The notes beneath the pieces are model-generated. The model was not told where the DNA came from. It saw nothing but the letters and a program-made list of their open reading frames with translations, and ran no database searches. Shown piece by piece: positions 1 through 64,000 of a stretch of 64,000 bases of DNA. The DNA lies in contig JAUYKQ010000010.1 of the NCBI GenBank assembly GCA_030699905.1, positions 2,554 to 66,553 of the forward strand, in the 5' to 3' direction. Positions within the stretch are counted from its first letter, which is position 1. Each line of letters begins with the position of its first letter. The stretch comes from a bacterium (lineage in GTDB: Bacteria > Patescibacteriota > Minisyncoccia > Phycocordibacterales > GCA-002787175). A program made the translations under genes and the position numbers.

Positions 1-938
1 AGCTGACTATATCGGTAGAATCCCAGGGAAGCGGATTATCGCGGATAAAAACGCAGATGAACGCTGATTGGGACAATACCGAGGGAAGATTTGTGTACTA
101 AATAGTGGGAAACAGGACAATGAATAAATTCCTTCTGGAACTGCGTGCGTTCGGATACGTTCGGCCGTACACCCTTAAATGGGAAGCATCCAGATGTTCC
201 GACTTGAATTTATTTAGGCATGAGTGCTGGTGCCATGCTGTCTTGATCGTTCATCGACCCACTAAGGAGGAATCACCACCCTGCGCAGTATATTCCTCCT
301 TCCTACTATTTAGTACATGAATCGCCCGTAGAGACTAAACGTCAGCCACCCTAAACAGCATGTGTTCGGGTGAAGCTATAGTCCGATCCTCTGAAGTAAT
401 TCAGAGAGACAGGCAGAAATGTCCTGTCCGCGTTTCAGATTCGGGTATGATTCGGGATCGTCTTGATTCGAGTCAATTCGGATTTGTTTACGGAGTAACA
501 AGATGCGTAAGACAGGTTGGTCTCCTATCTACTGCAGGCGTTGATTCTTGAAGGGAGTCATCCCTAGTACGAGAGGACCGGGATGAACTGACCTCTGGTC
601 TACCTGCTGTTCCCGCCAGGGGCAACGCAGGGTAGCTATGTTGGGAGTGGATAACTTCTGAAAGCATCTAAGAAGGAAGCCAACCCTAAGATTAGGAATC
701 GAGCGTGCGAAGCACGCAGTTCATCAAGTTGAAAGTTCATAAAGTTGTAAAGTTTATAAAGTAAAAACAAAATTTTCTGTTCTTACTTGATAAACTTGAT
801 AAACTTTTTACTTTACAAACTTGTGATTTGCGCGCTTCGCGCGTGAAGGCCCGTGGCAGATGACCACGTTGATAGGCACCAGGTGTAAGCGTCGTAAGGC
901 GTTCAGCCGAGGTGTACTAATTCGCCGATTCTATTAGG
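1..938 (+). rRNA. rrl: 23S rRNA, 3' portion (partial at window start). Positions 1-~480 are the 3' part of a group I intron (R-like element cccgtagagactaaacgtc at ~336-352, S-like gaagctatagtcc at ~375-388). Mature 23S sequence resumes by ~500; helix 98 carries a 140-nt insertion (703-843).
   Basis: Sarcin-ricin loop agtacgagaggaccgg at ~560-575. ctgaaagcatctaag and the 3'-terminal gttgataggc...gtaagcg...gtactaat match the conserved 23S domain VI. Positions 1-480 lack the conserved peptidyl transferase centre motifs and contain group I P7-like elements. Confidence 0.8.
703..843 (+). repeat. Hairpin insertion module in 23S H98. GC-clamp mini-hairpins gcgtGCGAAGCacgc and gcgcGCTTCGCgcg flank an AT-rich imperfect palindrome built from ataaagt and gataaactt units.
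   Basis: Directly visible inverted symmetry. The same clamp pair flanks a module in 16S V3 (10861-11005), and a variant flanks one in 16S V1. Confidence 0.7.
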
Positions 939-1099
939 AAACTTGTAAATCCTCCATATCATATTTAATATGATATGGAGAAAACTTAATCCTGTTACAT
1001 GGAATTTGATTTAAGCTACGTAGAGATACGTATGAAAAAAGCATGGCTTTTATGCAGGACAAAAAGGAAATTCAGAGTTGAAGTGCATTTGAAAATCCT

Positions 1100-1345
1100 G
1101 TGTTGGTGATTTAACGCCGTGGGTACACCCGATCCCATTCCGAACTCGGCAGTTAAGCGCGGTAGTGGCGATGGTACCCGGCGCTTTGCGCGGAAGCGGC
1201 AAGGCAAGTTCGTCAAGTTATAAAGTGTAAAGTTCATCAAGTTAGAGAATTTCTTACTTGAAGAACTTGATGAACTTTTAACTTGATAAACTCACTTTGT
1301 CCGCTTGTGAACAAAGCGCCGGGGAGAGTAGCTAGTCGCCAACAC
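1100..1345 (+). rRNA. rrf: 5S rRNA carrying a ~145-nt hairpin insertion (~1178-1322) in the helix IV/V arm.
   Basis: 5' gtgttggtg pairs with 3' cgccaacac. Conserved ccgaactcggcagttaagcgcggtagtggcgatggtac and gggagagtag are present. The inserted sequence is ~90% identical to the insert in 16S at 12984-13082. Confidence 0.7.
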
Positions 1346-1407
1346 AGGGAGTTTAAATTTCAATCTCTTTTTCAATTTCTTGTTTTTCATAAAGCGGATA
1401 AAACCAT

Positions 1408-1432
1408 GAAGCGGACACCCCCGCTTTTTTGT
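1408..1432 (+). terminator. Rho-independent terminator after 5S (stem agcgg/ccgct plus T6).
   Basis: GC stem followed by tttttt. Confidence 0.5.
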
Positions 1433-1456
1433 TATTGAAAATATTGTTATCATATA

Positions 1457-1493
1457 GGGACTGTTGCCAAAACGGATATTCGGCAACAGTCCC
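1457..1493. mobile_element. Minimal MITE-like hairpin: gggactgttgcc / ggcaacagtccc 12-bp perfect inverted repeat with a 13-nt spacer. Same terminal repeat as the 164-bp element at 34055-34218.
   Basis: Perfect inverted repeat seen in sequence. Shares GGGACTGTTGCC termini with the longer copy. Confidence 0.55.
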
Positions 1494-1501
1494 ATCTAAC
1501 A

Positions 1502-2257
1502 ATGCCTTTATCTTGGTCATCAAAAAGACAGCTTAAGATTCTGTCGGCGTTAACCGCTCTGGTTCTTTTTCTCGTGGCTCTTCCTGCTTTTTTCGTCCTT
1601 TACGAAGAACCGACTTGTTCAGACGGCAACAAAAACCAAGGTGAACAAGGCGTTGACTGTGGCGGGCCATGTCCCGTTCTTTGCGAGGCGGAAGCTCTTT
1701 CGCCCGTAGTTCACTGGCAGAGGGCTTTTAAGGTTCAAGACGGCGTCTACAACGCGGTGGCTTATGTGGAGAACCCAAACCTTAATTCAGGAGCTTACGA
1801 TGTCCCTTACATTTTCAAATTATACGATTCGGAAAATATTTTAGTCCAGGAAAAGCGCGGTAGGGCTGATATACTGCCAAGGAAAATAACAGGCATCTTT
1901 GAAAGCGGTCTTTTGACCGGCAAACGCGTTCCCGCGCGAGCGACTTTTGAATTTTCAGGGAATTTTCTGTGGGTCAAAGAAGAGCCGGAGGATTTAGACG
2001 TGCGCGTAGTGAGCCGCATCCTTAAAAATGAAGAAACCGCGCCGAGAATTGACGCGGTGGTGGAAAATCTGTCTTTGGAAGAGGTTGTGAACGTTGAGAT
2101 TGTGGTTATAGTTTACAATACCGAAGGCAATGCCATGGCTTCATCTAAAACAATAGTGGACAAAATTCCCAAAGAAGGACAAGCTACCATCACTTTCACA
2201 TGGCCTGCTCCTTTCGGCGAGTCATCGGGAAGGATAGAGACGATAATAAACAGGTAA
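1502..2257 (+). CDS. Hypothetical protein: N-terminal TM anchor plus Cys-rich segment (CSDGNKNQGEQGVDCGGPCPVLCE).
   Basis: ORF with a hydrophobic N-terminus. No recognisable family. Confidence 0.45.
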   Translation: MPLSWSSKRQLKILSALTALVLFLVALPAFFVLYEEPTCSDGNKNQGEQGVDCGGPCPVLCEAEALSPVVHWQRAFKVQDGVYNAVAYVENPNLNSGAYDVPYIFKLYDSENILVQEKRGRADILPRKITGIFESGLLTGKRVPARATFEFSGNFLWVKEEPEDLDVRVVSRILKNEETAPRIDAVVENLSLEEVVNVEIVVIVYNTEGNAMASSKTIVDKIPKEGQATITFTWPAPFGESSGRIETIINR

Positions 2258-2262
2258 CTCTA

Positions 2263-3411
2263 ATGTTCGCAAACATCATAAGCTCTTTCGGCGCGCTTTG
2301 GAAGAGACAAAACATTGATTGGGTATTGGCAGGGTCTGTATTACCACTCGTGGTTTCCGGCCTTGTAACAATGAACTCTTTTACCGGAGAGTCGTTTTTC
2401 TTTGAACGTCAGCTTGTGTGGGCTTCTCTCGGTTTTTTTGTCATGTTTGTTTTGAGTTTTGTGGATTGGCGGTTTCTGCGGAGAACAGATGTTTTAGTTA
2501 CCCTGTTTTCAGCGACTTGCGTGGTGCTTTTTCTCTTGTTTTTTTTAGGTAAGACCGTTAAAGGCGCTCAAAGTTGGTTTGACTTCGGTTTTTTCTCTTT
2601 TCAGCCGTCTGATCCGGCAAAAATAATGGTAATACTTATTCTTGCCAAATATTTTTCCAGACGGCATATAGAAATAGCCCATATCAGGCATATTCTTGTT
2701 TCCGGTTTTTACGCTTTTACGCTCTTTCTTCTGGTTTTTCTTCAGCCGGACTTTGGTTCCGCGATCATCATTTTCATGATTTGGTTTGGAATGGTTTTGG
2801 TTTCCGGCTTGTCAAAAAAACATGTTTTTGCCGTTTTTGCCGTTGCTGTTGTGACTTTTTCCGCCTTGTGGTTTTACGTTTTTGAGCCGTATCAAAAATT
2901 GAGGATAATGAATTTTATCCATCCGCTTGCGGATGTTCGCGGTTCCGGATATAACGCGCATCAGTCAACAATAGCAGTAGGTTCCGGAGAGGTTTTAGGC
3001 AAGGGCTTGGGATATGGAACACAGTCGCGACTTAAATTTCTGCCTGAATATGAGACCGATTTTATATTCGCGGCCTTCGCGGAGGAGTGGGGTTTTGTCG
3101 GTGTTACAATACTTTTCGCTTTTTTTGCGATGGTGATTTACCGCATACTTATGAACGCGGTATATGGAGCCACTAATTTTGAAACTCTTTATGCTTTAGG
3201 TTTGGCCATTCTTTTTATGAGTCATTTTGTAATACACATCGGCATGAATATCGGTGTCTTGCCGGTTACCGGTACGACGGTGCCTTTTTTAAGCTACGGA
3301 GGCAGTCATCTGCTCACGGAGTTTTTGGGGCTTGGGATACTCATGGGAATGCGTCGTTACAACAGGGCGACGCACAGAGAGATGGTGAAAAATGAAATAG
3401 TTGGTATATGA
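2263..3411 (+). CDS. SEDS-family peptidoglycan glycosyltransferase (FtsW/RodA).
   Basis: 10-TM protein with the FtsW/RodA signature GSGYNAHQSTIAVGSGEVLGKGLGYGTQSRLKFLPEYETDFIFAAFAEEWGFVG. Start chosen at the internal MFANIIS so it does not overlap the upstream ORF. Confidence 0.85.
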   Translation: MFANIISSFGALWKRQNIDWVLAGSVLPLVVSGLVTMNSFTGESFFFERQLVWASLGFFVMFVLSFVDWRFLRRTDVLVTLFSATCVVLFLLFFLGKTVKGAQSWFDFGFFSFQPSDPAKIMVILILAKYFSRRHIEIAHIRHILVSGFYAFTLFLLVFLQPDFGSAIIIFMIWFGMVLVSGLSKKHVFAVFAVAVVTFSALWFYVFEPYQKLRIMNFIHPLADVRGSGYNAHQSTIAVGSGEVLGKGLGYGTQSRLKFLPEYETDFIFAAFAEEWGFVGVTILFAFFAMVIYRILMNAVYGATNFETLYALGLAILFMSHFVIHIGMNIGVLPVTGTTVPFLSYGGSHLLTEFLGLGILMGMRRYNRATHREMVKNEIVGI

Positions 3412-3426
3412 TATCGTCTAAGTCGC

Positions 3427-4713
3427 TTACGCGTCGTACACGTTGACTGTTTTTATTAGCATTTCTTCAAATGAAAAGTCGGACATTATTTTTTCTTTGA
3501 GTTTGGCGCCAAACTGTTTTCTGTGGTTTTTACGAAGTATCAGGAATTTAATGGCGCTCCTTAACTCTTCGGCCGATTCCGGCCTTACTAAAATTCCAGA
3601 TTCCATGTCAGTGATTATTTCCGGTATTCCGCCGACACTTGAAGCCACTACCGGCAGACCGGCGGCTCCCGCTTCCAAAACGGCGTAAGGCAGACCTTCT
3701 TTTAGGGAAGGGAACAAGAACAAATCAAGTCCTTTCAAGAAGACAGACGCCTCTTCCATATGACCCTTGAATTTGACGCTGTCTTGAATTTCGTACTTTA
3801 AAACCTGACTTTCCAGATTCTGTCTTTCTTCTCCTTCGCCTACCACGACCAAGACAAAATGTTTATAAGGCAATCCATACAGTTCTTTGTCTTTTAAAAT
3901 GTCGGCAAAGGCCTTTATCGCAAAAAACAGGCCTTTGTTTTTATGAAGTTCTCCAAGAGTTCCTATCATGAATGTTTCTTTGCCGTGTTTGTCATCCGAC
4001 ATTTCTTCTCTGGATTCGGACATTTTTTTGAATTTTTGAGGTCTGACGCCGTTTCTTATGAGGGTGATTTTGTCTTTGGATGTTAAGAAGCAAGGGGAAA
4101 GGTTCTCGTCATCCTTGGAAACGGCAATAACTCGGTCGGAGAAAAACACTGAAAGCCAAGATCCAAAAAACGATACGGCGCGAAAAAAGATGCCCCGTTT
4201 TTCTTTAAATGGCCAGCCGTGAACAGTGAATACGACTCGCGCGGAACTCGCCGTTTGGCTGTCCGTGTTCAAAAATGGAATATGGGAAACAAAATTTGTT
4301 AAAAAAGATGCTAAAGAGCCGAGGAATGCCGCCTTGGGACTGTTTAAATGTATAATGTCAGGCCTTTCTTTTCTTAGGATTTTTACAAGTTCCCAGAGTG
4401 ATTTAAATTCTCCCAGAAAAAAAATTTCCCGCGTAAAAGTTTTGACAAAAACAGTCCTGACTTTTTTTAGGGAAAGTTTTCTCGCAAGCTCTCCGGGTGC
4501 GCTTCCCATGGCACCCGTCCCGCCAAGCACTACCACGTTTTCGTATTTTTCCTTTGGCAGGGAAGTCGCCAAGTCATAAACGTATCTTTGAGCTCCTCCC
4601 CAGTTGCTTTTGGTTATCACAAAAAGCACTTTCTTTTTCAGCACCGGTTCCATGTCTGTATTATATTTCTTTTTTTGGTTTTCCGCCATAAAACTGGAAA
4701 TTGCGCGCCCCAT
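3427..4713 (-). CDS. Glycosyltransferase family 4 (GT-B, group 1). Start may instead be MAENQ (4689) or MEPV (4653).
   Basis: C-terminal EX7E-type motif EGLPYAVLEAGAAGLPVVASSVGGIPEII. Confidence 0.75.
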   Translation of the reverse strand: MGRAISSFMAENQKKKYNTDMEPVLKKKVLFVITKSNWGGAQRYVYDLATSLPKEKYENVVVLGGTGAMGSAPGELARKLSLKKVRTVFVKTFTREIFFLGEFKSLWELVKILRKERPDIIHLNSPKAAFLGSLASFLTNFVSHIPFLNTDSQTASSARVVFTVHGWPFKEKRGIFFRAVSFFGSWLSVFFSDRVIAVSKDDENLSPCFLTSKDKITLIRNGVRPQKFKKMSESREEMSDDKHGKETFMIGTLGELHKNKGLFFAIKAFADILKDKELYGLPYKHFVLVVVGEGEERQNLESQVLKYEIQDSVKFKGHMEEASVFLKGLDLFLFPSLKEGLPYAVLEAGAAGLPVVASSVGGIPEIITDMESGILVRPESAEELRSAIKFLILRKNHRKQFGAKLKEKIMSDFSFEEMLIKTVNVYDA

Positions 4714-4731
4714 GTTGTATCATGTGGGTAC

Positions 4732-6081
4732 ATGTCAGTGAACAACCGCAAAGAAGCCATAGTATTGCTTTTGGGCGACATAATACTTTTGTATTTCGGT
4801 CTCTGGCTCACTTTGTTCGCGCGCCATGGCCGATTGCCGGATAGCGAGCTTCTTTTGGCTCACATAGTTCCTTTTTCTTTCATTTTTCTTGCGTGGCTTA
4901 CTGTCTTTTTTGTAGCCGGTCTTTACGGAAGCCACACTCTTATTTTCAAAAGACGTCTGCCCGGTCTTCTGTTCAAATCTCAAATAGTAAACAGTATTAC
5001 GACTGTTGTTTTTTTCTACGTTATTCCATACTTCGGCATCACTCCGAAAACCATACTTTTCATTTATCTTGTGATTTCTTTCGGTCTGGTTTTGTTTTGG
5101 CGTCTTTACGGTTTCTCCGCTGTCATAAACCCCGCGAAAGAAAACGCAATAATAATCGGCCGTGGAGAAGAACTGAAGGAAATTTTCTACGAAGTCAATT
5201 ATAATCCCAGATACAGCATGAAGTTTATTTCCTCAATAGACACCGACGCGTTGGAGATGATTGACTTTCAGTCCGAAATAGTTGAAAGGGTTTATTCTGA
5301 AAATGTCACTCTTTTTGCCTTGGATTTGCATAATGAAAAGATAAAACCGTTTGTCCCGCATCTTTACAACCTTATCTTTTCCGGCGTCCACTTTGTGGAT
5401 ATGCATAAAATGTATGAAGATATTTGGGGAAGAGTGCCACTGTCGCTTGTTAAATACAACTGGTTTTTGGAAAATATCTCCAGCACGCCCAAGTCATTAT
5501 TTGACGTGTTTAAAAGAAGTATGGATATATTGGTCTCAATACCTCTTCTTTTTGTGCCGGCGGTTTGTTTCCCTTTTGTTTTTGTGGCTATGAAATTGGA
5601 AGACGGCGGTGGCGTCTGGAGCGTGCAGGAGAGAGTAGGCAAGAATAACCTGAAAATAAAGATACTGAAGTTTCGCACAATGACTGTTTCAAACGATTTC
5701 GGCCAGTGGGGCAAAGTTCAAAATAAAGTAACTCGGGTCGGAAATTTTCTAAGAAGGACAAGGTTGGACGAGTTTCCGCAGTTGTGGAACGTGCTTAAGG
5801 GAGACATTTCGCTCATAGGTCCTCGGCCGGAATTTGCCGAAGCGGTAAAACATTATACGGACGAGATACCCTATTACAACGTTAGGCATCTTATAAAACC
5901 GGGTCTTTCCGGATGGGCACAGCTTTATCACGAAAATCATCCTCACCACAAAGCGGACGTTTCCGAAACAAAAGTCAAACTTTCTTACGATTTGTATTAC
6001 ATCAAGAATCGTTCGTTTTGGTTGGATTTTAGGATAGCCCTGCAGACGGTGCGGACATTGTTGTCGCGGTCGGGAATGTAA
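4732..6081 (+). CDS. Polyprenyl-phosphate sugar-phosphate transferase (WbaP/bacterial sugar transferase family): N-terminal TM segments plus a cytoplasmic catalytic domain.
   Basis: C-terminal bacterial sugar transferase motifs KFRTM...DEFPQLWNVLKGDISLIGPRPE. Start at MSVNNRKE. Confidence 0.8.
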   Translation: MSVNNRKEAIVLLLGDIILLYFGLWLTLFARHGRLPDSELLLAHIVPFSFIFLAWLTVFFVAGLYGSHTLIFKRRLPGLLFKSQIVNSITTVVFFYVIPYFGITPKTILFIYLVISFGLVLFWRLYGFSAVINPAKENAIIIGRGEELKEIFYEVNYNPRYSMKFISSIDTDALEMIDFQSEIVERVYSENVTLFALDLHNEKIKPFVPHLYNLIFSGVHFVDMHKMYEDIWGRVPLSLVKYNWFLENISSTPKSLFDVFKRSMDILVSIPLLFVPAVCFPFVFVAMKLEDGGGVWSVQERVGKNNLKIKILKFRTMTVSNDFGQWGKVQNKVTRVGNFLRRTRLDEFPQLWNVLKGDISLIGPRPEFAEAVKHYTDEIPYYNVRHLIKPGLSGWAQLYHENHPHHKADVSETKVKLSYDLYYIKNRSFWLDFRIALQTVRTLLSRSGM

Positions 6082-6192
6082 AGCAGAGCGTGGAACGTGT
6101 AGCATGTAGCATGGAACATAAAAAGAAAATTCTTTTTCTGAATTTAAGGGCGAGTTTGGCGATTTGTTTGAATATGTTCCAGCCCGCCATAA

Positions 6193-6297
6193 CCCCACGA
6201 CACTTTGGCCGACAATTCCTTGGCAAAGAAACTTATCGGTTGGGAGCCGGAGGTGACGCTGGAGGAAGGGATTGATAAACTTAAAGAATTCTGTCAT
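6193..6297 (+). pseudogene. Orphan C-terminal fragment (~34 codons) of an NAD-dependent sugar epimerase/dehydratase gene: ...SLAKKLIGWEPEVTLEEGIDKLKEFCHDKF*.
   Basis: Translated frame gives the typical epimerase C-terminus. No upstream coding continuation (stop at 6190). A second copy of 55 nt of it sits at 6779-6840. Confidence 0.45.
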
Positions 6298-6332
6298 GAT
6301 AAGTTCGTAAGTTTTATAGTAAATACAAAAAT

Positions 6333-6731
6333 ATGAAAAATTCTAAAAACAGTAGATGGGTTAGCGTGATAGTCGGGACACTTTTTCTGTTCGTCGGAAT
6401 ACTATGGTCTATTTCGTCATTTCAGGGTTTCGAACGACATTTTATCAATACGATTCTTATACCGACAGTTTTCATATTTGTCGCGTTTGTATTATTCAAC
6501 TTGCCTTCGGAAAAAGATGGGGATAATTTAGAAACAAAAACAAACCGCTTAGCATCTGTAAGGGGTTCCGCCATTGTCTTTTTAGTGAGTATTGTGGTTG
6601 TTTTTGTCGTTCTTTACTTTGATGTTTCATCAGGAGGTTTGGGCATGTCTTCAATATTTACAATTCCATTGGCAGTAATTTGTTTTATCGTTCTGGTAAT
6701 TCAGCTAATTCTTTATTTCGGTAAAATGTAG
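6333..6731 (+). CDS. Small integral membrane protein (4 predicted TM), hypothetical.
   Basis: ORF with hydrophobic segments. Bracketed by the duplicated epimerase remnant. Confidence 0.4.
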   Translation: MKNSKNSRWVSVIVGTLFLFVGILWSISSFQGFERHFINTILIPTVFIFVAFVLFNLPSEKDGDNLETKTNRLASVRGSAIVFLVSIVVVFVVLYFDVSSGGLGMSSIFTIPLAVICFIVLVIQLILYFGKM

Positions 6732-6778
6732 AGTGGGATTAAAATGGAAAAAGCAAAACTTACAAAAGAAGAGAAAGG

Positions 6779-6840
6779 ACTGCTTGGCAAAGAAACTTAT
6801 CGGTTGGGAGCCGGAGGTGACGCTTGAGGAGGGGATCGGG
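6779..6840 (+). repeat. Second copy of the epimerase C-terminal remnant (direct repeat of 6218-6280; 42 nt identical, ~55 nt similar).
   Basis: cttggcaaagaaacttatcggttgggagccggaggtgacgct is identical in both copies. Confidence 0.6.
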
Positions 6841-6868
6841 GAGTTAAGTAGAAGTTTTAAAAGTTAAC

Positions 6869-7282
6869 ATGAAATTTGTGAACATGAGCCGAACAAAAAT
6901 AACAGCTGTTATAGCGGCAATAATGCTTTTTGTGGCGGGAATATTTATATATGGGATTAGAAAACCGATCTGGTTTGATAGCGGTTTACCAAATGAATTT
7001 TATGGAGGGATTGTTATCCTGTTTAGCATTTTCCACCTACATATCGCGCTTAGTAAAGAAAAATACGATTACCTCACGGGACTGAATGTATCAAGCATAA
7101 TTGCATCTATTTATTATTTTTTGATATGGAATTACGAATTAAATAATCCTACTTCCAATCTTGGTTTAGAGTTCGTCGTTGAGTTCCCGATTATGGTTGC
7201 CGTAATTTTGTTTTATGCGCTTGCTCTTATTCTGAATATTGCCGATTTTCTTTCAAAGATTATTCAAAAAGTAAGAAAATAA
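6869..7282 (+). CDS. Small integral membrane protein, hypothetical.
   Basis: ORF with hydrophobic segments. Confidence 0.4.
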   Translation: MKFVNMSRTKITAVIAAIMLFVAGIFIYGIRKPIWFDSGLPNEFYGGIVILFSIFHLHIALSKEKYDYLTGLNVSSIIASIYYFLIWNYELNNPTSNLGLEFVVEFPIMVAVILFYALALILNIADFLSKIIQKVRK

Positions 7283-7332
7283 TTACCTTTTGACAAGGAA
7301 CCCGAATAAAACCTTTGTTTCTAAGGTAAAAA

Positions 7333-7366
7333 ACGCCTAATACTGACCAGTATTAGCCGTTTTTAG
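7333..7366 (+). terminator. Rho-independent terminator (ctaatactg/cagtattag stem plus T5).
   Basis: Hairpin followed by ccgttttt. Confidence 0.55.
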
Positions 7367-7517
7367 AGGTCCGCACTCATTTCATTACTTTGAGTTACGA
7401 AACTCTATAGGCGGTTCGTTGGAATTGCGTGTAAAAAATTGTGTCATAATTTGAACATTCAAAAAACGGCTATGGCAAAACATTGAAAATTCTGTTGATA
7501 TCCGCTATCATACCGGT

Positions 7518-8801
7518 ATGCTTAAGCACAGAATATGGGCCGTCATAATTTTACTTGCCGCTGTCGGTTTGGGTTTTTTTGTTTTCTCGTCCGAGAAAAA
7601 CAAAACCGATTTCGCTTTTGAATACGGTCTGGACCTTACCGGCGGTACCCATCTTGTTTATAAAGCTCAAACTCAAGAAATTCCTTCCGGTGAACGAGAT
7701 GAGGCGATGCGCTCCCTTCGCGATGTTATTGAAAGGCGTGTCAATCTTTTTGGCGTTTCAGAGCCAATTGTCCAGGTTGAAAAGAGCATTCTCCAAGACG
7801 ATGACCGTCTGATAGTGGAGTTGCCGGGAGTCACAGACGTTGAAGAGGCCGTAAAAAGGATAGGCCAAACGCCGGTTTTGGAATTCCGACTCGGTCTTGA
7901 TATTTCGGATTTCACCGAAGAAGAAATATCCGCTTTAACTGGCGAAGATTTCTGGCAGTACACGGGTCTTACCGGCCGTCTTGTAAAGAGAGCTCAAGTT
8001 TCTTTTGAGGGTGGAGCCACGGGAGTGGCCGAGCCCGCTGTGCTTTTGACCTTCAATGATGAAGGTGCGGAGCTTTTCGCGAGCATTACCAGAGACAATA
8101 CCGGCCAGGTTTTAGGCATATTTCTTGATGGGATACTGATATCGGATCCGGTAATACGGGAAGAGATTCCTACCGGTACTGCCGTTATCTCCGGCAATTT
8201 CAACGCCCAAGATGCCCGTGAGCTTGTTCGAGACCTGAATTTCGGCGCCTTGCCTGTTCCTGTTGAACTCATCTCCACAGAGTCCATCGGCCCCACTCTC
8301 GGTAAAGAGGCCTTACAAAAAGGGCTTAAGGCCGGAGCCGCGGGGCTCTTCCTTGTGGTCGTGTTCATGCTTCTCTGGTACCGTTTGCCCGGTTTAGTCG
8401 CTGTTTTGTCTTTATCTGTTTATCTGGTGTTGATGCTCGCGGTATTCAAGCTCGTGCCGGTTGTTCTTACGGCAGCCGGAGTCGCGGGATTCATAATTTC
8501 AATAGGAATGGCGGTGGACGCCAACATTCTGATTTTTGAACGTCTGAAAGAAGAAATACGCGAAGGCAAGACCGGAGCCGAAGCGGTGCATAGCGCTTTT
8601 AAACGCGCGTGGCTCGCTATTCGTGATGGGAATCTGACCAGCATTCTTACCGCCATCGTGCTTTTTTACGCAGGCACTTTTCTTACACAAAGCTTTGCCT
8701 TAACATTTGGCATGGGTGTTTTGCTTAGCATGCTGACGGCGGTAACCATAACGAGGACATTTCTTTTGGCAATAGTTCGCAAATCTTATTCGGGTAATTA
8801 G
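7518..8801 (+). CDS. secD: Protein translocase subunit SecD.
   Basis: N-terminal TM, large periplasmic domain, C-terminal 5-TM SecD/SecF domain (LAVLSLSVYLVLMLAVFKLVPVVLTAAGVAGFIISIGMAVDANILIFERLKEE). Confidence 0.9.
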   Translation: MLKHRIWAVIILLAAVGLGFFVFSSEKNKTDFAFEYGLDLTGGTHLVYKAQTQEIPSGERDEAMRSLRDVIERRVNLFGVSEPIVQVEKSILQDDDRLIVELPGVTDVEEAVKRIGQTPVLEFRLGLDISDFTEEEISALTGEDFWQYTGLTGRLVKRAQVSFEGGATGVAEPAVLLTFNDEGAELFASITRDNTGQVLGIFLDGILISDPVIREEIPTGTAVISGNFNAQDARELVRDLNFGALPVPVELISTESIGPTLGKEALQKGLKAGAAGLFLVVVFMLLWYRLPGLVAVLSLSVYLVLMLAVFKLVPVVLTAAGVAGFIISIGMAVDANILIFERLKEEIREGKTGAEAVHSAFKRAWLAIRDGNLTSILTAIVLFYAGTFLTQSFALTFGMGVLLSMLTAVTITRTFLLAIVRKSYSGN

Positions 8802-8830
8802 AGTTTTTAAATTCGGGACTGATTAGAGAT

Positions 8831-9769
8831 ATGACTATTATAAAATACAAAAAAATATTCTTTATCGTTACGGCTATTTTCATAGTGGCCGCCATCGCGT
8901 CTATTTCCTTCTTTGGTCTTTCCGTGAGCATTGATTTTACCGGTGGATCCATATTTGAAATAAACTACTCGGCAGAAAGGCCGACAAAAGCGGCGCTTGA
9001 GGAAAGGTTAAGTGGGGAAGGGATAAACGGCTTTTCCGTCCGTCCTTTGGGAGATAGAGGTTTTATCATACGCACGCCCGAGGCGGGGGACGACGAGAGA
9101 GCAAAGGTAGCAAGCGCGATATCTTGGGAAAGTTACGAGTCGTCAATAGACCGTTTCAGCTCTATCGGTCCGACCGTCGGCAGTGAACTGAAAACCAAGG
9201 CCCTTATCGCCATCATCGTTGTTCTTTTGATTATAATTTTCTACATTGCCTACACTTTCAGAAAAGTCGGCGGAGAAAAAGACAGCGTTTCGGCAAGGAC
9301 GGAAGTGGAAACGTTGCCTTCTTCTTTGAAATACGGACTTACCGCCATAATAACTTTAGGACACGACATTATCGTGCCAGCGGGAGCTTTTGCCGTTTAC
9401 GGGTATTTTACAGGCGCTCAAGCAGATGTTCTTTTTGTCATGGCGCTTCTTGCCATACTCGGTTATTCCGTCAATGACACCATAGTCATTTTTGACCGCG
9501 TACGAGAGAATCTTCTCAATAACAAAAAAGATAACCACAAAGAAACATTTGACGAAACGGTCGGCAAAAGCTTGTCTCAAACATACGCTCGTTCCATAAA
9601 CACTTCTCTGACCACTCTTTTTGTTCTCATAACTCTGTTTTTTATCGGTAGCGAAACAACCGCCGCCTTTGCCTTTACTTTGCTTGTTGGCGTCATCGCC
9701 GGCTCGTACTCGTCCATCTGTTTCGCCGCGCCGCTTCTTACGTCGTTCGCGAAAAAAACCCATAATTAA
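8831..9769 (+). CDS. secF: Protein translocase subunit SecF.
   Basis: SecF architecture and motifs (DFTGG..., ITLGHDIIVPAGAFA, DTIVIFDRVRENL). Confidence 0.9.
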   Translation: MTIIKYKKIFFIVTAIFIVAAIASISFFGLSVSIDFTGGSIFEINYSAERPTKAALEERLSGEGINGFSVRPLGDRGFIIRTPEAGDDERAKVASAISWESYESSIDRFSSIGPTVGSELKTKALIAIIVVLLIIIFYIAYTFRKVGGEKDSVSARTEVETLPSSLKYGLTAIITLGHDIIVPAGAFAVYGYFTGAQADVLFVMALLAILGYSVNDTIVIFDRVRENLLNNKKDNHKETFDETVGKSLSQTYARSINTSLTTLFVLITLFFIGSETTAAFAFTLLVGVIAGSYSSICFAAPLLTSFAKKTHN

Positions 9770-9819
9770 AGTCGTGGCAGTCAACCGTCTTCCTGTGGCT
9801 TTTTTGTTGATTAACTTCA

Positions 9820-9847
9820 TTGACAACACATTCAATATGAGTATAAT
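9820..9847 (+). promoter_or_regulatory. Consensus sigma70-type promoter TTGACA-16-TATAAT, ~340 nt upstream of 16S. Candidate rRNA promoter.
   Basis: ttgaca (9820-9825), 16-nt spacer, tataat (9842-9847). Confidence 0.55.
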
Positions 9848-11675
9848 AGCCGATACTGCCTTCAAAGGAGAAGGTGTGGACTTTGACAATTAAAACTTGA
9901 AATATTAAAGATTTGAGACGTGCAAGGTCTCAAAGTCTATTCCTTCCCGGCAGTAGAGAATTAAAAATTTTCACTGCGGGAAAAAAATGATTCCACCGGC
10001 TGACTAAGACAGCCGGCAGAGCAAGTTCAAACTCTTAAAACAACAAACAAAATTTCAGCAAAAACTGTCTTTTGTTTTGTTCCGTTCTAAAAATGCAGAC
10101 AAGATGCAAACAAAACTCCGGCGGACGAGGGAGGCAACTCCTCCGTAGGTCGGAGCGATGTAGGCAATAATGTCCTCATTTCTTAAATTAGAGTTTGATC
10201 CTAGCTCAGGATGAACGCTGGCGGCGTGGATAAGGCATGCAAGTCAAGGGTGTGTGCGGAGCACACAGTTTATAAAGTTATAAAGTCATAAAGTTCATAA
10301 AGTCAGAATCTTCTGCTTTACAAACTTTTTACTTTACGAACTTGTAACTTGTGCGCTTCGCGCACAACCGGCAGACGAGGTAGTAATAAGTAGGAATGTC
10401 CCCAAGAGTCAGGCATAGCTACGCGAAAGCGTGGGTAATTCCTGATGGTCTGACCGCATCACATGGAATGTGAATTAAGTTTATCAAGTTCATAAAGTTG
10501 CAAGTTTATAAAGTAAGACCAATGCCGGATTTTTTAGGCTCGCTTTTCTTACTTGATGAACTTTATAACTTTTTACTTTATAAACTTATTTCGCCTCTCA
10601 TGTGATGCGGTCAGTAAAGTCGCAAGACGCTTTTGGAACAGCCTACTCGGTATCAGCTAGATGGTAGGGTAATGGCCTACCATGGCTATGACGCCTAGGG
10701 GGGGTGAGAGCCCGATCCCCACCGATCGGACTGAGATACGGCCGATACACCTACGGGTGGCTGCAGCCGAGAATATTCCGCAATGGGCGAAAGCCTGACG
10801 GAGCGACGCCGCGTGGTTGATGAAGTTCTTAGGAATGTAAAAACCTTTTATTAGGGAGGAAGCGTGCGAAGCACACTGTACATGACACTGATGACACGAA
10901 TGTAAAGAACGAATGACACGAATAAAATTAACAAGACTTGATTTTATTCGTGTCATTCGCATCTTCTATTCGTAGATTCGTGTCGAGTTCAGCGCGCTTC
11001 GCGCGTTTGACGTTACCTGATGAATAAGGGGTTGCTAAACTCGTGCCAGCAGCAGCGGTAATACGAGTGCCCCGAGCGTTATCCGGAATCATTGGGCGTA
11101 AAGGGTGTGTAGGCGGCTTTGTTAGTCCTCTGTTAAATTCTTCGGCTCAACCGGGGTCTTGCAGGGGATACGGCAAAGCTTGAGGGTGTGAGGGGTGAAT
11201 GGAACTCATGGTGTAGGGGTGAAATCCGTTGATATCATGGGGAACACCAAAAGCGAAGGCAATTCACTGGCGCACTCCTGACGCTGAAACACGAAAGCGT
11301 GGGTAGCGAATGGGATTAGATAATCCTTGCCCGCTAATAAAACATAGGCAAAAGGTGTCTCTCCCGAAGGCGACTTCGGGATGAAAATCTAGCTGTATCG
11401 GGGAAACTCTCTGACACTATGCGCTTACTGGCGCGTTGGAGACAATCCCGAGGGAAGTTTTCTTGCATTGAAAGAAGGTTAATTTACCTGCATTGTAATT
11501 CTTGGAGCAATGCTGGTGCGAGTAAGGGAAAAGAAAAACAACTGTCCATAGTCGGAGGGTTGGGTGTTGCGGGGCTATCTGCACATCTCTTTGTCCAGGA
11601 AAAACCACCAACAGAAAGCGTGAGTAATTCGTGAAAGCGTGAATATGTGTCCCTTACTCAATTTGTTCTTTGGGC

Positions 11676-11754
11676 GCGGATGTAGCTCAGTTGGAATGAG
11701 TATCACCTTGATAAGGTGAGGGTCGCAGGGTTCGAATCCTTGCCATCCGCTCCA
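11676..11754 (+). tRNA. tRNA-Ile(GAU)-like sequence embedded in the 5' half of the 16S site-788 intron. Cloverleaf with a slightly long variable/T region; may be a functional tRNA, a pseudo-tRNA or a tRNA-like intron domain.
   Basis: Acceptor gcggatg/catccgc, D-arm gctcagttggaatgagt, anticodon stem tcacc/ggtga with loop ttGATaa, T-loop ggttcgaatcc, 3' tcca. ~70% identical to bacterial tRNA-Ile(GAU). Confidence 0.55.
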
Positions 11755-11871
11755 TTTTTCCGCCGAATTTTCGAAAAATTTGGCACCTTCTTTCAGTGCA
11801 AGACGACCCCGTAGAGACTATGAAATTGAGCAAGATAGTTGGTGCATTTTCTGTCGTAATGCAAAAAATAT

Positions 11872-12639
11872 ATGCAAAACGCGGATTCAAAATATGTGCC
11901 TTTGTCGAATCAAGTGCGAGCCATTATTCTAGGGTCAATTCTTGGAGATGGGTCGCTCAAGATTCAAAACGAGTACGCCAATGCGAATTTACAAATTCGT
12001 CATTCGGAAACTCAAAAAGACTATCTCTTATGGAAAGCGAATGTGCTTAAAGAGATAGCCGGAGATGGTAGTGTGAGCGTGCAAAAGCCGGATGGATACA
12101 GTACGAAGCCAAAGTGGAGGTTCAGGAGCAAGAGAACTCCAGCATTGACCGAACTGCATCATTTGACCTATAAGCACAATGCCTTGCGCATCAGGCGCAC
12201 ATGGTTAAATCAAATGAACGCTTTGTCGCTCGCCGTATGGTGGTGCGATGACGGTTCACTTATTGGCTACGGAGGCAGAAAAGGGGTGTTTTGTACCGAC
12301 GGCTTTGATGAAGAGTCAGTCAAAATACTTGCTCGCTATCTTGGAGTGGTTTGGAACATACGAGCGATAGTTGCTCCTGTCGGGCGAAAGCGCGATGGAA
12401 AGCAAGATCAGTATTGGCGGTTATGGATTCGTTCGCAGGAAGAATTGAAGAAATTTCTGCGTATTATCCTGCCGTACATACCTGTTTCGAGTATGCTCAA
12501 AAAAGCCATTCTACTCTATAAAGACCCTCAATTTCAACAACGCTGGATATCTGAAGTAATCAAGCTAAGTCCTTTTCCAGAATCTGTCATACTGGCGGAA
12601 TTTGAAAAAAAGAAAGCTAAATGGAATTGCTACAGATAA
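11872..12639 (+). CDS. LAGLIDADG homing endonuclease, double-motif, intron-encoded.
   Basis: Motifs LGSILGDGSL and LAVWWCDDGSL. Located inside the 16S intron. Confidence 0.85.
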   Translation: MQNADSKYVPLSNQVRAIILGSILGDGSLKIQNEYANANLQIRHSETQKDYLLWKANVLKEIAGDGSVSVQKPDGYSTKPKWRFRSKRTPALTELHHLTYKHNALRIRRTWLNQMNALSLAVWWCDDGSLIGYGGRKGVFCTDGFDEESVKILARYLGVVWNIRAIVAPVGRKRDGKQDQYWRLWIRSQEELKKFLRIILPYIPVSSMLKKAILLYKDPQFQQRWISEVIKLSPFPESVILAEFEKKKAKWNCYR

Positions 12640-12818
12640 AGATATAGTCCGGACTGCATGGAAACATGTAGAGCGAGGCAGAAATGCCCTCGCCTCCGCA
12701 TCAGGCGGAAGTAACATTTTCAACCCCAGTAGTCCACGCCCTAAACGATGTTCATTTGCTTTTCGGAGTATCGACCCTCTGAGAGGCGTAGCTAACGCGT
12801 TAAATGAACCGCCTGGGT

Positions 12819-12850
<32 letters not shown>

Positions 12851-13267
12851 AGACGGGGACTTGCACAAGCGGTGGATCATGTGGTTTAATTCGATACTAA
12901 ACGAAGAACCTTACCAAGCCTAGACATCCAAGGGAACTCCAGTAGAAATATTGGAGGCCACCACTTTGCGCGGAAGACGCAAAGTGAGTTCGTCAAGTTA
13001 TAAAGTATAAAGTTCATCAAGTTAGAGAATGTCTTACTTGATAAACTTTAAGAACTTTTGACTTGATAAACTTACTTTGTTCGCTTGCGAACAAAGTGCG
13101 GGGAGGAAGGCGAGGATGACGCCAGATCAGCATGACCCTTTGACGGCTTGGGCTACACACGTGATACAATGGCTGTTACAACACGTTTGCGACGGAGTAA
13201 TCCTGAGCTAATCGTTATAAAAGCAGCCCCAGTTCGGATTGAGGTCTGCAACTCGACCTCATGAAGT

Positions 13268-13314
<47 letters not shown>

Positions 13315-13322
13315 TCAAGTCT

Positions 13323-14262
13323 TGTACTCGGGTCGCCATGCGATCGAGTACGCTAGTTGGTGACCCGTCCTTCGTTAAAATTACGGAGGGCACGGTCCAG
13401 CTGTAATTTTTGAGCTTAATTAAATAAAAACCCCTGCTTATTTTATAAGGGGGGTTTAGGATCTAGAACTCTGAAAGCTGTTGTTGCGAGTTTCTATCTC
13501 TATTCTGCGGGACCGGCGTTGGATCTATTCAAACCAACCGCTTTCGCTTTTGGGGACTGATTTCGAACATTCTTCCAGAACTCCCTGACAAGATCCCTAA
13601 TTAATTAGGTCAGGACTATGTTACATGTTATCATATCTTGTGTTATCAGTCAAGAGCTTGAAAATTACAGCTGGACACGTTTTCGCTGAAGCTATAGCGA
13701 GGCGAGGAAATCCAACCAAGACAATTCACAGTGTCTTGAAGCGAAATACTAGTCTACTGTCCGCGAGGACTATAGATGAAGGAGTAAAGTAGCATTTCTT
13801 AGCTTGAATGCCAGTCATGGCGCATAACAGAGGTTATCCTGCGAGTACATGGAGAAACCTACTGTGTTACAAAAACTGTTATGCGTATCGTGGCATCGAG
13901 ATGAGAAAAAACAGTGTATTCGGTTACCGTGGGAGATCTCACTTGTTCTTTGTTTTTAAAGAGCAAAGTAAGCAATATATTAGGACGGGCAAAAATTTCC
14001 TAAAGTATTGATTAACAATAAGTGAGAAGTCTGCAGAGTCCGTAGTACCTATCGAAGTAAAATTTGATAGGGAAGGGACGAACTTAGAGGTTGTATGTAA
14101 TTTTTAATTTTGCATTGCTTGTCCCGTAGCGAGTTCTGCTCTGCTACAGGGATCATTTTGCATTTTGAGATTTGCATTTTAAATTTCTAAGAACCGCTAG
14201 GGTGCGGGAAAACCGCTTGCCCAGTGGTGTTTGGCTATTGAAAATAAATATCAATTGACCGA
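13323..14262 (+). other. ~940-nt ORF-less insertion in 16S near E. coli site ~1390, between cttgtac and accgcccgtca. Contains a long-range inverted repeat (13395-13411 / 13664-13680). Possibly a degenerate intron or other intervening sequence.
   Basis: Flanking conserved 16S segments gaatacgttctc...cttgtac and accgcccgtcaactcaagggagt. No ORF longer than 67 aa. Confidence 0.5.
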
Positions 14263-14353
14263 AAAACCGCCCGTCAACTCAAGGGAGTTGGGAATACCCG
14301 AAGCGCACGCTTTGCGTGCACTACGGTAAGCTCAATAACAGGGAGTAAGTCGT

Positions 14354-15287
14354 TATTGTAAAATACAATTGCGACCTGTCAAGGAAACTTGACAGAAAAA
14401 TCCAACTGAAATCGGTGAACCCCTCCTCTTTAATTTGTTATAATTAAAGGCATGAAGGCAATACCGAGGGAAGCTGGGAGAGTCACTTATTCAACGGAGA
14501 TTCGAAAGTTAAAAAATATTTCTTTTACCGAGGAGCAAAGAGCTCTCATTATTGGAAGTATTTTAGGCGACGGATGTCTGTGTGATAATTGGTCAAAGAC
14601 CAATTATCGTTTGTTTATCAATCATTGTCTGGGACAAAAAGATTACGTATGGTGGAAATACGGTGTTCTTAAGAATTATATCCTTTCAGAACCTAGATAC
14701 TATGATAGGAATAATTCCCTTACTATCCGGACCATTAGTCACTCTGAATTATCAGAATTGCGGAATGTTTTCTACAGAGATAAACAAAAAATAATTCCTC
14801 AAAATATTCAAGAATTTCTAAAGGATCCTCGCGTGCTTGCAGTATGGTTTATGGATGATGGTAACAATGTTATCCGGAATGGAAAAATTATTGGTTACCA
14901 CATCAACACACAATCATTCACACGAAAAGAAAATAAATTGCTTGCAAAATGTCTGTATGCCATTTACGGCATAGAAGCTCTGTTAGAACGAAATCATAAA
15001 AGGTATAGATTAGCAATTTGGAAGCGAGATTCGAGGTTGAAAATTAGAAACTTGGTAAAGCCGTATGTATTGGAAAGTATGCAATACAAACTCGGTTGAA
15101 TAAGCGACTCTCCTTAGCCCCGTAGAGACTGGATTCCGCTTAAAAGCGGATGAAGATAGCATGCACATAATGTGTCGCAGTGCCTCGACATTGCGATTAC
15201 GGTGCTATAAAACGTTGGCTCCATTGATAATTATCAATCGGATGAAGATATAGTCCATGCCCCAATGAAAATTGGGGAGAGAACATG
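14354..15287 (+). mobile_element. Group I intron at 16S site 1506 (between GUCGU and AACAAGG) with an internal homing endonuclease ORF. 5' exon ends in U; intron ends in G (omega G at 15287). R-like ccgtagagactgg ~15123-15136, S gaagatatagtcc ~15243-15256, P9-like hairpin ccccaatgaaaattgggg.
   Basis: Precise restoration of gtaagtcgt|aacaaggcacgggtagcggaagctgc (h45). Canonical P7 elements are present. Confidence 0.75.
14452..15099 (+). CDS. LAGLIDADG homing endonuclease, double-motif, intron-encoded.
   Basis: Motifs IIGSILGDGCL and LAVWFMDDGN. Confidence 0.85.
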   Translation: MKAIPREAGRVTYSTEIRKLKNISFTEEQRALIIGSILGDGCLCDNWSKTNYRLFINHCLGQKDYVWWKYGVLKNYILSEPRYYDRNNSLTIRTISHSELSELRNVFYRDKQKIIPQNIQEFLKDPRVLAVWFMDDGNNVIRNGKIIGYHINTQSFTRKENKLLAKCLYAIYGIEALLERNHKRYRLAIWKRDSRLKIRNLVKPYVLESMQYKLG

Positions 15288-15765
15288 AACAAGGCACGGG
15301 TAGCGGAAGCTGCTCGTGGAATATTTCAAGTGAACAATGTCAGGAGCGGATTATCGCGGATAAAAACGCTGATAGACGCCGATGACTGAACGAGTCGATA
15401 TCGCTATCTCTACGGAGTAAGCGGTGGATAAGATTAATATCCTAAAAAAAATCTGACAGACCGGAAAGACGGCACCCGCCGTATCACATGGAATGTGATA
15501 GCGGAAATCCAAAGCACGAAATACTAAATCCTAAACAATATCAAAATTCAAATGACAAAAATTCCAAACAGTAGTCTCTATTTTGAATTTAATATTTTGA
15601 TAATTTGAATTTGTTTCGGATTTCGGTATTAGAATTTCGGATTTTCCGCATCATCGTGTCTCATGTGATGCGGCGGTAAGGAACGGAACAAAACAAAGGA
15701 CAGAAGGTAAAAGAAATTTCAATTTCTAATTGTCTAATTCACATAGATGAAGACAAAGAAGGGTC

Positions 15766-15799
15766 AAAAAAACGGCTAAATATATTTAGCCGTTTTTTT
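15766..15799. terminator. Bidirectional rho-independent terminator: palindrome cggctaaata|tatttagccg flanked by A7 and T7.
   Basis: Perfect palindrome with flanking A/T runs. Confidence 0.6.
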
Positions 15800-15842
15800 G
15801 TTGCTATAGCGCGCTATTTTTGGTATATTTTCAGAGTAATTT

Positions 15843-15919
15843 GCGAGTGTAGCTCAGGTGGTTAGAGCACTCCACTGATAATGGAGAGGTCCCAAGTTCG
15901 AGTCTTGGCACTCGCACCA
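15843..15919 (+). tRNA. tRNA-Ile(GAU), with encoded CCA.
   Basis: gcgagtg ta gctc aggtggtta gagc a ctcca ctGATaa tggag aggtc ccaag ttcgagt cttgg cactcgc a cca: a canonical cloverleaf. Confidence 0.85.
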
Positions 15920-15973
15920 CTAATTCCTAATGTCGCTTAAAATGTCATACGCCTTTGTTGCGCGCTCCGTTCT

Positions 15974-16924
15974 TTATTTTCCTCCAACCAAACACACTAC
16001 GGTCCCATCAAAATTTCTGTTTTCTCTTACGGCTTGAATCAAACCGGCTATGGCTAACACCCCGTTTGGAGTCAGTTCCAAATCTGCTTTTTCTTTGACT
16101 AACTTTTGGGCCACCAGAATTTCTTCATTTGAAACAATCCAAGCCCCGCCACCGCTTTTATTTACAAAAAGTTTTACCCGCTCTTTGCGATGCCCGATTT
16201 TATCAACAATGGCGTCAGCGAGCGACTTTTCCTCTGCGACTTCTTCCGCCTTTTTTCCCAAAAGCAGACGAGCAATAGCATTACACCCGCTTGTCTGCGT
16301 AATATGATGGGCTACGAGTTTGTTTCTCCGGTAGATGTCCGCGGCGAGTCCTTCCGCCGTAGTACCCGAAGAACAGGCGGTGAAAATGTCTCTGACGTCG
16401 GGAATCTCCAAAATTTCCTCCGCCAGCTCAAAATATCCGATAAGAGCCGTGTCGTCGGTTGATTGTCGCAAACTCCGCACCTCGCCGCTTTTCGTAAATT
16501 CCAAAAGTTTCTGCTTAGGCCGTTCCTCTTCTATTATTTCAATTCTCCCGTCCTTCGTTTTCGCGAGTTCTTTTTTCTTTTCCTCATTTATATTTTTGCC
16601 GATAAAGACGGTAAGCGACAGGTCCTTTTCCGAAAGTGTTGCGAAGTGTCTTACCGCCGCCAGTCCTGCGTTTCCTGAAGAAGAAATGGCAAAACGGCGC
16701 GTCCCTTCGCTTTTGTACAGGTCAATCATGCGGGGAATAGAACGACCCTTATGCGAGCCGTACGGATGCAAGTCCTCCCGTTTTAAAAACAACCTTCTCA
16801 GCCCCAATGACGCGGTCAGTTTAGGATATTCCTCAGCGGGAGTTACGGTTTTAAATTCAGTTTCTCCGTCACTCCTTTCCGCTGAGTCGTTCCCGACAGT
16901 CAACGTTTTTTCCTGTTTTGACAT
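15974..16924 (-). CDS. PLP-dependent fold-type II enzyme, threonine synthase-like.
   Basis: PLP-lysine motif HPYGSHKGRS (compare ThrC PTGSFKDRG) and the glycine loop SSSGNAG. Confidence 0.6.
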   Translation of the reverse strand: MSKQEKTLTVGNDSAERSDGETEFKTVTPAEEYPKLTASLGLRRLFLKREDLHPYGSHKGRSIPRMIDLYKSEGTRRFAISSSGNAGLAAVRHFATLSEKDLSLTVFIGKNINEEKKKELAKTKDGRIEIIEEERPKQKLLEFTKSGEVRSLRQSTDDTALIGYFELAEEILEIPDVRDIFTACSSGTTAEGLAADIYRRNKLVAHHITQTSGCNAIARLLLGKKAEEVAEEKSLADAIVDKIGHRKERVKLFVNKSGGGAWIVSNEEILVAQKLVKEKADLELTPNGVLAIAGLIQAVRENRNFDGTVVCLVGGK

Positions 16925-17027
16925 AGTGTATGGGATTTAGCGTATAGCTTACAGCTAAGAAAGTCAATTGAATTTATGCGGGTTTCAGGTAGAATATAGA
17001 GCGTTATACTTTTAATCACAAATCAAT

Positions 17028-17102
17028 CTCTAATTTCTGCTCGAATCCTCTCGAATTCCGATTCGGGACGATTAGAGTTCTTAATTCGGGATTGATTAGA
17101 GA
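17028..17102. repeat. Intergenic repeat, family 'ctctaatc / attcgggatt / gattagag', copy 1.
   Basis: Shares 8-15-nt blocks with copies at 18893-19020, 20327-20412 and 24721-24765. Confidence 0.5.
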
Positions 17103-17104
17103 AA

Positions 17105-17272
17105 ATGAAATTAATTTGTATTGAATGCAAAAACGAAATTGATACGTCTCCGTATCCGAACTTGTCAAAAAACCAGACATTGGAATGCAACCACTGTGGC
17201 ATCTCTCTTCTGGTGTCTGACGTAAAAGACAGTGGGGAAGTGGAAGTGGAAATCGCCGATGAGGGTAAATAG
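17105..17272 (+). CDS. Small (55 aa) Cys4 zinc-ribbon protein (CxxC...CxxC) with an acidic C-terminal tail; LysW-like in organisation. Not in the ORF track (<60 aa).
   Basis: MKLICIECKNEIDTSPYPNLSKNQTLECNHCGISLLVSDVKDSGEVEVEIADEGK. Two CxxC pairs ~25 aa apart. Confidence 0.35.
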   Translation: MKLICIECKNEIDTSPYPNLSKNQTLECNHCGISLLVSDVKDSGEVEVEIADEGK

Positions 17273-17346
17273 AATAATGTAACGTGTAGCTTGTAACGCA
17301 AAACATCAGGAAGTGACGCAAGGCGGACTTCCTTAAACTTGTTGAA

Positions 17347-18813
17347 TCACGAATCTTTAATCTGTCTTACCGTTTCCTCTATCATCCCCCTGAAACCGTG
17401 AGAACCGAGAAAGGATACCACATCTCCTTTTCTAATATTCGCTTTGATATACTGAATCACTTCCTCGTCTTTTTCTATGTATTTTGTGTTTACAAGTGTT
17501 TTGGATATCGTATGCGCGAGCTCGGCCCCTCCCATCGGAGCTTCCTTTTCCGGAGAAATTTTCTGTTTTGTAAGGCGAGGGATAATTACCAAGTCAGCAT
17601 CTTTAAAAGCGTCATCATAGGTTTTTTTCGCCATCTTCTCCCGTCCTCCGATATTCGGCTCAAAAATAGCAATGATTTTGGAGTTGCCATAAATAGAGCG
17701 GAGTTCCGCGAGAGTAAAGCGAGCTTTGCTTGGCGAGTGGGCTATGTCGTCAATAATGACAATGTCGTTCGCGTATCGTTTCTCAAGGCGACGTTTTAAG
17801 CCCTTAAATTCCGCCAAGGCCTTTTTTATAGTTTCCGGCTCAATTCCGATTTCTCGGGCCATGGCGAAAGCACCTGTAATATTTTCGGCATTGTAAAGTC
17901 CGATCATCGGCGAATTGATACGATGTGCCGTATTATTGTGGACAATCTCAAAAGTCAGCCCGTTCTTGTCTTGCCGGACATTTTCGTATCGGTACGTAGA
18001 GTCGGAACTTTTTCCGTATGAAGTAACTTGACTGCCTTCAATAACTTTTTTCACGCCCGGGTCGTCTATGTTTGCCAAGATATTTTTTTTGTCAGGAATA
18101 GAGTTAACAAGATTTTGAAAAGTTTCAAAATACGAGTCCTCTGTCTCATACATATCGGCGTGGTCCCAAGACACAGCAGTCAAAAGCAATCGGGTTGGTT
18201 TGTAATACGCAAATTTCGGCTTCTTGTCCCAAATGGCGGCTTGATACTCGTCTCCTTCAACGACACTCAAGTCGCTACCCGTGATTTTTCCGCTCGCGTG
18301 AGATAGCGAAAGTCCGCCAAAAAAATAGTTCGGATTGACTCCGGCGTATTCAAGTATAAAAGAAAGCAGGGCCGATGAAGTCGTTTTTCCCCATGTTCCG
18401 GCTACGACAACGGACTCATTTTTGACAATAAATTTGCCGACCGCCTCGGCAAAAGACAAAATGGGGATGTTTTTTTCTTTGGCAAAAATAATTTCCGGAT
18501 TGCTTTCACTTGTTCCGCCACCACCCGCTACCACCAAGTCAGGAGTTCCCACTCTTTCGTTTCCTCCCTGCTCCACCCCTCCTCTTTGAGGAGGGGTGTC
18601 CGTTCTGACGGACGGGGTGGTGTCTTTTGTTTTCATCCTCTCCGGATGCCAGCCCGCCCAAAATTCCACCCCTGCCTCTTTAAGTGCGTTTGATACGGGT
18701 GGGAAAAAGCCCTTGTCGCTTCCTGTTACTTTGTATCCGGCCGTTTTAAGCGCGACTGCAAGCGCTGATGTTCCAACACCGCAGATTCCAATAATGTGTA
18801 TGTGATTGGTCAT
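17347..18813 (-). CDS. murC: UDP-N-acetylmuramate--L-alanine ligase-like (MurC/Mpl family) with an in-frame low-complexity insertion (TTPSVRTDTPPQRGGVEQGGNERVGTP) encoded by two perfect GC-rich palindromes.
   Basis: N-terminal IHIIGICGVGTSALAVALKTAGYKVTGSD and ATP-binding VVVAGTWGKTTSSALL. Start at MTNHIHIIG. Confidence 0.65.
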   Translation of the reverse strand: MTNHIHIIGICGVGTSALAVALKTAGYKVTGSDKGFFPPVSNALKEAGVEFWAGWHPERMKTKDTTPSVRTDTPPQRGGVEQGGNERVGTPDLVVAGGGGTSESNPEIIFAKEKNIPILSFAEAVGKFIVKNESVVVAGTWGKTTSSALLSFILEYAGVNPNYFFGGLSLSHASGKITGSDLSVVEGDEYQAAIWDKKPKFAYYKPTRLLLTAVSWDHADMYETEDSYFETFQNLVNSIPDKKNILANIDDPGVKKVIEGSQVTSYGKSSDSTYRYENVRQDKNGLTFEIVHNNTAHRINSPMIGLYNAENITGAFAMAREIGIEPETIKKALAEFKGLKRRLEKRYANDIVIIDDIAHSPSKARFTLAELRSIYGNSKIIAIFEPNIGGREKMAKKTYDDAFKDADLVIIPRLTKQKISPEKEAPMGGAELAHTISKTLVNTKYIEKDEEVIQYIKANIRKGDVVSFLGSHGFRGMIEETVRQIKDS

Positions 18814-18892
18814 AAGTTGTTCAATCCGCACTGCGCCCGCCATAGCTTCAAAGCGAAGGCGGGGATGCCGATGATGTGTATGTGTGAAGTCA

Positions 18893-19020
18893 TAATCTCT
18901 AATCAAACCCGAATTCTCTAATCAGACACGAATTAAAGTCGCGAATACTCCCTAATATCAGATTCGAGATTGATTCGGGATAAAATTCTTATTTTACTAT
19001 TCGGGTTTATTAGTGATAAT
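18893..19020. repeat. Intergenic repeat, family 'ctctaatc / attcggg', copy 2, immediately upstream of the murC-like gene.
   Basis: atctctaatcaaacccgaattctctaatcag...gattgattcggg. Confidence 0.5.
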
Positions 19021-19079
19021 AACTGAAAATCGTCGGAAAATACAGGTGTTGACAGACCGTTGTATCGCTTGTTCTACGA

Positions 19080-19571
19080 GTGTATAATTATAGCAGTTTA
19101 ATCAATTTAACTTTAAATATGGAAAAGCATAATAATTTCGAGGCCGTGGCTATTGAGGCAGACATGGAAAATAATGAAAAGGAGGGGTGGTTGGCGCACA
19201 GAGTGTCTACTTTAAGAAGTTTTGTATTAGCTGATGTGGTAAAGGTCATCCAAAAAAAGATGGCTGATGATTTGCGTCTTAAAAAAGCAAGTGACAGGAG
19301 GGGAGGATCTACCGCATTGTCACTAAATTTTTCTGATATGGCAGGGGTTAGAACGGATTTACGGCCAGCGTCACGAGATAGAATCGATTGGCTTTTGGTT
19401 GATAATGACGGTTATGGAAAAGACATCCCTTTAAGTGCCGTATTGGAGGTTGTGAAAAAAGAACTGATGATTAGATATGAAGAAAAGTTGGAGTTGCTTG
19501 GAAGTGATTCGTCGGAAGAAGACCTTTCGCAAGTTGCGTTTGAACCCATTCCCGGTAGAGAAAATGTATAA
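19080..19571 (+). CDS. Hypothetical protein (start possibly MEKHNNF at 19122).
   Basis: ORF. Upstream TTGTAT-17-TATAAT promoter-like sequence at ~19060-19087. Confidence 0.4.
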   Translation: MYNYSSLINLTLNMEKHNNFEAVAIEADMENNEKEGWLAHRVSTLRSFVLADVVKVIQKKMADDLRLKKASDRRGGSTALSLNFSDMAGVRTDLRPASRDRIDWLLVDNDGYGKDIPLSAVLEVVKKELMIRYEEKLELLGSDSSEEDLSQVAFEPIPGRENV

Positions 19572-19606
19572 TCTACCTGACTTCAGGTATATCTCACACA
19601 TACCAT

Positions 19607-19634
19607 ATCCATTATTCGGCCGGATAATGGATAA
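19607..19634. terminator. Bidirectional terminator hairpin between convergent genes (tccattattcgg|ccggataatgga).
   Basis: Perfect 13-bp palindrome in an AT-rich context. Confidence 0.5.
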
Positions 19635-19640
19635 AATAAT

Positions 19641-20324
19641 TTAAGATTTGTTGAGGGGTAATTCATTCAATAGCTTTTTTATTGCTTCCGTGTCCGTGTT
19701 CCACTCGTTCCCGTCAAACCATTCCATGCCTTCAAATTGGAGTTTGTACGTGTCAGAAGGTCTCTGGAGTGAACCTATGTAAAAATATTTTCTGCCGTCC
19801 TCTTTTGCTTGTTGAATTGCAAGAAGCATCATGCCGAGACCTGTGTCTTTTGGGGCTTCAGATTCGTAAAAAGGATAGGAGTAGTGAAAAATATTCGGCG
19901 AGTCGTAACAGATTGTGTAAGCAAACGTGTAGCGTGTAGCGTGTAGCGTGTAGCGGAGGAGGCAGTTGAAATTGCTTTTTTCGGGATTAGTTAAAAGTTC
20001 TTTAATTTTGTTCGCGCTAAAGTCCGCATCGCGGGACGCATAAAAGTCCTTGGCCATTTTGCCGATGGGCCAGGAATAGCGTGTATCGTCTGAAGACAAA
20101 GACAAGGGGAGAGGGAGTTTCTCCATCTTCAATCCTTCGCATTTTTTTAAGATACGCCGGTTCTCGCTTGAGAGCTCAAATTTTGAAAGGGCAATTCTCG
20201 CGCTTCTGGTTTGGTGCATTACTCCTTTGCCAAGACGGGTGAAAACATAACCATTGTTGTACAAGGCCTCAACGCTTTCGTGAGAAAAGTCGGTAATGGT
20301 TTTTTCGTTCCAGTGTAAATACAT
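19641..20324 (-). CDS. Aminoacyl-tRNA--protein transferase-like protein (Bpt/Ate1 C-terminal family). Contains an in-frame (gtgtagc)x4 tandem repeat.
   Basis: C-terminal YFYIGSLQRPSDTYKLQFEGMEWFDGNEW resembles the Bpt motif YLGYW...SxKMxYKxxFxPxE. Confidence 0.45.
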   Translation of the reverse strand: MYLHWNEKTITDFSHESVEALYNNGYVFTRLGKGVMHQTRSARIALSKFELSSENRRILKKCEGLKMEKLPLPLSLSSDDTRYSWPIGKMAKDFYASRDADFSANKIKELLTNPEKSNFNCLLRYTLHATRYTFAYTICYDSPNIFHYSYPFYESEAPKDTGLGMMLLAIQQAKEDGRKYFYIGSLQRPSDTYKLQFEGMEWFDGNEWNTDTEAIKKLLNELPLNKS

Positions 20325-20326
20325 GT

Positions 20327-20412
20327 TCTCTAATCAATCTCTAATTTTCATCTCAAATTTCCCGAATCCCTATTCGGGATTATTAGTGTTTAGATTTGGG
20401 ATTGATTGGTGA
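20327..20412. repeat. Intergenic repeat, family 'ctctaatc / attcgggatt', copy 3.
   Basis: gttctctaatcaatctctaat...cccgaatccctattcgggattattag...gggattgattgg. Confidence 0.5.
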
Positions 20413-20416
20413 CTTA

Positions 20417-21595
20417 TCAATGCAGAGCTATCCATATTCCTGTCATTACAAATGCCAAATGTATTATCCAGAAACGCATTATGACTTTCTCCTCGCTCCA
20501 GCCAATAAGCTCAAAATGGTGGTGCAGAGGCGCCATTTTAAAAATCTTTTTGCCAAAAATGGTTCGGGATGCTATTTGCAATACTACCGACAGAGCTTCC
20601 ACGTAAAACATAAAAGCCAAGAAAACCAAGGCCACCATTTGATTTATAACTATGGCATTTATTGCCAAAAGAGCCCCAAGTCCCAAAGAACCGACATCAC
20701 CCATCTGAAATCTCGCCGGTTTGATGTTAAAATAAGTATAAGTTACAAGGGCTCCAACCACTGTCGCGTTTAAAATCGCAACTTCCGTAAAACCGCCCAT
20801 CCAAGAAAGGATCAAAAGGGAACCGAAGGTTGGAATAAGCATACCGCCGGCAAGTCCGTCCATACCGTCCGCGATATTCACCGCGTTGGCTGTAAACATC
20901 ACTACAAAAATAATAAGCGGAATCAAAAGAATCCCGATATTTAAAAAGCTGTCTGCTCCTGCCGGGCCTAAGAATGTTGAACCTCCGTTTTCTAAAAAAG
21001 GAATGTAGATTTCCCTCCAGTGTTCTCCAAGTTTAAAAAATATCCACCATGCCGTAATGGCGCCCGCCAAAAATTGCAAAATAAGTTTCTCGTGAACATG
21101 AACGCCTTTGCCGGGGTGCGACCCTATCCACATGGACATTCTCTTGAAAACAACCCAAGGCAGAGTGATGGCGAGCCATACTCGGGCTTTTAAGTCGTGA
21201 TGCACGCGGATAAGAAGCAGTGTTTGTTTCAGGCCACGACTCCTTCTTTTTGTGCCGAAAATGTTCAGGATGTCGTCTAAGGCGCCGAGAAAGGCAGAAA
21301 GAAGCATAACTCCAATCGGTACCCAAGTAAAACTACGTTCCCAGTTAAAAAGTAGGGTGATGACCGCGACGGTAAATATGACAAGAATCCCACCCATTGT
21401 CGGGGTGTTCATTTTGCTTTTGCGGGACTCCAAAAGCAGTGTCGGGTCATAGCCACCACGCCTTCCCACGGTAATGTCGTATTTATACAAAAAATGCGTC
21501 ATTATCGGCGCTAAGCCAAAAGACACCACTATGGCCATGGGAATAAAGCCGATAATCAAGGAAAGGTTGGATGCGTCTAAAACAACTTCAGACAT
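20417..21595 (-). CDS. mraY: Phospho-N-acetylmuramoyl-pentapeptide transferase MraY.
   Basis: 10-TM protein with MraY motifs NAVNIADGMDGLAGG and HHHFE. 392 aa. Confidence 0.9.
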   Translation of the reverse strand: MSEVVLDASNLSLIIGFIPMAIVVSFGLAPIMTHFLYKYDITVGRRGGYDPTLLLESRKSKMNTPTMGGILVIFTVAVITLLFNWERSFTWVPIGVMLLSAFLGALDDILNIFGTKRRSRGLKQTLLLIRVHHDLKARVWLAITLPWVVFKRMSMWIGSHPGKGVHVHEKLILQFLAGAITAWWIFFKLGEHWREIYIPFLENGGSTFLGPAGADSFLNIGILLIPLIIFVVMFTANAVNIADGMDGLAGGMLIPTFGSLLILSWMGGFTEVAILNATVVGALVTYTYFNIKPARFQMGDVGSLGLGALLAINAIVINQMVALVFLAFMFYVEALSVVLQIASRTIFGKKIFKMAPLHHHFELIGWSEEKVIMRFWIIHLAFVMTGIWIALH

Positions 21596-21741
21596 AGGGG
21601 AATATTATCACATGTTTGCAAAACCGATAACACGAAGAAAAACCCGAGTCGCCGGCCGAGACGCGCCTCATCTGGAATTCCGTAGTCGGCATTCTCGGCT
21701 TGTCTTTAGAGAAGTCAAGTTAACGAGGTAGTAAAATCAAT

Positions 21742-23757
21742 CTAAAACCATTTAAGTCGCCTGATGCTAACTTCTGACTTTTTCGCTCTTTCTTGGGTGA
21801 GGTTTTCCGCGCCCATTTTTCCATTTTCCACCCATTTTTGCTCGGAAACGGGTTTTGTAACGTCCGTGATTTCTATAACGCCCTCTCTCACGCCGTGGCC
21901 GTAAGGTCCATCAGAAGGCCATGCCAGCGAGTGAACGTATTTTAACTTCAGGGGAGTTTCTTCTTGGCGCTTGACTTCGGAAATCACGACCATGTGGTTA
22001 AACTGCCTCTCGTCTTCACTGTCGTGCAACATGCTTATAAAGTCGCCCGGGGACACTTCGTCAATTCTCACTTCTTTGCTGTTTGCGTCGTGGGAAAAAG
22101 TGGCTACCGAGGTGTTTTGTATCGTGCGCAGACGAGAGAGAAGCGCTCGCGAGAACGATTTTGAATTTGAAAAAGAGATACGAGATTTTAAAGCTCCACA
22201 GCCGCGAGCGATGCCCTCGGCATTTAAAACGTGGTAGGCAAAACCGGAGCAGTCCACGCCGATCCTGTTGTCAACCAGGATTTTGATGATATTTTCTTTA
22301 TCAAGTTTGGAAAAATCCATGTGGTTTTTCATAAAGATAAGTTCTGCCTCTTCTTTTATTTCCTCAACACTGCCTTTTCCTATGGCCGCTTTTACCGCTC
22401 CGCGAATTCCCGATCTGCGGTTGTTGAAGTAGGGGCAGGGCACAGGCACCGGAAGGGGTAGGTGAAGGTAGTTGTTCACAATGGCAATAGCTTCCGGCAA
22501 AAGTTTTTTTGTCGTGACATTAAACAGAGGGAGAAGACGTTTTATCTTTTCGCCGTTTTGATTTAAGTTTTTTTGATCGGCAAGCACGCTGTCTTGGCTT
22601 TGTATTTGCAAGATGGCGGCGTTCGGCTTGTCTTCATTTTTCGCGTGAACCGAAAGTCCTTCTTTTCCAAATTTGTCAGTTTTAAGAAGAGGGGCTGTGT
22701 TTAACCAGTCGTCAGTTAGGCGCTGAATTAGCTGTCCGCCATTTCTAAGTTCCGTGGAAGGCAGGTCGGGCAGGGGCATTTCCAGAAGAGCTAAGAGGTG
22801 CTCTTCAAAAACAGAAAGGCCGGTAGGGTCGTTTTTCTTCTGCAAAGTGGCTTCCCACGCGACATTGGCTGTTTGTCTGGCGTTTACCTCCAAAAGATAA
22901 ATTCTACGCGTTTTTTCGTCCATCGCAAAATCCGCCCCGAAAAGTCCGCGCCACTTATGTTTTTGGAAAATCATGCCGATGTCGCTCATTATTTCTCTTA
23001 TCTGCAACGTCTGTTCTTTGGATAGCATTTTCTTGGGTAGTCCCCAGTCGTTGCCTACGGATGAAAAAGGCAAGTCGGTAAAAGGAGACAGTCCGGTAAT
23101 TTGAAAACTTATGTTGCCGTGAGCTATTTTCGTATCAAAGACCACGGCGTTTGTCGTAAACACCGGCCCTTTTATGTATTCGCTCAAGCGGACTTCTCTT
23201 TCCGGAAATTTCGTTTTAAGTTTTGAAAGTTCGGCGTTGTTTGTTACAAGCAGTGTTCCTTCGCCTGAATGGGCGTGGTTAAACTGTATTATTGAGGGAT
23301 ATTTTTTCAGGTTAATTTCTTTTATCTTTGAAATCACATGAGGAGGCAGAAACTTTGACGAGTTCTCAAGCCACTGTCCTTGACTCGTTTTTTCTTCGGC
23401 CAGACGGGCGATCTCTGACGGCGGATTTAAAAGAGTGATGCCCAGTTCTTTTGCCGTTCTTTCAATGGCGAGAGTGTTCTTGAAAACCAATAAACCGGCC
23501 TTGCCAAGGCGGGAAAAAAGCTCTATTGACTCTTCGCGTTTCAAAAGCTCGTGCGTGTCAAGTTTTTTTTCTGAAACAACAACCGTTACGTTTTCTTTCG
23601 TTCCATAAAGAGGGTCTGCATCTTTTCGCGCTTTGTTAGTGATAATATGGTATCCCTCGGTAGGCAATGGCAAGCCACACGCCCTTTCCAAGTCGCGGGT
23701 AACATAGACCACGGGGTTGTTCTTGATATTTTCGTACAACGGAGAATGTTGACTCAT
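21742..23757 (-). CDS. Fusion protein: N-terminal ATP-grasp domain plus C-terminal papain-like (NlpC/P60- or CHAP-like) Cys/His peptidase domain. Putative cell-wall peptide ligase/hydrolase.
   Basis: ATP-grasp core LLEVNARQ. C-terminal VDCSGFAYHVLN...FNHMVVISE arranged as Cys...His. Confidence 0.5.
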   Translation of the reverse strand: MSQHSPLYENIKNNPVVYVTRDLERACGLPLPTEGYHIITNKARKDADPLYGTKENVTVVVSEKKLDTHELLKREESIELFSRLGKAGLLVFKNTLAIERTAKELGITLLNPPSEIARLAEEKTSQGQWLENSSKFLPPHVISKIKEINLKKYPSIIQFNHAHSGEGTLLVTNNAELSKLKTKFPEREVRLSEYIKGPVFTTNAVVFDTKIAHGNISFQITGLSPFTDLPFSSVGNDWGLPKKMLSKEQTLQIREIMSDIGMIFQKHKWRGLFGADFAMDEKTRRIYLLEVNARQTANVAWEATLQKKNDPTGLSVFEEHLLALLEMPLPDLPSTELRNGGQLIQRLTDDWLNTAPLLKTDKFGKEGLSVHAKNEDKPNAAILQIQSQDSVLADQKNLNQNGEKIKRLLPLFNVTTKKLLPEAIAIVNNYLHLPLPVPVPCPYFNNRRSGIRGAVKAAIGKGSVEEIKEEAELIFMKNHMDFSKLDKENIIKILVDNRIGVDCSGFAYHVLNAEGIARGCGALKSRISFSNSKSFSRALLSRLRTIQNTSVATFSHDANSKEVRIDEVSPGDFISMLHDSEDERQFNHMVVISEVKRQEETPLKLKYVHSLAWPSDGPYGHGVREGVIEITDVTKPVSEQKWVENGKMGAENLTQERAKKSEVSIRRLKWF

Positions 23758-23827
23758 GGAGAGTAGTATAAGGTAGAAAGGGTAAAGTATAAAGGAGAAA
23801 AGCAGAGCTTTAAACGTCTATACTGTG

Positions 23828-23968
23828 AATTACGAAATACTTGCTTTTTACCCCCCCCACTCGGAAAGCTCCCAAAAAAGTGACCGCTCCAAGGGCGCTT
23901 GCCGGGGGCTCAAGTCACTTTTTTGTGACTTTCCTCGTGGGGGGGTGCCTGCCGTATTTCGTAACTCA
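23828..23968. repeat. ~140-nt long imperfect palindrome with nested stems (cgaaatac/gtatttcg, tacccccccc/gggggggt, aaaaaagtgac/gtcacttttttg) in the divergent region between the ATP-grasp gene and rsmI. MITE-like or regulatory.
   Basis: Inverted symmetry is visible. The C8/G7 homopolymer arms are atypical for this AT-rich genome. Confidence 0.55.
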
Positions 23969-24035
23969 AAGTGTGTTCAGTATTCATTTCTCGCATGCTC
24001 ATTGCGTGTTTAGCGTTCCGTGGTATTGTACTTTA

Positions 24036-24728
24036 ATGATGAAAAGTGATGGCATTTTATACGTTGTAGCCACTCCAATAGGTAATATGGAAGATATCAC
24101 CCTGCGCGCTTTGCGGACGCTTAAAGAGGCCGATATCATTCTCTGTGAAGACACCCGCGTAACGAAGCGGATTTTAGACAGGTACGAAATAAAAGATAAA
24201 AAGTTGTCCGTTTGGAACGAAGAGAGAAGTGGCGTATCTGCCGATAAAGTCACTGAATGGCTTGGAGAGGGGAAGAAGATCGCGCTTGTTACAGATGCTG
24301 GTACACCGGGAATTTCAGATCCGGGTGGAAAGCTTCTAATATCAATCAAGGAGAGCTTGCCTGAAGTTAAAATTGAGGCAATTCCCGGCCCAAGCGCACT
24401 TACATCTGCGCTTTCTGTCGCAGGTATTCCCCTGCACGATTTTGTTTTCCTGGGTTTTTTGCCTCACAAAAAGGGAAGGGAAACTATTTTTAAAGAAATT
24501 GCCACCGCAAAAAGGCCGTATGTTTTTTACGAGTCGCCGCATCGCATTTTAAAAGCCCTTGAGTCCCTTAAAAAGTTTTCGCCGGAGAAAAAAATTACCA
24601 TTTGTCGTGAGCTTACCAAAATCCACGAAGAAGTCGTATCCGGCACGGCTAACGAGCTTTTGGAGTATTTTGAAAATAACAAGGAAAAGGTAAGAGGGGA
24701 GTTTGTGGTAATAATATCGGATCTCTAA
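24036..24728 (+). CDS. rsmI: 16S rRNA (cytidine1402-2'-O)-methyltransferase RsmI.
   Basis: ILYVVATPIGNMEDITLRALRTLKEADIILCEDTRVTKRIL...VTDAGTPGISDPG: the tetrapyrrole-methylase-fold RsmI signature. Start at MMKSDG. Confidence 0.8.
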   Translation: MMKSDGILYVVATPIGNMEDITLRALRTLKEADIILCEDTRVTKRILDRYEIKDKKLSVWNEERSGVSADKVTEWLGEGKKIALVTDAGTPGISDPGGKLLISIKESLPEVKIEAIPGPSALTSALSVAGIPLHDFVFLGFLPHKKGRETIFKEIATAKRPYVFYESPHRILKALESLKKFSPEKKITICRELTKIHEEVVSGTANELLEYFENNKEKVRGEFVVIISDL

Positions 24729-24765
24729 TCAAATTCTAATTTTTCCTCGAATAATCACTAATAAA
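24721..24765. repeat. Intergenic repeat, family 'ctctaatc', copy 4.
   Basis: atctctaatcaaattctaatttttcctcgaataatcactaat. Confidence 0.4.
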
Positions 24766-24766
24766 T

Positions 24767-25012
24767 ATGGACACAGTAACTACAATAGGGACAATAGGTG
24801 CGGGGATTATCCTTGTTTTCTTTCTTCTAAACCAGGCGCACAAAATAGATAGAGACAGTATGGCTTATGATGTGGGGAACTTTATAGGAGGAGGGCTTTT
24901 GGTCGTATACTCAATCTTCATACAATCTTGGCCTTTCCTTGCTTTAAATATCGTCTGGACGCTCTTTTCTTTCAAAGACATGTTTTTAAATTTTAAAAAA
25001 CGCCACTTTTGA
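24767..25012 (+). CDS. Small membrane protein (2 TM), hypothetical.
   Basis: ORF with hydrophobic segments. Confidence 0.4.
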   Translation: MDTVTTIGTIGAGIILVFFLLNQAHKIDRDSMAYDVGNFIGGGLLVVYSIFIQSWPFLALNIVWTLFSFKDMFLNFKKRHF

Positions 25013-25080
25013 CAGGCGGTAAAACCGGCGTTTTGCTTTGAGCGAAGCGGAACTTTAAACTTTTAACTTGTAACTAGAAA

Positions 25081-25107
25081 ATAGACCGGCTACAGCCGGT
25101 CTATTTT
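25081..25107. terminator. Bidirectional terminator (atagaccgg/ccggtctat), overlapping the stop codon of the PCD gene.
   Basis: 9-bp perfect stem with A/T flanks. Confidence 0.55.
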
Positions 25108-25416
25108 CGCCGCCAATATAAAATCGTTTTCCGTAAGACCGCCGATGGAGTGAGTGTAAAGAGTAACTTCCACGTATCCCCATCCGAATTTAATATCCGG
25201 ATGATGGCCCTCTTTTTCGGCTATTTCGCCGATTTTATTTACGAAAGCAAGCGCTTCGGCAAAATCTTTAAATTCAAATTTACGCTTAAGTCGCTCGTGT
25301 TCTTCCCATGTCCAGTCCGGAACTTGCCGTGAAAATTCCTTGATTTCATTCAACATCAAGTGCCCCCTGCCCAGCTCGCATGATTCGCATGTTTCTTTGT
25401 GGAGTTCTTTACTCAT
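25090..25416 (-). CDS. Pterin-4a-carbinolamine dehydratase (PCD/PhhB).
   Basis: EGHHPDI...GWGYVEVTLYTHSIGGLTENDFILAAKID. Start at MSKEL. Confidence 0.7.
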   Translation of the reverse strand: MSKELHKETCESCELGRGHLMLNEIKEFSRQVPDWTWEEHERLKRKFEFKDFAEALAFVNKIGEIAEKEGHHPDIKFGWGYVEVTLYTHSIGGLTENDFILAAKIDRL

Positions 25417-25578
25417 ATGTTTGTATTTTACCATAAGTAATCTTGAATTACGAAGCATAGCGTGGTTGGTGTGGTCGGTGGACGGCATCATAAACTTATC
25501 TTCAGTTAGTGGCAGCCAAGGTTACGGGTTTACATTTTCCGCGCTCGGTACATAATTAAGTAAGATAAGGAGGTATGC

Positions 25579-25929
25579 ATGAAAAATACAAAAGAAAAGG
25601 TCGCTGACCTGGAAGCGGCAGAGGCCCGTCTCAGAAGAACTTTAAATGAGGCGGTAGAGCAAGAGGAGAAGCTCAATAAAGAGCTTGATAGGGCTACGCA
25701 CCTAAGGGTGGAACTTGTGAAGCTCCGTGCAGAGTTTAGTGCCGAACGAGAATCTTTGCCCGCCGATCCGAATGCCATTGTAAGCTGGCGAAAGCGGTTT
25801 ACTGATGCCATTAAGGAGATCAGTCACGCCTGCGACGCCATTTATCAGCGCATGCAAAAGGCCCAAAGGGCCGCGGAAAAACGCAACACGGCTTCAGAAG
25901 AAGCCGAGGAAGAGAAAAAGAAAAAATAA
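25579..25929 (+). CDS. Coiled-coil protein with a Lys/Glu-rich tail, hypothetical. Strong SD aaggagg 7 nt upstream.
   Basis: ORF with a canonical RBS. Confidence 0.5.
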   Translation: MKNTKEKVADLEAAEARLRRTLNEAVEQEEKLNKELDRATHLRVELVKLRAEFSAERESLPADPNAIVSWRKRFTDAIKEISHACDAIYQRMQKAQRAAEKRNTASEEAEEEKKKK

Positions 25930-25934
25930 TCACA

Positions 25935-25976
25935 AGGCCGCGCGTTTTTCCACCTGCGCGGCCTTTACTTTTTTAT
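25935..25976 (+). terminator. Rho-independent terminator (aggccgcgc/gcgcggcct plus T-run).
   Basis: GC stem followed by ttactttttt. Confidence 0.6.
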
Positions 25977-26056
25977 GTTAAGATATCTCATGTACCACAT
26001 TTCCTATTCACTTATTTACAGTATTCGGATATAATCTGTAGATTCGCATTATAATT

Positions 26057-26401
26057 ATGGCCAAATCAAAAACTCTCATAACATTAAGCATTTTTCTGAT
26101 TTTGTTGCCTTTTTTGGGTTTTCCGATATCATGGGATCGTTTTTTTGTTGCAAGCATAGGAGTTGTCTCCGGTCTTTTAGGTGTGTCATATTACAGAAAA
26201 GAAAAAGAAAAAATGAGAAGGCAAAATAGAAAAAGTGTGGCGACTGATACTCCGATATTTATGGAAAACAAGCTCGCCGGCAGTCCTTATTTTAACAAAA
26301 ACGACTCATATTCTCCTTACGGCAAAGGACTTTCCAAAGAGGGAGTGAATGATATGACTAACCAAAAAGTCCGAAATGCCGAGACCACTGAAACAAATTA
26401 A
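26057..26401 (+). CDS. Small membrane protein, hypothetical.
   Basis: ORF with an N-terminal double TM. Confidence 0.4.
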   Translation: MAKSKTLITLSIFLILLPFLGFPISWDRFFVASIGVVSGLLGVSYYRKEKEKMRRQNRKSVATDTPIFMENKLAGSPYFNKNDSYSPYGKGLSKEGVNDMTNQKVRNAETTETN

Positions 26402-27701
26402 AAGGGAAGAAAAAAAGCAAAATCCACGCGTTTTTCTTTTACTGGCCGGAGGGTCTTTTTCTTTGATGTTTGTTGCCGGTTTTTTATCTTTTTATTTTAC
26501 TCCGGAAGCGCTTCCTTTTGAATACCAATCTCTTGAAAACGGCAGGGCCAGTATTTCTTTTCCTTTGGATGTTAAAGAAGAAAAAGATAAGAAGAACAAT
26601 GTCTTTGTCGCGCATGTCGCCACACCCGAAGCAGTCAAAGCCATCTACATGACGAGCTGTGTGGCAGGCACGCCGTCTTTCCGAGAGAAACTCATTCGTC
26701 TCGCGGAAGAAACGGAAATAAACAGCATAATCATAGATGTCAAGGACTACAGCGGTCGTTTGGCTTTTCCTCCGGAGAGCGAGAGTTTGTCCCACGCTTA
26801 CCCAAGCACGTGCGCCGTGGCAGACCTAAGAGGGGTCGTTGAAGATTTGCATGACAGAGGCATTTACGTTATAGCTCGCATCACGGTTTTTCAAGATCCT
26901 CATCTGGCCATGTTGCGTCCGGACCTTGCAGTTTTGAAGGAAAGCGACCGCAGTGTCTGGAAAGACAACAAGGGCTTGTCTTTTACCGACCCCGGAGCCA
27001 GAGAAGTGTGGGATTATACAGTGCGAATAGCAAAGGAAACGCATGCTTTGGGTTTTGACGAGCTTAACTTTGACTACATACGTTTTCCTTCAGACGGTCC
27101 GATGAAAGACATTTATTTTCCCAAAAGCCAAAACCGTCCCAAAGCGGATGTCCTGGAGGATTTTTTTAAATTTCTTTCCGAAGAACTTGATTACACGGAT
27201 GACTCTGGCCATAAGCCGGTACTTTCCGCCGACCTTTTCGGCATGACCACGAACGCCGTGTCAGGTTTTGACTTAAACATAGGCCAGGTTTGGGAAAAAA
27301 CCTTGCCTTACTTTGACTATATTTCACCGATGGTCTACCCATCACACTATCCTTCCGGATTTAACGGCTGGAAAGACCCCAATAAACATCCTTACGAGAT
27401 CGTAAACTTTGCCATAAGCGAAGCTGTAAAGAAGACCGTAGCGACTTCCACCAGAGTATTTACCATAGGTTCCACTGAAATAGCTTCAACTTCTCCCGCG
27501 TTATACACCAAAAAAGCATACGATAAAAATAAAGTTCGCCCTTGGCTTCAGGATTTTGATTATGGAGGCAACTACGACATAGCGGAAGTCAAAGCGCAAA
27601 TACAGGCGGTGTATGACGTCGGTCTTTCTTCTTGGTTGCTTTGGTCGCCAAGCAATGTTTATACTCGGGGTGCCCTTTTGTCGTCTCAAGATGTTAACTG
27701 A
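26376..27701 (+). CDS. Membrane-anchored putative TIM-barrel glycoside hydrolase (GHL/DUF4015-like).
   Basis: N-terminal TM. GTPSFREKLIRLAEETEINSIIIDVKDYSG and DELNFDYIRFP blocks typical of the glycoside-hydrolase-like families. Confidence 0.4.
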   Translation: MPRPLKQIKREEKKQNPRVFLLLAGGSFSLMFVAGFLSFYFTPEALPFEYQSLENGRASISFPLDVKEEKDKKNNVFVAHVATPEAVKAIYMTSCVAGTPSFREKLIRLAEETEINSIIIDVKDYSGRLAFPPESESLSHAYPSTCAVADLRGVVEDLHDRGIYVIARITVFQDPHLAMLRPDLAVLKESDRSVWKDNKGLSFTDPGAREVWDYTVRIAKETHALGFDELNFDYIRFPSDGPMKDIYFPKSQNRPKADVLEDFFKFLSEELDYTDDSGHKPVLSADLFGMTTNAVSGFDLNIGQVWEKTLPYFDYISPMVYPSHYPSGFNGWKDPNKHPYEIVNFAISEAVKKTVATSTRVFTIGSTEIASTSPALYTKKAYDKNKVRPWLQDFDYGGNYDIAEVKAQIQAVYDVGLSSWLLWSPSNVYTRGALLSSQDVN

Positions 27702-27749
27702 ACGAAACAGAAATTTTACAAATTTACCTACATGATGTATTATAAGTGT

Positions 27750-27829
27750 GGGCCGGACTGCGGATTTGTGCCAAAAAGGAGGTGTGCTTCCCTTCTTTCT
27801 TTTAGGGTCCGCGGTTCCGGCCCTTTTTG
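27750..27829 (+). terminator. Long hairpin (gggccggactgcgg / ccgcggttccggccc) plus T5; candidate terminator for the upstream gene.
   Basis: 14-bp stem with a 45-nt loop followed by tttttg. Confidence 0.4.
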
Positions 27830-27876
27830 TATCCCGAGTTTTCATATATCTGCATCTTGAGTTATCCCCACCCTTC

Positions 27877-27904
27877 TTGACTCTATTTTAAAAAGCAGTA
27901 GAAT
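27877..27904 (+). promoter_or_regulatory. Sigma70-like promoter TTGACT-16-TAGAAT driving the candidate ncRNA.
   Basis: ttgact (27877-82), 16-nt spacer, tagaat (27899-904). Confidence 0.45.
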
Positions 27905-27911
27905 GTTTATC

Positions 27912-28301
27912 CAGGGTACATCATGAAGCACGGGTTTGTTTATTGCGGTGCGGACGTACCGCGCAAATCCTATGATGCGGGGAAAAATGCGAGGGCGATG
28001 CCATAGGCATACGCTCTCAAGAATCAAAGTTGTTATGGCACGAGAAGACGTAGTGGTGCGAGATCGTCTGGCGATGGAAGTGTTTGACGACAAAAATGGC
28101 CCGAGGAATCCATTGGAGATTCCCGGAAGCAGCGAAAGAATGGCACTCCTTAAAATGTGTCCACGGGGAGTCTCGGATAAGAGATGGCCCGAGGGGGTGA
28201 GGGATGCCGGCGGTAACACAATCTGTCGGGCTGGTTGAGAAGGTGAAGTCAGTCGGATCTTTTCCTGGCGCGAAGTGGAACTTCGCGCCAGTGTTTTTTT
28301 T
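27912..28301 (+). ncRNA. Candidate structured RNA (~390 nt), GC-richer than its flanks, promoter-to-terminator bounded. Class unknown: no RNase P, tmRNA or SRP signature found. Alternatively a 5' leader for the downstream ATPase gene, or a degraded small gene.
   Basis: Bounded by the promoter (27877-27904) and a strong terminator (28265-28301). Only low-complexity non-protein-like ORFs on either strand. Confidence 0.35.
28265..28301 (+). terminator. Strong rho-independent terminator (ctggcgcgaagt / acttcgcgccag plus T8).
   Basis: 12-bp perfect stem, 3-nt loop, tgtttttttt. Confidence 0.7.
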
Positions 28302-28413
28302 ATATTCTTTAAATAGTTGTATAATATAACCAACAACCTACTGCATACCGCCAACAACAAAAGTAAAGAAAACCCCGCTTTATTTTTTGCATAGTTGTAA
28401 GTTGTTGATTGCC

Positions 28414-30246
28414 ATGGAGGACTCCAACAAAATCACATACTTGGCCCAAACCGATTCCAGAAATCGTAAAGTGCCTTTCGGCATAAAAGCTCGCGACCGT
28501 TCGAGACATGTTTACGTTATCGGCAAAACAGGAATGGGAAAGTCCACTCTTCTTGAAAACATGGCCGTCCAGGATATGAGAGAAGGCAACGGCATGGCCT
28601 TCATAGACCCGCACGGCAAAACGGCCGAGCTTTTGCTTGATTACGTTCCGGAACACAGAATAAAAGACGTTTTGTATTTCGCCCCTTTTGACATGGAGTA
28701 TCCTATATCTTTCAATATTCTGGAAGACGTTGGCCCGGACAGACGCCACTTGGTGGCCAACGGTCTTATGAGTACTTTTGAAAAAATTTGGGTGGACGCT
28801 TGGAGCGCCCGCATGTCATATATTTTAAACAACACCATTCTCGCCCTTTTGGAATTTCCGGATGCCACGCTCCTCGGCGTAAACCGCATGTTTGCCGACA
28901 AAGAGTACAGAAAAAGAGTGGTGGACAATATAACAGACCCGTCCATCAGATCATTCTGGGTGGACGAATACGCCAAGTACACTGACCGTTACACTCAAGA
29001 GGCCACTCCGGCAATACAAAACAAAGTCGGCCAGTTTACCTCAAACCCGCTTATACGAAACATCATAGGCCAGCCACGGTCATCTTTTGACTTGCGTAAA
29101 ATAATGGACGAAAAGAAAATCGTAATCGTCAATCTCTCAAAAGGGCTCGTGGGAGAGGGGAACGCGAACTTGCTTGGCTCCATGCTTATAACCAAAATGT
29201 ACCTATCGGCCATGAGTCGCGCCGACACCCATGAAGTTGAGTCGCGCCTTCCGAATTTCTACCTTTACGTTGATGAATTTCAGTCCTTTGCCAACAAATC
29301 GTTCGCCGACATTTTAAGCGAAGCCAGAAAGTATAAACTGAATCTGACCATCGCTCATCAATATATAGAGCAAATGGAGGAAGAAGTTCGAGCCGCCGTA
29401 TTCGGCAATGTCGGCACCACGGTCGCTTTTCGTGTAGGAGCTTTTGATGCCGAGGTTTTGGAAAAAGAGTTCGCCCCGCAGTTTACGGCGGAGGATTTGG
29501 TAAATCTCGGGTTTGTCCAAATTTATTTAAAGCTCATGATAGACGGTATTTCGTCTCCGCCTTTTTCGGCGACTACTTTGCCTCCCATTGAAAAACCCCT
29601 TGTCTCTTATAAAGACCGAGTCATCGCCTCTTCGCGGGAAGTTTTCGGCCAGCCCCGTTTCAAAGTGGAGGAAAACATATGGGCTTGGCATTCTGAATTT
29701 AAATACGAAAACAATCGTTCGGATCCCAGAGATAATCGTTCGGATCTAAGAGAGAAACCGAAAAACACCAAGCCGGATATCGGCAACAGGCCGAACGTTC
29801 ACATGGAAAGGCAGAATGCTCCATATCGTGGCAACTCTTCGGAAGACAGGAGAAACCCGACAAAAAACAGAAACGAAATACCCATAAACAAAACGAATGT
29901 TTTTACAGGAAACGGAAACGCTGTTTCCGGTGGCCCCAAAAGTCCCTCTTTGCATCTTTCTAATCTTCAAGCGCCAAGAAAAGTTGACGTTGAGCAGAAA
30001 AAAGCGCCGACCGGACAGCACCTTTCTGAACTTAGAGCCGCTTTAGCGTCAGTTCTTGAATCGGAAAACAACAAAAATAACACTGCCGGCGCTCTGAAAG
30101 AGAGCCAATTTAAGAGGCCGGAACCCAGACCGGTAAATCCGCAAAGGCCTGAAGAAAAAAAAGAACCCAAAGCTCCGTCCTCCTTGGCAGGGCAGGAGGT
30201 GCCGGAAAATATTTTGAGGGAAACTTTGCGGGTGGAAGGGGAGTGA
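28414..30246 (+). CDS. P-loop ATPase of the TraD/TraG/VirD4 coupling-protein / DUF87 family, with a ~200-aa disordered, charged C-terminal tail.
   Basis: Walker A VIGKTGMGKST, Walker B LYVDEFQ, conserved TrwB-like blocks. Tail rich in R/N/P/E/K. Confidence 0.6.
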   Translation: MEDSNKITYLAQTDSRNRKVPFGIKARDRSRHVYVIGKTGMGKSTLLENMAVQDMREGNGMAFIDPHGKTAELLLDYVPEHRIKDVLYFAPFDMEYPISFNILEDVGPDRRHLVANGLMSTFEKIWVDAWSARMSYILNNTILALLEFPDATLLGVNRMFADKEYRKRVVDNITDPSIRSFWVDEYAKYTDRYTQEATPAIQNKVGQFTSNPLIRNIIGQPRSSFDLRKIMDEKKIVIVNLSKGLVGEGNANLLGSMLITKMYLSAMSRADTHEVESRLPNFYLYVDEFQSFANKSFADILSEARKYKLNLTIAHQYIEQMEEEVRAAVFGNVGTTVAFRVGAFDAEVLEKEFAPQFTAEDLVNLGFVQIYLKLMIDGISSPPFSATTLPPIEKPLVSYKDRVIASSREVFGQPRFKVEENIWAWHSEFKYENNRSDPRDNRSDLREKPKNTKPDIGNRPNVHMERQNAPYRGNSSEDRRNPTKNRNEIPINKTNVFTGNGNAVSGGPKSPSLHLSNLQAPRKVDVEQKKAPTGQHLSELRAALASVLESENNKNNTAGALKESQFKRPEPRPVNPQRPEEKKEPKAPSSLAGQEVPENILRETLRVEGE

Positions 30247-30278
30247 TTTTAACCGAACCGCGGACACGCGTCTGAGAA

Positions 30279-31844
30279 ATGTCATTAAATTTTAAAAAAG
30301 CGGTACTCTTTTTTTCGGTTTCATTTTTTTTGACTTTTCCGGCTTTTGCTGAAGTTGTTCAATTCAAATTTGTTTCCGAACCTCAAAACGTGCCAGCCGG
30401 AGAGGTTTCAAAACAAATAACCATTCAGGCGCAGAATTCCTCGGGTGACAGCGAGGGTATAAGCCAGACGGCCTGCGTTTACCTGTCCACGTCGTCACTT
30501 TCAGGGCAGTTTTCTTCCAGTCAGGCAGATTGGGTTTCTACCAATGTTCTTACCGTAAATAAAACATGGGCCAACCGAAATTTTTATTACAAGGACACAT
30601 CTTCCGGTTCCCATGAAATAAAGGCGGTCATAGCTTTTAGGCCGGAAAGCGAAAGCCGCTCTTGCGTCGGGTGGCCTGTGGAGGAATGGGGCGTAAATTA
30701 CCGGATATCGCAGACGATTCTCATCGGGGAAGTCACCGGGGAAGCGGGGGTTGAAAATTTCGTTTCAAGCGCGCCGGAGGGGACTGCTACCGAGAACGAA
30801 AAAAGCGGCGTTTTATCAACACCCTCTGTCTCTCGCGTCAGAGCTTTTATAGATGCGCCGGAAGTGGGAACAGCTCGAGGTTCGGTTTTCTTTGATGGTA
30901 AAGCGTTTGATGAAAAAAACGAGCTTTTAAAAACAGCCGATTACTATTGGAGTTTTGGAGACGGCGCGACCGCTATGGGGGAGAATGTTTCGCATATATA
31001 CCGAGAACCCGGCAAATATGCCGTTTCCTTAAGGGTTGAGAAGGATGGAGAAAGTTCTCTTGCCCGCGCCACTGTGAAAGTGGTAGCGGGGAACTTTCAT
31101 ATCTCTCAAATCAAAGAGGGTCCGAATGGATATATAGAGATAAGAAATGATAATACCCATGAACTGGACATGTCTTTGTGGAGGATTGAAAACGGTGGCA
31201 GATTTTTTTCTTTTCCACGAAATACCGTTATTCTTGGAAGTACCGCGGTTTCTTTTCCGGCTTCAGTTACGCAAATTGTCGCCAGTTCTTTTTCTTCAGC
31301 GCCTCGTCTTCTTTTTCCGGACGGCAAAGTGGCCGCCGAGTACTCGTTTGAAAGTAAAAAAGAGACAGAAGATGTTTTAAAGAACCAACCGACTGAAAAA
31401 GACAGCTCACCGGCAGTCACAAGCTCTGTTCAAGACGGCCAAGACGAAGATGCGTCTGTTGTTCCGGAGACCTTTTTCGCAGGGACGGAAGATAATCCGC
31501 CCAAGGAAGACGCTCGGAATGAAAAACTCGCGGTTAACGAGAACGACAGGGAAGAGGGATTAGTAGAGACAGACCGGAGCGAATCTGAAGAATTAAAGCA
31601 GGTGCATAACTTGGCCTCAGTTTCATCCGCGTACGGCGACGAAAGGAAAGATAGTCGCCTGCCGGCCAAATGGCTTTGGGGCGCGTTTCTATTTTCTGTC
31701 TTGGGAATTGTCGCCTCCGCTTCAGTCGGTCGTTTGGCCACTTTGTCGCAAAGAAGCACGATTTTGGAAGATGAAGAAAGCTTTCCGGTTTCGGACAACA
31801 AGCAATCGGATTTAAACGCGGATGACTTTACTGTTATAAGGTAA
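30279..31844 (+). CDS. Secreted/surface protein: signal peptide, PKD domain, lamin-tail (LTD) domain, acidic linker, C-terminal TM anchor.
   Basis: PKD motif YYWSFGDGATAMGENVSHIYREPGKYAVSLRV. LTD-like ISQIKEGPNGYIEIRNDNTHELDMSLWRIENGG. C-terminal WLWGAFLFSVLGIVASASVG. Confidence 0.6.
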   Translation: MSLNFKKAVLFFSVSFFLTFPAFAEVVQFKFVSEPQNVPAGEVSKQITIQAQNSSGDSEGISQTACVYLSTSSLSGQFSSSQADWVSTNVLTVNKTWANRNFYYKDTSSGSHEIKAVIAFRPESESRSCVGWPVEEWGVNYRISQTILIGEVTGEAGVENFVSSAPEGTATENEKSGVLSTPSVSRVRAFIDAPEVGTARGSVFFDGKAFDEKNELLKTADYYWSFGDGATAMGENVSHIYREPGKYAVSLRVEKDGESSLARATVKVVAGNFHISQIKEGPNGYIEIRNDNTHELDMSLWRIENGGRFFSFPRNTVILGSTAVSFPASVTQIVASSFSSAPRLLFPDGKVAAEYSFESKKETEDVLKNQPTEKDSSPAVTSSVQDGQDEDASVVPETFFAGTEDNPPKEDARNEKLAVNENDREEGLVETDRSESEELKQVHNLASVSSAYGDERKDSRLPAKWLWGAFLFSVLGIVASASVGRLATLSQRSTILEDEESFPVSDNKQSDLNADDFTVIR

Positions 31845-31865
31845 ATTGTCCGACACCTCTTCATC

Positions 31866-32876
31866 GTGTATATTGTTTGTATGAAAATCGTCATTGCCAC
31901 AGGTATTTATCCTCCGCAAATCGGCGGTCCTGCCCAATATGCCAAAAATTTGGCCCTCGCATTTGAGTCGCTCGGGCACGCTGTTTCTGTCGTTCATTAC
32001 AAGTTTGAAAACCTGCTTCCTACCGGTCTGCGTCATGTTTTCTTCTTTTTGCGTGTTTTCGGCAGAATGCTAAAAGCTGATTTTGTCGTATCACTGGACT
32101 CTTTCAGTGTTGGTTTCCCGACTGCCGTGGCCACCGGAATTTTGGGGAAAAAACATGTCATGCGCACCGGCGGAGATTTTCTGTGGGAGTCGTATGTGGA
32201 GAGAACGGGAGACACTGTTCTTTTGAAAAATTTTTACGACACAAGATTGGCCAAACTGTCTTTTAAAGAAAAAGTCATTTTCTCTTTAACGAAGTGGACT
32301 CTGAAAAAGGCCGACAAGGTGGTTTTCAGCACCGACTGGCAGAGAAGCATCTGGGCTCGGCCTTATGAGATGAACTGGCAAAATACTGCCATTATTGAAA
32401 ACTACTATGGACCGAAAGAAAAGTCGGAAAAACCGACAGTAAAGACCTTTTTGGGGGCGACACGCAAACTAAAATGGAAAAACCACGCCCGACTCAAATC
32501 GGCTTTTGCCATGGCGAAAGTGAAGGAGCGAGATATAGAGCTTGATCTTGAAAACGAGCCATACGATAAATTTATTCAAAAAATGAAGAAATGTTATGCC
32601 GTGGTACTTTTGTCTTTGGGTGACATAAGTCCGAATATGATATTGGACTCTGTACGCTTTTCCAAACCCTTTATATTGACCAGAGAAAACGGTCTTTACG
32701 ACAGGTTGAAAGACGTCGGAATGTTCGCGGATCCTGAAGATGAAAACGATATCGCGGAAAAGATAAAAGACCTATGCCAGCCGGAGGTTTATGAAGAGTA
32801 CCGAAGAAGAGTGGAGGGTTTCACTTTCGTGCACACTTACGAAGATATCGCGAAAGAATTTTTATCACTGTCATGA
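31866..32876 (+). CDS. Glycosyltransferase, GT4-like (GT-B).
   Basis: N-terminal MKIVIATGIYPPQIGGPAQYAKNLA typical of the GT4 N-domain. Confidence 0.55.
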   Translation: MYIVCMKIVIATGIYPPQIGGPAQYAKNLALAFESLGHAVSVVHYKFENLLPTGLRHVFFFLRVFGRMLKADFVVSLDSFSVGFPTAVATGILGKKHVMRTGGDFLWESYVERTGDTVLLKNFYDTRLAKLSFKEKVIFSLTKWTLKKADKVVFSTDWQRSIWARPYEMNWQNTAIIENYYGPKEKSEKPTVKTFLGATRKLKWKNHARLKSAFAMAKVKERDIELDLENEPYDKFIQKMKKCYAVVLLSLGDISPNMILDSVRFSKPFILTRENGLYDRLKDVGMFADPEDENDIAEKIKDLCQPEVYEEYRRRVEGFTFVHTYEDIAKEFLSLS

Positions 32877-34054
32877 AGGTCTTATCCATAGGAACAGACA
32901 GAAAATTATTTGAAGAAGAAAGCGACGTCCTGTCGCGAACTTTGGAGTACGCGAAACTTTTTGACGAGCTTCATGTTATCGTCTTCACGACAAAAAAATT
33001 CAAGATTCGAAATTTGAGATTTAAGAACGGAGACAGGAAGATGGCGATATCGGATAATTGTTGGATTTATCCGACCTGTTCACGGAATCGCTGGTTTTAT
33101 GTTTTTGACGCAATTGCCCTCGGTGTTCAGATCCTAAGTCATAAATCTGAAATTACAAATCAGGAAAACGGCTTTGTTGTTTCCTGTCAAGACCCTTTTG
33201 AATGCGGTCTTGCCGGCGCGCGTATTGCAAAAAAAACCGGCGCTAAACTTCACGTACAGATTCATACCGACTTTTTGAGTCCTTATTTTAAAAAAGGAGG
33301 TTTTCTAAACATGGTTCGGCTATTTTTAGCCGGCCGTGTCTTGCCTAAAGCAGACGCCATACGGGTGGTATCAAAACGCATTGCCGATTCTTTGGTCTTT
33401 AAATATAAAAATATAAAGGTGTCAAAACTTTCAATTCTGCCCATGTTTTTGGATGAGGGAAAAATAAAAAACGCTCCCGTAACCGCGGATTTACATAAAA
33501 AATATCCAAAGTTCACTTTTATCGTTCTTGTGTTGTCTCGTTTTACAAAGGAGAAAAACATACTCTTGGCCATTGACGCTTTTTCCAGAGTCGTCCTAAA
33601 ACATCCGCGCGCCGGCCTTGTCATTGTCGGTTCCGGTCCACAGATGTCGTTCCTCAAGGCGCAAGTGGCGCGAAGCAATTTATCTCAAAACGTCGTGTTT
33701 GAAGGTTGGACTTCCGACCCATACTCCTACATCAAAAGTTCTGATTTGGTTTTGCAGACGTCTTGGTACGAAGGTTACGGTCTTGCTGTCGCGGAATCTC
33801 TTCTTTGCGGTATACCGGTTGTTTCCACTTCTGTCGGGGTGGCGACGGAACTTCTCATGGATAACGCGTATTCGTTTGTTTGCGAACCCGGGGACGCAAA
33901 ATGCCTTTCAGAAAAAATGACGGCTTTTATGGAAAAAAGAACTCTTTTCGGATTTGTGGTTGAAAATGCGCGGAGGAAATTGCAAGGCGGCCTTCCCACA
34001 AAAGAAGAGTACTTGAGAAAATACAAAAATTCGGTTTTTTCAGTATTTTCTTAA
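32873..34054 (+). CDS. Glycosyltransferase family 4.
   Basis: EGYGLAVAESLLCGIPVVSTSVGVATELL (EX7E). Confidence 0.7.
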   Translation: MKVLSIGTDRKLFEEESDVLSRTLEYAKLFDELHVIVFTTKKFKIRNLRFKNGDRKMAISDNCWIYPTCSRNRWFYVFDAIALGVQILSHKSEITNQENGFVVSCQDPFECGLAGARIAKKTGAKLHVQIHTDFLSPYFKKGGFLNMVRLFLAGRVLPKADAIRVVSKRIADSLVFKYKNIKVSKLSILPMFLDEGKIKNAPVTADLHKKYPKFTFIVLVLSRFTKEKNILLAIDAFSRVVLKHPRAGLVIVGSGPQMSFLKAQVARSNLSQNVVFEGWTSDPYSYIKSSDLVLQTSWYEGYGLAVAESLLCGIPVVSTSVGVATELLMDNAYSFVCEPGDAKCLSEKMTAFMEKRTLFGFVVENARRKLQGGLPTKEEYLRKYKNSVFSVFS

Positions 34055-34218
34055 GGGACTGTTGCCGAATAGGCTTTTGAGTTGATTTTTTCAAAATTCG
34101 TGCGAGGCGAAGTTTCAAATTTATGGCTTAATGCTCTAAAGTATTGGCCAAAAATTTGAAACAAGCCGTAGCCGAATTTTGGGGAAATCAGCCAAAATGG
34201 ATATTCGGCAACAGTCCC
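34055..34218. mobile_element. MITE-like element, 164 bp, with perfect 17-bp terminal inverted repeats GGGACTGTTGCCGAATA. Inserted exactly at the TAA stop of the upstream glycosyltransferase gene, with TTAA on both flanks (possible target site duplication).
   Basis: Left TIR 34055-34071, right TIR 34202-34218 (reverse complement). The same 12-nt termini form the hairpin at 1457-1493. Confidence 0.7.
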
Positions 34219-34445
34219 CTTAAAGCATGTTTGAAAAACCTATCGCGATGCCGATTTTGCAAAATTTGAGGAAAAAATGGTGAAGATGAGGGAAGTGTAC
34301 CGAGGTGCTCTGACCGAAGATGAGTCATTTTTTACCGAATTTTGCGGAATCGGCGCGCGAAACAGTCCGCTTGCGGATTTCTTAAATATCTGTGGTAGGG
34401 TTTTCAAACATGTTCTAAATTCAGATTTTGATATAAAATGTTTCA

Positions 34446-35402
34446 ATGTCCAAAAATCTTCTTATAGGATTTATAGGCCAGGGCTACATCGGCAGAAACT
34501 ATGCAGATGATTTTGAAAGGCGGGGATACTCCGTGACGAGGTACGCCTTGGAGCCAGAATATTCCGCCAATAAAGAAAAGATAAAAGAATGCGACATCGT
34601 ATTCATTGCCGTGCCTACACCGACTGTGCCCGCCGAAGCTTTACGCAAAGGCGCGGATGTGCCCGCCGACTTGTCCGCCAAAGCTTTAGCGTCGGAGGAA
34701 GCTTCCCGTGAAGGAGGGCGACTTTCCGTGAAATTTGACGATTCAATCTTGCGCGATGTAGTTCCTCTTGTCGGCAAAGGCAAGATAGCCGTTATAAAAT
34801 CCACCATTTTGCCGGGGACTACGATGTCAATTCAGCGTGAAAATCCTGATGTCATTGTTTTGAACTCCCCTGAATTTTTAAGCGAAGCGACAGCCGATAA
34901 AGACACAGGGATGCCTTTTATGAACATTGTCGGAATGCCGGAAGACAGCCCGAGTTTCCGTTCTGCGGCCGAGAGGGCGCATTCGGTATTGCCGAAAGCT
35001 CCTTTCTCGCTGACTTGCAAAAGTATTGAAGCGGAAATAATAAAATACGCTCATAACGGATCGGGTTATACGCAGATAATTTTCTTCAATGCAATGTATG
35101 ATATTGCGCGGAAACTTGGTGCTGACTGGGAGCCGATAGAAAAGGCGATCTTGAACGACCCTTTGGTCTGTGGCCGTTACGCGAAGCCCGTCCACAAAAG
35201 CGGTCGAGGAGCGGGAGGAAATTGTTTTATAAAAGATTTCGCCGCTTTGTCAAAGTTTTATGCGGAAAATACCTCTGACTCAAAAGGCGCGGCATTTTTC
35301 CAAGCAGCCGAGAGAAAAAATATTGAGCTTTTGCGTTCCACAGGCAAAGACACAGGACTTTTGAAAGGAGTTTATGGCGAAGATGTTTCAAATAATCCCT
35401 AA
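34446..35402 (+). CDS. UDP-glucose/GDP-mannose dehydrogenase family protein. Short (318 aa, lacks the C-terminal UDP-binding domain) with an in-frame Ala/Glu/Ser-rich insertion.
   Basis: Rossmann N-terminus IGFIGQGYIG, IAVPTPT, NPEFLSEATA, GRGAGGNCFIKD. Confidence 0.6.
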   Translation: MSKNLLIGFIGQGYIGRNYADDFERRGYSVTRYALEPEYSANKEKIKECDIVFIAVPTPTVPAEALRKGADVPADLSAKALASEEASREGGRLSVKFDDSILRDVVPLVGKGKIAVIKSTILPGTTMSIQRENPDVIVLNSPEFLSEATADKDTGMPFMNIVGMPEDSPSFRSAAERAHSVLPKAPFSLTCKSIEAEIIKYAHNGSGYTQIIFFNAMYDIARKLGADWEPIEKAILNDPLVCGRYAKPVHKSGRGAGGNCFIKDFAALSKFYAENTSDSKGAAFFQAAERKNIELLRSTGKDTGLLKGVYGEDVSNNP

Positions 35403-35445
35403 AATGCAAACTTGTACTTTTGTATCCAAGATATATAATTAACCG

Positions 35446-35712
35446 ATGTCTAAATCCCTCCAAAACAAATCTTCTAAAACCGTTCAAGCGAAAGAATATA
35501 CAGGTGATGATGTCAAGCGGTTTATAAATATAATCCAGGAGGAAAACAGGGCTAATTTTAAGATGATGTGCGAGCGGTTTGATTGCATACAAAGGACTTT
35601 GGACATTCACACTAAAATGCTAATGGAGTCAATCGTCTGCATGACAAAAACATCGGGGCGATTCATCAATGTCATACGCGTATCCGTTATTGAAAAGAAA
35701 GTCGCGCAATGA
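35446..35712 (+). CDS. Small hypothetical protein.
   Basis: ORF overlapping the next gene start by 4 nt. Confidence 0.3.
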   Translation: MSKSLQNKSSKTVQAKEYTGDDVKRFINIIQEENRANFKMMCERFDCIQRTLDIHTKMLMESIVCMTKTSGRFINVIRVSVIEKKVAQ

Positions 35713-36746
35713 AACTTCTTATCGTTACGCAGAAAGTTGATAAAAAAGACCCGACACTCGGGTTTTTTCACAGTTGGATTGAAGAGTTTGCCAAACGTTG
35801 CGAGTCCGCAATTGTGATTTGCCTTGAAAAAGGCCAGTATAATCTGCCTCATAACGTGCAAGTTTTCTCTCTCGGCAAAGAACAAAAAGCTTCTCGTTTT
35901 AAAATACTTTTTACTTTTTACTTTTTACTTTTCAGCTTGCGTCATCGCTATGACGCCGTCTTTGTTCATATGAACGAGGAGTACGTTTTGCTGGCAGGCC
36001 TTTTTTGGAGATTGACGGGCAAGAAAATCTTTTTCTGGCGAAATCACCCGAGGGGTGGAATATTCACTCGTTTGTCCGTTTTTCTTTCGGACAGAGTATT
36101 TTACACTTCAAATCTGTCTTTTACCGCGGGCTTTAAAAATGCTTCCGTGATGCCCGCTGGCGTGGACACGTCCATTTTTAAGCCGTCTGAAAGTTTCCAA
36201 AGAAGAAAGCATTCTATATGCATGGTTGGTCGAGTGGCCAAGATAAAAGGTATTGACGTGGCCCTGCGCGCTTTGAAGTTTACAGCGGAAATTTATCCTG
36301 AAACGGTTTTGACTATCGTGGGCCCTACCGCTGTTGAGGATGAAAAATATCGCGCCGAACTCCAAAAATATATCCAAGAAAACAACCTTTCGGGAAACGT
36401 GGTTTTTAAAGGCGCTCTGCCACAGTCAGAACTTCCTGTAATTTACGGCGGTCATGAAATATACTTGAATCTTACTGACGACGGTTCTTTTGACAAAACA
36501 ATAGTGGAAGCGGCCGGTTGCGGTTCTTTCGTCGTTACCTCAAACTCTTTTTTGTTCGGCCATCTTCCAAAAGAATGCGCGACTGAAAAAGACCCTCAAA
36601 GCGTGGCGCGCTCTTTAACCGACGCGTTTAAACTCCAAAACAGAGAAAAAATAGCCGGAGAATTGGAGGTGTTCGCGAACAACCATTCTCTTTCAAAACT
36701 TATGGAAAAAGTTACCGCTGAGATGATTGCATTCGGCTTAAAATAA
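35709..36746 (+). CDS. Glycosyltransferase family 4.
   Basis: VGRVAKIKGIDVALRAL...EAAGCGSFVVTSN. Confidence 0.7.
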   Translation: MKLLIVTQKVDKKDPTLGFFHSWIEEFAKRCESAIVICLEKGQYNLPHNVQVFSLGKEQKASRFKILFTFYFLLFSLRHRYDAVFVHMNEEYVLLAGLFWRLTGKKIFFWRNHPRGGIFTRLSVFLSDRVFYTSNLSFTAGFKNASVMPAGVDTSIFKPSESFQRRKHSICMVGRVAKIKGIDVALRALKFTAEIYPETVLTIVGPTAVEDEKYRAELQKYIQENNLSGNVVFKGALPQSELPVIYGGHEIYLNLTDDGSFDKTIVEAAGCGSFVVTSNSFLFGHLPKECATEKDPQSVARSLTDAFKLQNREKIAGELEVFANNHSLSKLMEKVTAEMIAFGLK

Positions 36747-36767
36747 TATATATTAGAGGAAACCGAC

Positions 36768-37745
36768 ATGTTGTCTTTTTTTATAAAACAAACTCGTATA
36801 AAAATACGCCATATAAGCAACACTTTCCGTTCGCCAACCGGCAAGTCGCCCAAAATCATAATAACAGGTGGTCTGGGGTTTATCTTTTCTCATGTTACTG
36901 AATACTACGTTCAGAAGGGCTGGGACGTGGTTGTCATAGACAACCTCTCTGAAGGCAGTTGTCCGGAAATAATAGACGATTCTTTTACGCACTACCACTA
37001 TCACATGGCCGACCCAAGAGTGGTGAATCTCATACTTCGGGAGAACCCCGATTATGTAATCCACGCGTCTTCCGTTACCGATGTGGACTACTCAATCAGA
37101 GAACCGTACAGAACCGTCCGTAAAAATATTTTAAGCACCCTGCATGTTTTTGAGGCCTGTCGGATTCTGCCTAATCTTAAAAAACTGATTTACGTTTCCA
37201 CCGATGAGGTCTTTGGTGAGTGCGACCATAAAATGCGTGAAGATGAAATAATGCTCCCGAAAAATCCATACTCCTGCGCCAAAGCGGCCGGCTCTCTTGT
37301 CAGGGTCGCTTACGACAACACTTATCCGGCTTTGCGAGGCAAGACGGCGGAAACAAGATTTTGCAACGTGTTCGGCCCGAGGCAAGACAAGGCCAAGATA
37401 ATGTCGGCCATAAAGAAAAGTATAGAAGAAGGATATTCAATACCTCTTCATCAGGAAGGCAAGGGATACAGAGAATATATTTACGTCAAGAACATTCCGC
37501 CTGCCATTGACCTTATTCTTGAGAAGGGGCTCGGTGTTTACAATGTCACGCTAAATGACGGCTTCACTACAAAAAGTTTGATAGAAAAAGCCAGAGAGGT
37601 TACGGGCATGGAAATTAAAACTCATCCCTCTCACAGGCCGGGCATGGATCTTAAATATCAAATGGACGGTTCAAAGATACGAGAACTGGGGTGGGAACCG
37701 CTTTACACTTTTGAGGAGGGGTTGAAGGAATATCTTTTGGATTAG
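36768..37745 (+). CDS. NAD-dependent sugar epimerase/dehydratase, RmlB-like NDP-hexose 4,6-dehydratase family (SDR).
   Basis: GGLGFIFSHV Rossmann motif. Catalytic YSCAKAAGSLV (YxxxK, RmlB-like). Confidence 0.7.
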   Translation: MLSFFIKQTRIKIRHISNTFRSPTGKSPKIIITGGLGFIFSHVTEYYVQKGWDVVVIDNLSEGSCPEIIDDSFTHYHYHMADPRVVNLILRENPDYVIHASSVTDVDYSIREPYRTVRKNILSTLHVFEACRILPNLKKLIYVSTDEVFGECDHKMREDEIMLPKNPYSCAKAAGSLVRVAYDNTYPALRGKTAETRFCNVFGPRQDKAKIMSAIKKSIEEGYSIPLHQEGKGYREYIYVKNIPPAIDLILEKGLGVYNVTLNDGFTTKSLIEKAREVTGMEIKTHPSHRPGMDLKYQMDGSKIRELGWEPLYTFEEGLKEYLLD

Positions 37746-37837
37746 AAAAAAGATAAAAGGAAAGGAGGCCTTTGGGGCCTCCTTTTTGAAGAACGAAGTA
37801 TATCCGAAGCTTCGCTTCGGAGACAGGACGAAAGGTT

Positions 37838-38362
37838 TTACAGCCAGCCCCTGTAAACAGAATAGTAGCGAACCATTAGCTCGTACGGTCTGTTTAACCA
37901 TTTTCTCCTGGCCCACCATTGGCTGTTTTTCGGGTCGTAAATTTCTTCTATACCCGAAGGCACGAGAGGAATAAGTCCCACATTCCTTGCGGACTGAAAC
38001 GCTCTCCAGTAGTGAGGGTAGTATGAAACCATGACTACCCTCTTGACACCTAATTTGTCACAATGAGATTTTAGCCAAAGGGTTATATCCCATGTGTTGA
38101 GGTAATTCGGCGATGCTTCCGTCTGGCGTAAACTAACGGCAGTTAGCGGAACATTCGGCAGGTATGGTTTCAGCTCTCCTTGAATTATTACTGGCACTCT
38201 CAGTTGAGCATAGAGAGTTTCTACGACGCTTGCCAGAAATATGTTGACCATACTTGGCTTAGAATCGCTGTTTTCTGCGGCCGCATGCGACATGATCGCT
38301 CCGGCATCCTTGATGCTTGTTTCCGGCACTTGCCATGAGGTAGTACACTTCCAAATTTTCAT
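37838..38362 (-). CDS. DUF218 (YdcF/ElyC-like) domain protein.
   Basis: KRVVMVSYYPHYWRAFQSARNVGL resembles the DUF218 C-terminal motif. Paralogous to 52005-52538. Confidence 0.4.
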   Translation of the reverse strand: MKIWKCTTSWQVPETSIKDAGAIMSHAAAENSDSKPSMVNIFLASVVETLYAQLRVPVIIQGELKPYLPNVPLTAVSLRQTEASPNYLNTWDITLWLKSHCDKLGVKRVVMVSYYPHYWRAFQSARNVGLIPLVPSGIEEIYDPKNSQWWARRKWLNRPYELMVRYYSVYRGWL

Positions 38363-39033
38363 TCCATCTCCTTTGCCAACCCCAGATTCTTATTTGTGTT
38401 CTCCACGGCTTTGATGAAGCCGTGGAGAAGGTTGACGTAATCGATGGCCAGTTTCTTTGCTTTGGGAAGGCGAAGTTTTGGCGGATACTCGATGATATTG
38501 TTTCTCAAATCGTCGAGTACACTTTTGGGCTCGTGATAAGTTGAGGCGGGATTTCGCTTTCCGTCCAAGTACTCGAATTCGAAAGCGGGAATATCGGACT
38601 GGAATTGCCCGGCTCGAATTATCACCGACGGCATGAGATTTGATAGACGATCGGCGTCCATCAATACTTGCTGGACGAGCGATTGGTCGTCTCGGTTCAG
38701 TTCGGCGTGTCTTAGCACTGCCTGAACAATTTCTTCCAGTTCTTGAGGGGTGAAGTATCCCTCGGGTAGGAATGCGAGGCGTTTTCTAACATGATACTCT
38801 TCCGCTCCCTTATCTCCCTTCGGAACAATTCTGTCGGTGGAGTGGAGCATGGAAGCAACCCACGCTTTGGTTCCCGTCCGTGCGTCCGGCGATATCATAA
38901 CCGCGATTTGGGCGACGGTGATATCGTGGTCAAGGCCGTGGCCTTGATGTTGTCTCGTTGAATTTTCATGGCCGGCTTTTACCGCTTCATAAAAGCGGGC
39001 AAACTTTTGCCGGAATACTTCAAAACTTCTCAT
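38359..39033 (-). CDS. HD-domain phosphohydrolase-like protein.
   Basis: HQGHGLDHDITVAQIAV...D metal-binding His/Asp pattern. Confidence 0.45.
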   Translation of the reverse strand: MRSFEVFRQKFARFYEAVKAGHENSTRQHQGHGLDHDITVAQIAVMISPDARTGTKAWVASMLHSTDRIVPKGDKGAEEYHVRKRLAFLPEGYFTPQELEEIVQAVLRHAELNRDDQSLVQQVLMDADRLSNLMPSVIIRAGQFQSDIPAFEFEYLDGKRNPASTYHEPKSVLDDLRNNIIEYPPKLRLPKAKKLAIDYVNLLHGFIKAVENTNKNLGLAKEME

Positions 39034-39128
39034 TCGTTCCCTTTCTTTTTGGTTCTTGTTTTACCGTGTTCCACAAATATATTAGCATAACTATGTGCAA
39101 GTGTCAATGCATGTAATGTTTTGCGGAT

Positions 39129-41327
39129 ATGATAAAATTTACGCATTATATGAGAAAGGTAAAGCTATTTAAACCATTTGTCAGCTGGTATGCCGTCTGG
39201 AATGTCATCAAAACACTCCGAAGTAGCCAGCTCGCGGAAGGTCCAAGGGTCAAAGAATTTGAAGAAAAGTTTGCCAAGAGGTTTGGGCTGGGAAATGTTG
39301 TGGCGGTCAATTCCGGGACGGCGGCTTTAGAGCTTGCCTATGAACTTGCGGGAATTGGAGAGGGGGATGAGGTCATAACCCCGATTTTGACATGTCTTTA
39401 TCAAAACGAAACGGTCTTGCTTTCTGATGGTCGTAAAATGTCGATAAAAAAAATGGTTAATCAAAAATATAACGGTGAAGTCGTTTCTTACAATCTAAAG
39501 ACTGGAGAATTTGAAAATAAAAAAGTCATCGGCTGGCATAAAAATCCCATTGCGGGCAGAAAATGGTATAGAGTATACTTTGAAAATTCTATTGTTTCTC
39601 GATCTCAGTCTGGTCGTAAAGGGGTGTGGCTTACTGAAAACCATCCTATTCTTACTAAGAGAGGGTATATTCTCGCAAAAGATTTGAAGAAAAATGATAT
39701 GGTTGCTACTTCTTTTTATTCACTAAATGACAAACAGAAAGAACTTTTTGAAGGCAGTATGCTTGGTGACGGGTATATTAGATTTGGCAGATCTGATAAC
39801 TCTTCGTGCAGATTTGGTTTTTTGCAGCAAAAGGTAAATGAGGATTATGTTAACTTGAAAATTAAAGCATTGAACTCTTTTGCGCATCAAAGTTATAACA
39901 AAGGGAAGTACAAACAGAGCGGTGAAGCTGTCGGGGCGATTTTTCGTTCTTCGCCTATCTGGAACTTAGAAAGGAAAAATTGGTATAAAAACGGTAAGAA
40001 AATTTTACCGACTTCGTTTCGAGAAATTACACTTTTTTCTCTTGCTGTCTGGTATATGGATGACGGAAGTAGGCAGGGGAATTCCGCGGTCATTTGTTCA
40101 GAATCTTTTACCCTTGCAGATAATGAGAGATTGATAAGCATATTGAATGATAGTCTTGGTGTGAAAGCTTCAATACAAAGTAATTATAGACACGGTAAAT
40201 TGGTTCCACGTATATACATAGGTAATGGCCACAATGGAGGTAAAATAATTAAAAAAGCGAATGCTTTTAAGTTTTTTAGAATGGTAGCCCCTTATATCCC
40301 GGAATCTTTGAGATATAAGTTGCCAGAGGATATAAGGTTGAATTGCCCATTTAATCCAAAATTGTGGGAGCTGAATAGGTCAAGGATTTTTTATGATTCT
40401 GTTTCCGTTATAAAAAATAAAAAACCTCTTGATGTTAAAAAGCACTTAAATTGGGTTTACTGCATTGATGTTGAAGACAATCACAATTTTATTTCCAAGA
40501 ACATAATTTTACACAATTGCACCGCCACAAATATCCCATTCGTCAGAAGAAAGGCAAAAATAATATTCGCCGATATTGACCGTGATTTGAACATAAGCGT
40601 GGAGGATGTCAAAAGGAAAATCACTGCCAAAACAAAAGCCATAATTTTCGTCCATTTCGGAGGCAACAATCGGGGATTGAAAGAGCTTTTGGAAATCGCT
40701 CGAGAAAAAAACATCATTTTGATAGAAGACGCGGCTCAAGCTGTCATCTCTGATTTTTGGGGTAAAAGCGACTATACTTGCGTTTCGTTTCAAGCAATAA
40801 AAACACTGACAACCGGAGACGGCGGCGCATTGCTGTGCAAGAAAAAAGACGATTATGAAAAAGCAAAAAAACTTCGCTGGTTCGGTTATGACAGAGAAAA
40901 AAAACAAAAATTCGGCGATGTTGACCTGAAGGATGCCGGATACAAATATCACATGAACGATATAAGCGCTTCTATTGGCCTCGGTAATTTGAAAGTTTTT
41001 GATAAAGCCGTGGCGCATCACAGAAAACTTATGACCACTTATAAAGAGTGCGGTATCACAGCGTATCCGTGGTTTGCTTTGCTATTGACGGAGAAACGAG
41101 ATGAGCTTAGAGCATATCTGAAAGACCACGGCATAGAGAGCGGTATGCAACACTACCGAAACGATATTTATACGATATTCGGCGGAAGAAAGAATTTTCC
41201 CATAATGGATGAGATTGAGAATAAGTATTTGCTTTTGCCTCTGCATATGGGAGTGACAATATCCGATGTAAAAAAGATATGTAATTTAATTAAAATATTT
41301 AATGAATCTTCTGATACGACCGCTTAA
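39129..41327 (+). CDS. DegT/DnrJ/EryC1/StrS-family PLP-dependent NDP-sugar aminotransferase (ArnB/perosamine synthetase-like), interrupted by an in-frame intein.
   Basis: Extein N-part ...GNVVAVNSGTAALELAYELAGIGEGDEVITPILT, then intein, then extein CTATNIPFVRRKAKIIFADID...SFQAIKTLTTGDGGALL... Confidence 0.85.
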   Translation: MIKFTHYMRKVKLFKPFVSWYAVWNVIKTLRSSQLAEGPRVKEFEEKFAKRFGLGNVVAVNSGTAALELAYELAGIGEGDEVITPILTCLYQNETVLLSDGRKMSIKKMVNQKYNGEVVSYNLKTGEFENKKVIGWHKNPIAGRKWYRVYFENSIVSRSQSGRKGVWLTENHPILTKRGYILAKDLKKNDMVATSFYSLNDKQKELFEGSMLGDGYIRFGRSDNSSCRFGFLQQKVNEDYVNLKIKALNSFAHQSYNKGKYKQSGEAVGAIFRSSPIWNLERKNWYKNGKKILPTSFREITLFSLAVWYMDDGSRQGNSAVICSESFTLADNERLISILNDSLGVKASIQSNYRHGKLVPRIYIGNGHNGGKIIKKANAFKFFRMVAPYIPESLRYKLPEDIRLNCPFNPKLWELNRSRIFYDSVSVIKNKKPLDVKKHLNWVYCIDVEDNHNFISKNIILHNCTATNIPFVRRKAKIIFADIDRDLNISVEDVKRKITAKTKAIIFVHFGGNNRGLKELLEIAREKNIILIEDAAQAVISDFWGKSDYTCVSFQAIKTLTTGDGGALLCKKKDDYEKAKKLRWFGYDREKKQKFGDVDLKDAGYKYHMNDISASIGLGNLKVFDKAVAHHRKLMTTYKECGITAYPWFALLLTEKRDELRAYLKDHGIESGMQHYRNDIYTIFGGRKNFPIMDEIENKYLLLPLHMGVTISDVKKICNLIKIFNESSDTTA
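39393..40517 (+). mobile_element. Intein (375 aa) with a LAGLIDADG homing endonuclease domain, inserted at the conserved PxxTF(I/V)ATAN motif of the DegT aminotransferase.
   Basis: Starts CLYQNETVLLSDGRK (intein block A) and ends NIILHN followed by +1 Cys. Internal LAGLIDADG motifs SMLGDGYI and LAVWYMDDGS. Length divisible by 3. Confidence 0.8.
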
Positions 41328-42090
41328 ATATATCAATAGTTTGCCGTTTCCCGTCACCGTTCGCCATTACGCATCGTTTGGTCACATAGGGAGACGTCTG
41401 AAAGATGGCGAATTGCGCTCAAAAGAAAGCTGGCAAACTCTTCGAGATGAACATCCCCGCTACAGAATCCCGCAAGACAGAGAGACATGGATACACGAAC
41501 TTTCTTTAAACAAGGATGGTCAGGACGACAAGTTGCAGGAAAGGATAAATGCCTTTGTTGCCCTAATTGAAAAAGAAGGTATAAGGACTGTATATTCTAT
41601 TGGAGCCGGTGGTGGGGTTTTTGAGTATTATTTAAAAAAACGATTGCCTTATATTAAGATCGTAGCATCTGAGTTAACCCAAATGGGCGTCGATCGGTTG
41701 CGACGGGTTTTTATTGAATGTGATACTGTGGAGCGTTTTGATGCCCTTAACGCGGAACATTGGAAGAAAATTGGTTCGGACCCGGAAGGTGTCGTTTTCA
41801 TATACCGCAACGAGCGTGAGTTTTCAGATGAGGACTGGAGGAAAATGTTTCGTTACATGGACGAAGCTGGCGTTCAAAAAGTATTTTTGGGGATTATGTA
41901 TATGCTAACGGTGTCTGCTTTTGTCCAAGAAAAAATAAGGAATTTAAAGCGCAGGTTTCGGGGAGAATCCGTTACGTTTGTCGGATACTTGAGAAGTCAC
42001 GAAGCATTTAGAACTTTTTGGGAAGACAGGTATAATGAACGGGAGATAAGCTTTCCAAATTGTCGAGGACTGTATTTAACCAGAACTTAA
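41302..42090 (+). CDS. Class I SAM-dependent methyltransferase-like protein.
   Basis: Motif I VYSIGAGGGVFEYYL. Confidence 0.45.
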   Translation: MNLLIRPLKYINSLPFPVTVRHYASFGHIGRRLKDGELRSKESWQTLRDEHPRYRIPQDRETWIHELSLNKDGQDDKLQERINAFVALIEKEGIRTVYSIGAGGGVFEYYLKKRLPYIKIVASELTQMGVDRLRRVFIECDTVERFDALNAEHWKKIGSDPEGVVFIYRNEREFSDEDWRKMFRYMDEAGVQKVFLGIMYMLTVSAFVQEKIRNLKRRFRGESVTFVGYLRSHEAFRTFWEDRYNEREISFPNCRGLYLTRT

Positions 42091-42095
42091 TTTAT

Positions 42096-42926
42096 ATGAA
42101 AACAGCAAAAAAGTTAGCCGTTATCGCCGGGGGGTGGCATTTCCCCATAGCATTCTTTGAACAGATAGCGGCGCAAAAGATACCTGAAGCATGGGAGGTT
42201 CAAATGTTTTTGGTATCACATCGTGATCCGTCATACGCCATAGAGGAAAAAAAGAATCTATTGCTGAATTTAGGGTATGACCGAAGAGCTCTCTATGACC
42301 GTCTTTTGTATCGTAAGGTCGCAACCGTGGAAGAAATAGAGGCATTAGGATGGAAATACGTATTGGAGCCGAATACGATGGGAGATTGGGGAAATACCAA
42401 CCAGTGGCTTGAGAAGAACGATTATAAAAATTATGACAAGTTTCTCGTCACGCACGATGACAACTTCATCCTTACCGACCGGATGTTCATGGACATTCTT
42501 CCGCAAGAAGATTGGCTTATTTTGACGAATTCTACCGGCAACGCGCAACGACGACTCCGTCAATGGTTGCATTTACCAAAGCCGTTCGCCTTACGCGGTT
42601 CGTTTGAATTTTTTACGCGCGAGATGTTTGATCTTATGGGCGGGAAATTTGATCTTTCACGCACCACTCTTACTCGCGAGGGTCAATTTACCACCTCGGG
42701 GGATTTTTCAGAGTTGAGTGACTGGAATCAAAACGATAAACCATTGAGGGATTTTATTTCGGCCCACAATCTTAAAGATAAAATAAAAGCCCTGTCACCG
42801 TTTTACCGCATGAGCAAATACTGTCTGGAAGGAGAAAGGGGATATATTCACAAGACAGAAAAATCCAACACCAAGGAAGAAGAAAAAGGACTTGACGCGG
42901 TAGAGGTGTATTATGGCAGAAAATAA
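42096..42926 (+). CDS. Hypothetical protein.
   Basis: ORF in operon context. Start at MKTAKK. Confidence 0.4.
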   Translation: MKTAKKLAVIAGGWHFPIAFFEQIAAQKIPEAWEVQMFLVSHRDPSYAIEEKKNLLLNLGYDRRALYDRLLYRKVATVEEIEALGWKYVLEPNTMGDWGNTNQWLEKNDYKNYDKFLVTHDDNFILTDRMFMDILPQEDWLILTNSTGNAQRRLRQWLHLPKPFALRGSFEFFTREMFDLMGGKFDLSRTTLTREGQFTTSGDFSELSDWNQNDKPLRDFISAHNLKDKIKALSPFYRMSKYCLEGERGYIHKTEKSNTKEEEKGLDAVEVYYGRK

Positions 42927-42950
42927 AACCAAGCCGTTCTTTGGATTAAC

Positions 42951-44336
42951 ATGACCGACTTTTTCCGAAAACATAAAATAGTGGTTATCATCTTTGCTCT
43001 GGCGCTTATCGCCAGGGCGGCTCTGTTTTTCATAAATCTGGACGCGAATGGCGGTAATTTTGAAGAAACCGTTCACGGTTCCGACTGGTATTTTGAAGTG
43101 GCGAAAAACTTGGAGGCAGGAGAGGGTTTTGCCATATTTGCCGGAGAGCCGAGCGCCATACATGTGCCGTTATATCCTCTGTTTTTGTTTTTTTCGCTTT
43201 TTCTCTTCGGCAACTTCGCTTTCGCTGTCGTGGTTCAGGTCATAATCGGGTCTATCATACCCGTATTGGGCAAAATTGTGGCATTCAAAATAGTGCCGTC
43301 CGAAAAAATCTCGCTTCTTGTCGGTTTTTTTCTCGCTCTTGAACCGAACTTTGTCCTTTTTTCGTCAATTTTCTTTACTGAAACGCTTTTCATTTTCATC
43401 TTCCTTTTGTTTTTTATCGCCTTCCTGACGTATTTTAAAAATACCGACGCGCGGTTTCTGGCTTTAAGCGCTTTGCTTTTAGGCATGGCTACTCTTATAA
43501 AAACGGTAACACAATTTTTACCCATTATTTTACTTCCGCTTTTGTGGTGGTTTGTCAGAAAAAAACTGCCGATAAAAACCGTTTTTCTTCACTTCGGATT
43601 GTTTGCGGTTGTGTTTGTACTTGTCTTATCTCCGTGGTTGTATAGGAATTACAAGGTTTTTGGCGCTCCCGGAATGACCATTATGCCGACTTTGAACCTT
43701 TACGCCACTTTGGTCCCTTCCGTTTTGTCCGTGGAAAACGGAACGAGTTTTAACGAAGCGCGAGATGCTTTTCTAAAGCAGACCGGAGTGGATCTCAAAA
43801 CTTTAACTTTCGCCAATGCTTCAGATTTTAACAAAGAGGCCTTTGGGGAGCTGTGGCAAAACAAACTATCGTTCATTAAAGTGTCAGCCGTTAACATATT
43901 TACTTTCTTTACACACGACGGCATGCTCACTGTTCTTGAAAACGCCGGAATAACTCCGGAGAGGTATCTTTCAAGGTCGGCGCTTGAGCTTTTCTTTTTC
44001 TCACCCGTCCAATTTGCAAAAACGGTCTACCAATATATTTTCTCTCCTTTCGTTCTTGTGCTCGTTATGCGTCTCTTTTGGCTACTTGTAACCGCGCTTT
44101 TCTTAGTGGGAACAATACTGCTTTTGCGCCGGAAAATGTTCACTGTTTCAGTCGCTCTTTCTCTGGCGACGGTTCTGTATTTTGCCGGTACGACCCCTTC
44201 AAACGGTCTTACCGTAAACGCGCGTTTTAGAATGCCTGTTTATCCGATAATACTGACAATCGCTCTATACTCCGTCTTTGAAAGAAAAAGGCAAAAGGAC
44301 GACTATTCTTCTCTAAATCCTGTTTCAACAAAATGA
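42951..44336 (+). CDS. GT-C fold glycosyltransferase (ArnT/PMT, GT39/GT83-like), polytopic membrane protein.
   Basis: ~12 TM. N-terminal loop with conserved acidic residues (DANGGNFEETVHGSDWYFEVAKNL). Operon context with GT2 and the aminotransferase. Confidence 0.55.
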   Translation: MTDFFRKHKIVVIIFALALIARAALFFINLDANGGNFEETVHGSDWYFEVAKNLEAGEGFAIFAGEPSAIHVPLYPLFLFFSLFLFGNFAFAVVVQVIIGSIIPVLGKIVAFKIVPSEKISLLVGFFLALEPNFVLFSSIFFTETLFIFIFLLFFIAFLTYFKNTDARFLALSALLLGMATLIKTVTQFLPIILLPLLWWFVRKKLPIKTVFLHFGLFAVVFVLVLSPWLYRNYKVFGAPGMTIMPTLNLYATLVPSVLSVENGTSFNEARDAFLKQTGVDLKTLTFANASDFNKEAFGELWQNKLSFIKVSAVNIFTFFTHDGMLTVLENAGITPERYLSRSALELFFFSPVQFAKTVYQYIFSPFVLVLVMRLFWLLVTALFLVGTILLLRRKMFTVSVALSLATVLYFAGTTPSNGLTVNARFRMPVYPIILTIALYSVFERKRQKDDYSSLNPVSTK

Positions 44337-45469
44337 AAATCACCTATATCGTAAATACACGAATGCCTAATCAAAGGGCTCACGGTTTTCAAATAGCCAA
44401 AACCTGCGAGAAATTTGCCGAATTGGGAAACGACGTTGAACTGTGGCATCCTTACAGAATAAACGACATAGGCGATGACGTTTTCGCCTATTACGGGTTG
44501 AAGAAAAATTTCAAAATCAGGGTTATTTCGGTTTTCGATCCTTTGTTTTTGGAAAGGTATATAGGAGCTCTGGCTTTTCATTTACAGTCGATGGCGTTTT
44601 TTCTTACGGTCTTTTTTTCGCCGATTGAAAAGGGCAGGGTGGTATTTACTCGCGATTTTATGGTGGCTTTTCTTTTAAGGGCGCGCGGATTTGAGGTTGT
44701 TTACAACGCGCACAATTGGTCCGGACACCGTTCTTTTTTTTCATTCCTTCTGGACAAGAAGGTGAAAATTGTCTGCAATTCCGAAGGTACATGCGCAAAG
44801 TTGAAAGATAGAGGTTTTGAAAATTCTCTTGTGGCGCGTAACGGCGTTGAAATTTCTGAATTTACCACAGTGGAGAGCAAGTCAGACATAAAGAAAAAAC
44901 TGTCTATACCCGCGGATAAAAAAGTGATAATGTATGCGGGTAACCTCTATAGATGGAAAGGCGTTGATGTTATCTTGGAAGCAGTCAAACTGCCGGAAGT
45001 CAAAAGCTTGAATGCTGTAGTTTTTATAGTCGGTGGCGACGAAAACGACGTAGAGGCATACAAGAAAAAAGTGGAAGAGGAAAACATTTCCGGCGTCGCC
45101 TTTTCCGGACATGTTTTGCGCAAAGACATACCTTTTTACCTTAAAGCGGCGGATGTCTTGATTTTGCCAAACAGCGCGGAGTCGGAAGAATCCGTAAGCT
45201 ATACTTCGCCTATAAAAATGTTTGAATACATGGCAAGTGGCGTTCCGATAATCGCTTCCGACCTTCCTTCCATTCGTGAAGTGCTAAACGATAGGAGCTG
45301 TTTTTTTGTAAAACCGGACAGACCGGAAGAGCTCGGCGGGGCTATTTCCAAAATGCTTTCAGACAGCTCGCTTTGCAAAAGAATCGCGGACCAAGCCCTT
45401 TTGGACGTAAAAAAATATACTTGGGACGAATATGCCAAGAAAATCATTCTGTTTCTTGAAAAGAATTAA
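44333..45469 (+). CDS. Glycosyltransferase family 4.
   Basis: PIKMFEYMASGVPIIASDLPSIREVL. Confidence 0.7.
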   Translation: MKITYIVNTRMPNQRAHGFQIAKTCEKFAELGNDVELWHPYRINDIGDDVFAYYGLKKNFKIRVISVFDPLFLERYIGALAFHLQSMAFFLTVFFSPIEKGRVVFTRDFMVAFLLRARGFEVVYNAHNWSGHRSFFSFLLDKKVKIVCNSEGTCAKLKDRGFENSLVARNGVEISEFTTVESKSDIKKKLSIPADKKVIMYAGNLYRWKGVDVILEAVKLPEVKSLNAVVFIVGGDENDVEAYKKKVEEENISGVAFSGHVLRKDIPFYLKAADVLILPNSAESEESVSYTSPIKMFEYMASGVPIIASDLPSIREVLNDRSCFFVKPDRPEELGGAISKMLSDSSLCKRIADQALLDVKKYTWDEYAKKIILFLEKN

Positions 45470-45470
45470 A

Positions 45471-46646
45471 ATGAAAAAGAATGTTGATTTTTACAATAAA
45501 GAAAGCCGGCTGTACTCCGAGAAAAGATATCTCGGTCCCACTGACAACTTTATAAAGTATTTCTTTAGACGACGCCTTTCCATTCTTTTGGAGTTTGTGA
45601 AAAGGGAAGCGTCCGGTCATCAAAGGGGCTTGTCTCTTTTGGATATCGGTTGCGCCGATGGTTTTGTGATGAGGGAAATTTGCGATAAAAACTTCAGATG
45701 GGCGGAAAAATTTACAGGCATAGACACCTCGCCTCAAATGGTAGAAAGAGCCGTGGCAAAGTACGGGGCCGACAAGAGATTTTCTTTTTTTGTAAGAGGG
45801 GAGGAGCCGAGAGAAAAATACGATATTGTCGTGGAAATAGGGGTTCCGTTGTCAGATTGGCGAGAGGAATTCAGATACGTTCTTTCAAAACTCAAAGACG
45901 ACGGCGTATACATATTTTCCACTCCCGGGTCAAAAAATTCTCTTTATTCAAGAATAAAAAAGGATTTTCACGTTGAAAACCCGATGTCTTTTAAAGAGTT
46001 TGATTCTTTGGTGTCCGAATTCTTTGAAGTCAAAAGAGTCAAGAATTATGCTTTTTTTGTGCCGTTTTTGTGGCGTTTTCCGAGAATAGCCAGAATAAAA
46101 CAGCCATTTTTTGAAGCGATTTTGGGATTTGTTTTTCCCAAAATCAGCCATGAAAAGATTTTTCTGCTCAAAAAAAAGGCAGATAAACCGTCGTTTAAAA
46201 TTTCAAACGCCGGTTTTGTGAAGTCGGTTTTTGACGGTTTGGTTTTGAAAAAACACATCTTTTTCTTTCTCGTCAGGTATCTTTTTGCCGGTCTAACTTC
46301 TTTTTTTACAAATATTTTTCTTTTGTTTTTGTTCGCGGGAGTTCTTGGCTGGTGGTACTTGTACGCTTCCACTTTGGCTTTCGCCATTTCGGTTTTGGTC
46401 AGTTTCGTTGTTCAAAAATTGGTTACTTTCAGGGACACCACAAGGGACAAAGTCCATTATCAGGCAGGCATGTATGTCGTAATAGCTCTTTTTAACATAT
46501 GCGCCAATGCCGTTATGATGCTTGTTTTTGTGGAGAAATTCGGCATTCCGTATATGTTTTCGCAAGTTATTTCTGCCGGTTTTATAGCAGTGTGGAGCAT
46601 ATTTGTTTATAGGTTTATTATATTTCCTCGGGGTAGAATATATTGA
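45471..46646 (+). CDS. Fusion: SAM-dependent methyltransferase (N) plus GtrA-like membrane domain (C).
   Basis: Motif I LLDIGCADGFVMREI. C-terminal 4-TM GtrA-like segment FLVRYLFAGLTSFFTNIFLLFLF...VQKLVTFRD. Confidence 0.55.
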   Translation: MKKNVDFYNKESRLYSEKRYLGPTDNFIKYFFRRRLSILLEFVKREASGHQRGLSLLDIGCADGFVMREICDKNFRWAEKFTGIDTSPQMVERAVAKYGADKRFSFFVRGEEPREKYDIVVEIGVPLSDWREEFRYVLSKLKDDGVYIFSTPGSKNSLYSRIKKDFHVENPMSFKEFDSLVSEFFEVKRVKNYAFFVPFLWRFPRIARIKQPFFEAILGFVFPKISHEKIFLLKKKADKPSFKISNAGFVKSVFDGLVLKKHIFFFLVRYLFAGLTSFFTNIFLLFLFAGVLGWWYLYASTLAFAISVLVSFVVQKLVTFRDTTRDKVHYQAGMYVVIALFNICANAVMMLVFVEKFGIPYMFSQVISAGFIAVWSIFVYRFIIFPRGRIY

Positions 46647-46647
46647 T

Positions 46648-47379
46648 ATGTGGTACAGATTTTTGGAAAAATTGCACAACAAAATTCTTTTTCTTCTCGG
46701 ATTCGGAAATCCGGATATGCGCGCAAACGGCGAATTACGCGCTTTGAGTTATGTCAAAAGCCGTCTGTCGCTCTCCGGGTCGGGCAAGATGGTGGTTTTT
46801 GACGTGGGAGCAAATGTCGGTGAATATTCCAGGGCGGTTTTAGACATCTTTCCTGAAGCTGACCTTTATCTTTTTGAACCGCAAAAAGAGCTTTTTGCCA
46901 AACTCTCAAAAGAATTTACGAATGTTTTCAAACTGGGACTAAGCGACAAGGCGGGAGTCGGACCTATTTACGGGAACAAAGACAAAAAAGGACTGGCTTC
47001 TCTTTACAATCGGAATTTGGAACACTTTAACTTGGAGCTTGCCAAACAGGAGGACGTGGAACTCGGCACCGTTTCAGGTTTTTGCGCCGGAAGAAAAATC
47101 TCCAGAATACACCTTCTCAAACTTGACGTTGAGGGGCACGAACTTCGTGTTCTTGAGGGAGCGAAAGAGATGTTTGGGAATATTGACTTTATCCAATTTG
47201 AATTTGGCGGTTGTAACATTGATTCCAAAACTTTCTTTCAGGACTTCTGGCGGTTACTCTCTAAACGTTATAAAATTTACAGGATAACCGGTGGGGGACT
47301 TAGGGAAATAAATCGGTACGAGGAGAGAAATGAAATATTTTTAACGTCAAATTATTTGGCGGAAATCAAAAAAAAATGA
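46648..47379 (+). CDS. FkbM-family methyltransferase.
   Basis: VVFDVGANVGEYS...YLFEPQ...KLDVEGHELRVLEGA. Confidence 0.7.
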   Translation: MWYRFLEKLHNKILFLLGFGNPDMRANGELRALSYVKSRLSLSGSGKMVVFDVGANVGEYSRAVLDIFPEADLYLFEPQKELFAKLSKEFTNVFKLGLSDKAGVGPIYGNKDKKGLASLYNRNLEHFNLELAKQEDVELGTVSGFCAGRKISRIHLLKLDVEGHELRVLEGAKEMFGNIDFIQFEFGGCNIDSKTFFQDFWRLLSKRYKIYRITGGGLREINRYEERNEIFLTSNYLAEIKKK

Positions 47380-48095
47380 CAAATAAAAAACTTTCAATAA
47401 TAATACCGGCGTGGAACGAAGAAAAGACGGTCGGCAAAGTAATTGAAAAGGTTTTAGCCGCGCCATTTCCCGTTGGTTGGCAAAAAGAAGTTATCGCCGT
47501 AAATGACGGTTCTTCAGACGGAACAAAAGCGGTGATTGACAGTTTTTCCACGAGGATAAAAGCCGTTCACATGTCCAAAAACGGTGGGAAAGGGAGCGCC
47601 GTGAAGGAAGGGTTGAAAAAAGCTTCTGGAGATTTTGCCGTCATTCAGGATGCCGACCTTGAGTGTGATCCCGCGGAGATAGCTCTGCTTCTTGAAGCTC
47701 TTCAGAAATCGCCTCAAGAAAAAACAGCTGTCATGGGTTCTCGTGAGATGTTTTACGGCAACCAGAAGGACTGGTCTTTGTCGCGACTTGGTTCTCTGTC
47801 CATAACCACTCTTATCAACTTTCTTTACGGCTCTTCTTTTTCGGACGCTCTCATGTGTTACAAGCTTTTTCCTCGCCGAACTTTCGGTTATTTTCAAGGG
47901 GGAGGTTTTGACTCCGAAATGATTTTCCTTGTAAATCTTTTGAAGGACGGCTATAAAGTCATTGAGGTGCCTGTTACTTATAATCCAAGAGACAAGGGTC
48001 AAGGTAAAAAAATAAGCTATATCCACGGAGTGCAGATTATCTTTAAAATTTTGCGTTTGTGGATTTCGCATAAGTTTGGTAAAAAAAATGAATAG
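47376..48095 (+). CDS. Glycosyltransferase family 2 (polyprenyl-phosphate glycosyltransferase, DPM1/ArnC-like).
   Basis: LSIIIPAWNEE...VIAVNDGSSDGT...VIQDADLECDP. Confidence 0.75.
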   Translation: MTNKKLSIIIPAWNEEKTVGKVIEKVLAAPFPVGWQKEVIAVNDGSSDGTKAVIDSFSTRIKAVHMSKNGGKGSAVKEGLKKASGDFAVIQDADLECDPAEIALLLEALQKSPQEKTAVMGSREMFYGNQKDWSLSRLGSLSITTLINFLYGSSFSDALMCYKLFPRRTFGYFQGGGFDSEMIFLVNLLKDGYKVIEVPVTYNPRDKGQGKKISYIHGVQIIFKILRLWISHKFGKKNE

Positions 48096-48798
48096 CCAAA
48101 ACAAACTAAGTTCCGTTTCTTTTTTCTGTCCGGCCTATAGGGAGGAGAAAAACCTTCCCGACCTTATTCCAGTCGTCTCGGATTTTTTGGAGAAAAACGC
48201 TTTGAAATACGAGATTTTGATAATTGAGGACGGCAGTCCGGACAACACTTTTCAAGTGGCAAAAGATTTGGCCAAACGTTTCCCTCATGTACGCGTTATT
48301 CATCATGAAAAAAACGCCGGTTACTCGGCGACTCTTAAGGAGGGTTTTGAAATATCGCAATATGATTATGTAATGTATACGGATGGCGACAATCAATACA
48401 ACGTTTTTGATTTTGAACCCGGTTTGCATTTGCTTGAGAGCAATGACGTCATAGCCGGATACGCCATAAAAAAAGCGGTTTCTCCCTTTAGGAAGTTTCA
48501 GTCATGGACGCACAATTTTTTAATATCTTTGCTTTTTTTCACCGCTTTTCGGGATATAAACTGTTCAATGAAAATATTTAAGAGAAAGGTTATAGAAAAT
48601 TTGGAGATTAAAAGCAATCCTCGTGGGGCTTTCATTGATGCCGAAATGATGATAAAAGCCAAGCGTACGGGTTTCAAAATAAAGCAATTCCCGGTGACTC
48701 ATTATGAAAGGAAGGTTGGGATAGCTATCGGTTCAAAGCCGAGTGTTATTTTCCATACAATCACAGACATGATAAAGCTTAGACTGGGCTTGCTGTAA
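48076..48798 (+). CDS. Glycosyltransferase family 2 (polyprenyl-phosphate glycosyltransferase-like).
   Basis: SFFCPAYREEKNL...ILIIEDGSPDNT...YVMYTDGDNQY. Confidence 0.75.
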   Translation: MVKKMNSQNKLSSVSFFCPAYREEKNLPDLIPVVSDFLEKNALKYEILIIEDGSPDNTFQVAKDLAKRFPHVRVIHHEKNAGYSATLKEGFEISQYDYVMYTDGDNQYNVFDFEPGLHLLESNDVIAGYAIKKAVSPFRKFQSWTHNFLISLLFFTAFRDINCSMKIFKRKVIENLEIKSNPRGAFIDAEMMIKAKRTGFKIKQFPVTHYERKVGIAIGSKPSVIFHTITDMIKLRLGLL

Positions 48799-48802
48799 AA
48801 AT

Positions 48803-49567
48803 TTGTCAATGAGAGAAAAATTCTATAAAACCTACTTTAAGATTGAGAAAGAGCATTGGTTGATGAAAGTGCGTCGGCGCGTTGTTTTTGACGTCCTTCA
48901 TAACGTACTTGAAAAAAATAAAGAGAGTAAAATCCTTGATTTCGGATGCGGTTCCGGGATTCTCGTGGAAGAATTATCTTCCGAGGGTTACAAAGCATTT
49001 GGTGTAGATGTTTCAAGAGAAGCGATTAGGTTTGGAAATTCAGAAGGTATTAAAAATATTAAAGTCATGGCCTCGGACAAGATAGATTTTCCGGATAACG
49101 TATTTGATGTCGTAACGGCTCTTGATGTATTGGAGCATTTAGAGAATGAAAAGTTGTCGATGAAAGAGATTGAAAGAGTCTTAAAACCCGGTGGAGTCCT
49201 CATCGTTATGGTTCCTGCTTATATGTTTTTGTGGGGGGTTCAGGATGAAGTGGCGCATCATTATAGAAGATATACCGAGAGCTCTCTGCTTACGGTGATT
49301 AAGAAATCCGGATGTATTTTACCATTCAGGACAACATACTTTAATAGTTTTCTTTTTTTTCCGATTGCGGCTGTTCGCCTGTTGAGCAGGGCGTTGAATC
49401 TAAGGAATAGAGAATCTGATTTTGATATCAACAATGTATTTTTGAATAAATTGTTTTTTGCTATTTTTAATTTGGAAAGAATTCTTCTAAAAAAAATTAG
49501 TTTTCCTTTCGGAGTTTCTATATTGTCGGTATGTAAAAAGTCAGAAAAATCTGGAGATCTGTTTTAG
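48803..49567 (+). CDS. Class I SAM-dependent methyltransferase.
   Basis: ILDFGCGSGILVEEL...LKPGGVLIVMVP. Confidence 0.7.
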   Translation: MSMREKFYKTYFKIEKEHWLMKVRRRVVFDVLHNVLEKNKESKILDFGCGSGILVEELSSEGYKAFGVDVSREAIRFGNSEGIKNIKVMASDKIDFPDNVFDVVTALDVLEHLENEKLSMKEIERVLKPGGVLIVMVPAYMFLWGVQDEVAHHYRRYTESSLLTVIKKSGCILPFRTTYFNSFLFFPIAAVRLLSRALNLRNRESDFDINNVFLNKLFFAIFNLERILLKKISFPFGVSILSVCKKSEKSGDLF

Positions 49568-49568
49568 T

Positions 49569-50948
49569 TCATTGTTCTTTTATGATGAGATTACTTACGG
49601 AAGAATTTTTACTATCTGGGATATGTAGAGTTAGTTCGGATACTTTTGAAGAAAGTGAGTATGTATAGATTTGAAGAAGGTTTATCGTTATCTTATAAAG
49701 TCGTTTGTCAGCATTCGTTAGGTACGCGGTGTAGTCGTCCACCCTTATTTTTCCGGCTTCTCCCGTCGTTTCAAAATCATTATTATAGCTAAAAGAAAGT
49801 TCTATATTACCAGAGACATTATCAGTGGTGAGCACAAATTCCACCGTGGTGAGTTCCTCAGGATCAAATTCACCGGACTTTATAAGCACGTTACCTTTGA
49901 CATGGTCACTCCTGAAGCTTTCTTGTGAATCTTCAGGGGGAGACGCTTCCATTCTAAGGCGAACAGGAGACGTGTAATATGTTCTGATCGCGGACCCTTC
50001 TTTTCCCAGAAGCCTTAAAAACTCGGGGTTGGTTGAATCTCTAACGCTTGAGACCGTTTTTACGGTTTTGGTCTTGACATCCGGAGGCATAAATTCGTTT
50101 TGCGCAAGTGCAATCGGCGTATCTGTCCCGAAGAACCAAATGTAGTCGGCCAAAGTGTATCCGGGCATTCCTTGAAAAATATGCGCTCCGGTGAGGTTCG
50201 GAATTGTTACAGGTTCGCCGTTTTGGGAAAGAGCGGCCAGTTCTTTGATTAAAGTGTCTTCCAGTTTGAGGACGGCCTCCTTTCTTTGGACGGATTCTTC
50301 CTTTAACCTTAAAGAATGGAATGAAAAAACTTGCTGAAGAGCCAATATGACGATTATTGTCGCGATGACAACTTTTCCGGCAGTTTCTTTTTTTGCTCTT
50401 ATAAACCACAAAGCTCCGAGGGTCAAAAATATGGAATAAAAATAGTACGGCGGTCCGGCATATCTGTAGTCAAAATCCGGCACAGTGTTGTGGTCCGGCC
50501 GAGCCAATATCACCATCAAAATTGAAATAAATATTCCCAAAAGGAGGTAAGCGGTTATATAATGTTCTTTCTTGGACGAGTATTTATGGACAAGCCACAG
50601 CAAAGCTCCATTCAGTAACAAAATCAAAATCTCTAAAGTCGGCCACAGTTTTTCCGCGCTTTTCACTACGGCTGGGTGGGCCGCTATTTTTTCCATATCT
50701 GGAGCAAAAGCGGAAAGGGAAACGCCGGAAGCGAACAATGAAGAAAAGTTCCTTGCCAGAGGAACAGGTCTCCAGTTCTCTTTTCTTTGTATGGAAGAAT
50801 CTGTTTCCAATATGCCTCCATCAAGCGACGTCAGAAATGTTCCCGGCTGTATGACGGTAAATGTGATAAAGAAAAACAAAGCATATAGCACGGCAACCGC
50901 GGTTACTAAGGCGAGAGGTATTTTGTTTTCTTTAAGAAATTTATTCAT
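49569..50948 (-). CDS. Integral membrane protein with a large extracytoplasmic C-terminal domain, hypothetical. May be the 3' half of a split gene with 50941-51852.
   Basis: Multiple TM segments. 8-nt overlap with the upstream ORF. Confidence 0.4.
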   Translation of the reverse strand: MNKFLKENKIPLALVTAVAVLYALFFFITFTVIQPGTFLTSLDGGILETDSSIQRKENWRPVPLARNFSSLFASGVSLSAFAPDMEKIAAHPAVVKSAEKLWPTLEILILLLNGALLWLVHKYSSKKEHYITAYLLLGIFISILMVILARPDHNTVPDFDYRYAGPPYYFYSIFLTLGALWFIRAKKETAGKVVIATIIVILALQQVFSFHSLRLKEESVQRKEAVLKLEDTLIKELAALSQNGEPVTIPNLTGAHIFQGMPGYTLADYIWFFGTDTPIALAQNEFMPPDVKTKTVKTVSSVRDSTNPEFLRLLGKEGSAIRTYYTSPVRLRMEASPPEDSQESFRSDHVKGNVLIKSGEFDPEELTTVEFVLTTDNVSGNIELSFSYNNDFETTGEAGKIRVDDYTAYLTNADKRLYKITINLLQIYTYSLSSKVSELTLHIPDSKNSSVSNLIIKEQ

Positions 50949-51852
50949 GTATGTTATGTGTGCGTGGGTTTCCGTCTTTGAAACTTTTTACAGCAATCAT
51001 AAATATGATAATGGTCGGTATGGTCCAGATGCCGGACGTGTCCACTAATAATGAACACATCAAAGCAGTGGCAAAAATAGTCATATATTTTTTTTCCCGC
51101 GAGTCAAGCCAAGCGAGATAACTCCACGTCGCTATGGAAAAAAATAAAAGCACTTGCGGGTAAACGGTCATTATGTAAAAACCGGTAAATATCTCCGTCC
51201 AGCCGGAGGCGCCGGCAAAGATGATTAAGAAAATGAAAAAACTTGAGAGTTCAAACCCCAGTCGTTTGAAAGTTAGATAAGTGAAAAAGGGAATGAGAGC
51301 GAAAAGTACGAAAAAGAAAATGTTGTAGGGAAGCGGATTTAGTCCGAATAAAAGGTCAAGAGCTTTCATTTCGGCAATAAAGAGAAGGAGGACGTGGTCG
51401 TTGCCGTGAGGCAGAAGAATTGACTCGGAAAAAGGCAGGGAATGATTGAGGCCGACAATTTCAAAATCGTCCATGTTAAAGTAGCCGTTTAGAATGTTTC
51501 CGCCGTGGCTTAAGAATACAAACAGAAGACAGATTAAGAGAATCAGCGTGTTTTGTTTCGCGTTGCTTAATGATTCAAAAAAACGCTTTAAATTTTCCAA
51601 AATTTGCCGTAACTTTTTTTGGAAAAATAAAAAAGAACCAAAAGCGATGAGTGATATAATGACGGATAGTATAAGGCCGTTTTTTATGCCTGCGAAATAT
51701 ATTTTGGCGGTTGGGCCGAAAAGTTCCAACCTTGACATGTCAAAATTAAGGACGACCGCGAGTGCGAAGGAGGACAGTAAAAAAGCGCCACCCAAAATAA
51801 AAAAATGAATATTTTGAATAAAAAAAGCCGAAAATTTTCCTGCGGTTTTCAT
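50941..51852 (-). CDS. Polytopic membrane protein, hypothetical (possibly the N-terminal part of a GT-C/polymerase-like protein).
   Basis: 8-9 TM segments. Confidence 0.4.
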   Translation of the reverse strand: MKTAGKFSAFFIQNIHFFILGGAFLLSSFALAVVLNFDMSRLELFGPTAKIYFAGIKNGLILSVIISLIAFGSFLFFQKKLRQILENLKRFFESLSNAKQNTLILLICLLFVFLSHGGNILNGYFNMDDFEIVGLNHSLPFSESILLPHGNDHVLLLFIAEMKALDLLFGLNPLPYNIFFFVLFALIPFFTYLTFKRLGFELSSFFIFLIIFAGASGWTEIFTGFYIMTVYPQVLLFFSIATWSYLAWLDSREKKYMTIFATALMCSLLVDTSGIWTIPTIIIFMIAVKSFKDGNPRTHNIHE

Positions 51853-52004
51853 TGTTGTAAATAGTAACCTTTTTTGTCGGAGCTGTCATGACAAGGTGCT
51901 ATTGACAATAGTTATTAAGATGGTACTCTTATCAGAAGTGGATTGTGGCCAGCTATCTTTTGTGCTACAACTTCGTGTTTTCAGGATAAGCTCTTAAAAA
52001 TATT

Positions 52005-52538
52005 TTGATTATGAAATACCTACTGATCCCATCGTGCGAAGTCGCGAGACGTGACAAGTTGTCCGGCACGACCACGGAGAGACGTCTCAAGAGGGGAATT
52101 TCTCTCTGGAAAAGTGGAGGGTTTGACAGGATAATTGTCTCAGGAGGGATATGTTTTCCTCCGGACGTGCAGACATTATCAATGGCTTTTCTCATGTTCT
52201 CGTGGCTTAAAGAACGTGGCATCTCTGGGGAAGTTATACTGTGCGAAGGTATGTCAAAAGACACCTTTGAAAACATCGCCTTCTCGCTTGCTTTTATAGA
52301 GAGTGACCGAGACGCTGAAATCACGATAGTCACTCATTGGCAACACGCCCTACGGTTTTGGGCAACCTTGCGGTTTGGATATAGGGATTGTGTCGCCAGC
52401 GTAATACCGATGTGGTATTGGGTGAATCTGAAAGATTTCACTCTGGAATGGGCGATGCTTCTTGTTCATCTATTGGATCCGAGAGGCAAATGCTTCATTG
52501 CTCAATGGAATAGAAGACGACGCTCATTTTTCATTTGA
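52005..52538 (+). CDS. DUF218 (YdcF/SanA/ElyC-like) domain protein.
   Basis: RIIVSGG and MSKDTFENIAFS motifs. Confidence 0.55.
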   Translation: MIMKYLLIPSCEVARRDKLSGTTTERRLKRGISLWKSGGFDRIIVSGGICFPPDVQTLSMAFLMFSWLKERGISGEVILCEGMSKDTFENIAFSLAFIESDRDAEITIVTHWQHALRFWATLRFGYRDCVASVIPMWYWVNLKDFTLEWAMLLVHLLDPRGKCFIAQWNRRRRSFFI

Positions 52539-52698
52539 GCCATTCAAAACTGATCGGCATACTATCATGCGAGGTCAGTTTTTTTGTCTTCCTAATACTA
52601 TGATTCCAGTAAAATAAAATATTGTTAACTGCTTTTGTCACGCTTTTTTTACTCCAATCTTTATTCCTGTCATCCATTGTGAAAAAAGTTAACGAATC

Positions 52699-52726
52699 TT
52701 GGCAAGGTTTTTTAAAGTGGTATCAT
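52699..52726 (+). promoter_or_regulatory. Sigma70-like promoter TTGGCA-16-TATCAT.
   Basis: ttggca (52699-704), 16-nt spacer, tatcat (52721-726). Confidence 0.35.
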
Positions 52727-52767
52727 GTAAAAAGTTAGGTAAACAACGAACCAAGAAAGGGTATAGC

Positions 52768-53265
52768 ATGTTAACAAAAGGTGAGGAAGCGGAATTGGCC
52801 AAACTTATAGAAAAAATGGAATGGCCTTTGCCCCATGATGTTTTCCACGCGCTTGTGAAAAAAATAATCACAGTGCCGGTTGAATTGGCGGTCTTTGACA
52901 AGGGAATGGGACGAATTCTACTGCACTACAGGGAAGATGAGGAGTTCAAGGGGTGGCATATGCCGGGTACTGTGGTCAGGGACAACGAAGATGTCAAAGG
53001 AGCGATACAACGACTCCTTACGGACGAGTTGGAGTTGGAAGACAATTCCAGCGTAACTTGGCCGGAGAATCACGGTTGGTTGGAAGTCAAAAGGAAGATC
53101 GGAGTCAGACACTTAATCTCGCTTCTTTTCTCTTGTCGCATGGTCAAGGACTACGGTGGTCCTGGCGATTTTTTTGAGGTAAATAGGTTGCCAAACGACA
53201 CTCTCAAGCACCACAGGGTGCTGGTAAAAGAGATCCTTGCAAGGATGGGACGAGGAGGGTTATAA
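52768..53265 (+). CDS. Nudix hydrolase-like protein.
   Basis: Degenerate Nudix box GTVVRDNEDVKGAIQRLLTDELEL. Start at MLTKGEE. Confidence 0.35.
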   Translation: MLTKGEEAELAKLIEKMEWPLPHDVFHALVKKIITVPVELAVFDKGMGRILLHYREDEEFKGWHMPGTVVRDNEDVKGAIQRLLTDELELEDNSSVTWPENHGWLEVKRKIGVRHLISLLFSCRMVKDYGGPGDFFEVNRLPNDTLKHHRVLVKEILARMGRGGL

Positions 53266-53283
53266 AACCTGATACATTTTTCA

Positions 53284-53323
53284 AGCGGCAGGAAAACGAG
53301 AGTTTTCCTGCCGCTTTTATTTG
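53284..53323 (+). terminator. Rho-independent terminator (agcggcaggaaaac / gttttcctgccgct plus T-run).
   Basis: 14-bp perfect stem and tttatttg. Confidence 0.65.
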
Positions 53324-53352
53324 AAATCGCAATATGCTATTCTGAAAGAATT

Positions 53353-54315
53353 ATGAAAATTCTTATCACGGGAGGGGGAGGTTTTCAGGGCAGTCATTTG
53401 ACCGAATACCTCATATCAAAAGGTCACGATATTTCAGTTTTGAATACATATTCGGAGGCCTCCAAAGCCAACTTGTCTCAAGTGAAAGACAAGATAGATC
53501 TTATCTGGGGAAGCATAACCGATAAAGAGATAGTGGATAAAAGCGTCAGAGGCCAAGATGTCGTATTCCATTTGGCTGCTCATATAAATGTTGACGAGTC
53601 GCTGAAAGAAGACCCTATGGTTTTTTTCCACGGCAATATTTTAGGCACATACAACGTTTTGGAGGCGGTTAAAAAAAACGGTAATCGTTTGATACTTACT
53701 TCTACCTGCGAAGTTTACGGAGACGGCCATGACTTGAAAGACAGCGAGCTTCTTGACGAGACGGCGGAGCTTCGTCCAAACAGTCCTTACGCCGCTTCCA
53801 AAGTGGCCGCCGATAGAATAAGTTACTCGTATTTCAAATCATTCGGAGTGGATATAACTATTGTCAGACCATTTAACTTGTTTGGAGAAAGGCAAAAAAG
53901 CGGACGCTTCGGAGCTCTCATCCCGATTTTGGTGGCAAATGCCATGAGAGGAGAAGATTTGGTCATTTTCGGAACAGGGGAATCCACGAGAGATTATACT
54001 CACGTGAGCGACATAATACAGGCCTACGATATTGTATTGAATAACGGCGAGGCCCTCAAAGGCAAAGCTATCAACTTTGCAAGCGGTCAAAACACCAAGA
54101 TTAAGGATATCGCGGAATATATCGCGAAACGTTTCGGCGTCAAGGTGGTCCACGGTCCGGAAAGGCCGGGGGAAGTCCTGCGTTTTCCTTCCGACATATC
54201 TTTCGCCAAAAGCTTTGGCTATTCTCCAAAGGTTTCAGTTTGGGACGGCATAGACAAATATATAGAGTGGGCGATATCCGAAGAGTATAAGAAGTCCATA
54301 AAGTCGACTTATTAA
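53353..54315 (+). CDS. NAD-dependent sugar epimerase/dehydratase (SDR).
   Basis: MKILITGGGGFQGSHL. Catalytic YAASKVAADRI (YxxxK). Confidence 0.75.
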   Translation: MKILITGGGGFQGSHLTEYLISKGHDISVLNTYSEASKANLSQVKDKIDLIWGSITDKEIVDKSVRGQDVVFHLAAHINVDESLKEDPMVFFHGNILGTYNVLEAVKKNGNRLILTSTCEVYGDGHDLKDSELLDETAELRPNSPYAASKVAADRISYSYFKSFGVDITIVRPFNLFGERQKSGRFGALIPILVANAMRGEDLVIFGTGESTRDYTHVSDIIQAYDIVLNNGEALKGKAINFASGQNTKIKDIAEYIAKRFGVKVVHGPERPGEVLRFPSDISFAKSFGYSPKVSVWDGIDKYIEWAISEEYKKSIKSTY

Positions 54316-55253
54316 TAATTCACTAAAGTGCAGTATTTGTTCTCAAAGTAGGAATTCTTGTCGCTATAGTATTGCCAGTCCATTTTATCTTTTTTGAAGA
54401 TGATGTGGGGGATATTTCCGTACCATGAAGCAAAAGCGCCGAAACTGGAGTCGGAACCTATAATTGTCCGGGTTTTTGCTAAAAGGAAAAGGTCGGTCAC
54501 GGCATCCTCTTTCGAAATATAAACATTCAATCCATTGAAGAATTTGCTTTGGACCGCGCCATCGGACGTTATCACAAAAAGCGTGTTGCTTTCATCTATG
54601 TTATTCTCTCGCATGTACTCATCAAGAATTTCTCTGACTCTTTTTTGTTCAATAAAATATTCTCCGCTCTTGAAAAAAGCATAGTCGCCTTGCCGTATGT
54701 GGACTCCTACTATGTTGTTGTATTTTAAACGCAAGGGTCGTAATATTTCTTCCGTCCGATTCATGATTTCTTTTTTCGGCGCAAAAACATCAAGCAGTTC
54801 TTTTCTGAATTTTCTTAACCCTTCCGGATTTCTAAAAAGCCAGCCAACCATGTAAACGACATCGCTGTCCTCCTCTTTTCTAAAAAGTTCCGGCGGTCTT
54901 TGCGTCGGCGGGAGGCAATACGTTTTGCTTTCCAAGTTTTCGGATGAGACAACTTTTTGCGAAAACATAATCTCAATCGGTTTCAGGTAAATTATCTTAT
55001 AAATCAATTTCGCTATTTTAACACGCAGGCCGTTTCTTCTTTTCCTATATGATTTGAAAGGGGAGAAGAAAAGCGTTTTTATAAACTTATTTCCGACCGG
55101 CATGTTGAAAAACTCTCCGTATTGGAAAAAAGAATAGTTTAGGCATTCACGGTCGTGTTCCAAACAGTAAGCATAAATACTTGCAAAATTCCAAAGCTGG
55201 TTTCCCAGCTCGCCTCCGCCATGCCAAAGTATTATTGTTTTTTTCCGTTTCAT
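54312..55253 (-). CDS. GT11-like glycosyltransferase (alpha-1,2-fucosyltransferase family).
   Basis: N-terminal GGGELGNQLWNFA (compare GT11 GGLGNQMFQYA) and HIRQGDY (HxRRxD motif). Confidence 0.55.
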   Translation of the reverse strand: MKRKKTIILWHGGGELGNQLWNFASIYAYCLEHDRECLNYSFFQYGEFFNMPVGNKFIKTLFFSPFKSYRKRRNGLRVKIAKLIYKIIYLKPIEIMFSQKVVSSENLESKTYCLPPTQRPPELFRKEEDSDVVYMVGWLFRNPEGLRKFRKELLDVFAPKKEIMNRTEEILRPLRLKYNNIVGVHIRQGDYAFFKSGEYFIEQKRVREILDEYMRENNIDESNTLFVITSDGAVQSKFFNGLNVYISKEDAVTDLFLLAKTRTIIGSDSSFGAFASWYGNIPHIIFKKDKMDWQYYSDKNSYFENKYCTLVNY

Positions 55254-56023
55254 TTTTGAAAATGATACAACCCCGTGCCAAATCCTTTTGATTTGTCGTA
55301 TTGAGCGGTCATTTTATCTCCGTAAATATACATCTCCTCTGCTAATTTCAAGGACGAGAATATTTCCAATACATAGTCGCGCCTAAAAGCCCTGTGGGCG
55401 TTGAAATACGTGATATTGTCGCGGTCAACCGGAACCGAAACATACAAGTTTCCGCCTTCCGCGAGAACTCTGGAAAGCTCTTTTACCGATTTTTCCGAAC
55501 CGAAAGAGTCAAGCGGGTCTCCGTATCGTCCGAGCCCAACGTGTTCTATGACGCATATTGAACTTAGTGATTTTATACTGCCGTTTTCAAAAGGGAGGTC
55601 TAAAAGGTCTCCTTTCGTGAAGGAGAGTCCCTGCATTGAAAAGGGCAGTGGTCTTATGTCTATCATGGTTGTCGGCGTGAACTGCGAGATGATGCCCATC
55701 ATTTTGGCGTCCGAACCGATATCAAAGTGCCTCTCCGGTTTGTTTTCAAAAATTTTTTTGGCGCACCAGGAATTCTGGAAAAAATACACGGGGGCAAGAG
55801 GAGTGATGTCCGTTTTGTCAAAAATACGCGGATACAAGTCCTCCGTCTTTAAGGTGAAATTGTTATTTGGTTTTATATTTTTGTATTTCCGATAATCACC
55901 AAAAAAAATCAAAAGAGTTCGACATTTCTGAAAAGTACCATATTGTCCTTTGAATGTTTGGAAAATAATGACAATAAACTTCAGAAAAGAAATCTTTTTT
56001 AATGTTCGCCTCGGTGTTTTCAT
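55250..56023 (-). CDS. Putative class I SAM-dependent methyltransferase (DUF268-like).
   Basis: FDIGSDAKMMG...LAEGGNLYVSVP. Confidence 0.4.
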   Translation of the reverse strand: MKTPRRTLKKISFLKFIVIIFQTFKGQYGTFQKCRTLLIFFGDYRKYKNIKPNNNFTLKTEDLYPRIFDKTDITPLAPVYFFQNSWCAKKIFENKPERHFDIGSDAKMMGIISQFTPTTMIDIRPLPFSMQGLSFTKGDLLDLPFENGSIKSLSSICVIEHVGLGRYGDPLDSFGSEKSVKELSRVLAEGGNLYVSVPVDRDNITYFNAHRAFRRDYVLEIFSSLKLAEEMYIYGDKMTAQYDKSKGFGTGLYHFQK

Positions 56024-56035
56024 GTTTATGAATAG

Positions 56036-56941
56036 CTATCTCGCGATGTATGAATCGGTTTTCTTGATTTGATAAGCTTTCTTTTCGTTTAATTCAATAA
56101 AAAACTTGTTTCTGTTCGGGAACATCAGTGTGTACAAAAAACTGAAAACGGGGTCAAAAATTTTCCATCCGAGTTTTGATTTGCCGTAAAAGAACAATTT
56201 TACAAAAAAAGGCAAGATTCCGCCCTTTTTTGATATGTCCGACTGTTCGTCTCTGTACTTTTTCATGTTGTCCGTGAGTTGTCCTTTGTTCTTTCTAAAC
56301 CGGCTGACAGTGGAGTTTAGCGACCACAGTTTAGCCCGTTTGGCGAACTCTATCCATAGGTAGTAATCTCCGGCGAGCTTGTATTTATCGGGAACACTTC
56401 CGATTTTCCGCCAAAGCTCTCGTCTCCAGAAAACGCTATCCTGATGAATAAAATAGGTGTATCTTCCGTATATTCCTTTTGCTATCCACTTGCGGTTATA
56501 AATATAACATATGCCCGGCTCGTCTTTGTTCTCGTCTTCAAAGCGAAACGAAGTAATGCCTTTAAGCCATGATACTTCGGCAAAATGGGAAAAAACGGCT
56601 GAAATTTTGGCAAACGCTTCCGGCAGGTATGTGTCATCGGAATTTATCCACGCGTAAATGTCTCCCGTGGCTTTTGTAAACCCTTTGTTTATGGCGTCAT
56701 ACATTCCTCTGTCTTTTTCAGAAGTCCATTTTAAGCTAACCCCTCGGCATTTCAAAGGGAAAGAACCGGAAGACACTTTCTCCGCGTATGACTTTATGAT
56801 TTCGGTCGTGCCGTCAGTTGAACCGCCGTCTTCTATGATGTATTCAATCTCAAAATCGCCCTCTTGGGAAAGGACGCTCTCAATGGTCTCGGCTATGTAT
56901 TTTTGGCCGTTATAAACGGGGGTGACGATACTGAATTTCAT
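56036..56941 (-). CDS. Glycosyltransferase family 2.
   Basis: FSIVTPVYNGQKYIAETIESVLSQ...IIEDGGSTDGT...WINSDD. Confidence 0.75.
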   Translation of the reverse strand: MKFSIVTPVYNGQKYIAETIESVLSQEGDFEIEYIIEDGGSTDGTTEIIKSYAEKVSSGSFPLKCRGVSLKWTSEKDRGMYDAINKGFTKATGDIYAWINSDDTYLPEAFAKISAVFSHFAEVSWLKGITSFRFEDENKDEPGICYIYNRKWIAKGIYGRYTYFIHQDSVFWRRELWRKIGSVPDKYKLAGDYYLWIEFAKRAKLWSLNSTVSRFRKNKGQLTDNMKKYRDEQSDISKKGGILPFFVKLFFYGKSKLGWKIFDPVFSFLYTLMFPNRNKFFIELNEKKAYQIKKTDSYIAR

Positions 56942-57020
56942 GGTAGATGCGCTTATAAATAGTGGCAGATACCCTTACAAATGGGACATGCGAATAAAAG
57001 AAGTTGCGAAGAGTGGGCGT

Positions 57021-57887
57021 TCATGTCAGATATTTTTCGTATTCGTCGTACTTTTCATTTTGATTTTTGACTCGCCAGAGATAAAGGGGGATTTTGAAAG
57101 CAAAGCTCTTCTTAAATGTTTCTGCGACTTGGAAATTGAAATCACGATCAGCGCCACGCCCGACAAATGTCGGCCAAACACGATGGTCTCTTTTCCTAAA
57201 TTTCACTTTTTCCAAAATTTCTCGTTTGAAAAGGGGACTGTTCCCCGCGCAGGGGTATGGGTCAAGGGATCTGAAGAAAAGTTTGTTTATAAATCTGAGC
57301 TGTTTTATGCGGAAAGGGACGAGAGAGTGTAAGTTCCCAAATAGTGACATGGCGATTCCTTTTGTCCGCTGTCTAAGCTTCTCTATTTCCTTCGGGTTCA
57401 TAACGGCATCAGGATGATCTTTTAAAATTCTTTCGAAATCAAGTTTTTTGCCAGAAAGGGAAGGGTCGAATTTTTGCCAGTCGATACACACATGGTTTGA
57501 ATCGTATTTTAATGCCAATTCATATTCGGTTTCGATCCTGTTTAAGAGCGAGACATCGTCTGCGTCTTGGAAAGTAATCCATTGGCCTTGAGCTTTTTCA
57601 AATCCGTAATTTCTGGCAATCCAGCCCGCGTTTATGTTTCTGCCTTGCTCATTGAATCTCTCCGGGTCGTCATACCTAAGGGGGTAATAAAAGACATTTC
57701 CCAATCCTTTGAATTTTTCTACAACCTCTTTTGTGCTGTCTTCGCTGTTGTCATCAATAACGATAATTTCCAGATTTTTATAGGTCTGATTCAGCATACT
57801 CCGTATGGCGCCTTCTATCGTCGCAGAAGAATTATGCGCCGGAATAATGACCGATATAAGGGGCTGGTTTTTATCGCCTAGCGTCAT
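57021..57887 (-). CDS. Glycosyltransferase family 2.
   Basis: ISVIIPAHNSSATIEGAIRSMLNQTY...IIVIDDNSEDST...QDADD. Confidence 0.75.
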   Translation of the reverse strand: MTLGDKNQPLISVIIPAHNSSATIEGAIRSMLNQTYKNLEIIVIDDNSEDSTKEVVEKFKGLGNVFYYPLRYDDPERFNEQGRNINAGWIARNYGFEKAQGQWITFQDADDVSLLNRIETEYELALKYDSNHVCIDWQKFDPSLSGKKLDFERILKDHPDAVMNPKEIEKLRQRTKGIAMSLFGNLHSLVPFRIKQLRFINKLFFRSLDPYPCAGNSPLFKREILEKVKFRKRDHRVWPTFVGRGADRDFNFQVAETFKKSFAFKIPLYLWRVKNQNEKYDEYEKYLT

Positions 57888-57893
57888 TTGGAT

Positions 57894-59096
57894 CTATAAT
57901 TTAAGAATATTATCAATAAAGCCGGCAAATGTCCTGCTAAACGCTTCTTTCGTGTGGTTTTTCCTCGCGAACGACCACACTTCGCGAGAGAGCTTTTTGA
58001 CCTCCTTCGGTGGAAGAGTTGAAAAGTCCTCTACCGCTTCAGCGATATTTTCTATTGAAGGTTCGTCTATAACCTTGCTCGGAGCTTCCTCATAGATGCC
58101 TGTATTTCGCGTTACGATAGGGAAGATGCCCGCCTGCATGGCGTGTACGGTAGCTCCGCCACCGCCTTCGGAAGCTGACATGTATACGGTCGCGCCACAT
58201 TTGTTGAAGATGTCTAAAATGTTGATGCCGTCAGTCATGATTTTTCCGTCTTTCATGATTTTGGGTCGGCTATAGCGTTTTATATTCGGCAGAGAAAGCT
58301 CGCGCGCATATATTCTCTCAAATTCTTTCTCAAACGCGGATGGTCCCACGACGGAGAGATTTAGATGGGGGAGGGAAGCGAATGTCTCTACAACGAGATC
58401 GAGACCCTTCAATATCGCTCCGCCTCCTCCGAACCATAAGAAGTTCTTTCTGGCCTTATTGAAATCTTTATTTTCCGGAAACTCGTATATGTCCATTGCC
58501 GGCACGGGGACTTTTAGTATTTCTTTTCCAAATTTTTCGTATGTACCATGCACGGTCTTGTTGCCGTATCCCAGGATGAAGTCCGCGACAGACGGGTCGC
58601 TGGTCATGGGGTCTGTTCGTTTGGCCGGGAGGGTTACCCCCCGCCTTTTCTCAAAATTCCTCAATCTTTTTGCCTCAGCTTCGTTTTGGAATGAAGGATG
58701 AGAGGCCACGAGAAACATAACTTTTTTGCATTCTTTGGGAAGGTAACGCGATAATCTTTCAAGATTATACTGCATGTCTATACAAACAGCGTATTTTTTT
58801 CTCGGGACGAACCTAAAGTCGTCCCAGTTTGTAACATCAACATCGTATCCCCGATCCAGGAAAAGTTTTGCGATTTCTAAACATGTCCAATAATTCGGAT
58901 GCGGGTCGGTAAAGTATTCTCCCGGCGCTTGGATAAAGGGGCCTGTTATAAAAGAAAGCAATACTACCCCTTTTTTATTTTCCGGGGTATGGAGAGAAAC
59001 AAGCCCAAAGGCCTTATTCGTGATTTTGTTTTTATATGCGGTTATATACCGTCCCAATATATTTGTCATATATTTGTTTGATGGGATTCCAGCCAT
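57894..59096 (-). CDS. GT-B fold glycosyltransferase (GT1/GT4-like).
   Basis: C-terminal EGGGGATVHAMQAGIFPIV (GT-B nucleotide-binding motif). Confidence 0.5.
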   Translation of the reverse strand: MAGIPSNKYMTNILGRYITAYKNKITNKAFGLVSLHTPENKKGVVLLSFITGPFIQAPGEYFTDPHPNYWTCLEIAKLFLDRGYDVDVTNWDDFRFVPRKKYAVCIDMQYNLERLSRYLPKECKKVMFLVASHPSFQNEAEAKRLRNFEKRRGVTLPAKRTDPMTSDPSVADFILGYGNKTVHGTYEKFGKEILKVPVPAMDIYEFPENKDFNKARKNFLWFGGGGAILKGLDLVVETFASLPHLNLSVVGPSAFEKEFERIYARELSLPNIKRYSRPKIMKDGKIMTDGINILDIFNKCGATVYMSASEGGGGATVHAMQAGIFPIVTRNTGIYEEAPSKVIDEPSIENIAEAVEDFSTLPPKEVKKLSREVWSFARKNHTKEAFSRTFAGFIDNILKL

Positions 59097-60817
59097 AGCT
59101 CAAGACAGAAAAGTACCCAGACCTTGTAATACATACCCTTGTTTTTTTTACTGTAAAAAAGGGAAACAATCTCTCGCACGGCTTCTTTTTCAAGAAATTC
59201 ATACACATGCGCCGTGTTCCCGAATTTTTCCAGAATAAGCGTTTTCAGTTCCTTTGTACGCAACCATTCTTCAACCGGCGCGCCAAAACCTTGTTTTCGC
59301 CGATAGACAAATTCTTTCGGCATGATTTCAGCGAGGATTTCCTTCAAAATGATTTTGTTTTCGTTTTTGTTCATCTTGTACTCTATCGGCAGATTATACA
59401 CGAATTCAGCCAGTTTATAATCAAGAAAAGGGGAGCGTACCTCAAGTCCGTGCATCATGCTCATCCTGTCTATCTTGGTTAAAAGCTGTCCGGGAAGATA
59501 CACGGACAAATCAAAAAGATTTATCTTTTCAATATCATTCAAACCCTCGAAACTTTTGAGATTGAAATCCGACGAACTTTTCTGTCCGCGAAGTTTTCTT
59601 ATCTCCCCGGGAGTGAAAATAGATATGTTTTTCAAGTATCCTTTAAATGGGCTAAGAAACAGTTTTTGGAAAGTGTGTTTTTTCCACGAAAGGTGCCAGT
59701 GCTTCTGATACCAGCCGTATCCCATGAATAGTTCGTCCGCGCCGTCTCCGGAGAGGGCGACCTTGACCCTCTCCGAAGCGAATTTAGAAAGGAGGGATTG
59801 AGGAAAGAGAGATGAATCCGCGTGAGGTTCGTCAAGGTATTTCAAACAATCTTTTAAGACGTCAATCTGGTCTTCGCTGGCTTGGAGAGTGAAATGGTCT
59901 GTGCCTATTTTGTCAGATGCTTCTTTGGCGTATGGCAATTCGTTTCGGTGCGACCCGTATCCCAAGGAGAAAGTTTTAATCGGTAAAGGTGAAAATTTTT
60001 GAGCGTATGCCGTCACCATAGTTGAATCAACTCCTCCCGATAAAAAGCTTCCAATTTCCACATCAGCCACCATTCTTTTCCTAACCGCTTCGGTAAAAAG
60101 TTTTTTTATTTCTTCTTTGGCGTCTTCGTAAGTAATATCCAAGGGTCTCTGCTCCGGTTGCCAGTATCTACTTTTTTGAAGCTTGCCGTTTTCGTATACG
60201 GCGTATTCGGCAGGGGAGAGTGTGAAGATGTTTTTATAAACCGTCTTCCACGGCGGAATATACATGAGGGTGAGGTAGTCGTCTATGGCTTCAGGTGATA
60301 TCTCGCCCTTAATCTTTCCGGATGCAAAAAGGGCTTTTATTTCCGATGCTACCAAGAGGTTATTTGAATCATCGTAGGCGTAATAAATGGGCTTCTTTCC
60401 GAAACGATCGCGAGCCATGAAAAGCTTCTGCTTTCCTTCGTCCCAAATTGCAAAAGCGAACATGCCATCCAAATATTTCGGGCAGTCGGTTCCGTATTCC
60501 TGATATGCTTTGAGGATTACTTCAGTGTCGGAGTTGGTGCTAAAAATGTAACCTTTCGTTTGAAAATCCATTTTCAGTTCTTTGTAATTGTATATTTCTC
60601 CGTTGAAACTTATGGCGATATTTCGCTTATTGTCGCGCATCGGCTGATGCCCGCCGGAGAGGTCTATTATGGAGAGACGAGTTTGCCCCAAAATACAGTT
60701 GGGGAATTCCAATATGCCTTTATCGTCCGGCCCTCTTTTTTCAAGAGAAGCAATCATTGCATTTGTATTTATGCGACAATCCGACGATTTTTTTACTATT
60801 GCGATAATTCCACACAT
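59066..60817 (-). CDS. asnB: Asparagine synthetase B (glutamine-hydrolysing) family amidotransferase; glycan-modifying WbpS-like in this context.
   Basis: N-terminal MCGIIAIV (Ntn Cys) and PP-loop SGGVDST. Confidence 0.8.
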   Translation of the reverse strand: MCGIIAIVKKSSDCRINTNAMIASLEKRGPDDKGILEFPNCILGQTRLSIIDLSGGHQPMRDNKRNIAISFNGEIYNYKELKMDFQTKGYIFSTNSDTEVILKAYQEYGTDCPKYLDGMFAFAIWDEGKQKLFMARDRFGKKPIYYAYDDSNNLLVASEIKALFASGKIKGEISPEAIDDYLTLMYIPPWKTVYKNIFTLSPAEYAVYENGKLQKSRYWQPEQRPLDITYEDAKEEIKKLFTEAVRKRMVADVEIGSFLSGGVDSTMVTAYAQKFSPLPIKTFSLGYGSHRNELPYAKEASDKIGTDHFTLQASEDQIDVLKDCLKYLDEPHADSSLFPQSLLSKFASERVKVALSGDGADELFMGYGWYQKHWHLSWKKHTFQKLFLSPFKGYLKNISIFTPGEIRKLRGQKSSSDFNLKSFEGLNDIEKINLFDLSVYLPGQLLTKIDRMSMMHGLEVRSPFLDYKLAEFVYNLPIEYKMNKNENKIILKEILAEIMPKEFVYRRKQGFGAPVEEWLRTKELKTLILEKFGNTAHVYEFLEKEAVREIVSLFYSKKNKGMYYKVWVLFCLELWLESHQTNI

Positions 60818-60854
60818 ATAGATTAGTCCATAAAGTCGAAAGTTTAAGATTGAT

Positions 60855-61730
60855 TTAAAGTTTTAACCAACTATGGGGAATAATATCTGCTGGTTCAGTC
60901 GTCTTATCTAAAAACCATTTTTTAGGAGCAATTACGGTCTTATTTGCATTTTCATTTAACCACGCACCCCACCAGCTAAAACTAGAATTTGCAATAATAT
61001 TACTTTTACACTTCGTCATTAGTATCATCTCTTCAAAGTCGCTAAGCGAAAAGTCAGATGCAAATACGGGGCTATTTAAGAAATGCAAATTATTCTTCAC
61101 CCAATCAGTGTCATCCGAGAATACATAGAATTTCGGGTTAGGATATTTTTTGCCGATCTCGTTTACGGCTTTATTGTAATATTCTGCGGAACATAACCCG
61201 TAATTTTTTAAAAGTTCGGGATTTGAAACATAATCTCCTCTCCGTATATGGATCGATACCGAATCAGATGAAGCGATCTCTTCAATCCTCTGCGACATTT
61301 CTGGAGGGATTTCCTTTAGTGTAAATTCCCTCCGAATCGTCTCTTCAATGTCTTTGAAATATTTTTCGCTCTGCCAATACCCATCCATGTACACATCGTC
61401 CTTTAATTCAAGTACGTGAGGATTAAAACCGAATCCCTTCTCTGTTATATAAATGGAGCTGTCGGCGACCATTCTGTTGTATATAAATCTGAAATATCTG
61501 ATATTACTTTTCTTATATATCTTGAAACGTCGGATATCCTTTTTCGAGGCATTGTCTCCCGTTATGTTAAATTTATCAAGCGAAAATGACCGCACGGTGG
61601 AATTTCCACCTCCACTGAAAAAACTCAAATCAAGTTTAAGCTCGGCCTTGTTTACTTTCGCCACTCTTCGCGCCGTTGCATACTGAAACATCTGATTGCC
61701 GAGACCTCCCATTAGTTTAACCATTATCAT
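60855..61730 (-). CDS. GT11 alpha-1,2-fucosyltransferase family glycosyltransferase.
   Basis: MVKLMGGLGNQMFQYA and SIHIRRGDY. Start at the internal Met so as not to overlap the upstream GT2 gene. Confidence 0.7.
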   Translation of the reverse strand: MIMVKLMGGLGNQMFQYATARRVAKVNKAELKLDLSFFSGGGNSTVRSFSLDKFNITGDNASKKDIRRFKIYKKSNIRYFRFIYNRMVADSSIYITEKGFGFNPHVLELKDDVYMDGYWQSEKYFKDIEETIRREFTLKEIPPEMSQRIEEIASSDSVSIHIRRGDYVSNPELLKNYGLCSAEYYNKAVNEIGKKYPNPKFYVFSDDTDWVKNNLHFLNSPVFASDFSLSDFEEMILMTKCKSNIIANSSFSWWGAWLNENANKTVIAPKKWFLDKTTEPADIIPHSWLKL

Positions 61731-62620
61731 ACGAATTTTTTTAAAAACTTTCTGTAATTTCTCTGCTTCATGTGAATGAAAAAAGCTCGCGGAAGACGGA
61801 TTAGGAGCAAGAGGGCGCATAGAGGGCGGTACGAAGTTCCTTTCAGGGCTTCCATATGGCTTTTGAAGTAGGTGTCAAACCGGCCATAAGGGAACATGTG
61901 GTTTTTCGGGTCTTTTATGATTATTCTTTTCACCGAGCTTACGCTGTCATTTTTGGTTGAATTGGGACTTGAAAATCCGCCGTGCCTTTTTTTGAAAAGC
62001 ACTCGCGAATCCACATAGACCTTAAAACGACTCACAACCGCCAAACTGAAATGATAATCCGAACCCCACTCTCTTTTTTGCGGATAGATTTCCCACGCTT
62101 TTCGTACGACTTCGGTTTTGAAAAGGGCGTACATAAAGTGGTTTTTTCCCAATATTTCCGGCTGGAGAACATATTTCGTTACCTGCCTTATCCCCGGTTT
62201 TCCGGAAAACTTTGTGAATTCCGTCATTTCTCGTAAATTTCTGCCGTAAGAATCCACGTCCGCGACGACTGTTTGCGCGACATCAACGTTTCTTTTTTCT
62301 ATATTTTCAACGCACACTTTGATAAAGTCCTTTTCCCAGATGTCATCGTGAGAGGCCCACATGAAATATGGCGTATCTGCTTGGTCCATTACAAATTTTA
62401 AGTTGGGAAACATTCCCAGATTTTTTTCTTGTTTGCAGTATTTCACTCGCGCGTCTCTTCTCATGTATTCCATGCATATTTTTTCCGTAGTGTCTTTGGA
62501 CGCGTCATTGGATATGAAAAGGGTAATGTCCCTAAACGACTGACCAAGAAGGGACTCTATGGCTTGTCGCATAGTCGCTTCTCCGTTATATACAGGCATT
62601 CCTATAAATACTTTTGACAT
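61727..62620 (-). CDS. Glycosyltransferase family 2.
   Basis: VFIGMPVYNGEATMRQAIESLLGQSF...FISNDASKDTT. Confidence 0.75.
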   Translation of the reverse strand: MSKVFIGMPVYNGEATMRQAIESLLGQSFRDITLFISNDASKDTTEKICMEYMRRDARVKYCKQEKNLGMFPNLKFVMDQADTPYFMWASHDDIWEKDFIKVCVENIEKRNVDVAQTVVADVDSYGRNLREMTEFTKFSGKPGIRQVTKYVLQPEILGKNHFMYALFKTEVVRKAWEIYPQKREWGSDYHFSLAVVSRFKVYVDSRVLFKKRHGGFSSPNSTKNDSVSSVKRIIIKDPKNHMFPYGRFDTYFKSHMEALKGTSYRPLCALLLLIRLPRAFFIHMKQRNYRKFLKKFV

Positions 62621-62623
62621 AAG

Positions 62624-63322
62624 TTATTTGACCCTTTTTAAGTATCCGTTAACATTGAATGTCGCGTTCTTACCGAACATATCGCAATATTTTATATCAA
62701 CTTCAAAATTGCTGTCAGAATTTAAAAACTCTCTAATCGCCCTAAGAGGACCTCCATTAAATCCCTTTTCTTTGGACAGATAATTTACAATACCGTCTTC
62801 CACGATAAAATAGGAACCGATTGAAACGAGCGGGGCGAATTTGCGAAGGGCTCCAATAGTATCTTCATACATATGAGATCCGTCCTCTATTACGAGCACT
62901 TTAGAAAATCCTTTGGTTTCCTTGATATCATATTTCTCCCATCCTTCTGTGAACAGTTTAATTCTCGGATGCCGCGCCAGTGATTCGTCTGATTGTTTTT
63001 TTATGTCTATAGTGTGAATGGTTCCATGTCCCAGTGTTTCCATGATGTCTGCCATATACAGGGTCCCTCCACCTATGTTTGTTCCGATATCAATAACAAG
63101 GTCCGGCTTTACGGAACAAATTATCATCTGGTAAATTACATAATCAAAAGGGCATTTAAGAGCTGGAATTCCTCTGTAAGTAACCTCAAAATGTCCCGAG
63201 TAGATGGAGTTCGTGTCAAAATATATCTGCTCATTTTTCGGAGCAAACATGAATTGTTTTTTTAGTAACCGATAAATAAAAAACACTTTATCCGGCAAAA
63301 ATTTTCTTAGTATCTGTTTCAT
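62624..63322 (-). CDS. Cephalosporin hydroxylase (CmcI)-family class I SAM methyltransferase (sugar O-methyltransferase-like).
   Basis: PDLVIDIGTNIGGGTLYMA and VLVIEDGSH motifs. Confidence 0.65.
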   Translation of the reverse strand: MKQILRKFLPDKVFFIYRLLKKQFMFAPKNEQIYFDTNSIYSGHFEVTYRGIPALKCPFDYVIYQMIICSVKPDLVIDIGTNIGGGTLYMADIMETLGHGTIHTIDIKKQSDESLARHPRIKLFTEGWEKYDIKETKGFSKVLVIEDGSHMYEDTIGALRKFAPLVSIGSYFIVEDGIVNYLSKEKGFNGGPLRAIREFLNSDSNFEVDIKYCDMFGKNATFNVNGYLKRVK

Positions 63323-63389
63323 AAAATTCAGGATTTATAGTTTTTATATAGTCCCTCGGGGCAGATCCTCTGGGGACCATATAAGCTCC

Positions 63390-63550
63390 TCGGCTCGCCC
63401 CGTTAGAAGCTTTGCTTCTAACGGGGCTCGGGAGTGAAAAGTCAAAGCACTTTTCACTCCTCTCGCATAACGATCGCTTATATAGACATACTATATAAGC
63501 TCCTCGGCTCGGGAGTGAAAAGTCAAAGCACTTTTCACTCCTCTCGCTCT
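63390..63550. repeat. Two direct copies of a ~55-nt unit, each with a 12-bp perfect hairpin (ggagtgaaaagt caaagc acttttcactcc). The first copy carries an extra nested hairpin (ccccgttagaagc/gcttctaacgggg).
   Basis: ataagctcctcggctcg...ggagtgaaaagtcaaagcacttttcactcctctcgc is repeated. Confidence 0.55.
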
Positions 63551-63557
63551 ACGTCGC

Positions 63558-64000
63558 TTATAAACCATCCTTGGTCTCATAATCGCCACCCCAACAGGAT
63601 CTTATCCGTTTTAGTGTGCTGAAGGCCTCATCAATGGCTTTAAGTGCGTTATTGATGTTAAATTTACTGTCATAATATTTTTTTACTTTGCCATCTTTTT
63701 TGTCATTTAGCATCAGCATAATTTGATTGGCTATGTCGTCAGGGTCTAATCCGTCAAAGTAATAACCGTAATTTCCTAGTTGTTCAACGTGTCCCGGTAA
63801 GTTGGTACAAGCTACCGGACAATCCAACTCCGCTGCCTCAAGAAGAGGCATGTTGGTTGGTCCCAGCAACGTCGGCATGACCAGACCTTGAGATTTGTTG
63901 TAGAGCCAACGCAATTCTTCCAGTGAGACAAATCCCAAATCAATCACATTATTTTCCAGTTTCAGGTCAGTAATAGTTTTTAGTATGTACTTCTTGTTAC
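63558..64000 (-). CDS. Glycosyltransferase family 4, C-terminal part (gene continues past the window end).
   Basis: LVMPTLLGPTNMPLLEAAELDCPVACTNLPG (GT-B C-domain). Confidence 0.55.
   Translation of the reverse strand, partial: NKKYILKTITDLKLENNVIDLGFVSLEELRWLYNKSQGLVMPTLLGPTNMPLLEAAELDCPVACTNLPGHVEQLGNYGYYFDGLDPDDIANQIMLMLNDKKDGKVKKYYDSKFNINNALKAIDEAFSTLKRIRSCWGGDYETKDGL

What the first reader, a model, noticed from the sequence alone, without database searches (positions are those of the whole stretch)
31866..64000. ~32 kb surface-glycan island with a lipid-linked 4-amino-sugar, GT-C glycosylation logic
The island is a contiguous block of about 11 glycosyltransferases (GT2, GT4, two GT11-like, one GT-C), 5-6 methyltransferases (FkbM, CmcI-like, class I, MT-GtrA fusion), AsnB, a truncated UDP-sugar dehydrogenase, and an RmlB-like 4,6-dehydratase next to a DegT aminotransferase.
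- Proposed logic: the dehydratase and aminotransferase make an NDP-4-amino-4,6-dideoxy (or 4-amino-pentose) sugar. GT2 enzymes load sugars onto a polyprenyl phosphate, initiated by the WbaP-like enzyme at 4732. The GT-C enzyme transfers the glycan to a protein or lipid acceptor, analogous to Arn or Pgl systems.
- Methyltransferases and AsnB would decorate the glycan with O/N-methyl and amide groups.
- The two GT11 homologs suggest fucose-type capping.
Basis: inference. Interest (0 to 1): 0.55.

Follow-up and report, generated by a model that had tools for sequence, protein, structure and literature searches.

The report
Patescibacterial surface-glycan locus with GT-C modules
This is a real but fairly ordinary cell-surface sugar-polymer gene cluster of an uncultured ultra-small (CPR/Patescibacteria) bacterium; it probably adds some sugars outside the cell from lipid-linked donors, and its amino-sugar enzyme gene is interrupted by a self-splicing intein shared with phages.

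Summary
The inventory is confirmed by HMMs. In 31866-64000, about 26 of 32 ORFs are glycan-related:
- 14 glycosyltransferases: 6 GT4-type, 5 GT2, 2 GT11-like, 1 GT-C
- 5 methyltransferases
- AsnB
- a short UDP-sugar-dehydrogenase-like protein
- two SDRs
- a DegT aminotransferase

- The DegT gene carries a 375-aa LAGLIDADG intein (39393-40517).
- ORFs 50941-51852 and 49569-50948 look like a second GT-C enzyme, split into two polypeptides.
- The locus is conserved chromosomal synteny across Patescibacteria, not a mobile island.

The "GT-C logic" is supported. ORF 42951-44336 models confidently as a GT-C fold. Two short GT2s best match the polyprenyl-phosphate glycosyltransferases DPMS, ArnC and GtrB. 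A GtrA domain is present. The GT-C/GT2/GtrA triad recurs in most related loci.

The "lipid-linked 4-amino-sugar, Arn-like" reading is not supported. The dehydratase/DegT/unk262/unk288 module occurs in only 3 loci, whereas the triad is widespread without it. No ArnA, formyltransferase or deformylase features are present. The WbaP-like gene, 26 kb away, is never syntenic.

Verdict: a new member of a known kind, namely a polysaccharide cluster with three-component extracytoplasmic glycosylation. Acceptor and sugar identities remain unknown. Interest is modest.

The parts
31866..34054 (+). Two GT4-type glycosyltransferase genes (31866-32876, weak; 32873-34054). They are the first two of a conserved GT4 trio.
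   Evidence: Pfam. Homologues in the same order lie upstream of the GT-C gene in 24-31 of 43 related loci.
34446..35402 (+). Short UDP-glucose/GDP-mannose-dehydrogenase-like protein (318 aa). The catalytic GGNCFIKD motif is present; the C-terminal UDP-binding domain is absent.
   Evidence: Pfam. NCBIfam TIGR03026 scores 105 bits, below cut-off. The short form is conserved in L019, L051, L060, L062 and L068.
35709..36746 (+). GT4 glycosyltransferase, third of the conserved trio.
   Evidence: Pfam; synteny.
36768..37745 (+). SDR1: RmlB-like NDP-hexose 4,6-dehydratase candidate with TDE and YxxxK motifs.
   Evidence: TIGR01181 scores 173 bits, below the 365 cut-off. Best PDB match is 2hun, a dTDP-glucose 4,6-dehydratase, with the motifs aligned. 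It is 80% and 69% identical to its counterparts in L006 and L007, where it adjoins DegT.
37838..39033 (-). Two reverse-strand genes: an unknown 174-aa protein and an HD-domain protein. Relative to L006/L007 they are an insertion between SDR1 and DegT.
   Evidence: Pfam. Absent at this position in L006/L007. A convergent hairpin lies at 37761-37785.
39129..41327 (+). DegT/DnrJ/EryC1 sugar aminotransferase gene interrupted by an intein. The spliced product would be 357 aa and keeps the PLP-lysine motif SFQAIKT.
   Evidence: Pfam. The spliced sequence best matches the C4-aminotransferases PseC, WecE-type and ArnB, all below equivalog cut-offs. Alignment with intein-free orthologues.
39393..40517 (+). 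Intein of 375 aa carrying a LAGLIDADG homing endonuclease. It has Cys1, block B TENH, two LAGLIDADG motifs, and a C-terminal HN followed by Cys+1.
   Evidence: Pfam Intein_splicing and LAGLIDADG_2. Translation. Empty-site orthologues are L007:7257-8306 (75%), L006:6582-7628 (67%), P0020 and P0017; the same site is occupied in P0002, P0006, P0012 and P0021.
41302..42926 (+). Two DegT-linked genes of unknown function. unk262 is faintly methyltransferase-like. unk288 belongs to an uncharacterised family with invariant GGWH, HR, HDD, RGSF and EGERG motifs.
   Evidence: No Pfam or PDB hit. Family of 123 representatives. Found only in the DegT-bearing loci L006 and L007.
42951..44336 (+). GT-C-fold membrane glycosyltransferase (461 aa, all-helical, no large extracytoplasmic domain). 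A nearly invariant Asp45 (present in at least 90% of the aligned homologues) lies in the first external loop.
   Evidence: AF2 pLDDT 92.6, pTM 0.91. Foldseek PDB top 25 are all GT-C-fold proteins (PglB, AglB, STT3, ArnT, Pmt, ALG9, PimE), probability up to 1.0. About 95 Patescibacteria homologues, most passing PMT_2, some fused to GT2 or GtrA. Conservation.
44333..45469 (+). GT4 glycosyltransferase.
   Evidence: Pfam. A homologue adjoins the GT-C gene in many loci.
45432..46646 (+). Fusion of a class I methyltransferase with a GtrA-family membrane domain, the putative polyprenyl-phosphate-sugar flippase.
   Evidence: Pfam GtrA_DPMS_TM scores 61 bits, above cut-off, plus MT domains. The GtrA part has stand-alone homologues in about 40 related loci, 8 of them immediately upstream of the GT-C gene. 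The MT part is unique to this genome among the loci examined.
46603..47379 (+). FkbM-family methyltransferase.
   Evidence: Pfam; TIGR01444 above cut-off.
47376..48798 (+). Two short GT2 enzymes (239 and 240 aa) of the polyprenyl-phosphate glycosyltransferase type (DPM1/GtrB/ArnC-like). Neither has C-terminal TM helices.
   Evidence: Pfam. NCBIfam best matches are AglJ, ArnC, PpgS and dolichyl-P-hexose transferase, all below cut-off. Best PDB matches, over the whole catalytic domain, are DPMS 5mlz, ArnC 9hwj/9bhc and GtrB 5ekp. A GT2_a homologue lies immediately downstream of the GT-C gene in 23 of 43 loci.
48803..49567 (+). Class I SAM methyltransferase.
   Evidence: Pfam.
49569..51852 (-). 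Candidate second GT-C enzyme, split into two polypeptides. ORF 50941-51852 (303 aa) is the N-terminal GT-C core with invariant NGYFNMDD and PHGNDH loop motifs. ORF 49569-50948 (459 aa) has about 5 TM segments plus a soluble domain of about 240 aa.
52005..53265 (+). DUF218 and NUDIX-domain proteins. Their role in the pathway is unknown.
   Evidence: Pfam. A strong hairpin at 53283-53316 follows them. L006 has a NUDIX ORF between SDR1 and DegT.
53353..54315 (+). SDR2: NDP-sugar epimerase/dehydratase with TCE and YxxxK motifs. Its specificity is unresolved.
   Evidence: TIGR01181 207 bits and LegB 204 bits, both below cut-off. Best PDB match is Pal 6bwl. Orthologues at 68-73% identity lie next to the split GT-C in L018, L019, L027 and L029.
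54312..63322 (-). Co-directional block of nine genes: GT11-like (54312), DUF268 methyltransferase, GT2, GT2, GT4, AsnB-type amidotransferase (59066-60817), GT11 (60855), GT2, and CmcI-type O-methyltransferase (62624).
   Evidence: Pfam; NCBIfam. The same order (GT11w, DUF268, GT2_c, GT2_d, GT4_e, AsnB) recurs in L026, L028, L032, L041, L064 and L066.
63558..63947 (-). C-terminal part of a further GT4-type gene. The ORF is open towards the window end, so the locus is cut by the window.
   Evidence: Pfam.

Best explanation
The region is the main cell-surface glycan locus of a Patescibacteria (CPR, Paceibacteria-like) bacterium. It sits in a conserved chromosomal neighbourhood and has three functional layers.

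1. Cytoplasmic assembly and decoration (inferred). GT4, GT2 and GT11-like enzymes would assemble a heteroglycan from nucleotide sugars. SAM-dependent methyltransferases would decorate it. An AsnB-type amidotransferase would probably amidate a uronic acid, possibly supplied by the short dehydrogenase-like enzyme.

2. Extracytoplasmic glycosylation (one or two 'three-component' modules).
- The components, their folds and their genetic linkage are shown here: the short GT2s at 47376 and 48076, the GtrA domain of 45432, the GT-C enzyme 42951, and probably the split GT-C 50941/49569.
- The proposed activities are inferred. The short GT2s would load a single sugar onto polyprenyl phosphate. GtrA would flip it. 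The GT-C enzymes would transfer it outside the membrane onto the glycan or glycoconjugate.
- This resembles GtrABC, CsbB/GtcA/YfhO and GacI-L side-chain addition.

3. A strain-variable cassette: SDR1, intein-bearing DegT, unk262 and unk288.
- It would make an NDP-4-amino-4,6-dideoxyhexose derivative (inferred) that feeds a cytoplasmic transferase.
- This cassette is not the core donor for the GT-C enzyme.
- DegT becomes active only after its LAGLIDADG intein splices out. The intein's closest relative sits in a phage DegT gene.
For: - Gene families.
- GT-C fold of 42951: AF2 pLDDT 92.6; all top Foldseek hits are GT-C-fold proteins; a nearly invariant Asp45 (at least 90% of the aligned homologues) lies in the first external loop.
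- The short GT2s align over the full catalytic domain to DPMS, ArnC and GtrB.
- The GtrA domain scores above the Pfam cut-off.
- Natural fusions of GT-C homologues with GT2 (P0144, P0180, P0187, P0192) or GtrA (P0215) exist.
- Synteny in 43 Patescibacteria loci: GT2 within 2.5 kb downstream of the GT-C gene in 31 (immediately in 23); GtrA in 29; both in 23; the GT4 trio in 24-31.
- The DegT cassette is confined to the window, L006 and L007.
- Intein: canonical motifs and empty-site orthologues.
- Phage contexts of the relatives: terminase and tail-protein PHROGs.
- The left flank (VirD4-like, PKD protein, DUF4015, RsmI) is also syntenic.
- The system concept follows PMC11127046, read here. PMC8035078 and PMC9574508 were seen only as titles and abstract openings among the search results.
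Against: - No enzyme reaches an equivalog-level cut-off, so all sugar identities are unknown.
- The short GT2s lack the C-terminal transmembrane helices of GtrB and ArnC.
- No initiating phosphoglycosyltransferase, Wzx/Wzy or ABC exporter was recognised inside 31866-64000 or near the GT-C gene in relatives. How, or whether, a polymer is built and exported is therefore not shown. The acceptor could instead be a protein or a lipid.
- The split-GT-C model has only moderate confidence (pLDDT 78), and its C-terminal partner was not modelled.
- Synteny windows were only +-10 kb, so a DegT further away cannot be excluded.
- The locus runs off the window end.
Confidence: 0.6

Rival explanations
1. Arn-like reading. 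The dehydratase and DegT make an NDP-4-amino sugar. A GT2 loads it onto polyprenyl phosphate. The GT-C enzyme 42951 transfers this amino sugar to a surface lipid, polymer or protein.
For: DegT, unk262, unk288, the GT-C gene, GT4, MT-GtrA, FkbM, GT2, GT2 and MT form one tightly packed co-directional string, 39129-49567. GT2_b's best solved match is ArnC. The DegT cassette sits immediately upstream of the GT-C gene in the window, L006 and L007. The Foldseek hit list includes ArnT.
Against: The GT-C/GT2/GtrA triad is conserved in loci without the cassette: a close DegT in 1 of 43 loci and any DegT in 9 of 43. GT2_b orthologues at 59-73% identity occur in L018, L019, L027 and L029 with no DegT hit. 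SDR1 is a TDE-type 4,6-dehydratase, not a decarboxylase; its ArnA score is 18 bits against a cut-off of 777. No formyltransferase, deformylase or ArnE/F was found. ArnB, ArnC and ArnT equivalog scores are all far below cut-off.
Confidence: 0.12
2. Protein O-glycosylation system of the actinobacterial Ppm1/Pmt type. The GT2s make polyprenyl-P-hexose. The GT-C enzyme(s) glycosylate secreted or surface proteins, such as pilins, S-layer proteins, or the PKD-domain surface protein encoded just upstream at 30279-31844. The remaining glycosyltransferases would serve another glycan.
For: Homologues of 42951 pass Pfam PMT_2 and sometimes PMT, and are named GT39 family in GenBank. Pmt1, Pmt2 and Pmt4 are among the structural matches for both GT-C candidates. 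A signal-peptide, C-terminally anchored PKD protein lies directly upstream, and weak homologues lie near the locus in 5 relatives.
Against: ORF 42951 itself is below the PMT_2 cut-off. It lacks the MIR and luminal domains of GT39 enzymes and is only 461 aa. The structural matches do not favour Pmt over PglB, ArnT or ALG enzymes. The tight embedding among about 12 cytoplasmic glycosyltransferases resembles polysaccharide side-chain systems more than Pmt loci.
Confidence: 0.15
3. Lipoglycan pathway analogous to mycobacterial PIM/LM/LAM. GT4 enzymes glycosylate a membrane lipid in the cytoplasm. After flipping, GT-C enzymes extend it using polyprenyl-P-sugar made by the GT2s. This would need no phosphoglycosyltransferase and no Wzx/Wzy.
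For: The conserved core is a GT4 trio plus a PPM-synthase-like GT2 plus GT-C enzyme(s), with no PGT, Wzx or Wzy recognised in the locus or in relatives. PimE, Emb, AftD and AftB are among the GT-C structural matches. PimB' is among the weak GT4 matches.
Against: The GT4 matches are generic: BshA, TarM and glycogen synthase score equal or better. There is no evidence for a lipid acceptor. Methyltransferases, AsnB and GT11 point to a more complex heteroglycan. The window is cut at its right end, and exporters may lie beyond it.
Confidence: 0.1

Closest known systems
Three-component extracytoplasmic glycosylation systems. These include GtrA/GtrB/Gtr* of Shigella and Salmonella phages, CsbB/GtcA/YfhO of Bacillus and Listeria, and GacI-L in streptococcal rhamnose polysaccharide loci (PMC11127046 was read; PMC8035078, PMC7389260 and PMC9574508 were only listed).
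   Same: A GT2 of the polyprenyl-phosphate glycosyltransferase type, a GtrA-family membrane protein and a GT-C-fold transferase are all present and genetically linked. As with GacI-L, they are embedded in a cluster of cytoplasmic glycosyltransferases.
   Different: The GT2s are about 240 aa and lack TM helices. GtrA is fused to a methyltransferase domain in this genome. The GT-C enzyme belongs to a Patescibacteria-specific subfamily with no sequence-detectable solved relative. A second GT-C candidate is split into two polypeptides. Host, donor sugar and acceptor are unknown.
Arn pathway (ArnA, B, C, D, T, E/F): L-Ara4N modification of lipid A.
   Same: It uses a DegT-family aminotransferase, an ArnC-like GT2 and an ArnT-like GT-C fold.
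   Different: There is no UDP-GlcA decarboxylase/formyltransferase, no deformylase and no ArnE/F. SDR1 is a 4,6-dehydratase type. All Arn equivalog scores are far below cut-off. The DegT cassette is dispensable for the GT-C/GT2/GtrA triad in relatives.
dTDP-4-amino-4,6-dideoxyhexose pathways (RmlB plus WecE, VioA or PseC-type aminotransferases).
   Same: A TDE/YxxxK dehydratase-type SDR is present. The DegT enzyme's best matches are all C4 aminotransferases. The two genes are adjacent in the closest relatives and in the phage contigs.
   Different: No nucleotidyltransferase (RmlA) is in the window. No acyl- or formyltransferase was recognised. Two conserved unknown proteins follow DegT instead. 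The DegT gene carries an intein.
Class 1 inteins with LAGLIDADG homing endonucleases, such as the RecA inteins retrieved as distant hits.
   Same: Cys1, the TxxH block B, two LAGLIDADG motifs, a terminal HN, and insertion at a conserved active-site-proximal motif (ITP[IV]LT|CTATN).
   Different: The host protein is a sugar aminotransferase rather than a replication or repair protein. About 20 such DegT inteins exist in public metagenomes, several on phage contigs. A full-text search for 'intein' plus 'DegT' showed no obviously relevant title among its ten best-ranked papers.

Membership tests
Three-component (GtrA / GT2 / GT-C) extracytoplasmic glycosylation system | A GT2 polyprenyl-phosphate monosaccharide synthase (GtrB, CsbB, DPM1 or ArnC type) | tested here: inconclusive
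   ORFs 47376 and 48076 align over the whole catalytic domain to DPMS 5mlz, ArnC and GtrB. Their best NCBIfam hits are AglJ, ArnC, PpgS and Dol-P-hexose transferase. All are below curated cut-offs, and the C-terminal TM helices are absent.
Three-component (GtrA / GT2 / GT-C) extracytoplasmic glycosylation system | A GtrA-family small polytopic membrane protein (the proposed flippase) | tested here: met
   PF04138 scores 61.2 bits against a cut-off of 26.1, at aa 282-398 of ORF 45432-46646. Stand-alone homologues occur in about 40 related loci.
Three-component (GtrA / GT2 / GT-C) extracytoplasmic glycosylation system | A GT-C-fold integral membrane glycosyltransferase with an acidic residue in the first external loop | tested here: met
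   AF2 pLDDT 92.6. The Foldseek top 25 are all GT-C-fold proteins. Asp45 is nearly invariant, present in at least 90% of 36 sequences.
Three-component (GtrA / GT2 / GT-C) extracytoplasmic glycosylation system | Genetic linkage of the three components | tested here: met
   All three lie in one co-directional string, 42951-48798. In relatives, GT2 is within 2.5 kb in 31 of 43 loci, GtrA is present in 29 of 43, and both in 23 of 43. Fusion proteins also exist.
Three-component (GtrA / GT2 / GT-C) extracytoplasmic glycosylation system | A polyprenyl-phosphate-linked monosaccharide donor used outside the membrane | not testable with these tools
   This needs biochemistry.
Arn (L-Ara4N lipid A modification) pathway | ArnA: UDP-GlcA C4-oxidative decarboxylase plus formyltransferase | tested here: not met
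   SDR1 scores 18 bits and SDR2 78 bits against the ArnA cut-off of 777. SDR1 has the TDE dehydratase motif. No formyltransferase domain appears in any ORF.
Arn (L-Ara4N lipid A modification) pathway | ArnB, ArnC and ArnT equivalogs | tested here: not met
   Spliced DegT scores 154.8 against 631. The GT2s score 66-68 against 529. The GT-C enzyme has no ArnT-specific hit; ArnT is only one of many GT-C fold matches.
Arn (L-Ara4N lipid A modification) pathway | ArnD deformylase and ArnE/F flippase | tested here: not met
   No such domains were found among the island ORFs.
Oligosaccharyltransferase (PglB / AglB / STT3, GT66) | A C-terminal extracytoplasmic domain carrying the WWDxG motif | tested here: not met
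   ORF 42951 is 461 aa and all-helical, with no soluble domain. No WWD motif appears in its sequence or in that of 49569.
GT39 protein O-mannosyltransferase (PMT) | A Pfam PMT or PMT_2 match above cut-off, plus a luminal MIR domain | tested here: inconclusive
   The window protein scores 20.7 bits on PMT_2 against a cut-off of 26.1. Most homologues pass PMT_2. There is no MIR or luminal domain.
dTDP-glucose 4,6-dehydratase (RmlB) | The catalytic Asp-Glu pair (TDE) and YxxxK, plus an equivalog HMM score | tested here: inconclusive
   The motifs are present and aligned to 2hun. TIGR01181 scores 173 bits against a cut-off of 365.
Class 1 intein with LAGLIDADG homing endonuclease | An N-terminal Cys or Ser, block B TxxH, C-terminal His-Asn, and a nucleophile at +1 | tested here: met
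   C1 (CLYQNE), LTENHPILT, and ...NIILHN followed by C. Pfam Intein_splicing scores 48.6 bits against 35.8.
Class 1 intein with LAGLIDADG homing endonuclease | An endonuclease domain, and intein-free (empty-site) alleles of the same host gene | tested here: met
   LAGLIDADG_2 scores 99 bits. L007, L006, P0020 and P0017 read ...LT|CTATN... without any insert.
Class 1 intein with LAGLIDADG homing endonuclease | Demonstrated protein splicing or homing | not testable with these tools
   This needs expression of ORF 39129-41327.

The most novel reading that the evidence does not exclude
The amino-sugar cassette (SDR1, DegT, unk262, unk288) may be a phage-exchanged 'seroconversion' module for CPR bacteria. 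On this reading, phages and hosts trade surface-glycan-altering genes, and the LAGLIDADG intein homes between phage and host DegT alleles. The window's intein is 63% identical to that of a terminase-bearing phage contig, whereas the flanking exteins are only 46-53% identical. In addition, Paceibacteria may carry a previously undescribed GT-C family that is naturally split into two polypeptides (50941/49569), working beside a conventional single-chain GT-C enzyme.
Probability: 0.2. Interest if true: 0.6.

Novelty: new member of a known kind. Interest (0 to 1): 0.35.

Why it matters
CPR/Patescibacteria live attached to host cells, and their surface chemistry is almost unknown.

- The work shows that many of them share one conserved glycan locus built around a GtrA/GT2/GT-C triad. 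This gives a concrete, testable handle on their envelope glycans, which are likely determinants of host attachment and phage recognition.
- The strain-variable amino-sugar cassette has phage relatives. The intein inside a sugar aminotransferase suggests glycan diversification through exchange with phages.
- The conserved two-polypeptide GT-C candidate, if verified, would be an unusual architecture for this enzyme class.
- None of this overturns current knowledge. The components are all of known kinds.

Tried and rejected
- Sequence searches of the GT-C family profile and of unk262/unk288 against PDB sequences found nothing useful. Only fold comparison identified the GT-C enzymes.
- Pfam at E <= 1 gave no credible family for 37838, 41302, 42060, 49569 or 50941.
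- The unk288 family (123 representatives) has no Pfam domain. Its one informative fusion is to a TOD1/MUCI70 glycosyltransferase-like domain. This is not enough to assign a function.
- PDB matches of the GT4 enzymes were generic (BshA, TarM, glycogen synthase, PimB') and could not separate a polysaccharide route from a glycolipid route.
- An attempt to read beyond the window end through the CmcI gene returned only a Logan contig that ends at about the same place. The right boundary is therefore unknown.
- Consensus promoter and terminator scans were near background. They yielded only two convincing intergenic hairpins.
- A literature search for Patescibacteria + glycosyltransferase + GT-C found no paper. 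The search for intein + DegT listed no obviously relevant title among its ten best-ranked papers.
- Rejected: a mobile genomic island. Both the locus and its left flank are syntenic in relatives, and the GC drop is small.
- Rejected: a truncated pseudogene for the dehydrogenase-like ORF.
- Rejected: a frameshift artefact for the split GT-C.

Full report
**Source organism and setting**

- The window is a bacterial chromosome segment of CPR/Patescibacteria type. It carries FtsW, SecD/SecF, a Mur ligase and MraY.
- Its 16S rRNA gene is broken by insertions that encode LAGLIDADG endonucleases. This is a known CPR trait (PMC11270868, seen only as title and abstract opening).
- GenBank holds the same sequence on a 92.5 kb contig labelled 'MAG ... 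[bacterium]' (P0001 and P0121).
- The nearest relatives of its proteins come from Candidatus Paceibacterota, Campbellbacteria and other Patescibacteria MAGs.

**Observation check**

About 26 of the 32 ORFs in 31866-64000 hit glycan-related families in Pfam and NCBIfam scans.

- Six are GT4-type genes. One of these is weak, and one is cut by the window end.
- Five are GT2 genes.
- One is a clear GT11 (60855, 137 bits). One is GT11-like and below cut-off (54312), but it keeps the HIRxGDY motif.
- One is a GT-C candidate (42951).
- Five are methyltransferases: the MT-GtrA fusion at 45432, FkbM at 46603, class I at 48803, DUF268 at 55250 and CmcI at 62624.
- The rest comprise an AsnB that passes its equivalog cut-off, a short UDP-sugar-dehydrogenase-like protein, two extended SDRs and a DegT aminotransferase.

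The inventory is therefore correct, and the glycosyltransferase count (14) is higher than stated. Four details need correcting:

- The dehydratase-like SDR (36768) is separated from DegT by two reverse-strand genes. The two are adjacent in the closest relatives.
- The 'truncated' dehydrogenase is a conserved short form of 281-326 aa with the catalytic Cys motif. It occurs in five other genomes.
- By strand alone there are at least six transcription units. Convincing hairpins lie at 37761-37785 and 53283-53316.
- The locus is cut by the window end.

*1. An intein in DegT.*
- ORF 39129-41327 (732 aa) is a DegT enzyme interrupted at aa 89-463 (nt 39393-40517) by a class 1 intein with a LAGLIDADG endonuclease.
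- It has Cys1, a TENH block B, two LAGLIDADG motifs and a terminal HN followed by Cys+1.
- The orthologues in L007 (75% identical) and L006 (67%), and also P0020 and P0017, read straight through ...ITP[IV]LT|CTATN.... These are empty-site alleles.
- About 20 other DegT genes in public data carry an intein at the same site.

*2. A second, split GT-C candidate.*
- ORF 50941-51852 (303 aa, no Pfam hit) has invariant NGYFNMDD and PHGNDH loop motifs.
- All 13 homologues are about 300 aa. Each is followed by a homologue of ORF 49569-50948, which by inspection of its sequence has about five TM segments plus a soluble domain of about 240 aa.
- Together the pair has the size and layout of a PglB- or Pmt-like GT-C enzyme split after the conserved core. 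The layout argument is inference.

*3. The locus is not a mobile island.*
- I anchored on the GT-C gene and retrieved 79 loci from reference genomes. I then mapped all island proteins onto them.
- The order recurs widely: GT4 trio, (GtrA), GT4, GT-C, GT2, ..., split GT-C, SDR2, GT11-like, DUF268 methyltransferase, GT2, GT2, GT4, AsnB.
- The left flank (RsmI, DUF4015, VirD4-like ATPase, PKD surface protein) is also shared.

**GT-C logic: supported**

- ORF 42951 scores only 20.7 bits on PMT_2. Its homologues pass the cut-off, and GenBank names them GT39-family.
- An alignment-based AF2 model is confident (pLDDT 92.6, pTM 0.91). Its 25 best PDB matches are all GT-C-fold proteins.
- A nearly invariant Asp45 (present in at least 90% of 36 sequences) sits in the first external loop.
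- The two short GT2s (47376, 48076) align across the full catalytic domain to Pyrococcus dolichyl-P-mannose synthase, ArnC and GtrB. The GtrA domain is above cut-off.
- Of 43 Patescibacteria loci with at least 4 kb on both sides:
  - 31 have such a GT2 within 2.5 kb downstream of the GT-C gene, and 23 have it immediately adjacent.
  - 29 have GtrA, and 8 have it immediately upstream.
  - 23 have both.
- Some homologues are GT-C-GT2 or GT-C-GtrA fusions.
- These are the three parts of the 'three-component' periplasmic glycosylation systems, as described in PMC11127046. The arrangement inside a larger glycosyltransferase cluster resembles streptococcal GacI-L. That comparison rests on my own knowledge; PMC9574508 was only listed, not read.

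**4-amino-sugar, Arn-like logic: not supported as stated**

- SDR1 has the TDE/YxxxK signature, and its best solved match is a dTDP-glucose 4,6-dehydratase.
- The spliced DegT best matches C4 aminotransferases (PseC, WecE-type, ArnB).
- An NDP-4-amino-4,6-dideoxyhexose is therefore a reasonable product at family level.
- However, the cassette SDR1-DegT-unk262-unk288 occurs only in the window, L006 and L007. The GT-C/GT2/GtrA triad is widespread without it. Close homologues of GT2_b, the one most ArnC-like, occur in four loci with no DegT hit.
- No decarboxylase, formyltransferase, deformylase or ArnE/F is present, and all Arn equivalog scores are far below cut-off.
- The cassette is better read as a strain-variable add-on that feeds some cytoplasmic step.
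- Apart from the intein-free chromosomal orthologues in L006 and L007, its nearest relatives lie on phage contigs. These carry a large terminase (phrog_38, E = 2e-60), a tail protein (phrog_5302, E = 4e-52), and portal or adaptor hits.
- The window's intein is 63% identical to that of phage contig L002, whereas the exteins are 46-53% identical. This is consistent with, but does not prove, intein homing between phage and host genes.

**Other claims**

- The WbaP-like phosphoglycosyltransferase (4588-6081) is real. It is 26 kb away and is never found within +-10 kb of the GT-C gene in relatives, so the link is unsupported.
- The GT11 assignment is sound for 60855 and motif-level for 54312. No GDP-fucose genes are present, so 'fucose capping' remains a guess.
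- AsnB next to a dehydrogenase-like enzyme makes uronamide formation plausible (inference).

**Open points**

- No initiating enzyme or exporter was recognised in the locus.
- The acceptor may be a polysaccharide (favoured), a protein or a lipid.
- All sugar identities are unknown.
- The MT-GtrA fusion, unk262, unk288, the HD protein, DUF218 and NUDIX have no assigned role.

**Verdict**

The finding is a correctly described glycan locus of a known kind. It is a new member rather than a new system. It has two side features of moderate interest: an intein in DegT with phage relatives, and a conserved split GT-C candidate.

Noticed in passing
window 10183-15919: The 16S rRNA gene matches in two pieces (10183-11392 and 12576-13354). 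These are separated and followed by LAGLIDADG endonuclease ORFs (11872-12639, 14452-15099), two sub-threshold group I intron matches (12474-12671, 14941-15277) and a group II D1-D4 match (14009-14078). Two tRNA-Ile(GAT) genes are present. One of them (11676-11754) lies between the two 16S pieces, which is odd.
   Followed up: partly
window 542-1219: The 3' end of a 23S rRNA (542-930) and a 5S rRNA (1101-1219) lie about 9 kb upstream of the 16S gene, with FtsW, GT4, PGT and SecDF genes between them. The rRNA genes are therefore unlinked or in an unusual order.
   Followed up: no
L002:1138-5172 and L002:12968-15106: The phage contig that carries the closest intein-bearing DegT also has a 1344-aa large terminase with intein/LAGLIDADG signals. 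It also has a 712-aa NDP-sugar epimerase/dehydratase with a LAGLIDADG hit. One phage thus has several intein-invaded genes, including two sugar-nucleotide enzymes.
   Followed up: partly
P0025, P0026, P0017: Intein-free relatives of the DegT enzyme exist as fusions. P0025 and P0026 (Patescibacteria) carry a C-terminal class I methyltransferase. P0017 carries an N-terminal HNH endonuclease/AP2-like segment. The first hints at N-methylated amino sugars; the second hints at another mobile-element association.
   Followed up: partly
window 28387-31844: A VirD4/TraG-like coupling ATPase (28387-30246) and a signal-peptide, C-terminally anchored PKD/LTD-domain surface protein (30279-31844) lie directly upstream of the glycan locus. 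The ATPase is conserved at 55-72% identity upstream of the same locus in 11 relatives.
   Followed up: partly
window 21742-23757: A 671-aa ORF has only faint ATP-grasp and NlpC/P60 signals. It lies between MraY and an RsmI-like methylase and may be a peptidoglycan-related enzyme of unknown type.
   Followed up: no
window 45432-46646: The methyltransferase-GtrA fusion appears unique to this genome among 84 loci. The GtrA part has about 40 stand-alone homologues, while the MT part matched only the window's own copy (L001). Why a flippase-like domain would be fused to a SAM methyltransferase is unexplained.
   Followed up: partly
L038, L044, L061: Some related Patescibacteria loci carry two tandem or nearby copies of the GT-C gene, each followed by a GT2. 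This suggests duplication of the GT-C/GT2 pair.
   Followed up: no

Follow-up and report, generated by a model that had tools for sequence, protein, structure and literature searches.

Why should a long hairpin with perfectly inverted ends sit directly behind the stop codon of a glycosyltransferase gene in a patescibacterial genome? The question is raised by positions 34,055 to 34,218 of the window, by which we mean the whole 64,000-nucleotide stretch of DNA that was analyzed. In the first-pass annotation of this DNA the segment was taken for a MITE with 17-bp terminal inverted repeats (TIRs), and a short hairpin near the start of the window for a second, minimal copy. We consider it highly probable, at about 0.9, that the segment is indeed an IS5-derived MITE, and that it belongs to a family spread through the genomes of the Patescibacteria (CPR). 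The MITE interpretation has gained the support of many further copies, of the target-site duplications (TSDs) around these copies, and of an IS with the same ends. What the hairpin does now that it is there is a separate question, to which the pattern of substitutions in its stem gives a more tentative answer.

The Element and Its Insertion Site

The features discussed here are collected in Table 1. The length of 164 bp and the perfect 17-bp TIRs that had been annotated were confirmed from the sequence; by our own arithmetic, chance would produce such a perfect inverted pair of 17 nt within 400 nt about 1.5e-3 times per 64 kb. With slashes marking the junctions, the element reads ...GTATTTTCTTAA / GGGACTGTTGCCGAATA...TATTCGGCAACAGTCCC / CTTAAAGC..., and the empty site reconstructed from it is ...GTATTTTCTTAAAGCATGTTTG.... 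The insertion lies right after the TAA of the GT4 ORF (32873-34054; Pfam Glycos_transf_1, 6.8e-30), exactly where the first-pass annotation had placed it. The same annotation had proposed a candidate TSD of 4 bp, TTAA, that includes the stop codon. The duplication does include the stop codon, but it is 5 bp long and reads CTTAA on both sides.

Table 1. Positions in the window of the 164-bp element, its ends and duplicated flanks, and the short copy.
Feature	Position	Strand	Remarks
Foldback MITE, very probably a non-autonomous IS5-family derivative	34055..34218	.	164 bp; TIRs, fold, relatives; nhmmer 8e-45
Left TIR	34055..34071	+	GGGACTGTTGCCGAATA; same as both TIRs of the 1265-bp IS
Right TIR	34202..34218	-	TATTCGGCAACAGTCCC as read on the + strand; perfect reverse complement of the left TIR
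Left TSD copy, CTTAA	34050..34054	+	read from the sequence; holds the GT4 stop TAA, 34052-34054
Right TSD copy, CTTAA	34219..34223	+	read from the sequence; fits the nTnAn consensus
37-nt copy, best read as a remnant	1457..1493	.	left 12 nt of the TIR and right 25 nt of the element; nhmmer 3.3e-07

The gene that follows the element belongs to the UDP-glucose dehydrogenase family and lies on the same strand as the GT4 gene; a search for its protein found no record. The best homologues of the GT4 protein come from Parcubacteria and Paceibacterota MAGs, and even the nearest of them is only 49% identical. The identical GT4 protein is also encoded on a Logan unitig, which ends 30 nt into the element, as unitigs are expected to do at repeats.

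The ORFs that overlap the element are trivial (41-63 aa), and the DNA folds as a single long hairpin (-51.4 kcal/mol, z -11). Terminator prediction gave no T-run terminator here, and at the gathering threshold Rfam 15 has no match at 34055-34218 or 1457-1493. Within the window, the 12-mer GGGACTGTTGCC is matched perfectly at exactly four places, namely the ends of the 164-bp element and the ends of the short copy. An nhmmer profile built from 15 copies of the family likewise matched these two copies only in the 64 kb. The earlier statement that the window holds no transposase also stands, as a tblastn search of it with the 333-aa transposase of the partner IS described below returned no homologue.

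A Repeat Family of the Patescibacteria

The 17-mer terminus was used to scan one genome per species from 185,579 species, 596 Gb in total, and matched at least 120 loci. About 69 chance matches to a 17-mer are expected in 596 Gb by our own calculation, and the roughly 55 single matches in non-CPR genomes among the matches listed fit this expectation. Among the matches listed, the genomes with several copies are all Patescibacteria. They include the Taylorbacteria genome MHSB01 (RIFCSPLOWO2_01_FULL_50_130), with about 18 copies of 98 bp among the matches listed, C24_metabat.bin.140 with at least 10 family copies, GW2011_GWA2_47_26 with at least 7, and the single-cell genome AM-312-K06. Further hosts among the matches listed are MAGs of Sungii-, Uhr-, Lipton-, Kerfeld-, Doudna- and Saccharibacteria. 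A scan of viral contigs gave 0 matches.

Aligned over its full length, the copy in the window shares 92-96% identity with at least five copies in C24_metabat.bin.140 and 87% with a sixth. Copies with two ends come in several sizes, of 37, 63-73, 98, about 160-164 and 185-325 bp. The first-pass annotation had held that, were these two copies the only ones in the genome and no IS to match them, a regulatory palindrome would be the better explanation. What was found instead is that inverted pairs of the same termini are present in many related genomes, and that an IS with these termini exists.

The flanks of the copies carry the record of their insertion. A perfect 5-bp TSD surrounds 32 of the 64 two-ended copies, and the flanks of 10 more agree at four of the five positions; the two controls, one with the outer 5-mers and the other with the frame moved by one base, had 0/64 perfect duplications each. 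The sequences of the sites vary around a target consensus of nTnAn, in which position 2 is T in 25/32 and position 4 is A in 26/32. Such a pattern of 5-bp TSDs is what a DDE-type transposase leaves behind when it cuts its target with a 5-bp stagger. As for their position relative to genes, 71% of random positions but only 11 of 58 MITEs fall inside ORFs of at least 120 aa, and 14/58 are located no more than 10 nt from an ORF end. This intergenic bias and the closeness to ORF ends make the insertion at the GT4 stop codon typical of the family.

Several individual loci deserve a few words of their own. Two contigs labelled Gammaproteobacteria, L006 and L050 (binchicken_co266_189 and co38_1207), hold complete ~160-bp family copies; they may be mis-binned CPR contigs or may represent a real occurrence across phyla. 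In the Sungiibacteriota contig JACOYX010000007.1 (L063, 4774-7252), two inverted MITEs bracket genes of 377 and 278 aa in the manner of a composite transposon. This arrangement was considered as a full IS and rejected, as the termini 2479 bp apart belong to two ~160-bp MITEs (TSDs TAAAA and ATAAG) around two ordinary genes. The matches in the Akkermansia muciniphila MAG CAMBQN01 (L040, L056, L071, L081 and L113) were also set aside: five contig ends share the same IS terminus, and the 17-mer is internal to this unrelated IS, about 60 nt from its end and beside a hairpin, AGTCCCTAG...CTAGGGACT.

The Probable Autonomous Partner

The first-pass annotation had suggested looking for an IS with the same termini, and such an IS was found. 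Some of the matches were "solo" ends located at contig ends in Sungbacteria and Saccharibacteria MAGs, with two kinds of inner sequence, both unlike that of the MITE. A metagenome scan with the inner sequence GGGACTGTTGCCGAATAGCCCC gave 12 loci, five of which (L128, L129 at 2320-3584, L131, L132 and L137) contain a complete element of 1265 bp whose perfect 17-bp TIRs are those of the MITE. The two kinds of solo end turned out to be exactly the two ends of this element. A 1266-bp IS with identical TIRs and 89% protein identity is present in Candidatus Vogelbacteria (L158, GCA_016177055.1). The hosts of the IS are Sungbacteria and Vogelbacteria MAGs, and it also occurs in groundwater metagenomes.

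The IS carries one intact ORF of 333 aa with the Pfam domains DUF772 and DDE_Tnp_1, which scores 147.6 bits against the NCBIfam model NF033581 for the IS5 family (cutoff 140). Its homologues at E <= 1e-20 number 1,698, most of them on contigs of about 1.26 kb, which points to the IS having been assembled alone. Among annotated transposases on plasmids, the closest show at most 42% identity, mostly less than 31%, and all of them are labelled IS5 family. The 333-aa transposase is absent from the 120 genome loci among the matches listed.

In L128 the IS is flanked by a perfect duplication of GACAA. The remaining IS contigs join flanks of three insertion sites, TTGTC, ATGAT and GACAT, as is expected when an assembler walks through a repeat. 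Sister clades with 70-78% identity have the variant TIRs GGGACTGTTGCCAAATA, GGGCCTGTCGCCAAAT and GGCCCTGTCGCCAAATG, and 5-bp TSDs (AGAAG, TAGAT, TTTAC) were seen in two of them. Forms of the IS with internal deletions, 1054 and 859 bp in length, also exist, as would be expected if a MITE arises from an IS in stages. In the alignment of the MITE arm with the right end of the IS, 26 of 29 positions are identical and nothing convincing follows further inward, so the descent of the MITE from the IS rests on the termini and on the shared length of the TSD.

Two other IS families were met in the course of the search. An IS982 element was tried as the partner on account of a transposase fragment beside the solo end in L046, and was rejected: it has ends of its own, ACTTTGAATTACGAAAC, and is nested 72 nt inside the element. 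In L046 (1-333), L134 and L136 alike, an internally deleted IS982-family element is inserted in the IS5-type IS, at 72 nt from the left end of the latter. In the Kerfeldbacteria contig MHKF01000018.1 (L002, 2065-3400), a tyrosine-recombinase gene adjoins a truncated MITE end and is split by an unrelated IS5/DDE_Tnp_4 IS of about 1 kb with the TIR TAGACCTGTTGCG, also given as TAGACCTGTTGCGTATTAA; the core of this TIR is similar to the MITE terminus.

These components suggest how the insertion may have come about. The 17-bp termini would be the binding and cleavage sites of the 333-aa IS5-family DDE transposase supplied by the 1265-bp IS. Acting in trans, the transposase would excise or copy the MITE and insert it at an nTnAn target through a 5-bp staggered cut, the repair of which would leave the 5-bp duplication. 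In the window, the MITE would have landed on a CTTAA that overlaps the GT4 stop codon; the left duplication would then have restored the TAA, so that the GT4 protein would be left unchanged. At the locus, a hairpin with a stem of about 70 bp now separates the GT4 gene from the gene of the UDP-glucose dehydrogenase family.

The Short Copy

The 37-nt copy begins 30 nt past a terminator-like hairpin (1408-1427) downstream of the 5S rRNA gene. Its site and its 12-nt termini in common with the long copy had been described correctly by the first-pass annotation, but the likeness goes further than that. The copy consists of GGGACTGTTGCC joined to AAAACGGATATTCGGCAACAGTCCC, the latter of which differs from the right 25 nt of the long copy at a single position (24 of 25 identical; repeat D16). 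The flanks, ATATA (1452-1456) and ATCTA (1494-1498), are alike at 4/5 positions. The junction between the two parts sits at a GCC/GCC microhomology, and both arms of the long copy read GCC at this point, which fits the loss of the palindromic interior by deletion between short direct repeats, the mechanism also of the "nearly precise excision" of Tn10.

The short copy is therefore best read as a remnant of a longer copy after internal deletion, a reading we prefer to the classical transposase excision footprint or the independent minimal element that had been suggested for it. It would be what is left of another copy after the palindromic interior was lost between the GCC microhomologies, and slippage may have been the mechanism of this loss. 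Comparable remnants of 37-73 nt are found in other genomes (L088 at 4666, L024, L075, L003 and L073).

A Possible Constraint on the Foldback

The copies of the ~160-nt class, which come from at least nine MAGs, all fold end to end, and the interior alone gives z values of -3.6 to -12. A covariation alignment was made from 21 copies out of at least nine MAGs, with a mean column identity of 70%. In this alignment, 92.8% of the cells pair. Changes on both sides that keep the pair were counted in 99 cells and involve 20 of the 37 pairs, against 31 +/- 4.6 cells in the shuffles, a control that overstates the significance because the aligned sequences are related. In the slid controls, for which the partner was moved by one to three columns, pairing falls to 32-55%.

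The terminal symmetry of the partner IS, by comparison, extends over about 19 bp only. Since the full-length IS has no more symmetry than this, the extended symmetry of the MITE is not needed for recognition by the transposase. Covariation in the stem beyond the need of recognition hints at an added constraint which the plain "selfish MITE" model leaves unexplained. The extended symmetry could reflect selection on the hairpin or, equally, a neutral homogenization of the arms.

Small foldback elements with effects on RNA are well known from other bacteria, and two of them offer a useful comparison. In the Correia elements the TIRs measure 26 bp and the duplicated target is TA; no transposase is known for them, whereas a partner IS is identified here. 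The Correia/NEMIS elements of Neisseria are also TIR-bounded foldbacks of 100-160 bp in intergenic or 3'-UTR positions, and they also give rise to RNA hairpins, with no relation in sequence to the present family. The ERIC/IRU elements of the Enterobacteriaceae are imperfect palindromes as well, of about 127 bp and often at the 3' ends of genes; they too are unrelated to our family in sequence, and their transposition signature differs. Correia transcripts are cleaved by RNase III, and ERIC elements at the 3' ends of genes show effects of RNase E with altered mRNA decay (PMC10969869).

With these precedents in mind, the segment could be a MITE by origin that has been kept as a functional hairpin, either as RNA, with a role in RNase III processing or mRNA stability, or as a DNA cruciform. 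The high pairing of the stem, the excess of compensated cells over the shuffles and the loss of pairing in the slid controls all go in this direction, and so do the end-to-end fold of the ~160-nt copies, the clustering of copies at gene ends and the RNase III and RNase E effects just mentioned. On balance we regard this reading as unlikely, albeit worth keeping in mind. Symmetrical arms may arise without any function, by conversion between arms or from palindromic master copies; the kinship of the sequences inflates the significance obtained by shuffling; and the 98-nt and remnant classes do without most of the stem. If the hairpin acts at all, it may do so on the processing or stability of the mRNA.

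A broader proposal can be put forward with similar reserve. One IS5-type IS/MITE system, with termini exact to the base, would circulate among lineages of the Patescibacteria as distant as Paceibacteria-type groups, Saccharibacteria and Doudnabacteria, and its compensated ~160-nt foldback would perhaps have been co-opted in the reduced genomes as an intercistronic RNA hairpin, again through RNase III or stability, instead of being purely selfish. As a whole, we see this as a doubtful idea.

Other Readings of the Hairpin

The readings in which the segment is not an IS5-derived MITE fare much less well. In one of them it would be a fixed, non-mobile regulatory palindrome or a terminator-like hairpin of the operon. 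This would go well with its very strong folding, with a site between two sugar-metabolism genes on the same strand, and with the second, unrelated long hairpin that adjoins it (34220-34418), but we find it very improbable in view of the copies of 92-96% identity at unrelated loci of another MAG, the 5-bp flank duplications of variable sequence around the copies, and the existence of an IS with the same termini; the site also lacks a predicted T-run terminator.

In another reading, the segment would be a REPIN-like hairpin, a doublet of REP sequences spread by a RAYT or an IS200-like Y1 (HUH) transposase and not by a DDE enzyme. REPINs with their RAYT are also hairpin-forming, intergenic and multi-copy; they depend on the Y1 transposase and have no TSD, as Y1 transposition does not duplicate its target site. 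In favor of this reading, the element is a long imperfect palindrome with conserved ends, and in the Taylorbacteria contig MHSB01000052.1 (L010) a Y1 gene of 163 aa (Pfam Y1_Tnp, 3.8e-30) does start about 80 nt inside a MITE end. In our family, by contrast, 5-bp TSDs are the rule and the partner with identical termini is a DDE IS, and L010 is a single case in which the MITE sequence stops after 41 nt, as if an IS200-like element had inserted there. We thus hold a REPIN-like origin to be most unlikely. As to L010 itself (1-684), a MITE end of the 98-bp type gives way after 41 nt to a hairpin and a complete Y1 gene, and it is probably a case of an IS200-like element inserted into a MITE.

Elements of the Tn3 family produce 5-bp TSDs, and their inverted repeats follow the pattern GGGG...TAAG. 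A derivative of this family, of the kind described as TIMEs (PMC13367494), would have the 5-bp TSD, the AT-rich targets and a terminus starting with GGG in its favor, but is hardly credible for a family whose partner encodes an IS5-family transposase of 333 aa and not one of ~1000 aa as in Tn3, and whose TIRs measure 17-19 bp, not ~38 bp, with no GGGG...TAAG.

Relation to Known IS/MITE Systems

This leaves the IS5-derived MITE, and the question of how it relates to the IS5-type systems already described. The partner IS has the same layout as IS5 (InsH) of E. coli and the IS5 group, in that it measures about 1.2 kb and has a single ORF with the domains DUF772 and DDE_Tnp_1, and its TIR ends in ...GCCGAATAG, like the ...GCGAATAAG of IS5. 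IS5 itself duplicates a target of 4 bp, YTAR. The partner differs from it by its 5-bp TSD and by its hosts, which are Patescibacteria. For the classical subgroups of IS5, the TSD lengths given by ISfinder are 2-4, 8 or 9 bp, and 5 bp is not known to be among them. The 5 bp of the partner IS, seen in two of its sister clades as well, match none of these subgroup lengths; this is a difference at the level of a subgroup and not one that defines a family.

A close parallel to the whole arrangement comes from Porphyromonas gingivalis, where MITE464/PgRS and BrickBuilt occur together with ISPg4 and ISPg1. These MITEs are likewise small, intergenic and non-coding, they form long stem-loops, and their TIRs are those of IS5-family ISs, as is the case here (PMC4596501). 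The termini of ISPg4 and MITE464 read GAGACTGTTGCA, and our MITE core GGGACTGTTGCC is identical to this sequence at 10 of 12 positions (PMC4596501). The differences from MITE464 and BrickBuilt lie in the host phylum, in the interior, and in the whole element being a single foldback in our family; the TSDs of BrickBuilt are irregular, whereas those found here are regular, of 5 bp and of the nTnAn type.

The IS-derived MITE is well known as a kind of element, and a report of it in Patescibacteria was not found. In our search of the full-text literature, neither MITEs nor this IS were found to be described from Patescibacteria/CPR, a MITE survey of 183,232 genomes does not mention CPR groups, and a full-text search for the 12-mer GGGACTGTTGCC returned unrelated primers only. 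The peculiarities of the present system, namely the 5-bp nTnAn target, the compensated foldback and the spread across CPR classes, are at the level of a subgroup.

Other Repeats in the Window

The window contains several other repeated or palindromic structures. The long hairpin that adjoins the MITE at 34220-34418 has outer arms TTAAAGCATGTTTGAAAAACCTA / TAGGGTTTTCAAACATGTTCTAA of 23 nt that are 87% complementary, encloses an inner hairpin at 34250-34354, and has no other copy in the loci that were fetched. It was considered as a decayed copy of the MITE and rejected, as its local alignment score of 33 is not significant when set against shuffles (28 +/- 5).

The rRNA genes have their own share of repeats. 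Two separate pieces of the 16S rRNA gene were detected (10183-11392 and 12576-13354), with a tRNA match between them at 11676-11751, and there is a match to group II intron D1-D4 at 14009-14078. The split 16S gene and the intron domain make the window look like CPR DNA; rRNA genes with large insertions are typical of this group. The short repeats AAGTTCATAAAGT / AACTTTTTACTTTACAAACTT occur in direct and inverted orientation at 730-830, 1207-1293, 10267-10587 and 12987-13073, and thus cluster at the 23S end, at the 5S gene and inside the 16S insertions. A direct repeat of 140 nt, D1, has two copies of 88% identity at 1184-1323 and 12964-13103; the first covers the 3' part of the 5S gene and the region downstream, and the second lies inside the second 16S piece. 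Toward the end of the window, two identical units of 42 nt (63425-63466 and 63506-63547) are spaced 81 nt apart, each of them with the palindrome GGAGTGAAAAGT...ACTTTTCACTCC.

Implications

The identity of the segment as a MITE explains the presence of a hairpin at the end of the GT4 gene. The implications for assembly are of a practical kind. The IS and its MITEs break assemblies, which explains many of the contig breaks in Patescibacteria MAGs, and the pair, as defined by its TIR, its 5-bp nTnAn target and the sequence of its transposase, could be deposited and serve to mask or scaffold CPR assemblies. The same IS/MITE system can also be used as a marker of horizontal exchange. For the biology of these organisms, it means that the ~1-Mb genomes of an episymbiotic lineage still host active-looking transposons, and that these are common to several classes. 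The substitutions that preserve the structure of the stem, finally, raise the question of whether the hairpin has been co-opted by its hosts.

Follow-up and report, generated by a model that had tools for sequence, protein, structure and literature searches.

A probable class 1 intein with a nested LAGLIDADG nuclease in a DegT-family sugar aminotransferase gene of a Patescibacteria genome

An in-frame insert in a sugar aminotransferase gene

A single open reading frame within the 64-kb stretch of DNA analysed here (the window) joins the two halves of a sugar aminotransferase to a long intervening segment, which raises the questions of whether that segment is a protein-splicing element and how it came to lie in a gene of surface-glycan synthesis. 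Reading and translating the window gave an ORF of 732 aa (39129..41327, + strand) that is 100% identical to GenBank protein MDP3996361.1, a 725-aa sequence starting at M8 (nt 39150). The region of M8, corresponding to MRKVKLF, is also where intein-less orthologues approximately begin, and the ATG at 39150 is likely the true start. GenBank names the product 'aminotransferase class V-fold PLP-dependent enzyme' and nothing more; as this name mentions no intein, the automated annotation overstates the size of the enzyme and masks a mobile element.

The assignment of the host to the DegT family of sugar aminotransferases, first made by a sequence-only reading of this DNA, was borne out by profile search, in which DegT_DnrJ_EryC1 (PF01041) matched at 3e-64 (217.9 bits, Pfam), the alignment being split into two parts at profile position 75. 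The N-extein (39129..39392, + strand), recognized from the translated ORF and the split PF01041 match as part of a DegT/DnrJ/EryC1/StrS-family PLP sugar aminotransferase, comprises 88 aa from the first ATG or 81 aa from M8 and ends in ...DEVITPILT. The C-extein (40518..41327, + strand; 269 aa and a stop), delimited by its PF01041 match (ORF residues 465-721, profile positions 75-359) and by blastn to an empty-site locus, L003, begins at the +1 Cys of CTATNIPF and holds the PLP-binding Asp (IEDAAQA) and Lys (SFQAIK). In ORF numbering D534, K558 and C464 are invariant in the extein alignment (A1), and the residue aligned with the +1 Cys presumably stacks on PLP in solved DegT-family members. With the insert removed, the sequence is predicted to form a full-length DegT/DnrJ/EryC1/StrS PLP-dependent sugar aminotransferase that keeps the PLP Lys and Asp, with best PDB relatives among solved sugar aminotransferases at 1e-39; the computed spliced enzyme has 350 aa and 39.7 kDa from M8, or 40.6 kDa from M1. 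No NCBIfam equivalog (PseC, ArnB, WecE, LegC, DesI and others) came near its cut-off, PseC for example scoring 148.7 against 423.5. The gene belongs to a cluster for glycan biosynthesis in the genome of an uncultured Parcubacteria/CPR bacterium, and the neighbouring 4,6-dehydratase-like gene (36768..37745) suggests that the aminotransferase acts on a 4-keto-6-deoxy sugar.

The insert itself (39393..40517, + strand) measures 1125 nt, or 375 codons, in frame with the aminotransferase. Cys1 of CLYQNETVLLSDGRK is encoded by TGT at 39393-39395, the terminal Asn of ...NIILHN by AAT at 40515-40517, and the +1 Cys of CTATNIPF by TGC at 40518. The sequence-only reading, which had placed a 375-codon insert here with a Cys start, an ILHN end and a +1 Cys, was therefore correct to the base. 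It was also right that a conserved motif is interrupted, but the wording that it gave for this motif, PxxTF(I/V)ATAN, does not fit the subfamily, which reads TP(I/V)LTCTATN(I/L)P. Three ORFs on the opposite strand (39893..40141, 40481..40717 and 40509..41021) were without support and were taken as chance ORFs.

Comparison with intein-less orthologues, which the earlier reading had proposed as a check, showed the insert to be exactly absent and the conserved motif restored. The closest orthologues, up to 78% identical and from Parcubacteria/Patescibacteria, are without it; the motif runs on without a break as ...TP[VI]LTCTATN[IL]P... in almost every one of the 120 best extein homologues, and none of these 120, which are 325-363 aa long, bears an intein. 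A syntenic empty-site locus (L003/L004) presents GT1, epimerase/dehydratase and DegT genes followed by a gene for a 276-aa protein. When L003 was compared with the window by blastn, the alignments covered 39149-39395 and 40518-41305, so that DNA homology breaks at the ends of the intein.

Splicing domain and nested nuclease

In a profile search of the kind that the sequence-only reading had proposed, all three intein profiles exceeded their cut-offs: Pfam Intein_splicing (PF14890) scored 50.8 bits against 35.8, NCBIfam TIGR01445 (intein N-terminal region) 26.5 against 24.5 and TIGR01443 (intein C-terminal region) 25.7 against 15.6. Translation, profiles, alignments and an AF2 model (pLDDT 88.9, pTM 0.87) together delimit an element of 375 aa, 43.4 kDa and pI 9.8 that runs from Cys1 to His374-Asn375. 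The N-terminal half of its HINT domain (residues 1-106; 39393..39710, + strand) is supported by TIGR01445 over residues 1-88 and by a Foldseek match of the HINT domain to the Mtu RecA mini-intein (rmsd 1.9 Å), and includes block A (39393-39431, + strand), starting at Cys1, and block B GVWLTENHPILT (39621-39656, + strand), whose T81 and H84 (T81-E-N-H84) are invariant in alignments A2 and A4. The C-terminal half (residues 321-375; 40353..40517, + strand), supported by TIGR01443 over residues 354-375, includes block F WVYCIDVEDNHNFI (40452-40493, + strand), with Cys357 at block F position 4 (F:4) and His364, and block G NIILHN (40500-40517, + strand), in which N375 is invariant in both A2 and A4, and H374 in A2. 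Foldseek matched the AF2 model to the Mtu RecA, Ssp DnaB and Npu DnaB mini-inteins at rmsd 1.5-1.9 Å, and also to the whole inteins TliVMA and PI-SceI.

Across 18 inteins at the same site of DegT genes, Cys1, T81xxH84, N375 and the +1 Cys are invariant, and Cys1 is invariant in 174 members of the intein family. The penultimate residue among the same-site relatives is H, S or K, with many Ser and Lys, and is His in the intein studied. The features expected of class 1 are thus present, namely Cys1, TxxH, HN|Cys+1, the HINT fold and profiles, and exact absence in orthologues, and 39393..40517 is probably a canonical (class 1) intein, predicted from its sequence to be splicing-competent. One common, though non-defining, class 1 feature is absent: standard inteins usually carry Asp at block F position 4 (PMC2807308), where Cys357, 18 positions ahead of the terminal Asn, stands here, and details of the splicing reaction may therefore deviate. 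Class 3 inteins are recognized by the lack of an N-terminal nucleophile together with a WCT triplet of Trp at B:12, Cys at F:4 and Thr at G:5 (PMC2807308), and membership of that class was ruled out, as the intein keeps Cys1 and has only the Cys of the triplet. We assign a probability of about 0.85 to the reading that the element is a genuine intein of class 1, predicted to splice, which lies in the DegT motif and encloses an I-SceI-type nuclease. A scan of ten other large ORFs of the window detected no further intein.

Between the two HINT halves lies an I-SceI-like LAGLIDADG_2 homing endonuclease domain (residues ~107-320; 39711..40352, + strand), identified by PF03161, phmmer and Foldseek. 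The Pfam LAGLIDADG_2 profile (PF03161) aligns with residues 120-277 at 100.9 bits (E=1e-28), its cut-off being 25. Both motifs named by the sequence-only reading are in place: SMLGDGYI (residues 122-129; 39756-39779, + strand), with predicted catalytic D126, and LAVWYMDDGS (residues 217-226; 40041-40070, + strand), with predicted catalytic D224. In the phmmer alignment to I-SceI (1e-6), LGD (D126) and MDD (D224) fall on the LGD and MDDG of I-SceI, which we take to hold its catalytic D44 and D145. I-SceI (PDB 1R7M, 5A0M), a monomer with two LAGLIDADG motifs, is also the best solved-structure match to the domain, with a target-normalised TM-score of 0.71, rmsd 3.4 Å and 24% identity over 217 columns; scores to I-SceI and I-WcaI were 0.70-0.71. 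The Foldseek matches and the secondary-structure order of the AF2 model agree with a monomeric, pseudo-dimeric alpha-beta-beta-alpha-beta-beta-alpha fold. I-SceI is, however, free-standing and encoded by a mitochondrial group I intron, whereas the domain here is nested in a protein-splicing domain. LGD and MDD are conserved in 16 of the 18 same-site inteins, and the nuclease is probably active. Its candidate cleavage targets are the junction ...ACCCCGATTTTGACA|TGCACCGCCACAAATATC... and the empty site of L003, which is identical at 43 of 60 nt; the spliced-junction DNA of the window reads GGGGATGAGGTCATAACCCCGATTTTGACA|TGCACCGCCACAAATATCCCATTCGTCAGA.

On this basis the 725-732-aa precursor would be translated with its PLP enzyme split and presumably inactive. 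Cys1 would then undergo an N-S acyl shift, helped by Thr81 and His84 of block B, the +1 Cys would receive the N-extein, and cyclisation of Asn375, helped by His374, would be followed by an S-N shift, releasing the 43-kDa intein and leaving a mature aminotransferase of ~40 kDa with its motif restored. Endonuclease activity of the monomeric LAGLIDADG type (Asp126, Asp224) would reside in the released intein or in the precursor and would cut intein-less alleles at the DNA that encodes TP(I/V)LTCTATN. The break would be mended on the template of the intein-bearing copy, and the element would spread in this way by homing.

Distribution and relatives of the intein

At 34.8%, the GC content of the intein lies below that of every sampled 1125-nt window of the 64 kb, for which the mean is 42.9% (sd 2.7). 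It shows the marks of a mobile element, namely sporadic distribution, incongruence with its host and deviant composition, and composition and distribution together indicate that it reached this lineage horizontally and fairly recently, the direction of transfer being one that we infer. Part of the low GC could, instead of recent transfer, reflect the Lys/Asn-rich composition that homing endonucleases typically have.

The sequence-only reading considered a glycan-biosynthesis enzyme an uncommon intein host, which is reasonable given that we found no literature on such a case; the host is nevertheless not unique, as at least 17 other DegT clusters (50% identity) carry an intein at the same site. 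These relatives are only about 31-63% identical to the intein studied. The nearest intein-bearing relative (P0166) shares 51% identity in the extein and 63% in the intein, whilst one pair (P0170 and P0189) is 51% identical over the intein but 23% over the extein. Over all 18 proteins, pairwise extein and intein identities were uncorrelated (r=-0.003, Mantel p=0.48), within narrow (about 25-60%) and noisy ranges. These comparisons point to transfer of the same-site intein between DegT genes that are themselves very divergent. Same-site inteins were also found on two IMG/VR contigs (L087 and L090), where the local genes include glycan enzymes and a GIY-YIG endonuclease; the viral status of both contigs is an IMG/VR prediction only, and viruses are possibly carriers of the element. 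DegT enzymes bear inteins at several other sites as well, likewise in conserved motifs.

Beyond DegT genes, a known full-length relative is the RecA-b intein of actinobacteria, which is 25-30% identical over residues 1-375 and occurs in Mycobacterium, Micromonospora, Nocardiopsis, Rhodococcus and other hosts; we take RecA-b to be the type of insertion represented by the RecA intein of Mycobacterium leprae. Both elements consist of a HINT domain that encloses a LAGLIDADG_2-type nuclease (SLMGDG..., LAVWYMDDGS, ...MEYKLL), and both have Cys1, TxxH and the terminal HN. The RecA-b intein differs in its host protein, RecA (GVMFG|C...VHN|SPETT), in its Ser+1 and in the standard Asp at F:4, and it is found in cultured Actinomycetota whereas the intein studied is found in CPR. 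RecA-b and UDG inteins made up the best 80 loci listed in a scan of GTDB genomes, which gives no measure of how frequent DegT inteins are.

Phage inteins in GenBank (T5-like DNA polymerase, mycobacteriophage RNA ligase and UvsX-like recombinase) belong to the same intein-plus-nuclease family, with tblastn matches that covered 100% of the 375 aa at 22-27% identity and E down to 3e-27; the T5-like example is the 'intein-containing DNA polymerase precursor' of Escherichia phage SelmaRatti. Their hosts are nucleic-acid and virion proteins, in contrast to the sugar-modifying PLP enzyme here. Metagenomic relatives of the intein lie in genes for portal protein, RNA ligase, UDG, dCMP deaminase, PhoH, RuvB and C5-methylase. 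The suggestion that the nuclease is of an unusual type for an intein was rejected, since RecA-b and annotated phage inteins have the same LAGLIDADG_2-type architecture.

LAGLIDADG_2 endonucleases are also known from rRNA insertions of CPR bacteria (PMC11270868). Two ORFs in the rRNA region of the window (11872..12639 and 14452..15099) encode such proteins, which upholds the earlier count of this intein as the third LAGLIDADG element in the window, and the nuclease domain of the intein is 24-27% identical to them. Although the Pfam family is common to both, the rRNA-insertion endonucleases are free-standing ORFs of ~210-255 aa in rRNA intervening sequences, out of any host-protein frame and without HINT. 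Archaeal inteins reside in sugar-nucleotide enzymes, for example the UDP-glucose dehydrogenase and GlmS of Methanocaldococcus. These set a precedent for hosts in carbohydrate metabolism rather than replication, but differ in host family, domain of life and nuclease type.

Alternative readings and meaning

The alternative that we weigh most seriously, a minority possibility with a real chance of being correct, is that the intein splices while its nuclease is dead or without a target, making it a passenger that has become fixed, is inherited vertically and has reached a late stage of homing, and no actively mobile element. Decay does occur among same-site inteins: the LAGLIDADG motifs are degenerate in P0174 (LGN, MNY) and P0182 (LSD, MGD), as is expected of a homing cycle, and the same-site intein on L001 is broken by two frameshifts. 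Likewise consistent with fixation is the finding of a single intein-bearing allele, identical in both sources that hold it, GenBank and Logan. In the intein studied, however, neither catalytic Asp has been lost and the nuclease fold of 200 aa is complete in a confident model, and the extreme GC deviation argues against long residence. Moreover, the nearest orthologues all have an empty site, so targets for homing exist in the community.

A second group of readings turns on Cys357, and we regard both of its forms as unlikely. The broader form, given a small chance, holds that the DegT-site inteins and many of their relatives form a natural triple-cysteine group and are class 1/class 3 intermediates or redox- or metal-gated switches of glycan enzymes. 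Apart from the question of Cys357, DegT aminotransferases would count as hosts that lie outside nucleic-acid metabolism and take up inteins at five or more sites, every one in a conserved motif. The narrower form, quite improbable in our judgement, is that Cys1, Cys357 and Cys+1 make splicing redox- or metal-responsive and so gate the aminotransferase and the surface glycan, with Cys357 perhaps a class-3-like alternative nucleophile. A Cys at F:4 is nearly invariant in DegT-site inteins, and all 64 family members that have it also have Cys1 and Cys+1, whilst members with Asp at F:4 mostly have Ser+1. This position is the obligate nucleophile Cys in class 3 and usually Asp in standard inteins (PMC2807308), and mycobacterial DnaB inteins are reported to be sensitive to redox state and zinc (PMC6195587, PMC7360933). 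The co-variation is, however, confounded by phylogeny, 87 of the Asp/Ser cases being one RecA clade. Ile86 at B:12 and Leu373 at G:5 leave the intein without the Trp and Thr of the WCT triplet, Cys1 is invariant, and one same-site intein (P0176) has Asp at F:4, so that Cys there is not obligatory. A structural study, moreover, judged a transition between class 1 and class 3 improbable (PMC7664689).

We consider it very improbable that the insertion is dead for splicing and that the aminotransferase is inactivated and in effect a pseudogene. The atypical F:4 residue is in keeping with such a loss, and nothing specific favours it, whereas the frame is open over 732 codons, the catalytic Lys and Asp are invariant in the exteins, and all residues at the splice junctions are canonical and have been kept among relatives with only ~31-63% identity to this intein, which implies selection on splicing. 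The notion of a lineage-specific accessory domain that lacks intein blocks, raised by the sequence-only reading as the case that would overturn an intein, can be dismissed, as intein HMMs exceed their cut-offs, the blocks are present with a HINT fold, a nested nuclease and Cys1/HN/Cys+1, orthologues of 78% identity lack exactly this insert, and the same element recurs in RecA, RuvB, portal, RNA ligase, UDG, methylase and DNA polymerase genes.

A class 1 intein with an I-SceI-type nuclease thus remains our preferred reading. The intein type itself is known, and what is new is the host and the insertion site for a well-known kind of selfish element; in the literature searched, the full text of papers outside subscription journals, there was no natural intein in a DegT/aminotransferase gene or in a CPR protein-coding gene. 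The defined native junction (T|C) makes the intein a candidate splicing or meganuclease reagent. The Cys at F:4, beside Cys1 and Cys+1, is a lead on the diversity of splicing mechanisms and on conditional splicing; if Cys357 attacks the N-terminal junction or exchanges the thioester, these inteins would be living class 1/class 3 intermediates. Ultimately, this locus extends the range of intein hosts to a PLP-dependent nucleotide-sugar aminotransferase and to a CPR/Patescibacteria genome, and offers in DegT a convenient non-replicative system in which to study intein homing.

The insert and its boundaries

Translation of the ORF at 39129..41327 (+) gives 732 aa, in which a DegT-family aminotransferase is interrupted by an in-frame insert of 1125 nt, or 375 codons (39393..40517). 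The 5' junction reads ACA (39390) TGT (39393) CTT TAT, so that the insert begins with Cys, in CLYQNETVLLSDGRK, and the 3' junction reads TTA CAC AAT (40515-40517) followed by TGC (40518), placing the end of the insert at ...ILHN and, directly after it, the +1 Cys of CTATNIPF. LAGLIDADG motifs lie at residues 122-129 (SMLGDGYI) and 217-226 (LAVWYMDDGS). Reading and translating the DNA confirmed the coordinates and all sequence details of the sequence-only reading. GenBank holds the protein as MDP3996361.1 (725 aa, 100% identity across all 725 residues), named 'MAG: aminotransferase class V-fold PLP-dependent enzyme [bacterium]' with no mention of an intein. That entry starts at M8 (nt 39150), 7 codons downstream of the longest ORF start (39129), and 39150 is the likelier start because aligned intein-less orthologues begin around the corresponding MRKVKLF. 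The aminotransferase gene shares its last 26 nt with a downstream ORF (41302..42090).

Profile scores computed on the 375-aa segment alone exceeded the cut-offs for Pfam Intein_splicing (50.8 bits, cut-off 35.8) and LAGLIDADG_2 (100.9 bits, E=1e-28, cut-off 25), as well as for NCBIfam intein_Nterm (residues 1-88, 26.5 bits, cut-off 24.5) and intein_Cterm (residues 354-375, 25.7 bits, cut-off 15.6), and the DegT_DnrJ_EryC1 match of the whole ORF (3e-64) was broken into two pieces at profile position 75. Canonical splicing residues comprised Cys1, block B T81-E-N-H84, block F WVYCIDVEDNHNFI, block G NIILH374-N375 and the +1 Cys; when the intein was aligned with 18 relatives hosted by other proteins, no variation was seen at T81, H84, D224, G225, H374 or N375, and C1 was nearly invariant. 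An AlphaFold2 model built from the alignment of these same sequences was confident (mean pLDDT 88.9, pTM 0.87), and Foldseek searches of the PDB matched it to the whole inteins TliVMA (E=2e-14) and PI-SceI. The splicing domain matched the Mtu RecA, Ssp DnaB and Npu DnaB mini-inteins (rmsd 1.5-1.9 A, ~107 columns) and the central domain I-SceI and I-WcaI (target-normalised TM-score 0.70-0.71, rmsd 3.4 A, 24% identity). I-SceI was also the best solved relative of the nuclease by sequence (1e-6), its LGD and MDDG motifs, which hold the catalytic D44 and D145, aligning with LGD126 and MDD224 of the intein.

The host enzyme and its uninterrupted site

Removal of the insert leaves a 357-aa protein (350 aa from M8) that matches the solved nucleotide-sugar aminotransferases 4XAU, 4ZWV, ArnB and CalS13, at up to 1e-39. 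Its 120 best relatives among 5.8 billion protein clusters, up to 78% identical, were all only 325-363 aa long and therefore lack the intein; the named members belong to Parcubacteria, Patescibacteria, Pacebacteria, Minisyncoccota or Gracilibacteria, which identifies the source of the window as a CPR bacterium. Nearly all carried an uninterrupted DEVITP[VI]LTCTATN[IL]P, indicating that precise excision restores the family motif and that the +1 Cys belongs to the enzyme itself. An empty-site locus from a related Parcubacterium (L003/L004) is syntenic with this region, its genes running in the order GT1, NAD-epimerase/dehydratase, a short gene on the minus strand, a DegT gene of 335 aa, a methyltransferase and a 276-aa gene. 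Its blastn blocks cover 36849-37733, 38547-38709, 39149-39395, 40518-41305 and 42114-42928 of the window, so that DNA homology breaks off and resumes exactly at the intein ends. The comparison with intein-less orthologues that had been proposed thus found the insert exactly absent, both in the 120 best relatives and in the L003/L004 DNA alignment. The intein interpretation itself was borne out by HMM scores above cut-offs, canonical splicing residues and exactly intein-less orthologues; the evidence supports a real intein, with splicing and nuclease activity predicted from its sequence.

The PLP-binding Lys (SFQAIK) and Asp (IEDAAQA) were invariant in the DegT alignment, and none of the NCBIfam equivalog models reached its cut-off against the aminotransferase. 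The neighbouring genes, namely a UDP-glucose dehydrogenase-like gene, a GT1, an epimerase resembling 4,6-dehydratases and a PMT_2/ArnT-like transferase, would fit a glycan pathway that involves a 4-amino-4,6-dideoxy sugar. The +1 Cys aligned to the Phe of 4XAU (LTFEATN), a position where, in structures of the family, the aromatic residue presumably stacks against the PLP ring.

Intein relatives and the active centre

Inteins that combine a HINT domain and an I-SceI-like LAGLIDADG_2 nuclease in this way are already known. RecA-b inteins are full-length relatives (25-30% identity over residues 1-375), abundant in cultured Actinomycetota among the matches listed, and lie at GVMFG^C...VHN^SPETT of RecA (carets marking insertion points), the M. 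leprae-type RecA-b site. Annotated phage relatives occur in DNA polymerase of T5-like phages ('intein-containing DNA polymerase precursor'), in RNA ligase and in UvsX-like recombinase, and metagenomic relatives in UDG, dCMP deaminase, PhoH, RuvB, portal protein, C5-methylase and SAM methyltransferase. Related inteins were also seen in ORFs resembling phage portal proteins (L088, L089 and L091, by analogy to the Phage_portal match of P0281), and in L092:1346-3847 (IMG/VR, GC 29.8%; 34% identity, LAGLIDADG_2), whose host ORF, judged by reading the sequence, resembles a fusion between a HAD phosphatase and a sugar-phosphate nucleotidyltransferase.

Block F (40452-40493) has Cys357 at position 4 (F:4), located by counting 18 residues back from the terminal Asn. 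In the MAFFT alignment this column is Asp in RecA-b relatives, and D422 of Mtu RecA and its counterpart in Ssp DnaB, also Asp, lie at the same offset. F:4 is usually Asp in standard inteins and is Cys only in class 3 'WCT' inteins, as the obligate nucleophile (PMC2807308). We rejected class 3 identity here because Cys1 is invariant and positions B:12 and G:5 carry Ile and Leu. Across 174 family members, residue 1 was always Cys (174/174), and all 64 members with F:4 Cys also had Cys+1, giving a 'triple-Cys' active centre; F:4 Asp was paired with +1 Ser in 87 and with +1 Cys in 12, the other 11 having another or gapped residue at F:4 or +1, a pattern confounded by relatedness since the Asp/Ser cases come from the RecA clade. 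F:4 Cys is not essential, as P0176 has Asp at the same DegT site.

The rRNA insertions of the window contain two free-standing LAGLIDADG_2 ORFs that share 24-27% identity with the intein nuclease domain, and LAGLIDADG rRNA-insert endonucleases are known from CPR (PMC11270868). The 16S rRNA gene gave two Rfam matches (10183-11392 and 12576-13354), together exceeding 1533 nt, which makes additional small insertions likely. They are separated by a 1.2-kb insert with a tRNA-Ile(GAU)-like sequence (11676-11754), a LAGLIDADG_2 ORF of 255 aa (11872-12639) and a group I intron match below threshold (12474-12671). The stretch from the 16S 3' end to a second tRNA-Ile(GAU) of clearly different sequence (15843-15919) contains a group II intron D1-D4 match above the gathering score (14009-14078), a 215-aa LAGLIDADG_2 ORF (14452-15099, GC 35.6%) and another sub-threshold group I intron match (14941-15277). 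The 23S rRNA 3' end (542-930) and 5S rRNA (1101-1219) lie ~9 kb upstream of the 16S (10183) on the same strand, a separation implying that the rRNA genes are unlinked or in unusual order; protein-coding genes (glycosyltransferases, SecDF) intervene between 5S and 16S.

Recurrence and evidence of mobility in sugar-nucleotide enzymes

Intein GC (34.8%) is lower than that of the two exteins (45.8% and 39.8%) and the window mean (42.9%, sd 2.7), and below that of every other 1125-nt stretch sampled from the 64 kb. When 1.84 billion cluster representatives were searched exhaustively with HMMER, and the matches re-analysed locally and aligned, 17 other full-length DegT proteins proved to carry an intein at precisely this site; one more was placed there by phmmer only (P0172), and four C-terminal fragments have the intein C-terminal end at the same junction (P0002, P0040, P0188 and P0194). 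The closest carrier, P0166, shares 63% identity in the intein and only 51% in the exteins; exteins 78% identical to the host's contain no intein. Among the 18 same-site proteins, intein and extein pairwise identities were uncorrelated (r=-0.003, Mantel p=0.48), and P0170 and P0189, for instance, have inteins that are 51% identical but exteins that are only 23% identical. LAGLIDADG motifs are degenerate in P0174 and P0182, and a divergent same-site DegT gene (L001:5186-7425, on a 103-kb contig of Logan SRR22746129) is split by two frameshifts into three called genes, reflecting either a decaying intein or assembly errors; such degeneration and breakage are as expected for a homing cycle. Neighbours of the L001 gene include a GT29 sialyltransferase-like and a CMP-sugar synthetase-like gene. 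Two putatively viral IMG/VR contigs, L087 (47.9 kb) and L090 (82 kb), have DegT genes with the same-site intein (40-41% identity) adjoined by glycan enzymes and a GIY-YIG/NUMOD3 endonuclease, and are possible viral carriers.

DegT-family proteins also hold inteins at four or more other conserved sites, some carrying two. Related LAGLIDADG_2 inteins occur at ...fR^CeqDI... (P0191, P0198, P0214, P0264 and P0219; truncated in P0246) and inside GYKY(Q)^C..., within GYKYxMND (P0185 and P0199), a LAGLIDADG_3 intein lies just after QAIKTLTS (P0238), and Hint_2-type inserts with no nuclease match lie just before C(F/W)SFQAIK, beside the PLP lysine (P0172 and P0219, two inteins each). On the P0166 contig (L006:8968-11106, L006:1-1172), a 712-aa NAD-epimerase/dehydratase encoded beside the DegT gene has a faint LAGLIDADG_3 match and a 1344-aa protein, likewise a neighbour, has faint intein and LAGLIDADG_3 matches, and both proteins of this glycan locus probably hold further inteins. 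Given the multi-site DegT inteins and this epimerase, inteins appear to have settled repeatedly in sugar-nucleotide enzymes of uncultured bacteria.

Full-text searches, with most subscription journals outside their coverage, found no paper describing a DegT or aminotransferase gene with an intein and none on inteins in CPR protein-coding genes. Overall, the element belongs to a known intein family, for which it represents a new host and insertion-site allele, and is of interest for its non-replicative host, its CPR setting and a DegT family occupied at several sites, and its F:4 Cys provides a testable mechanistic lead.
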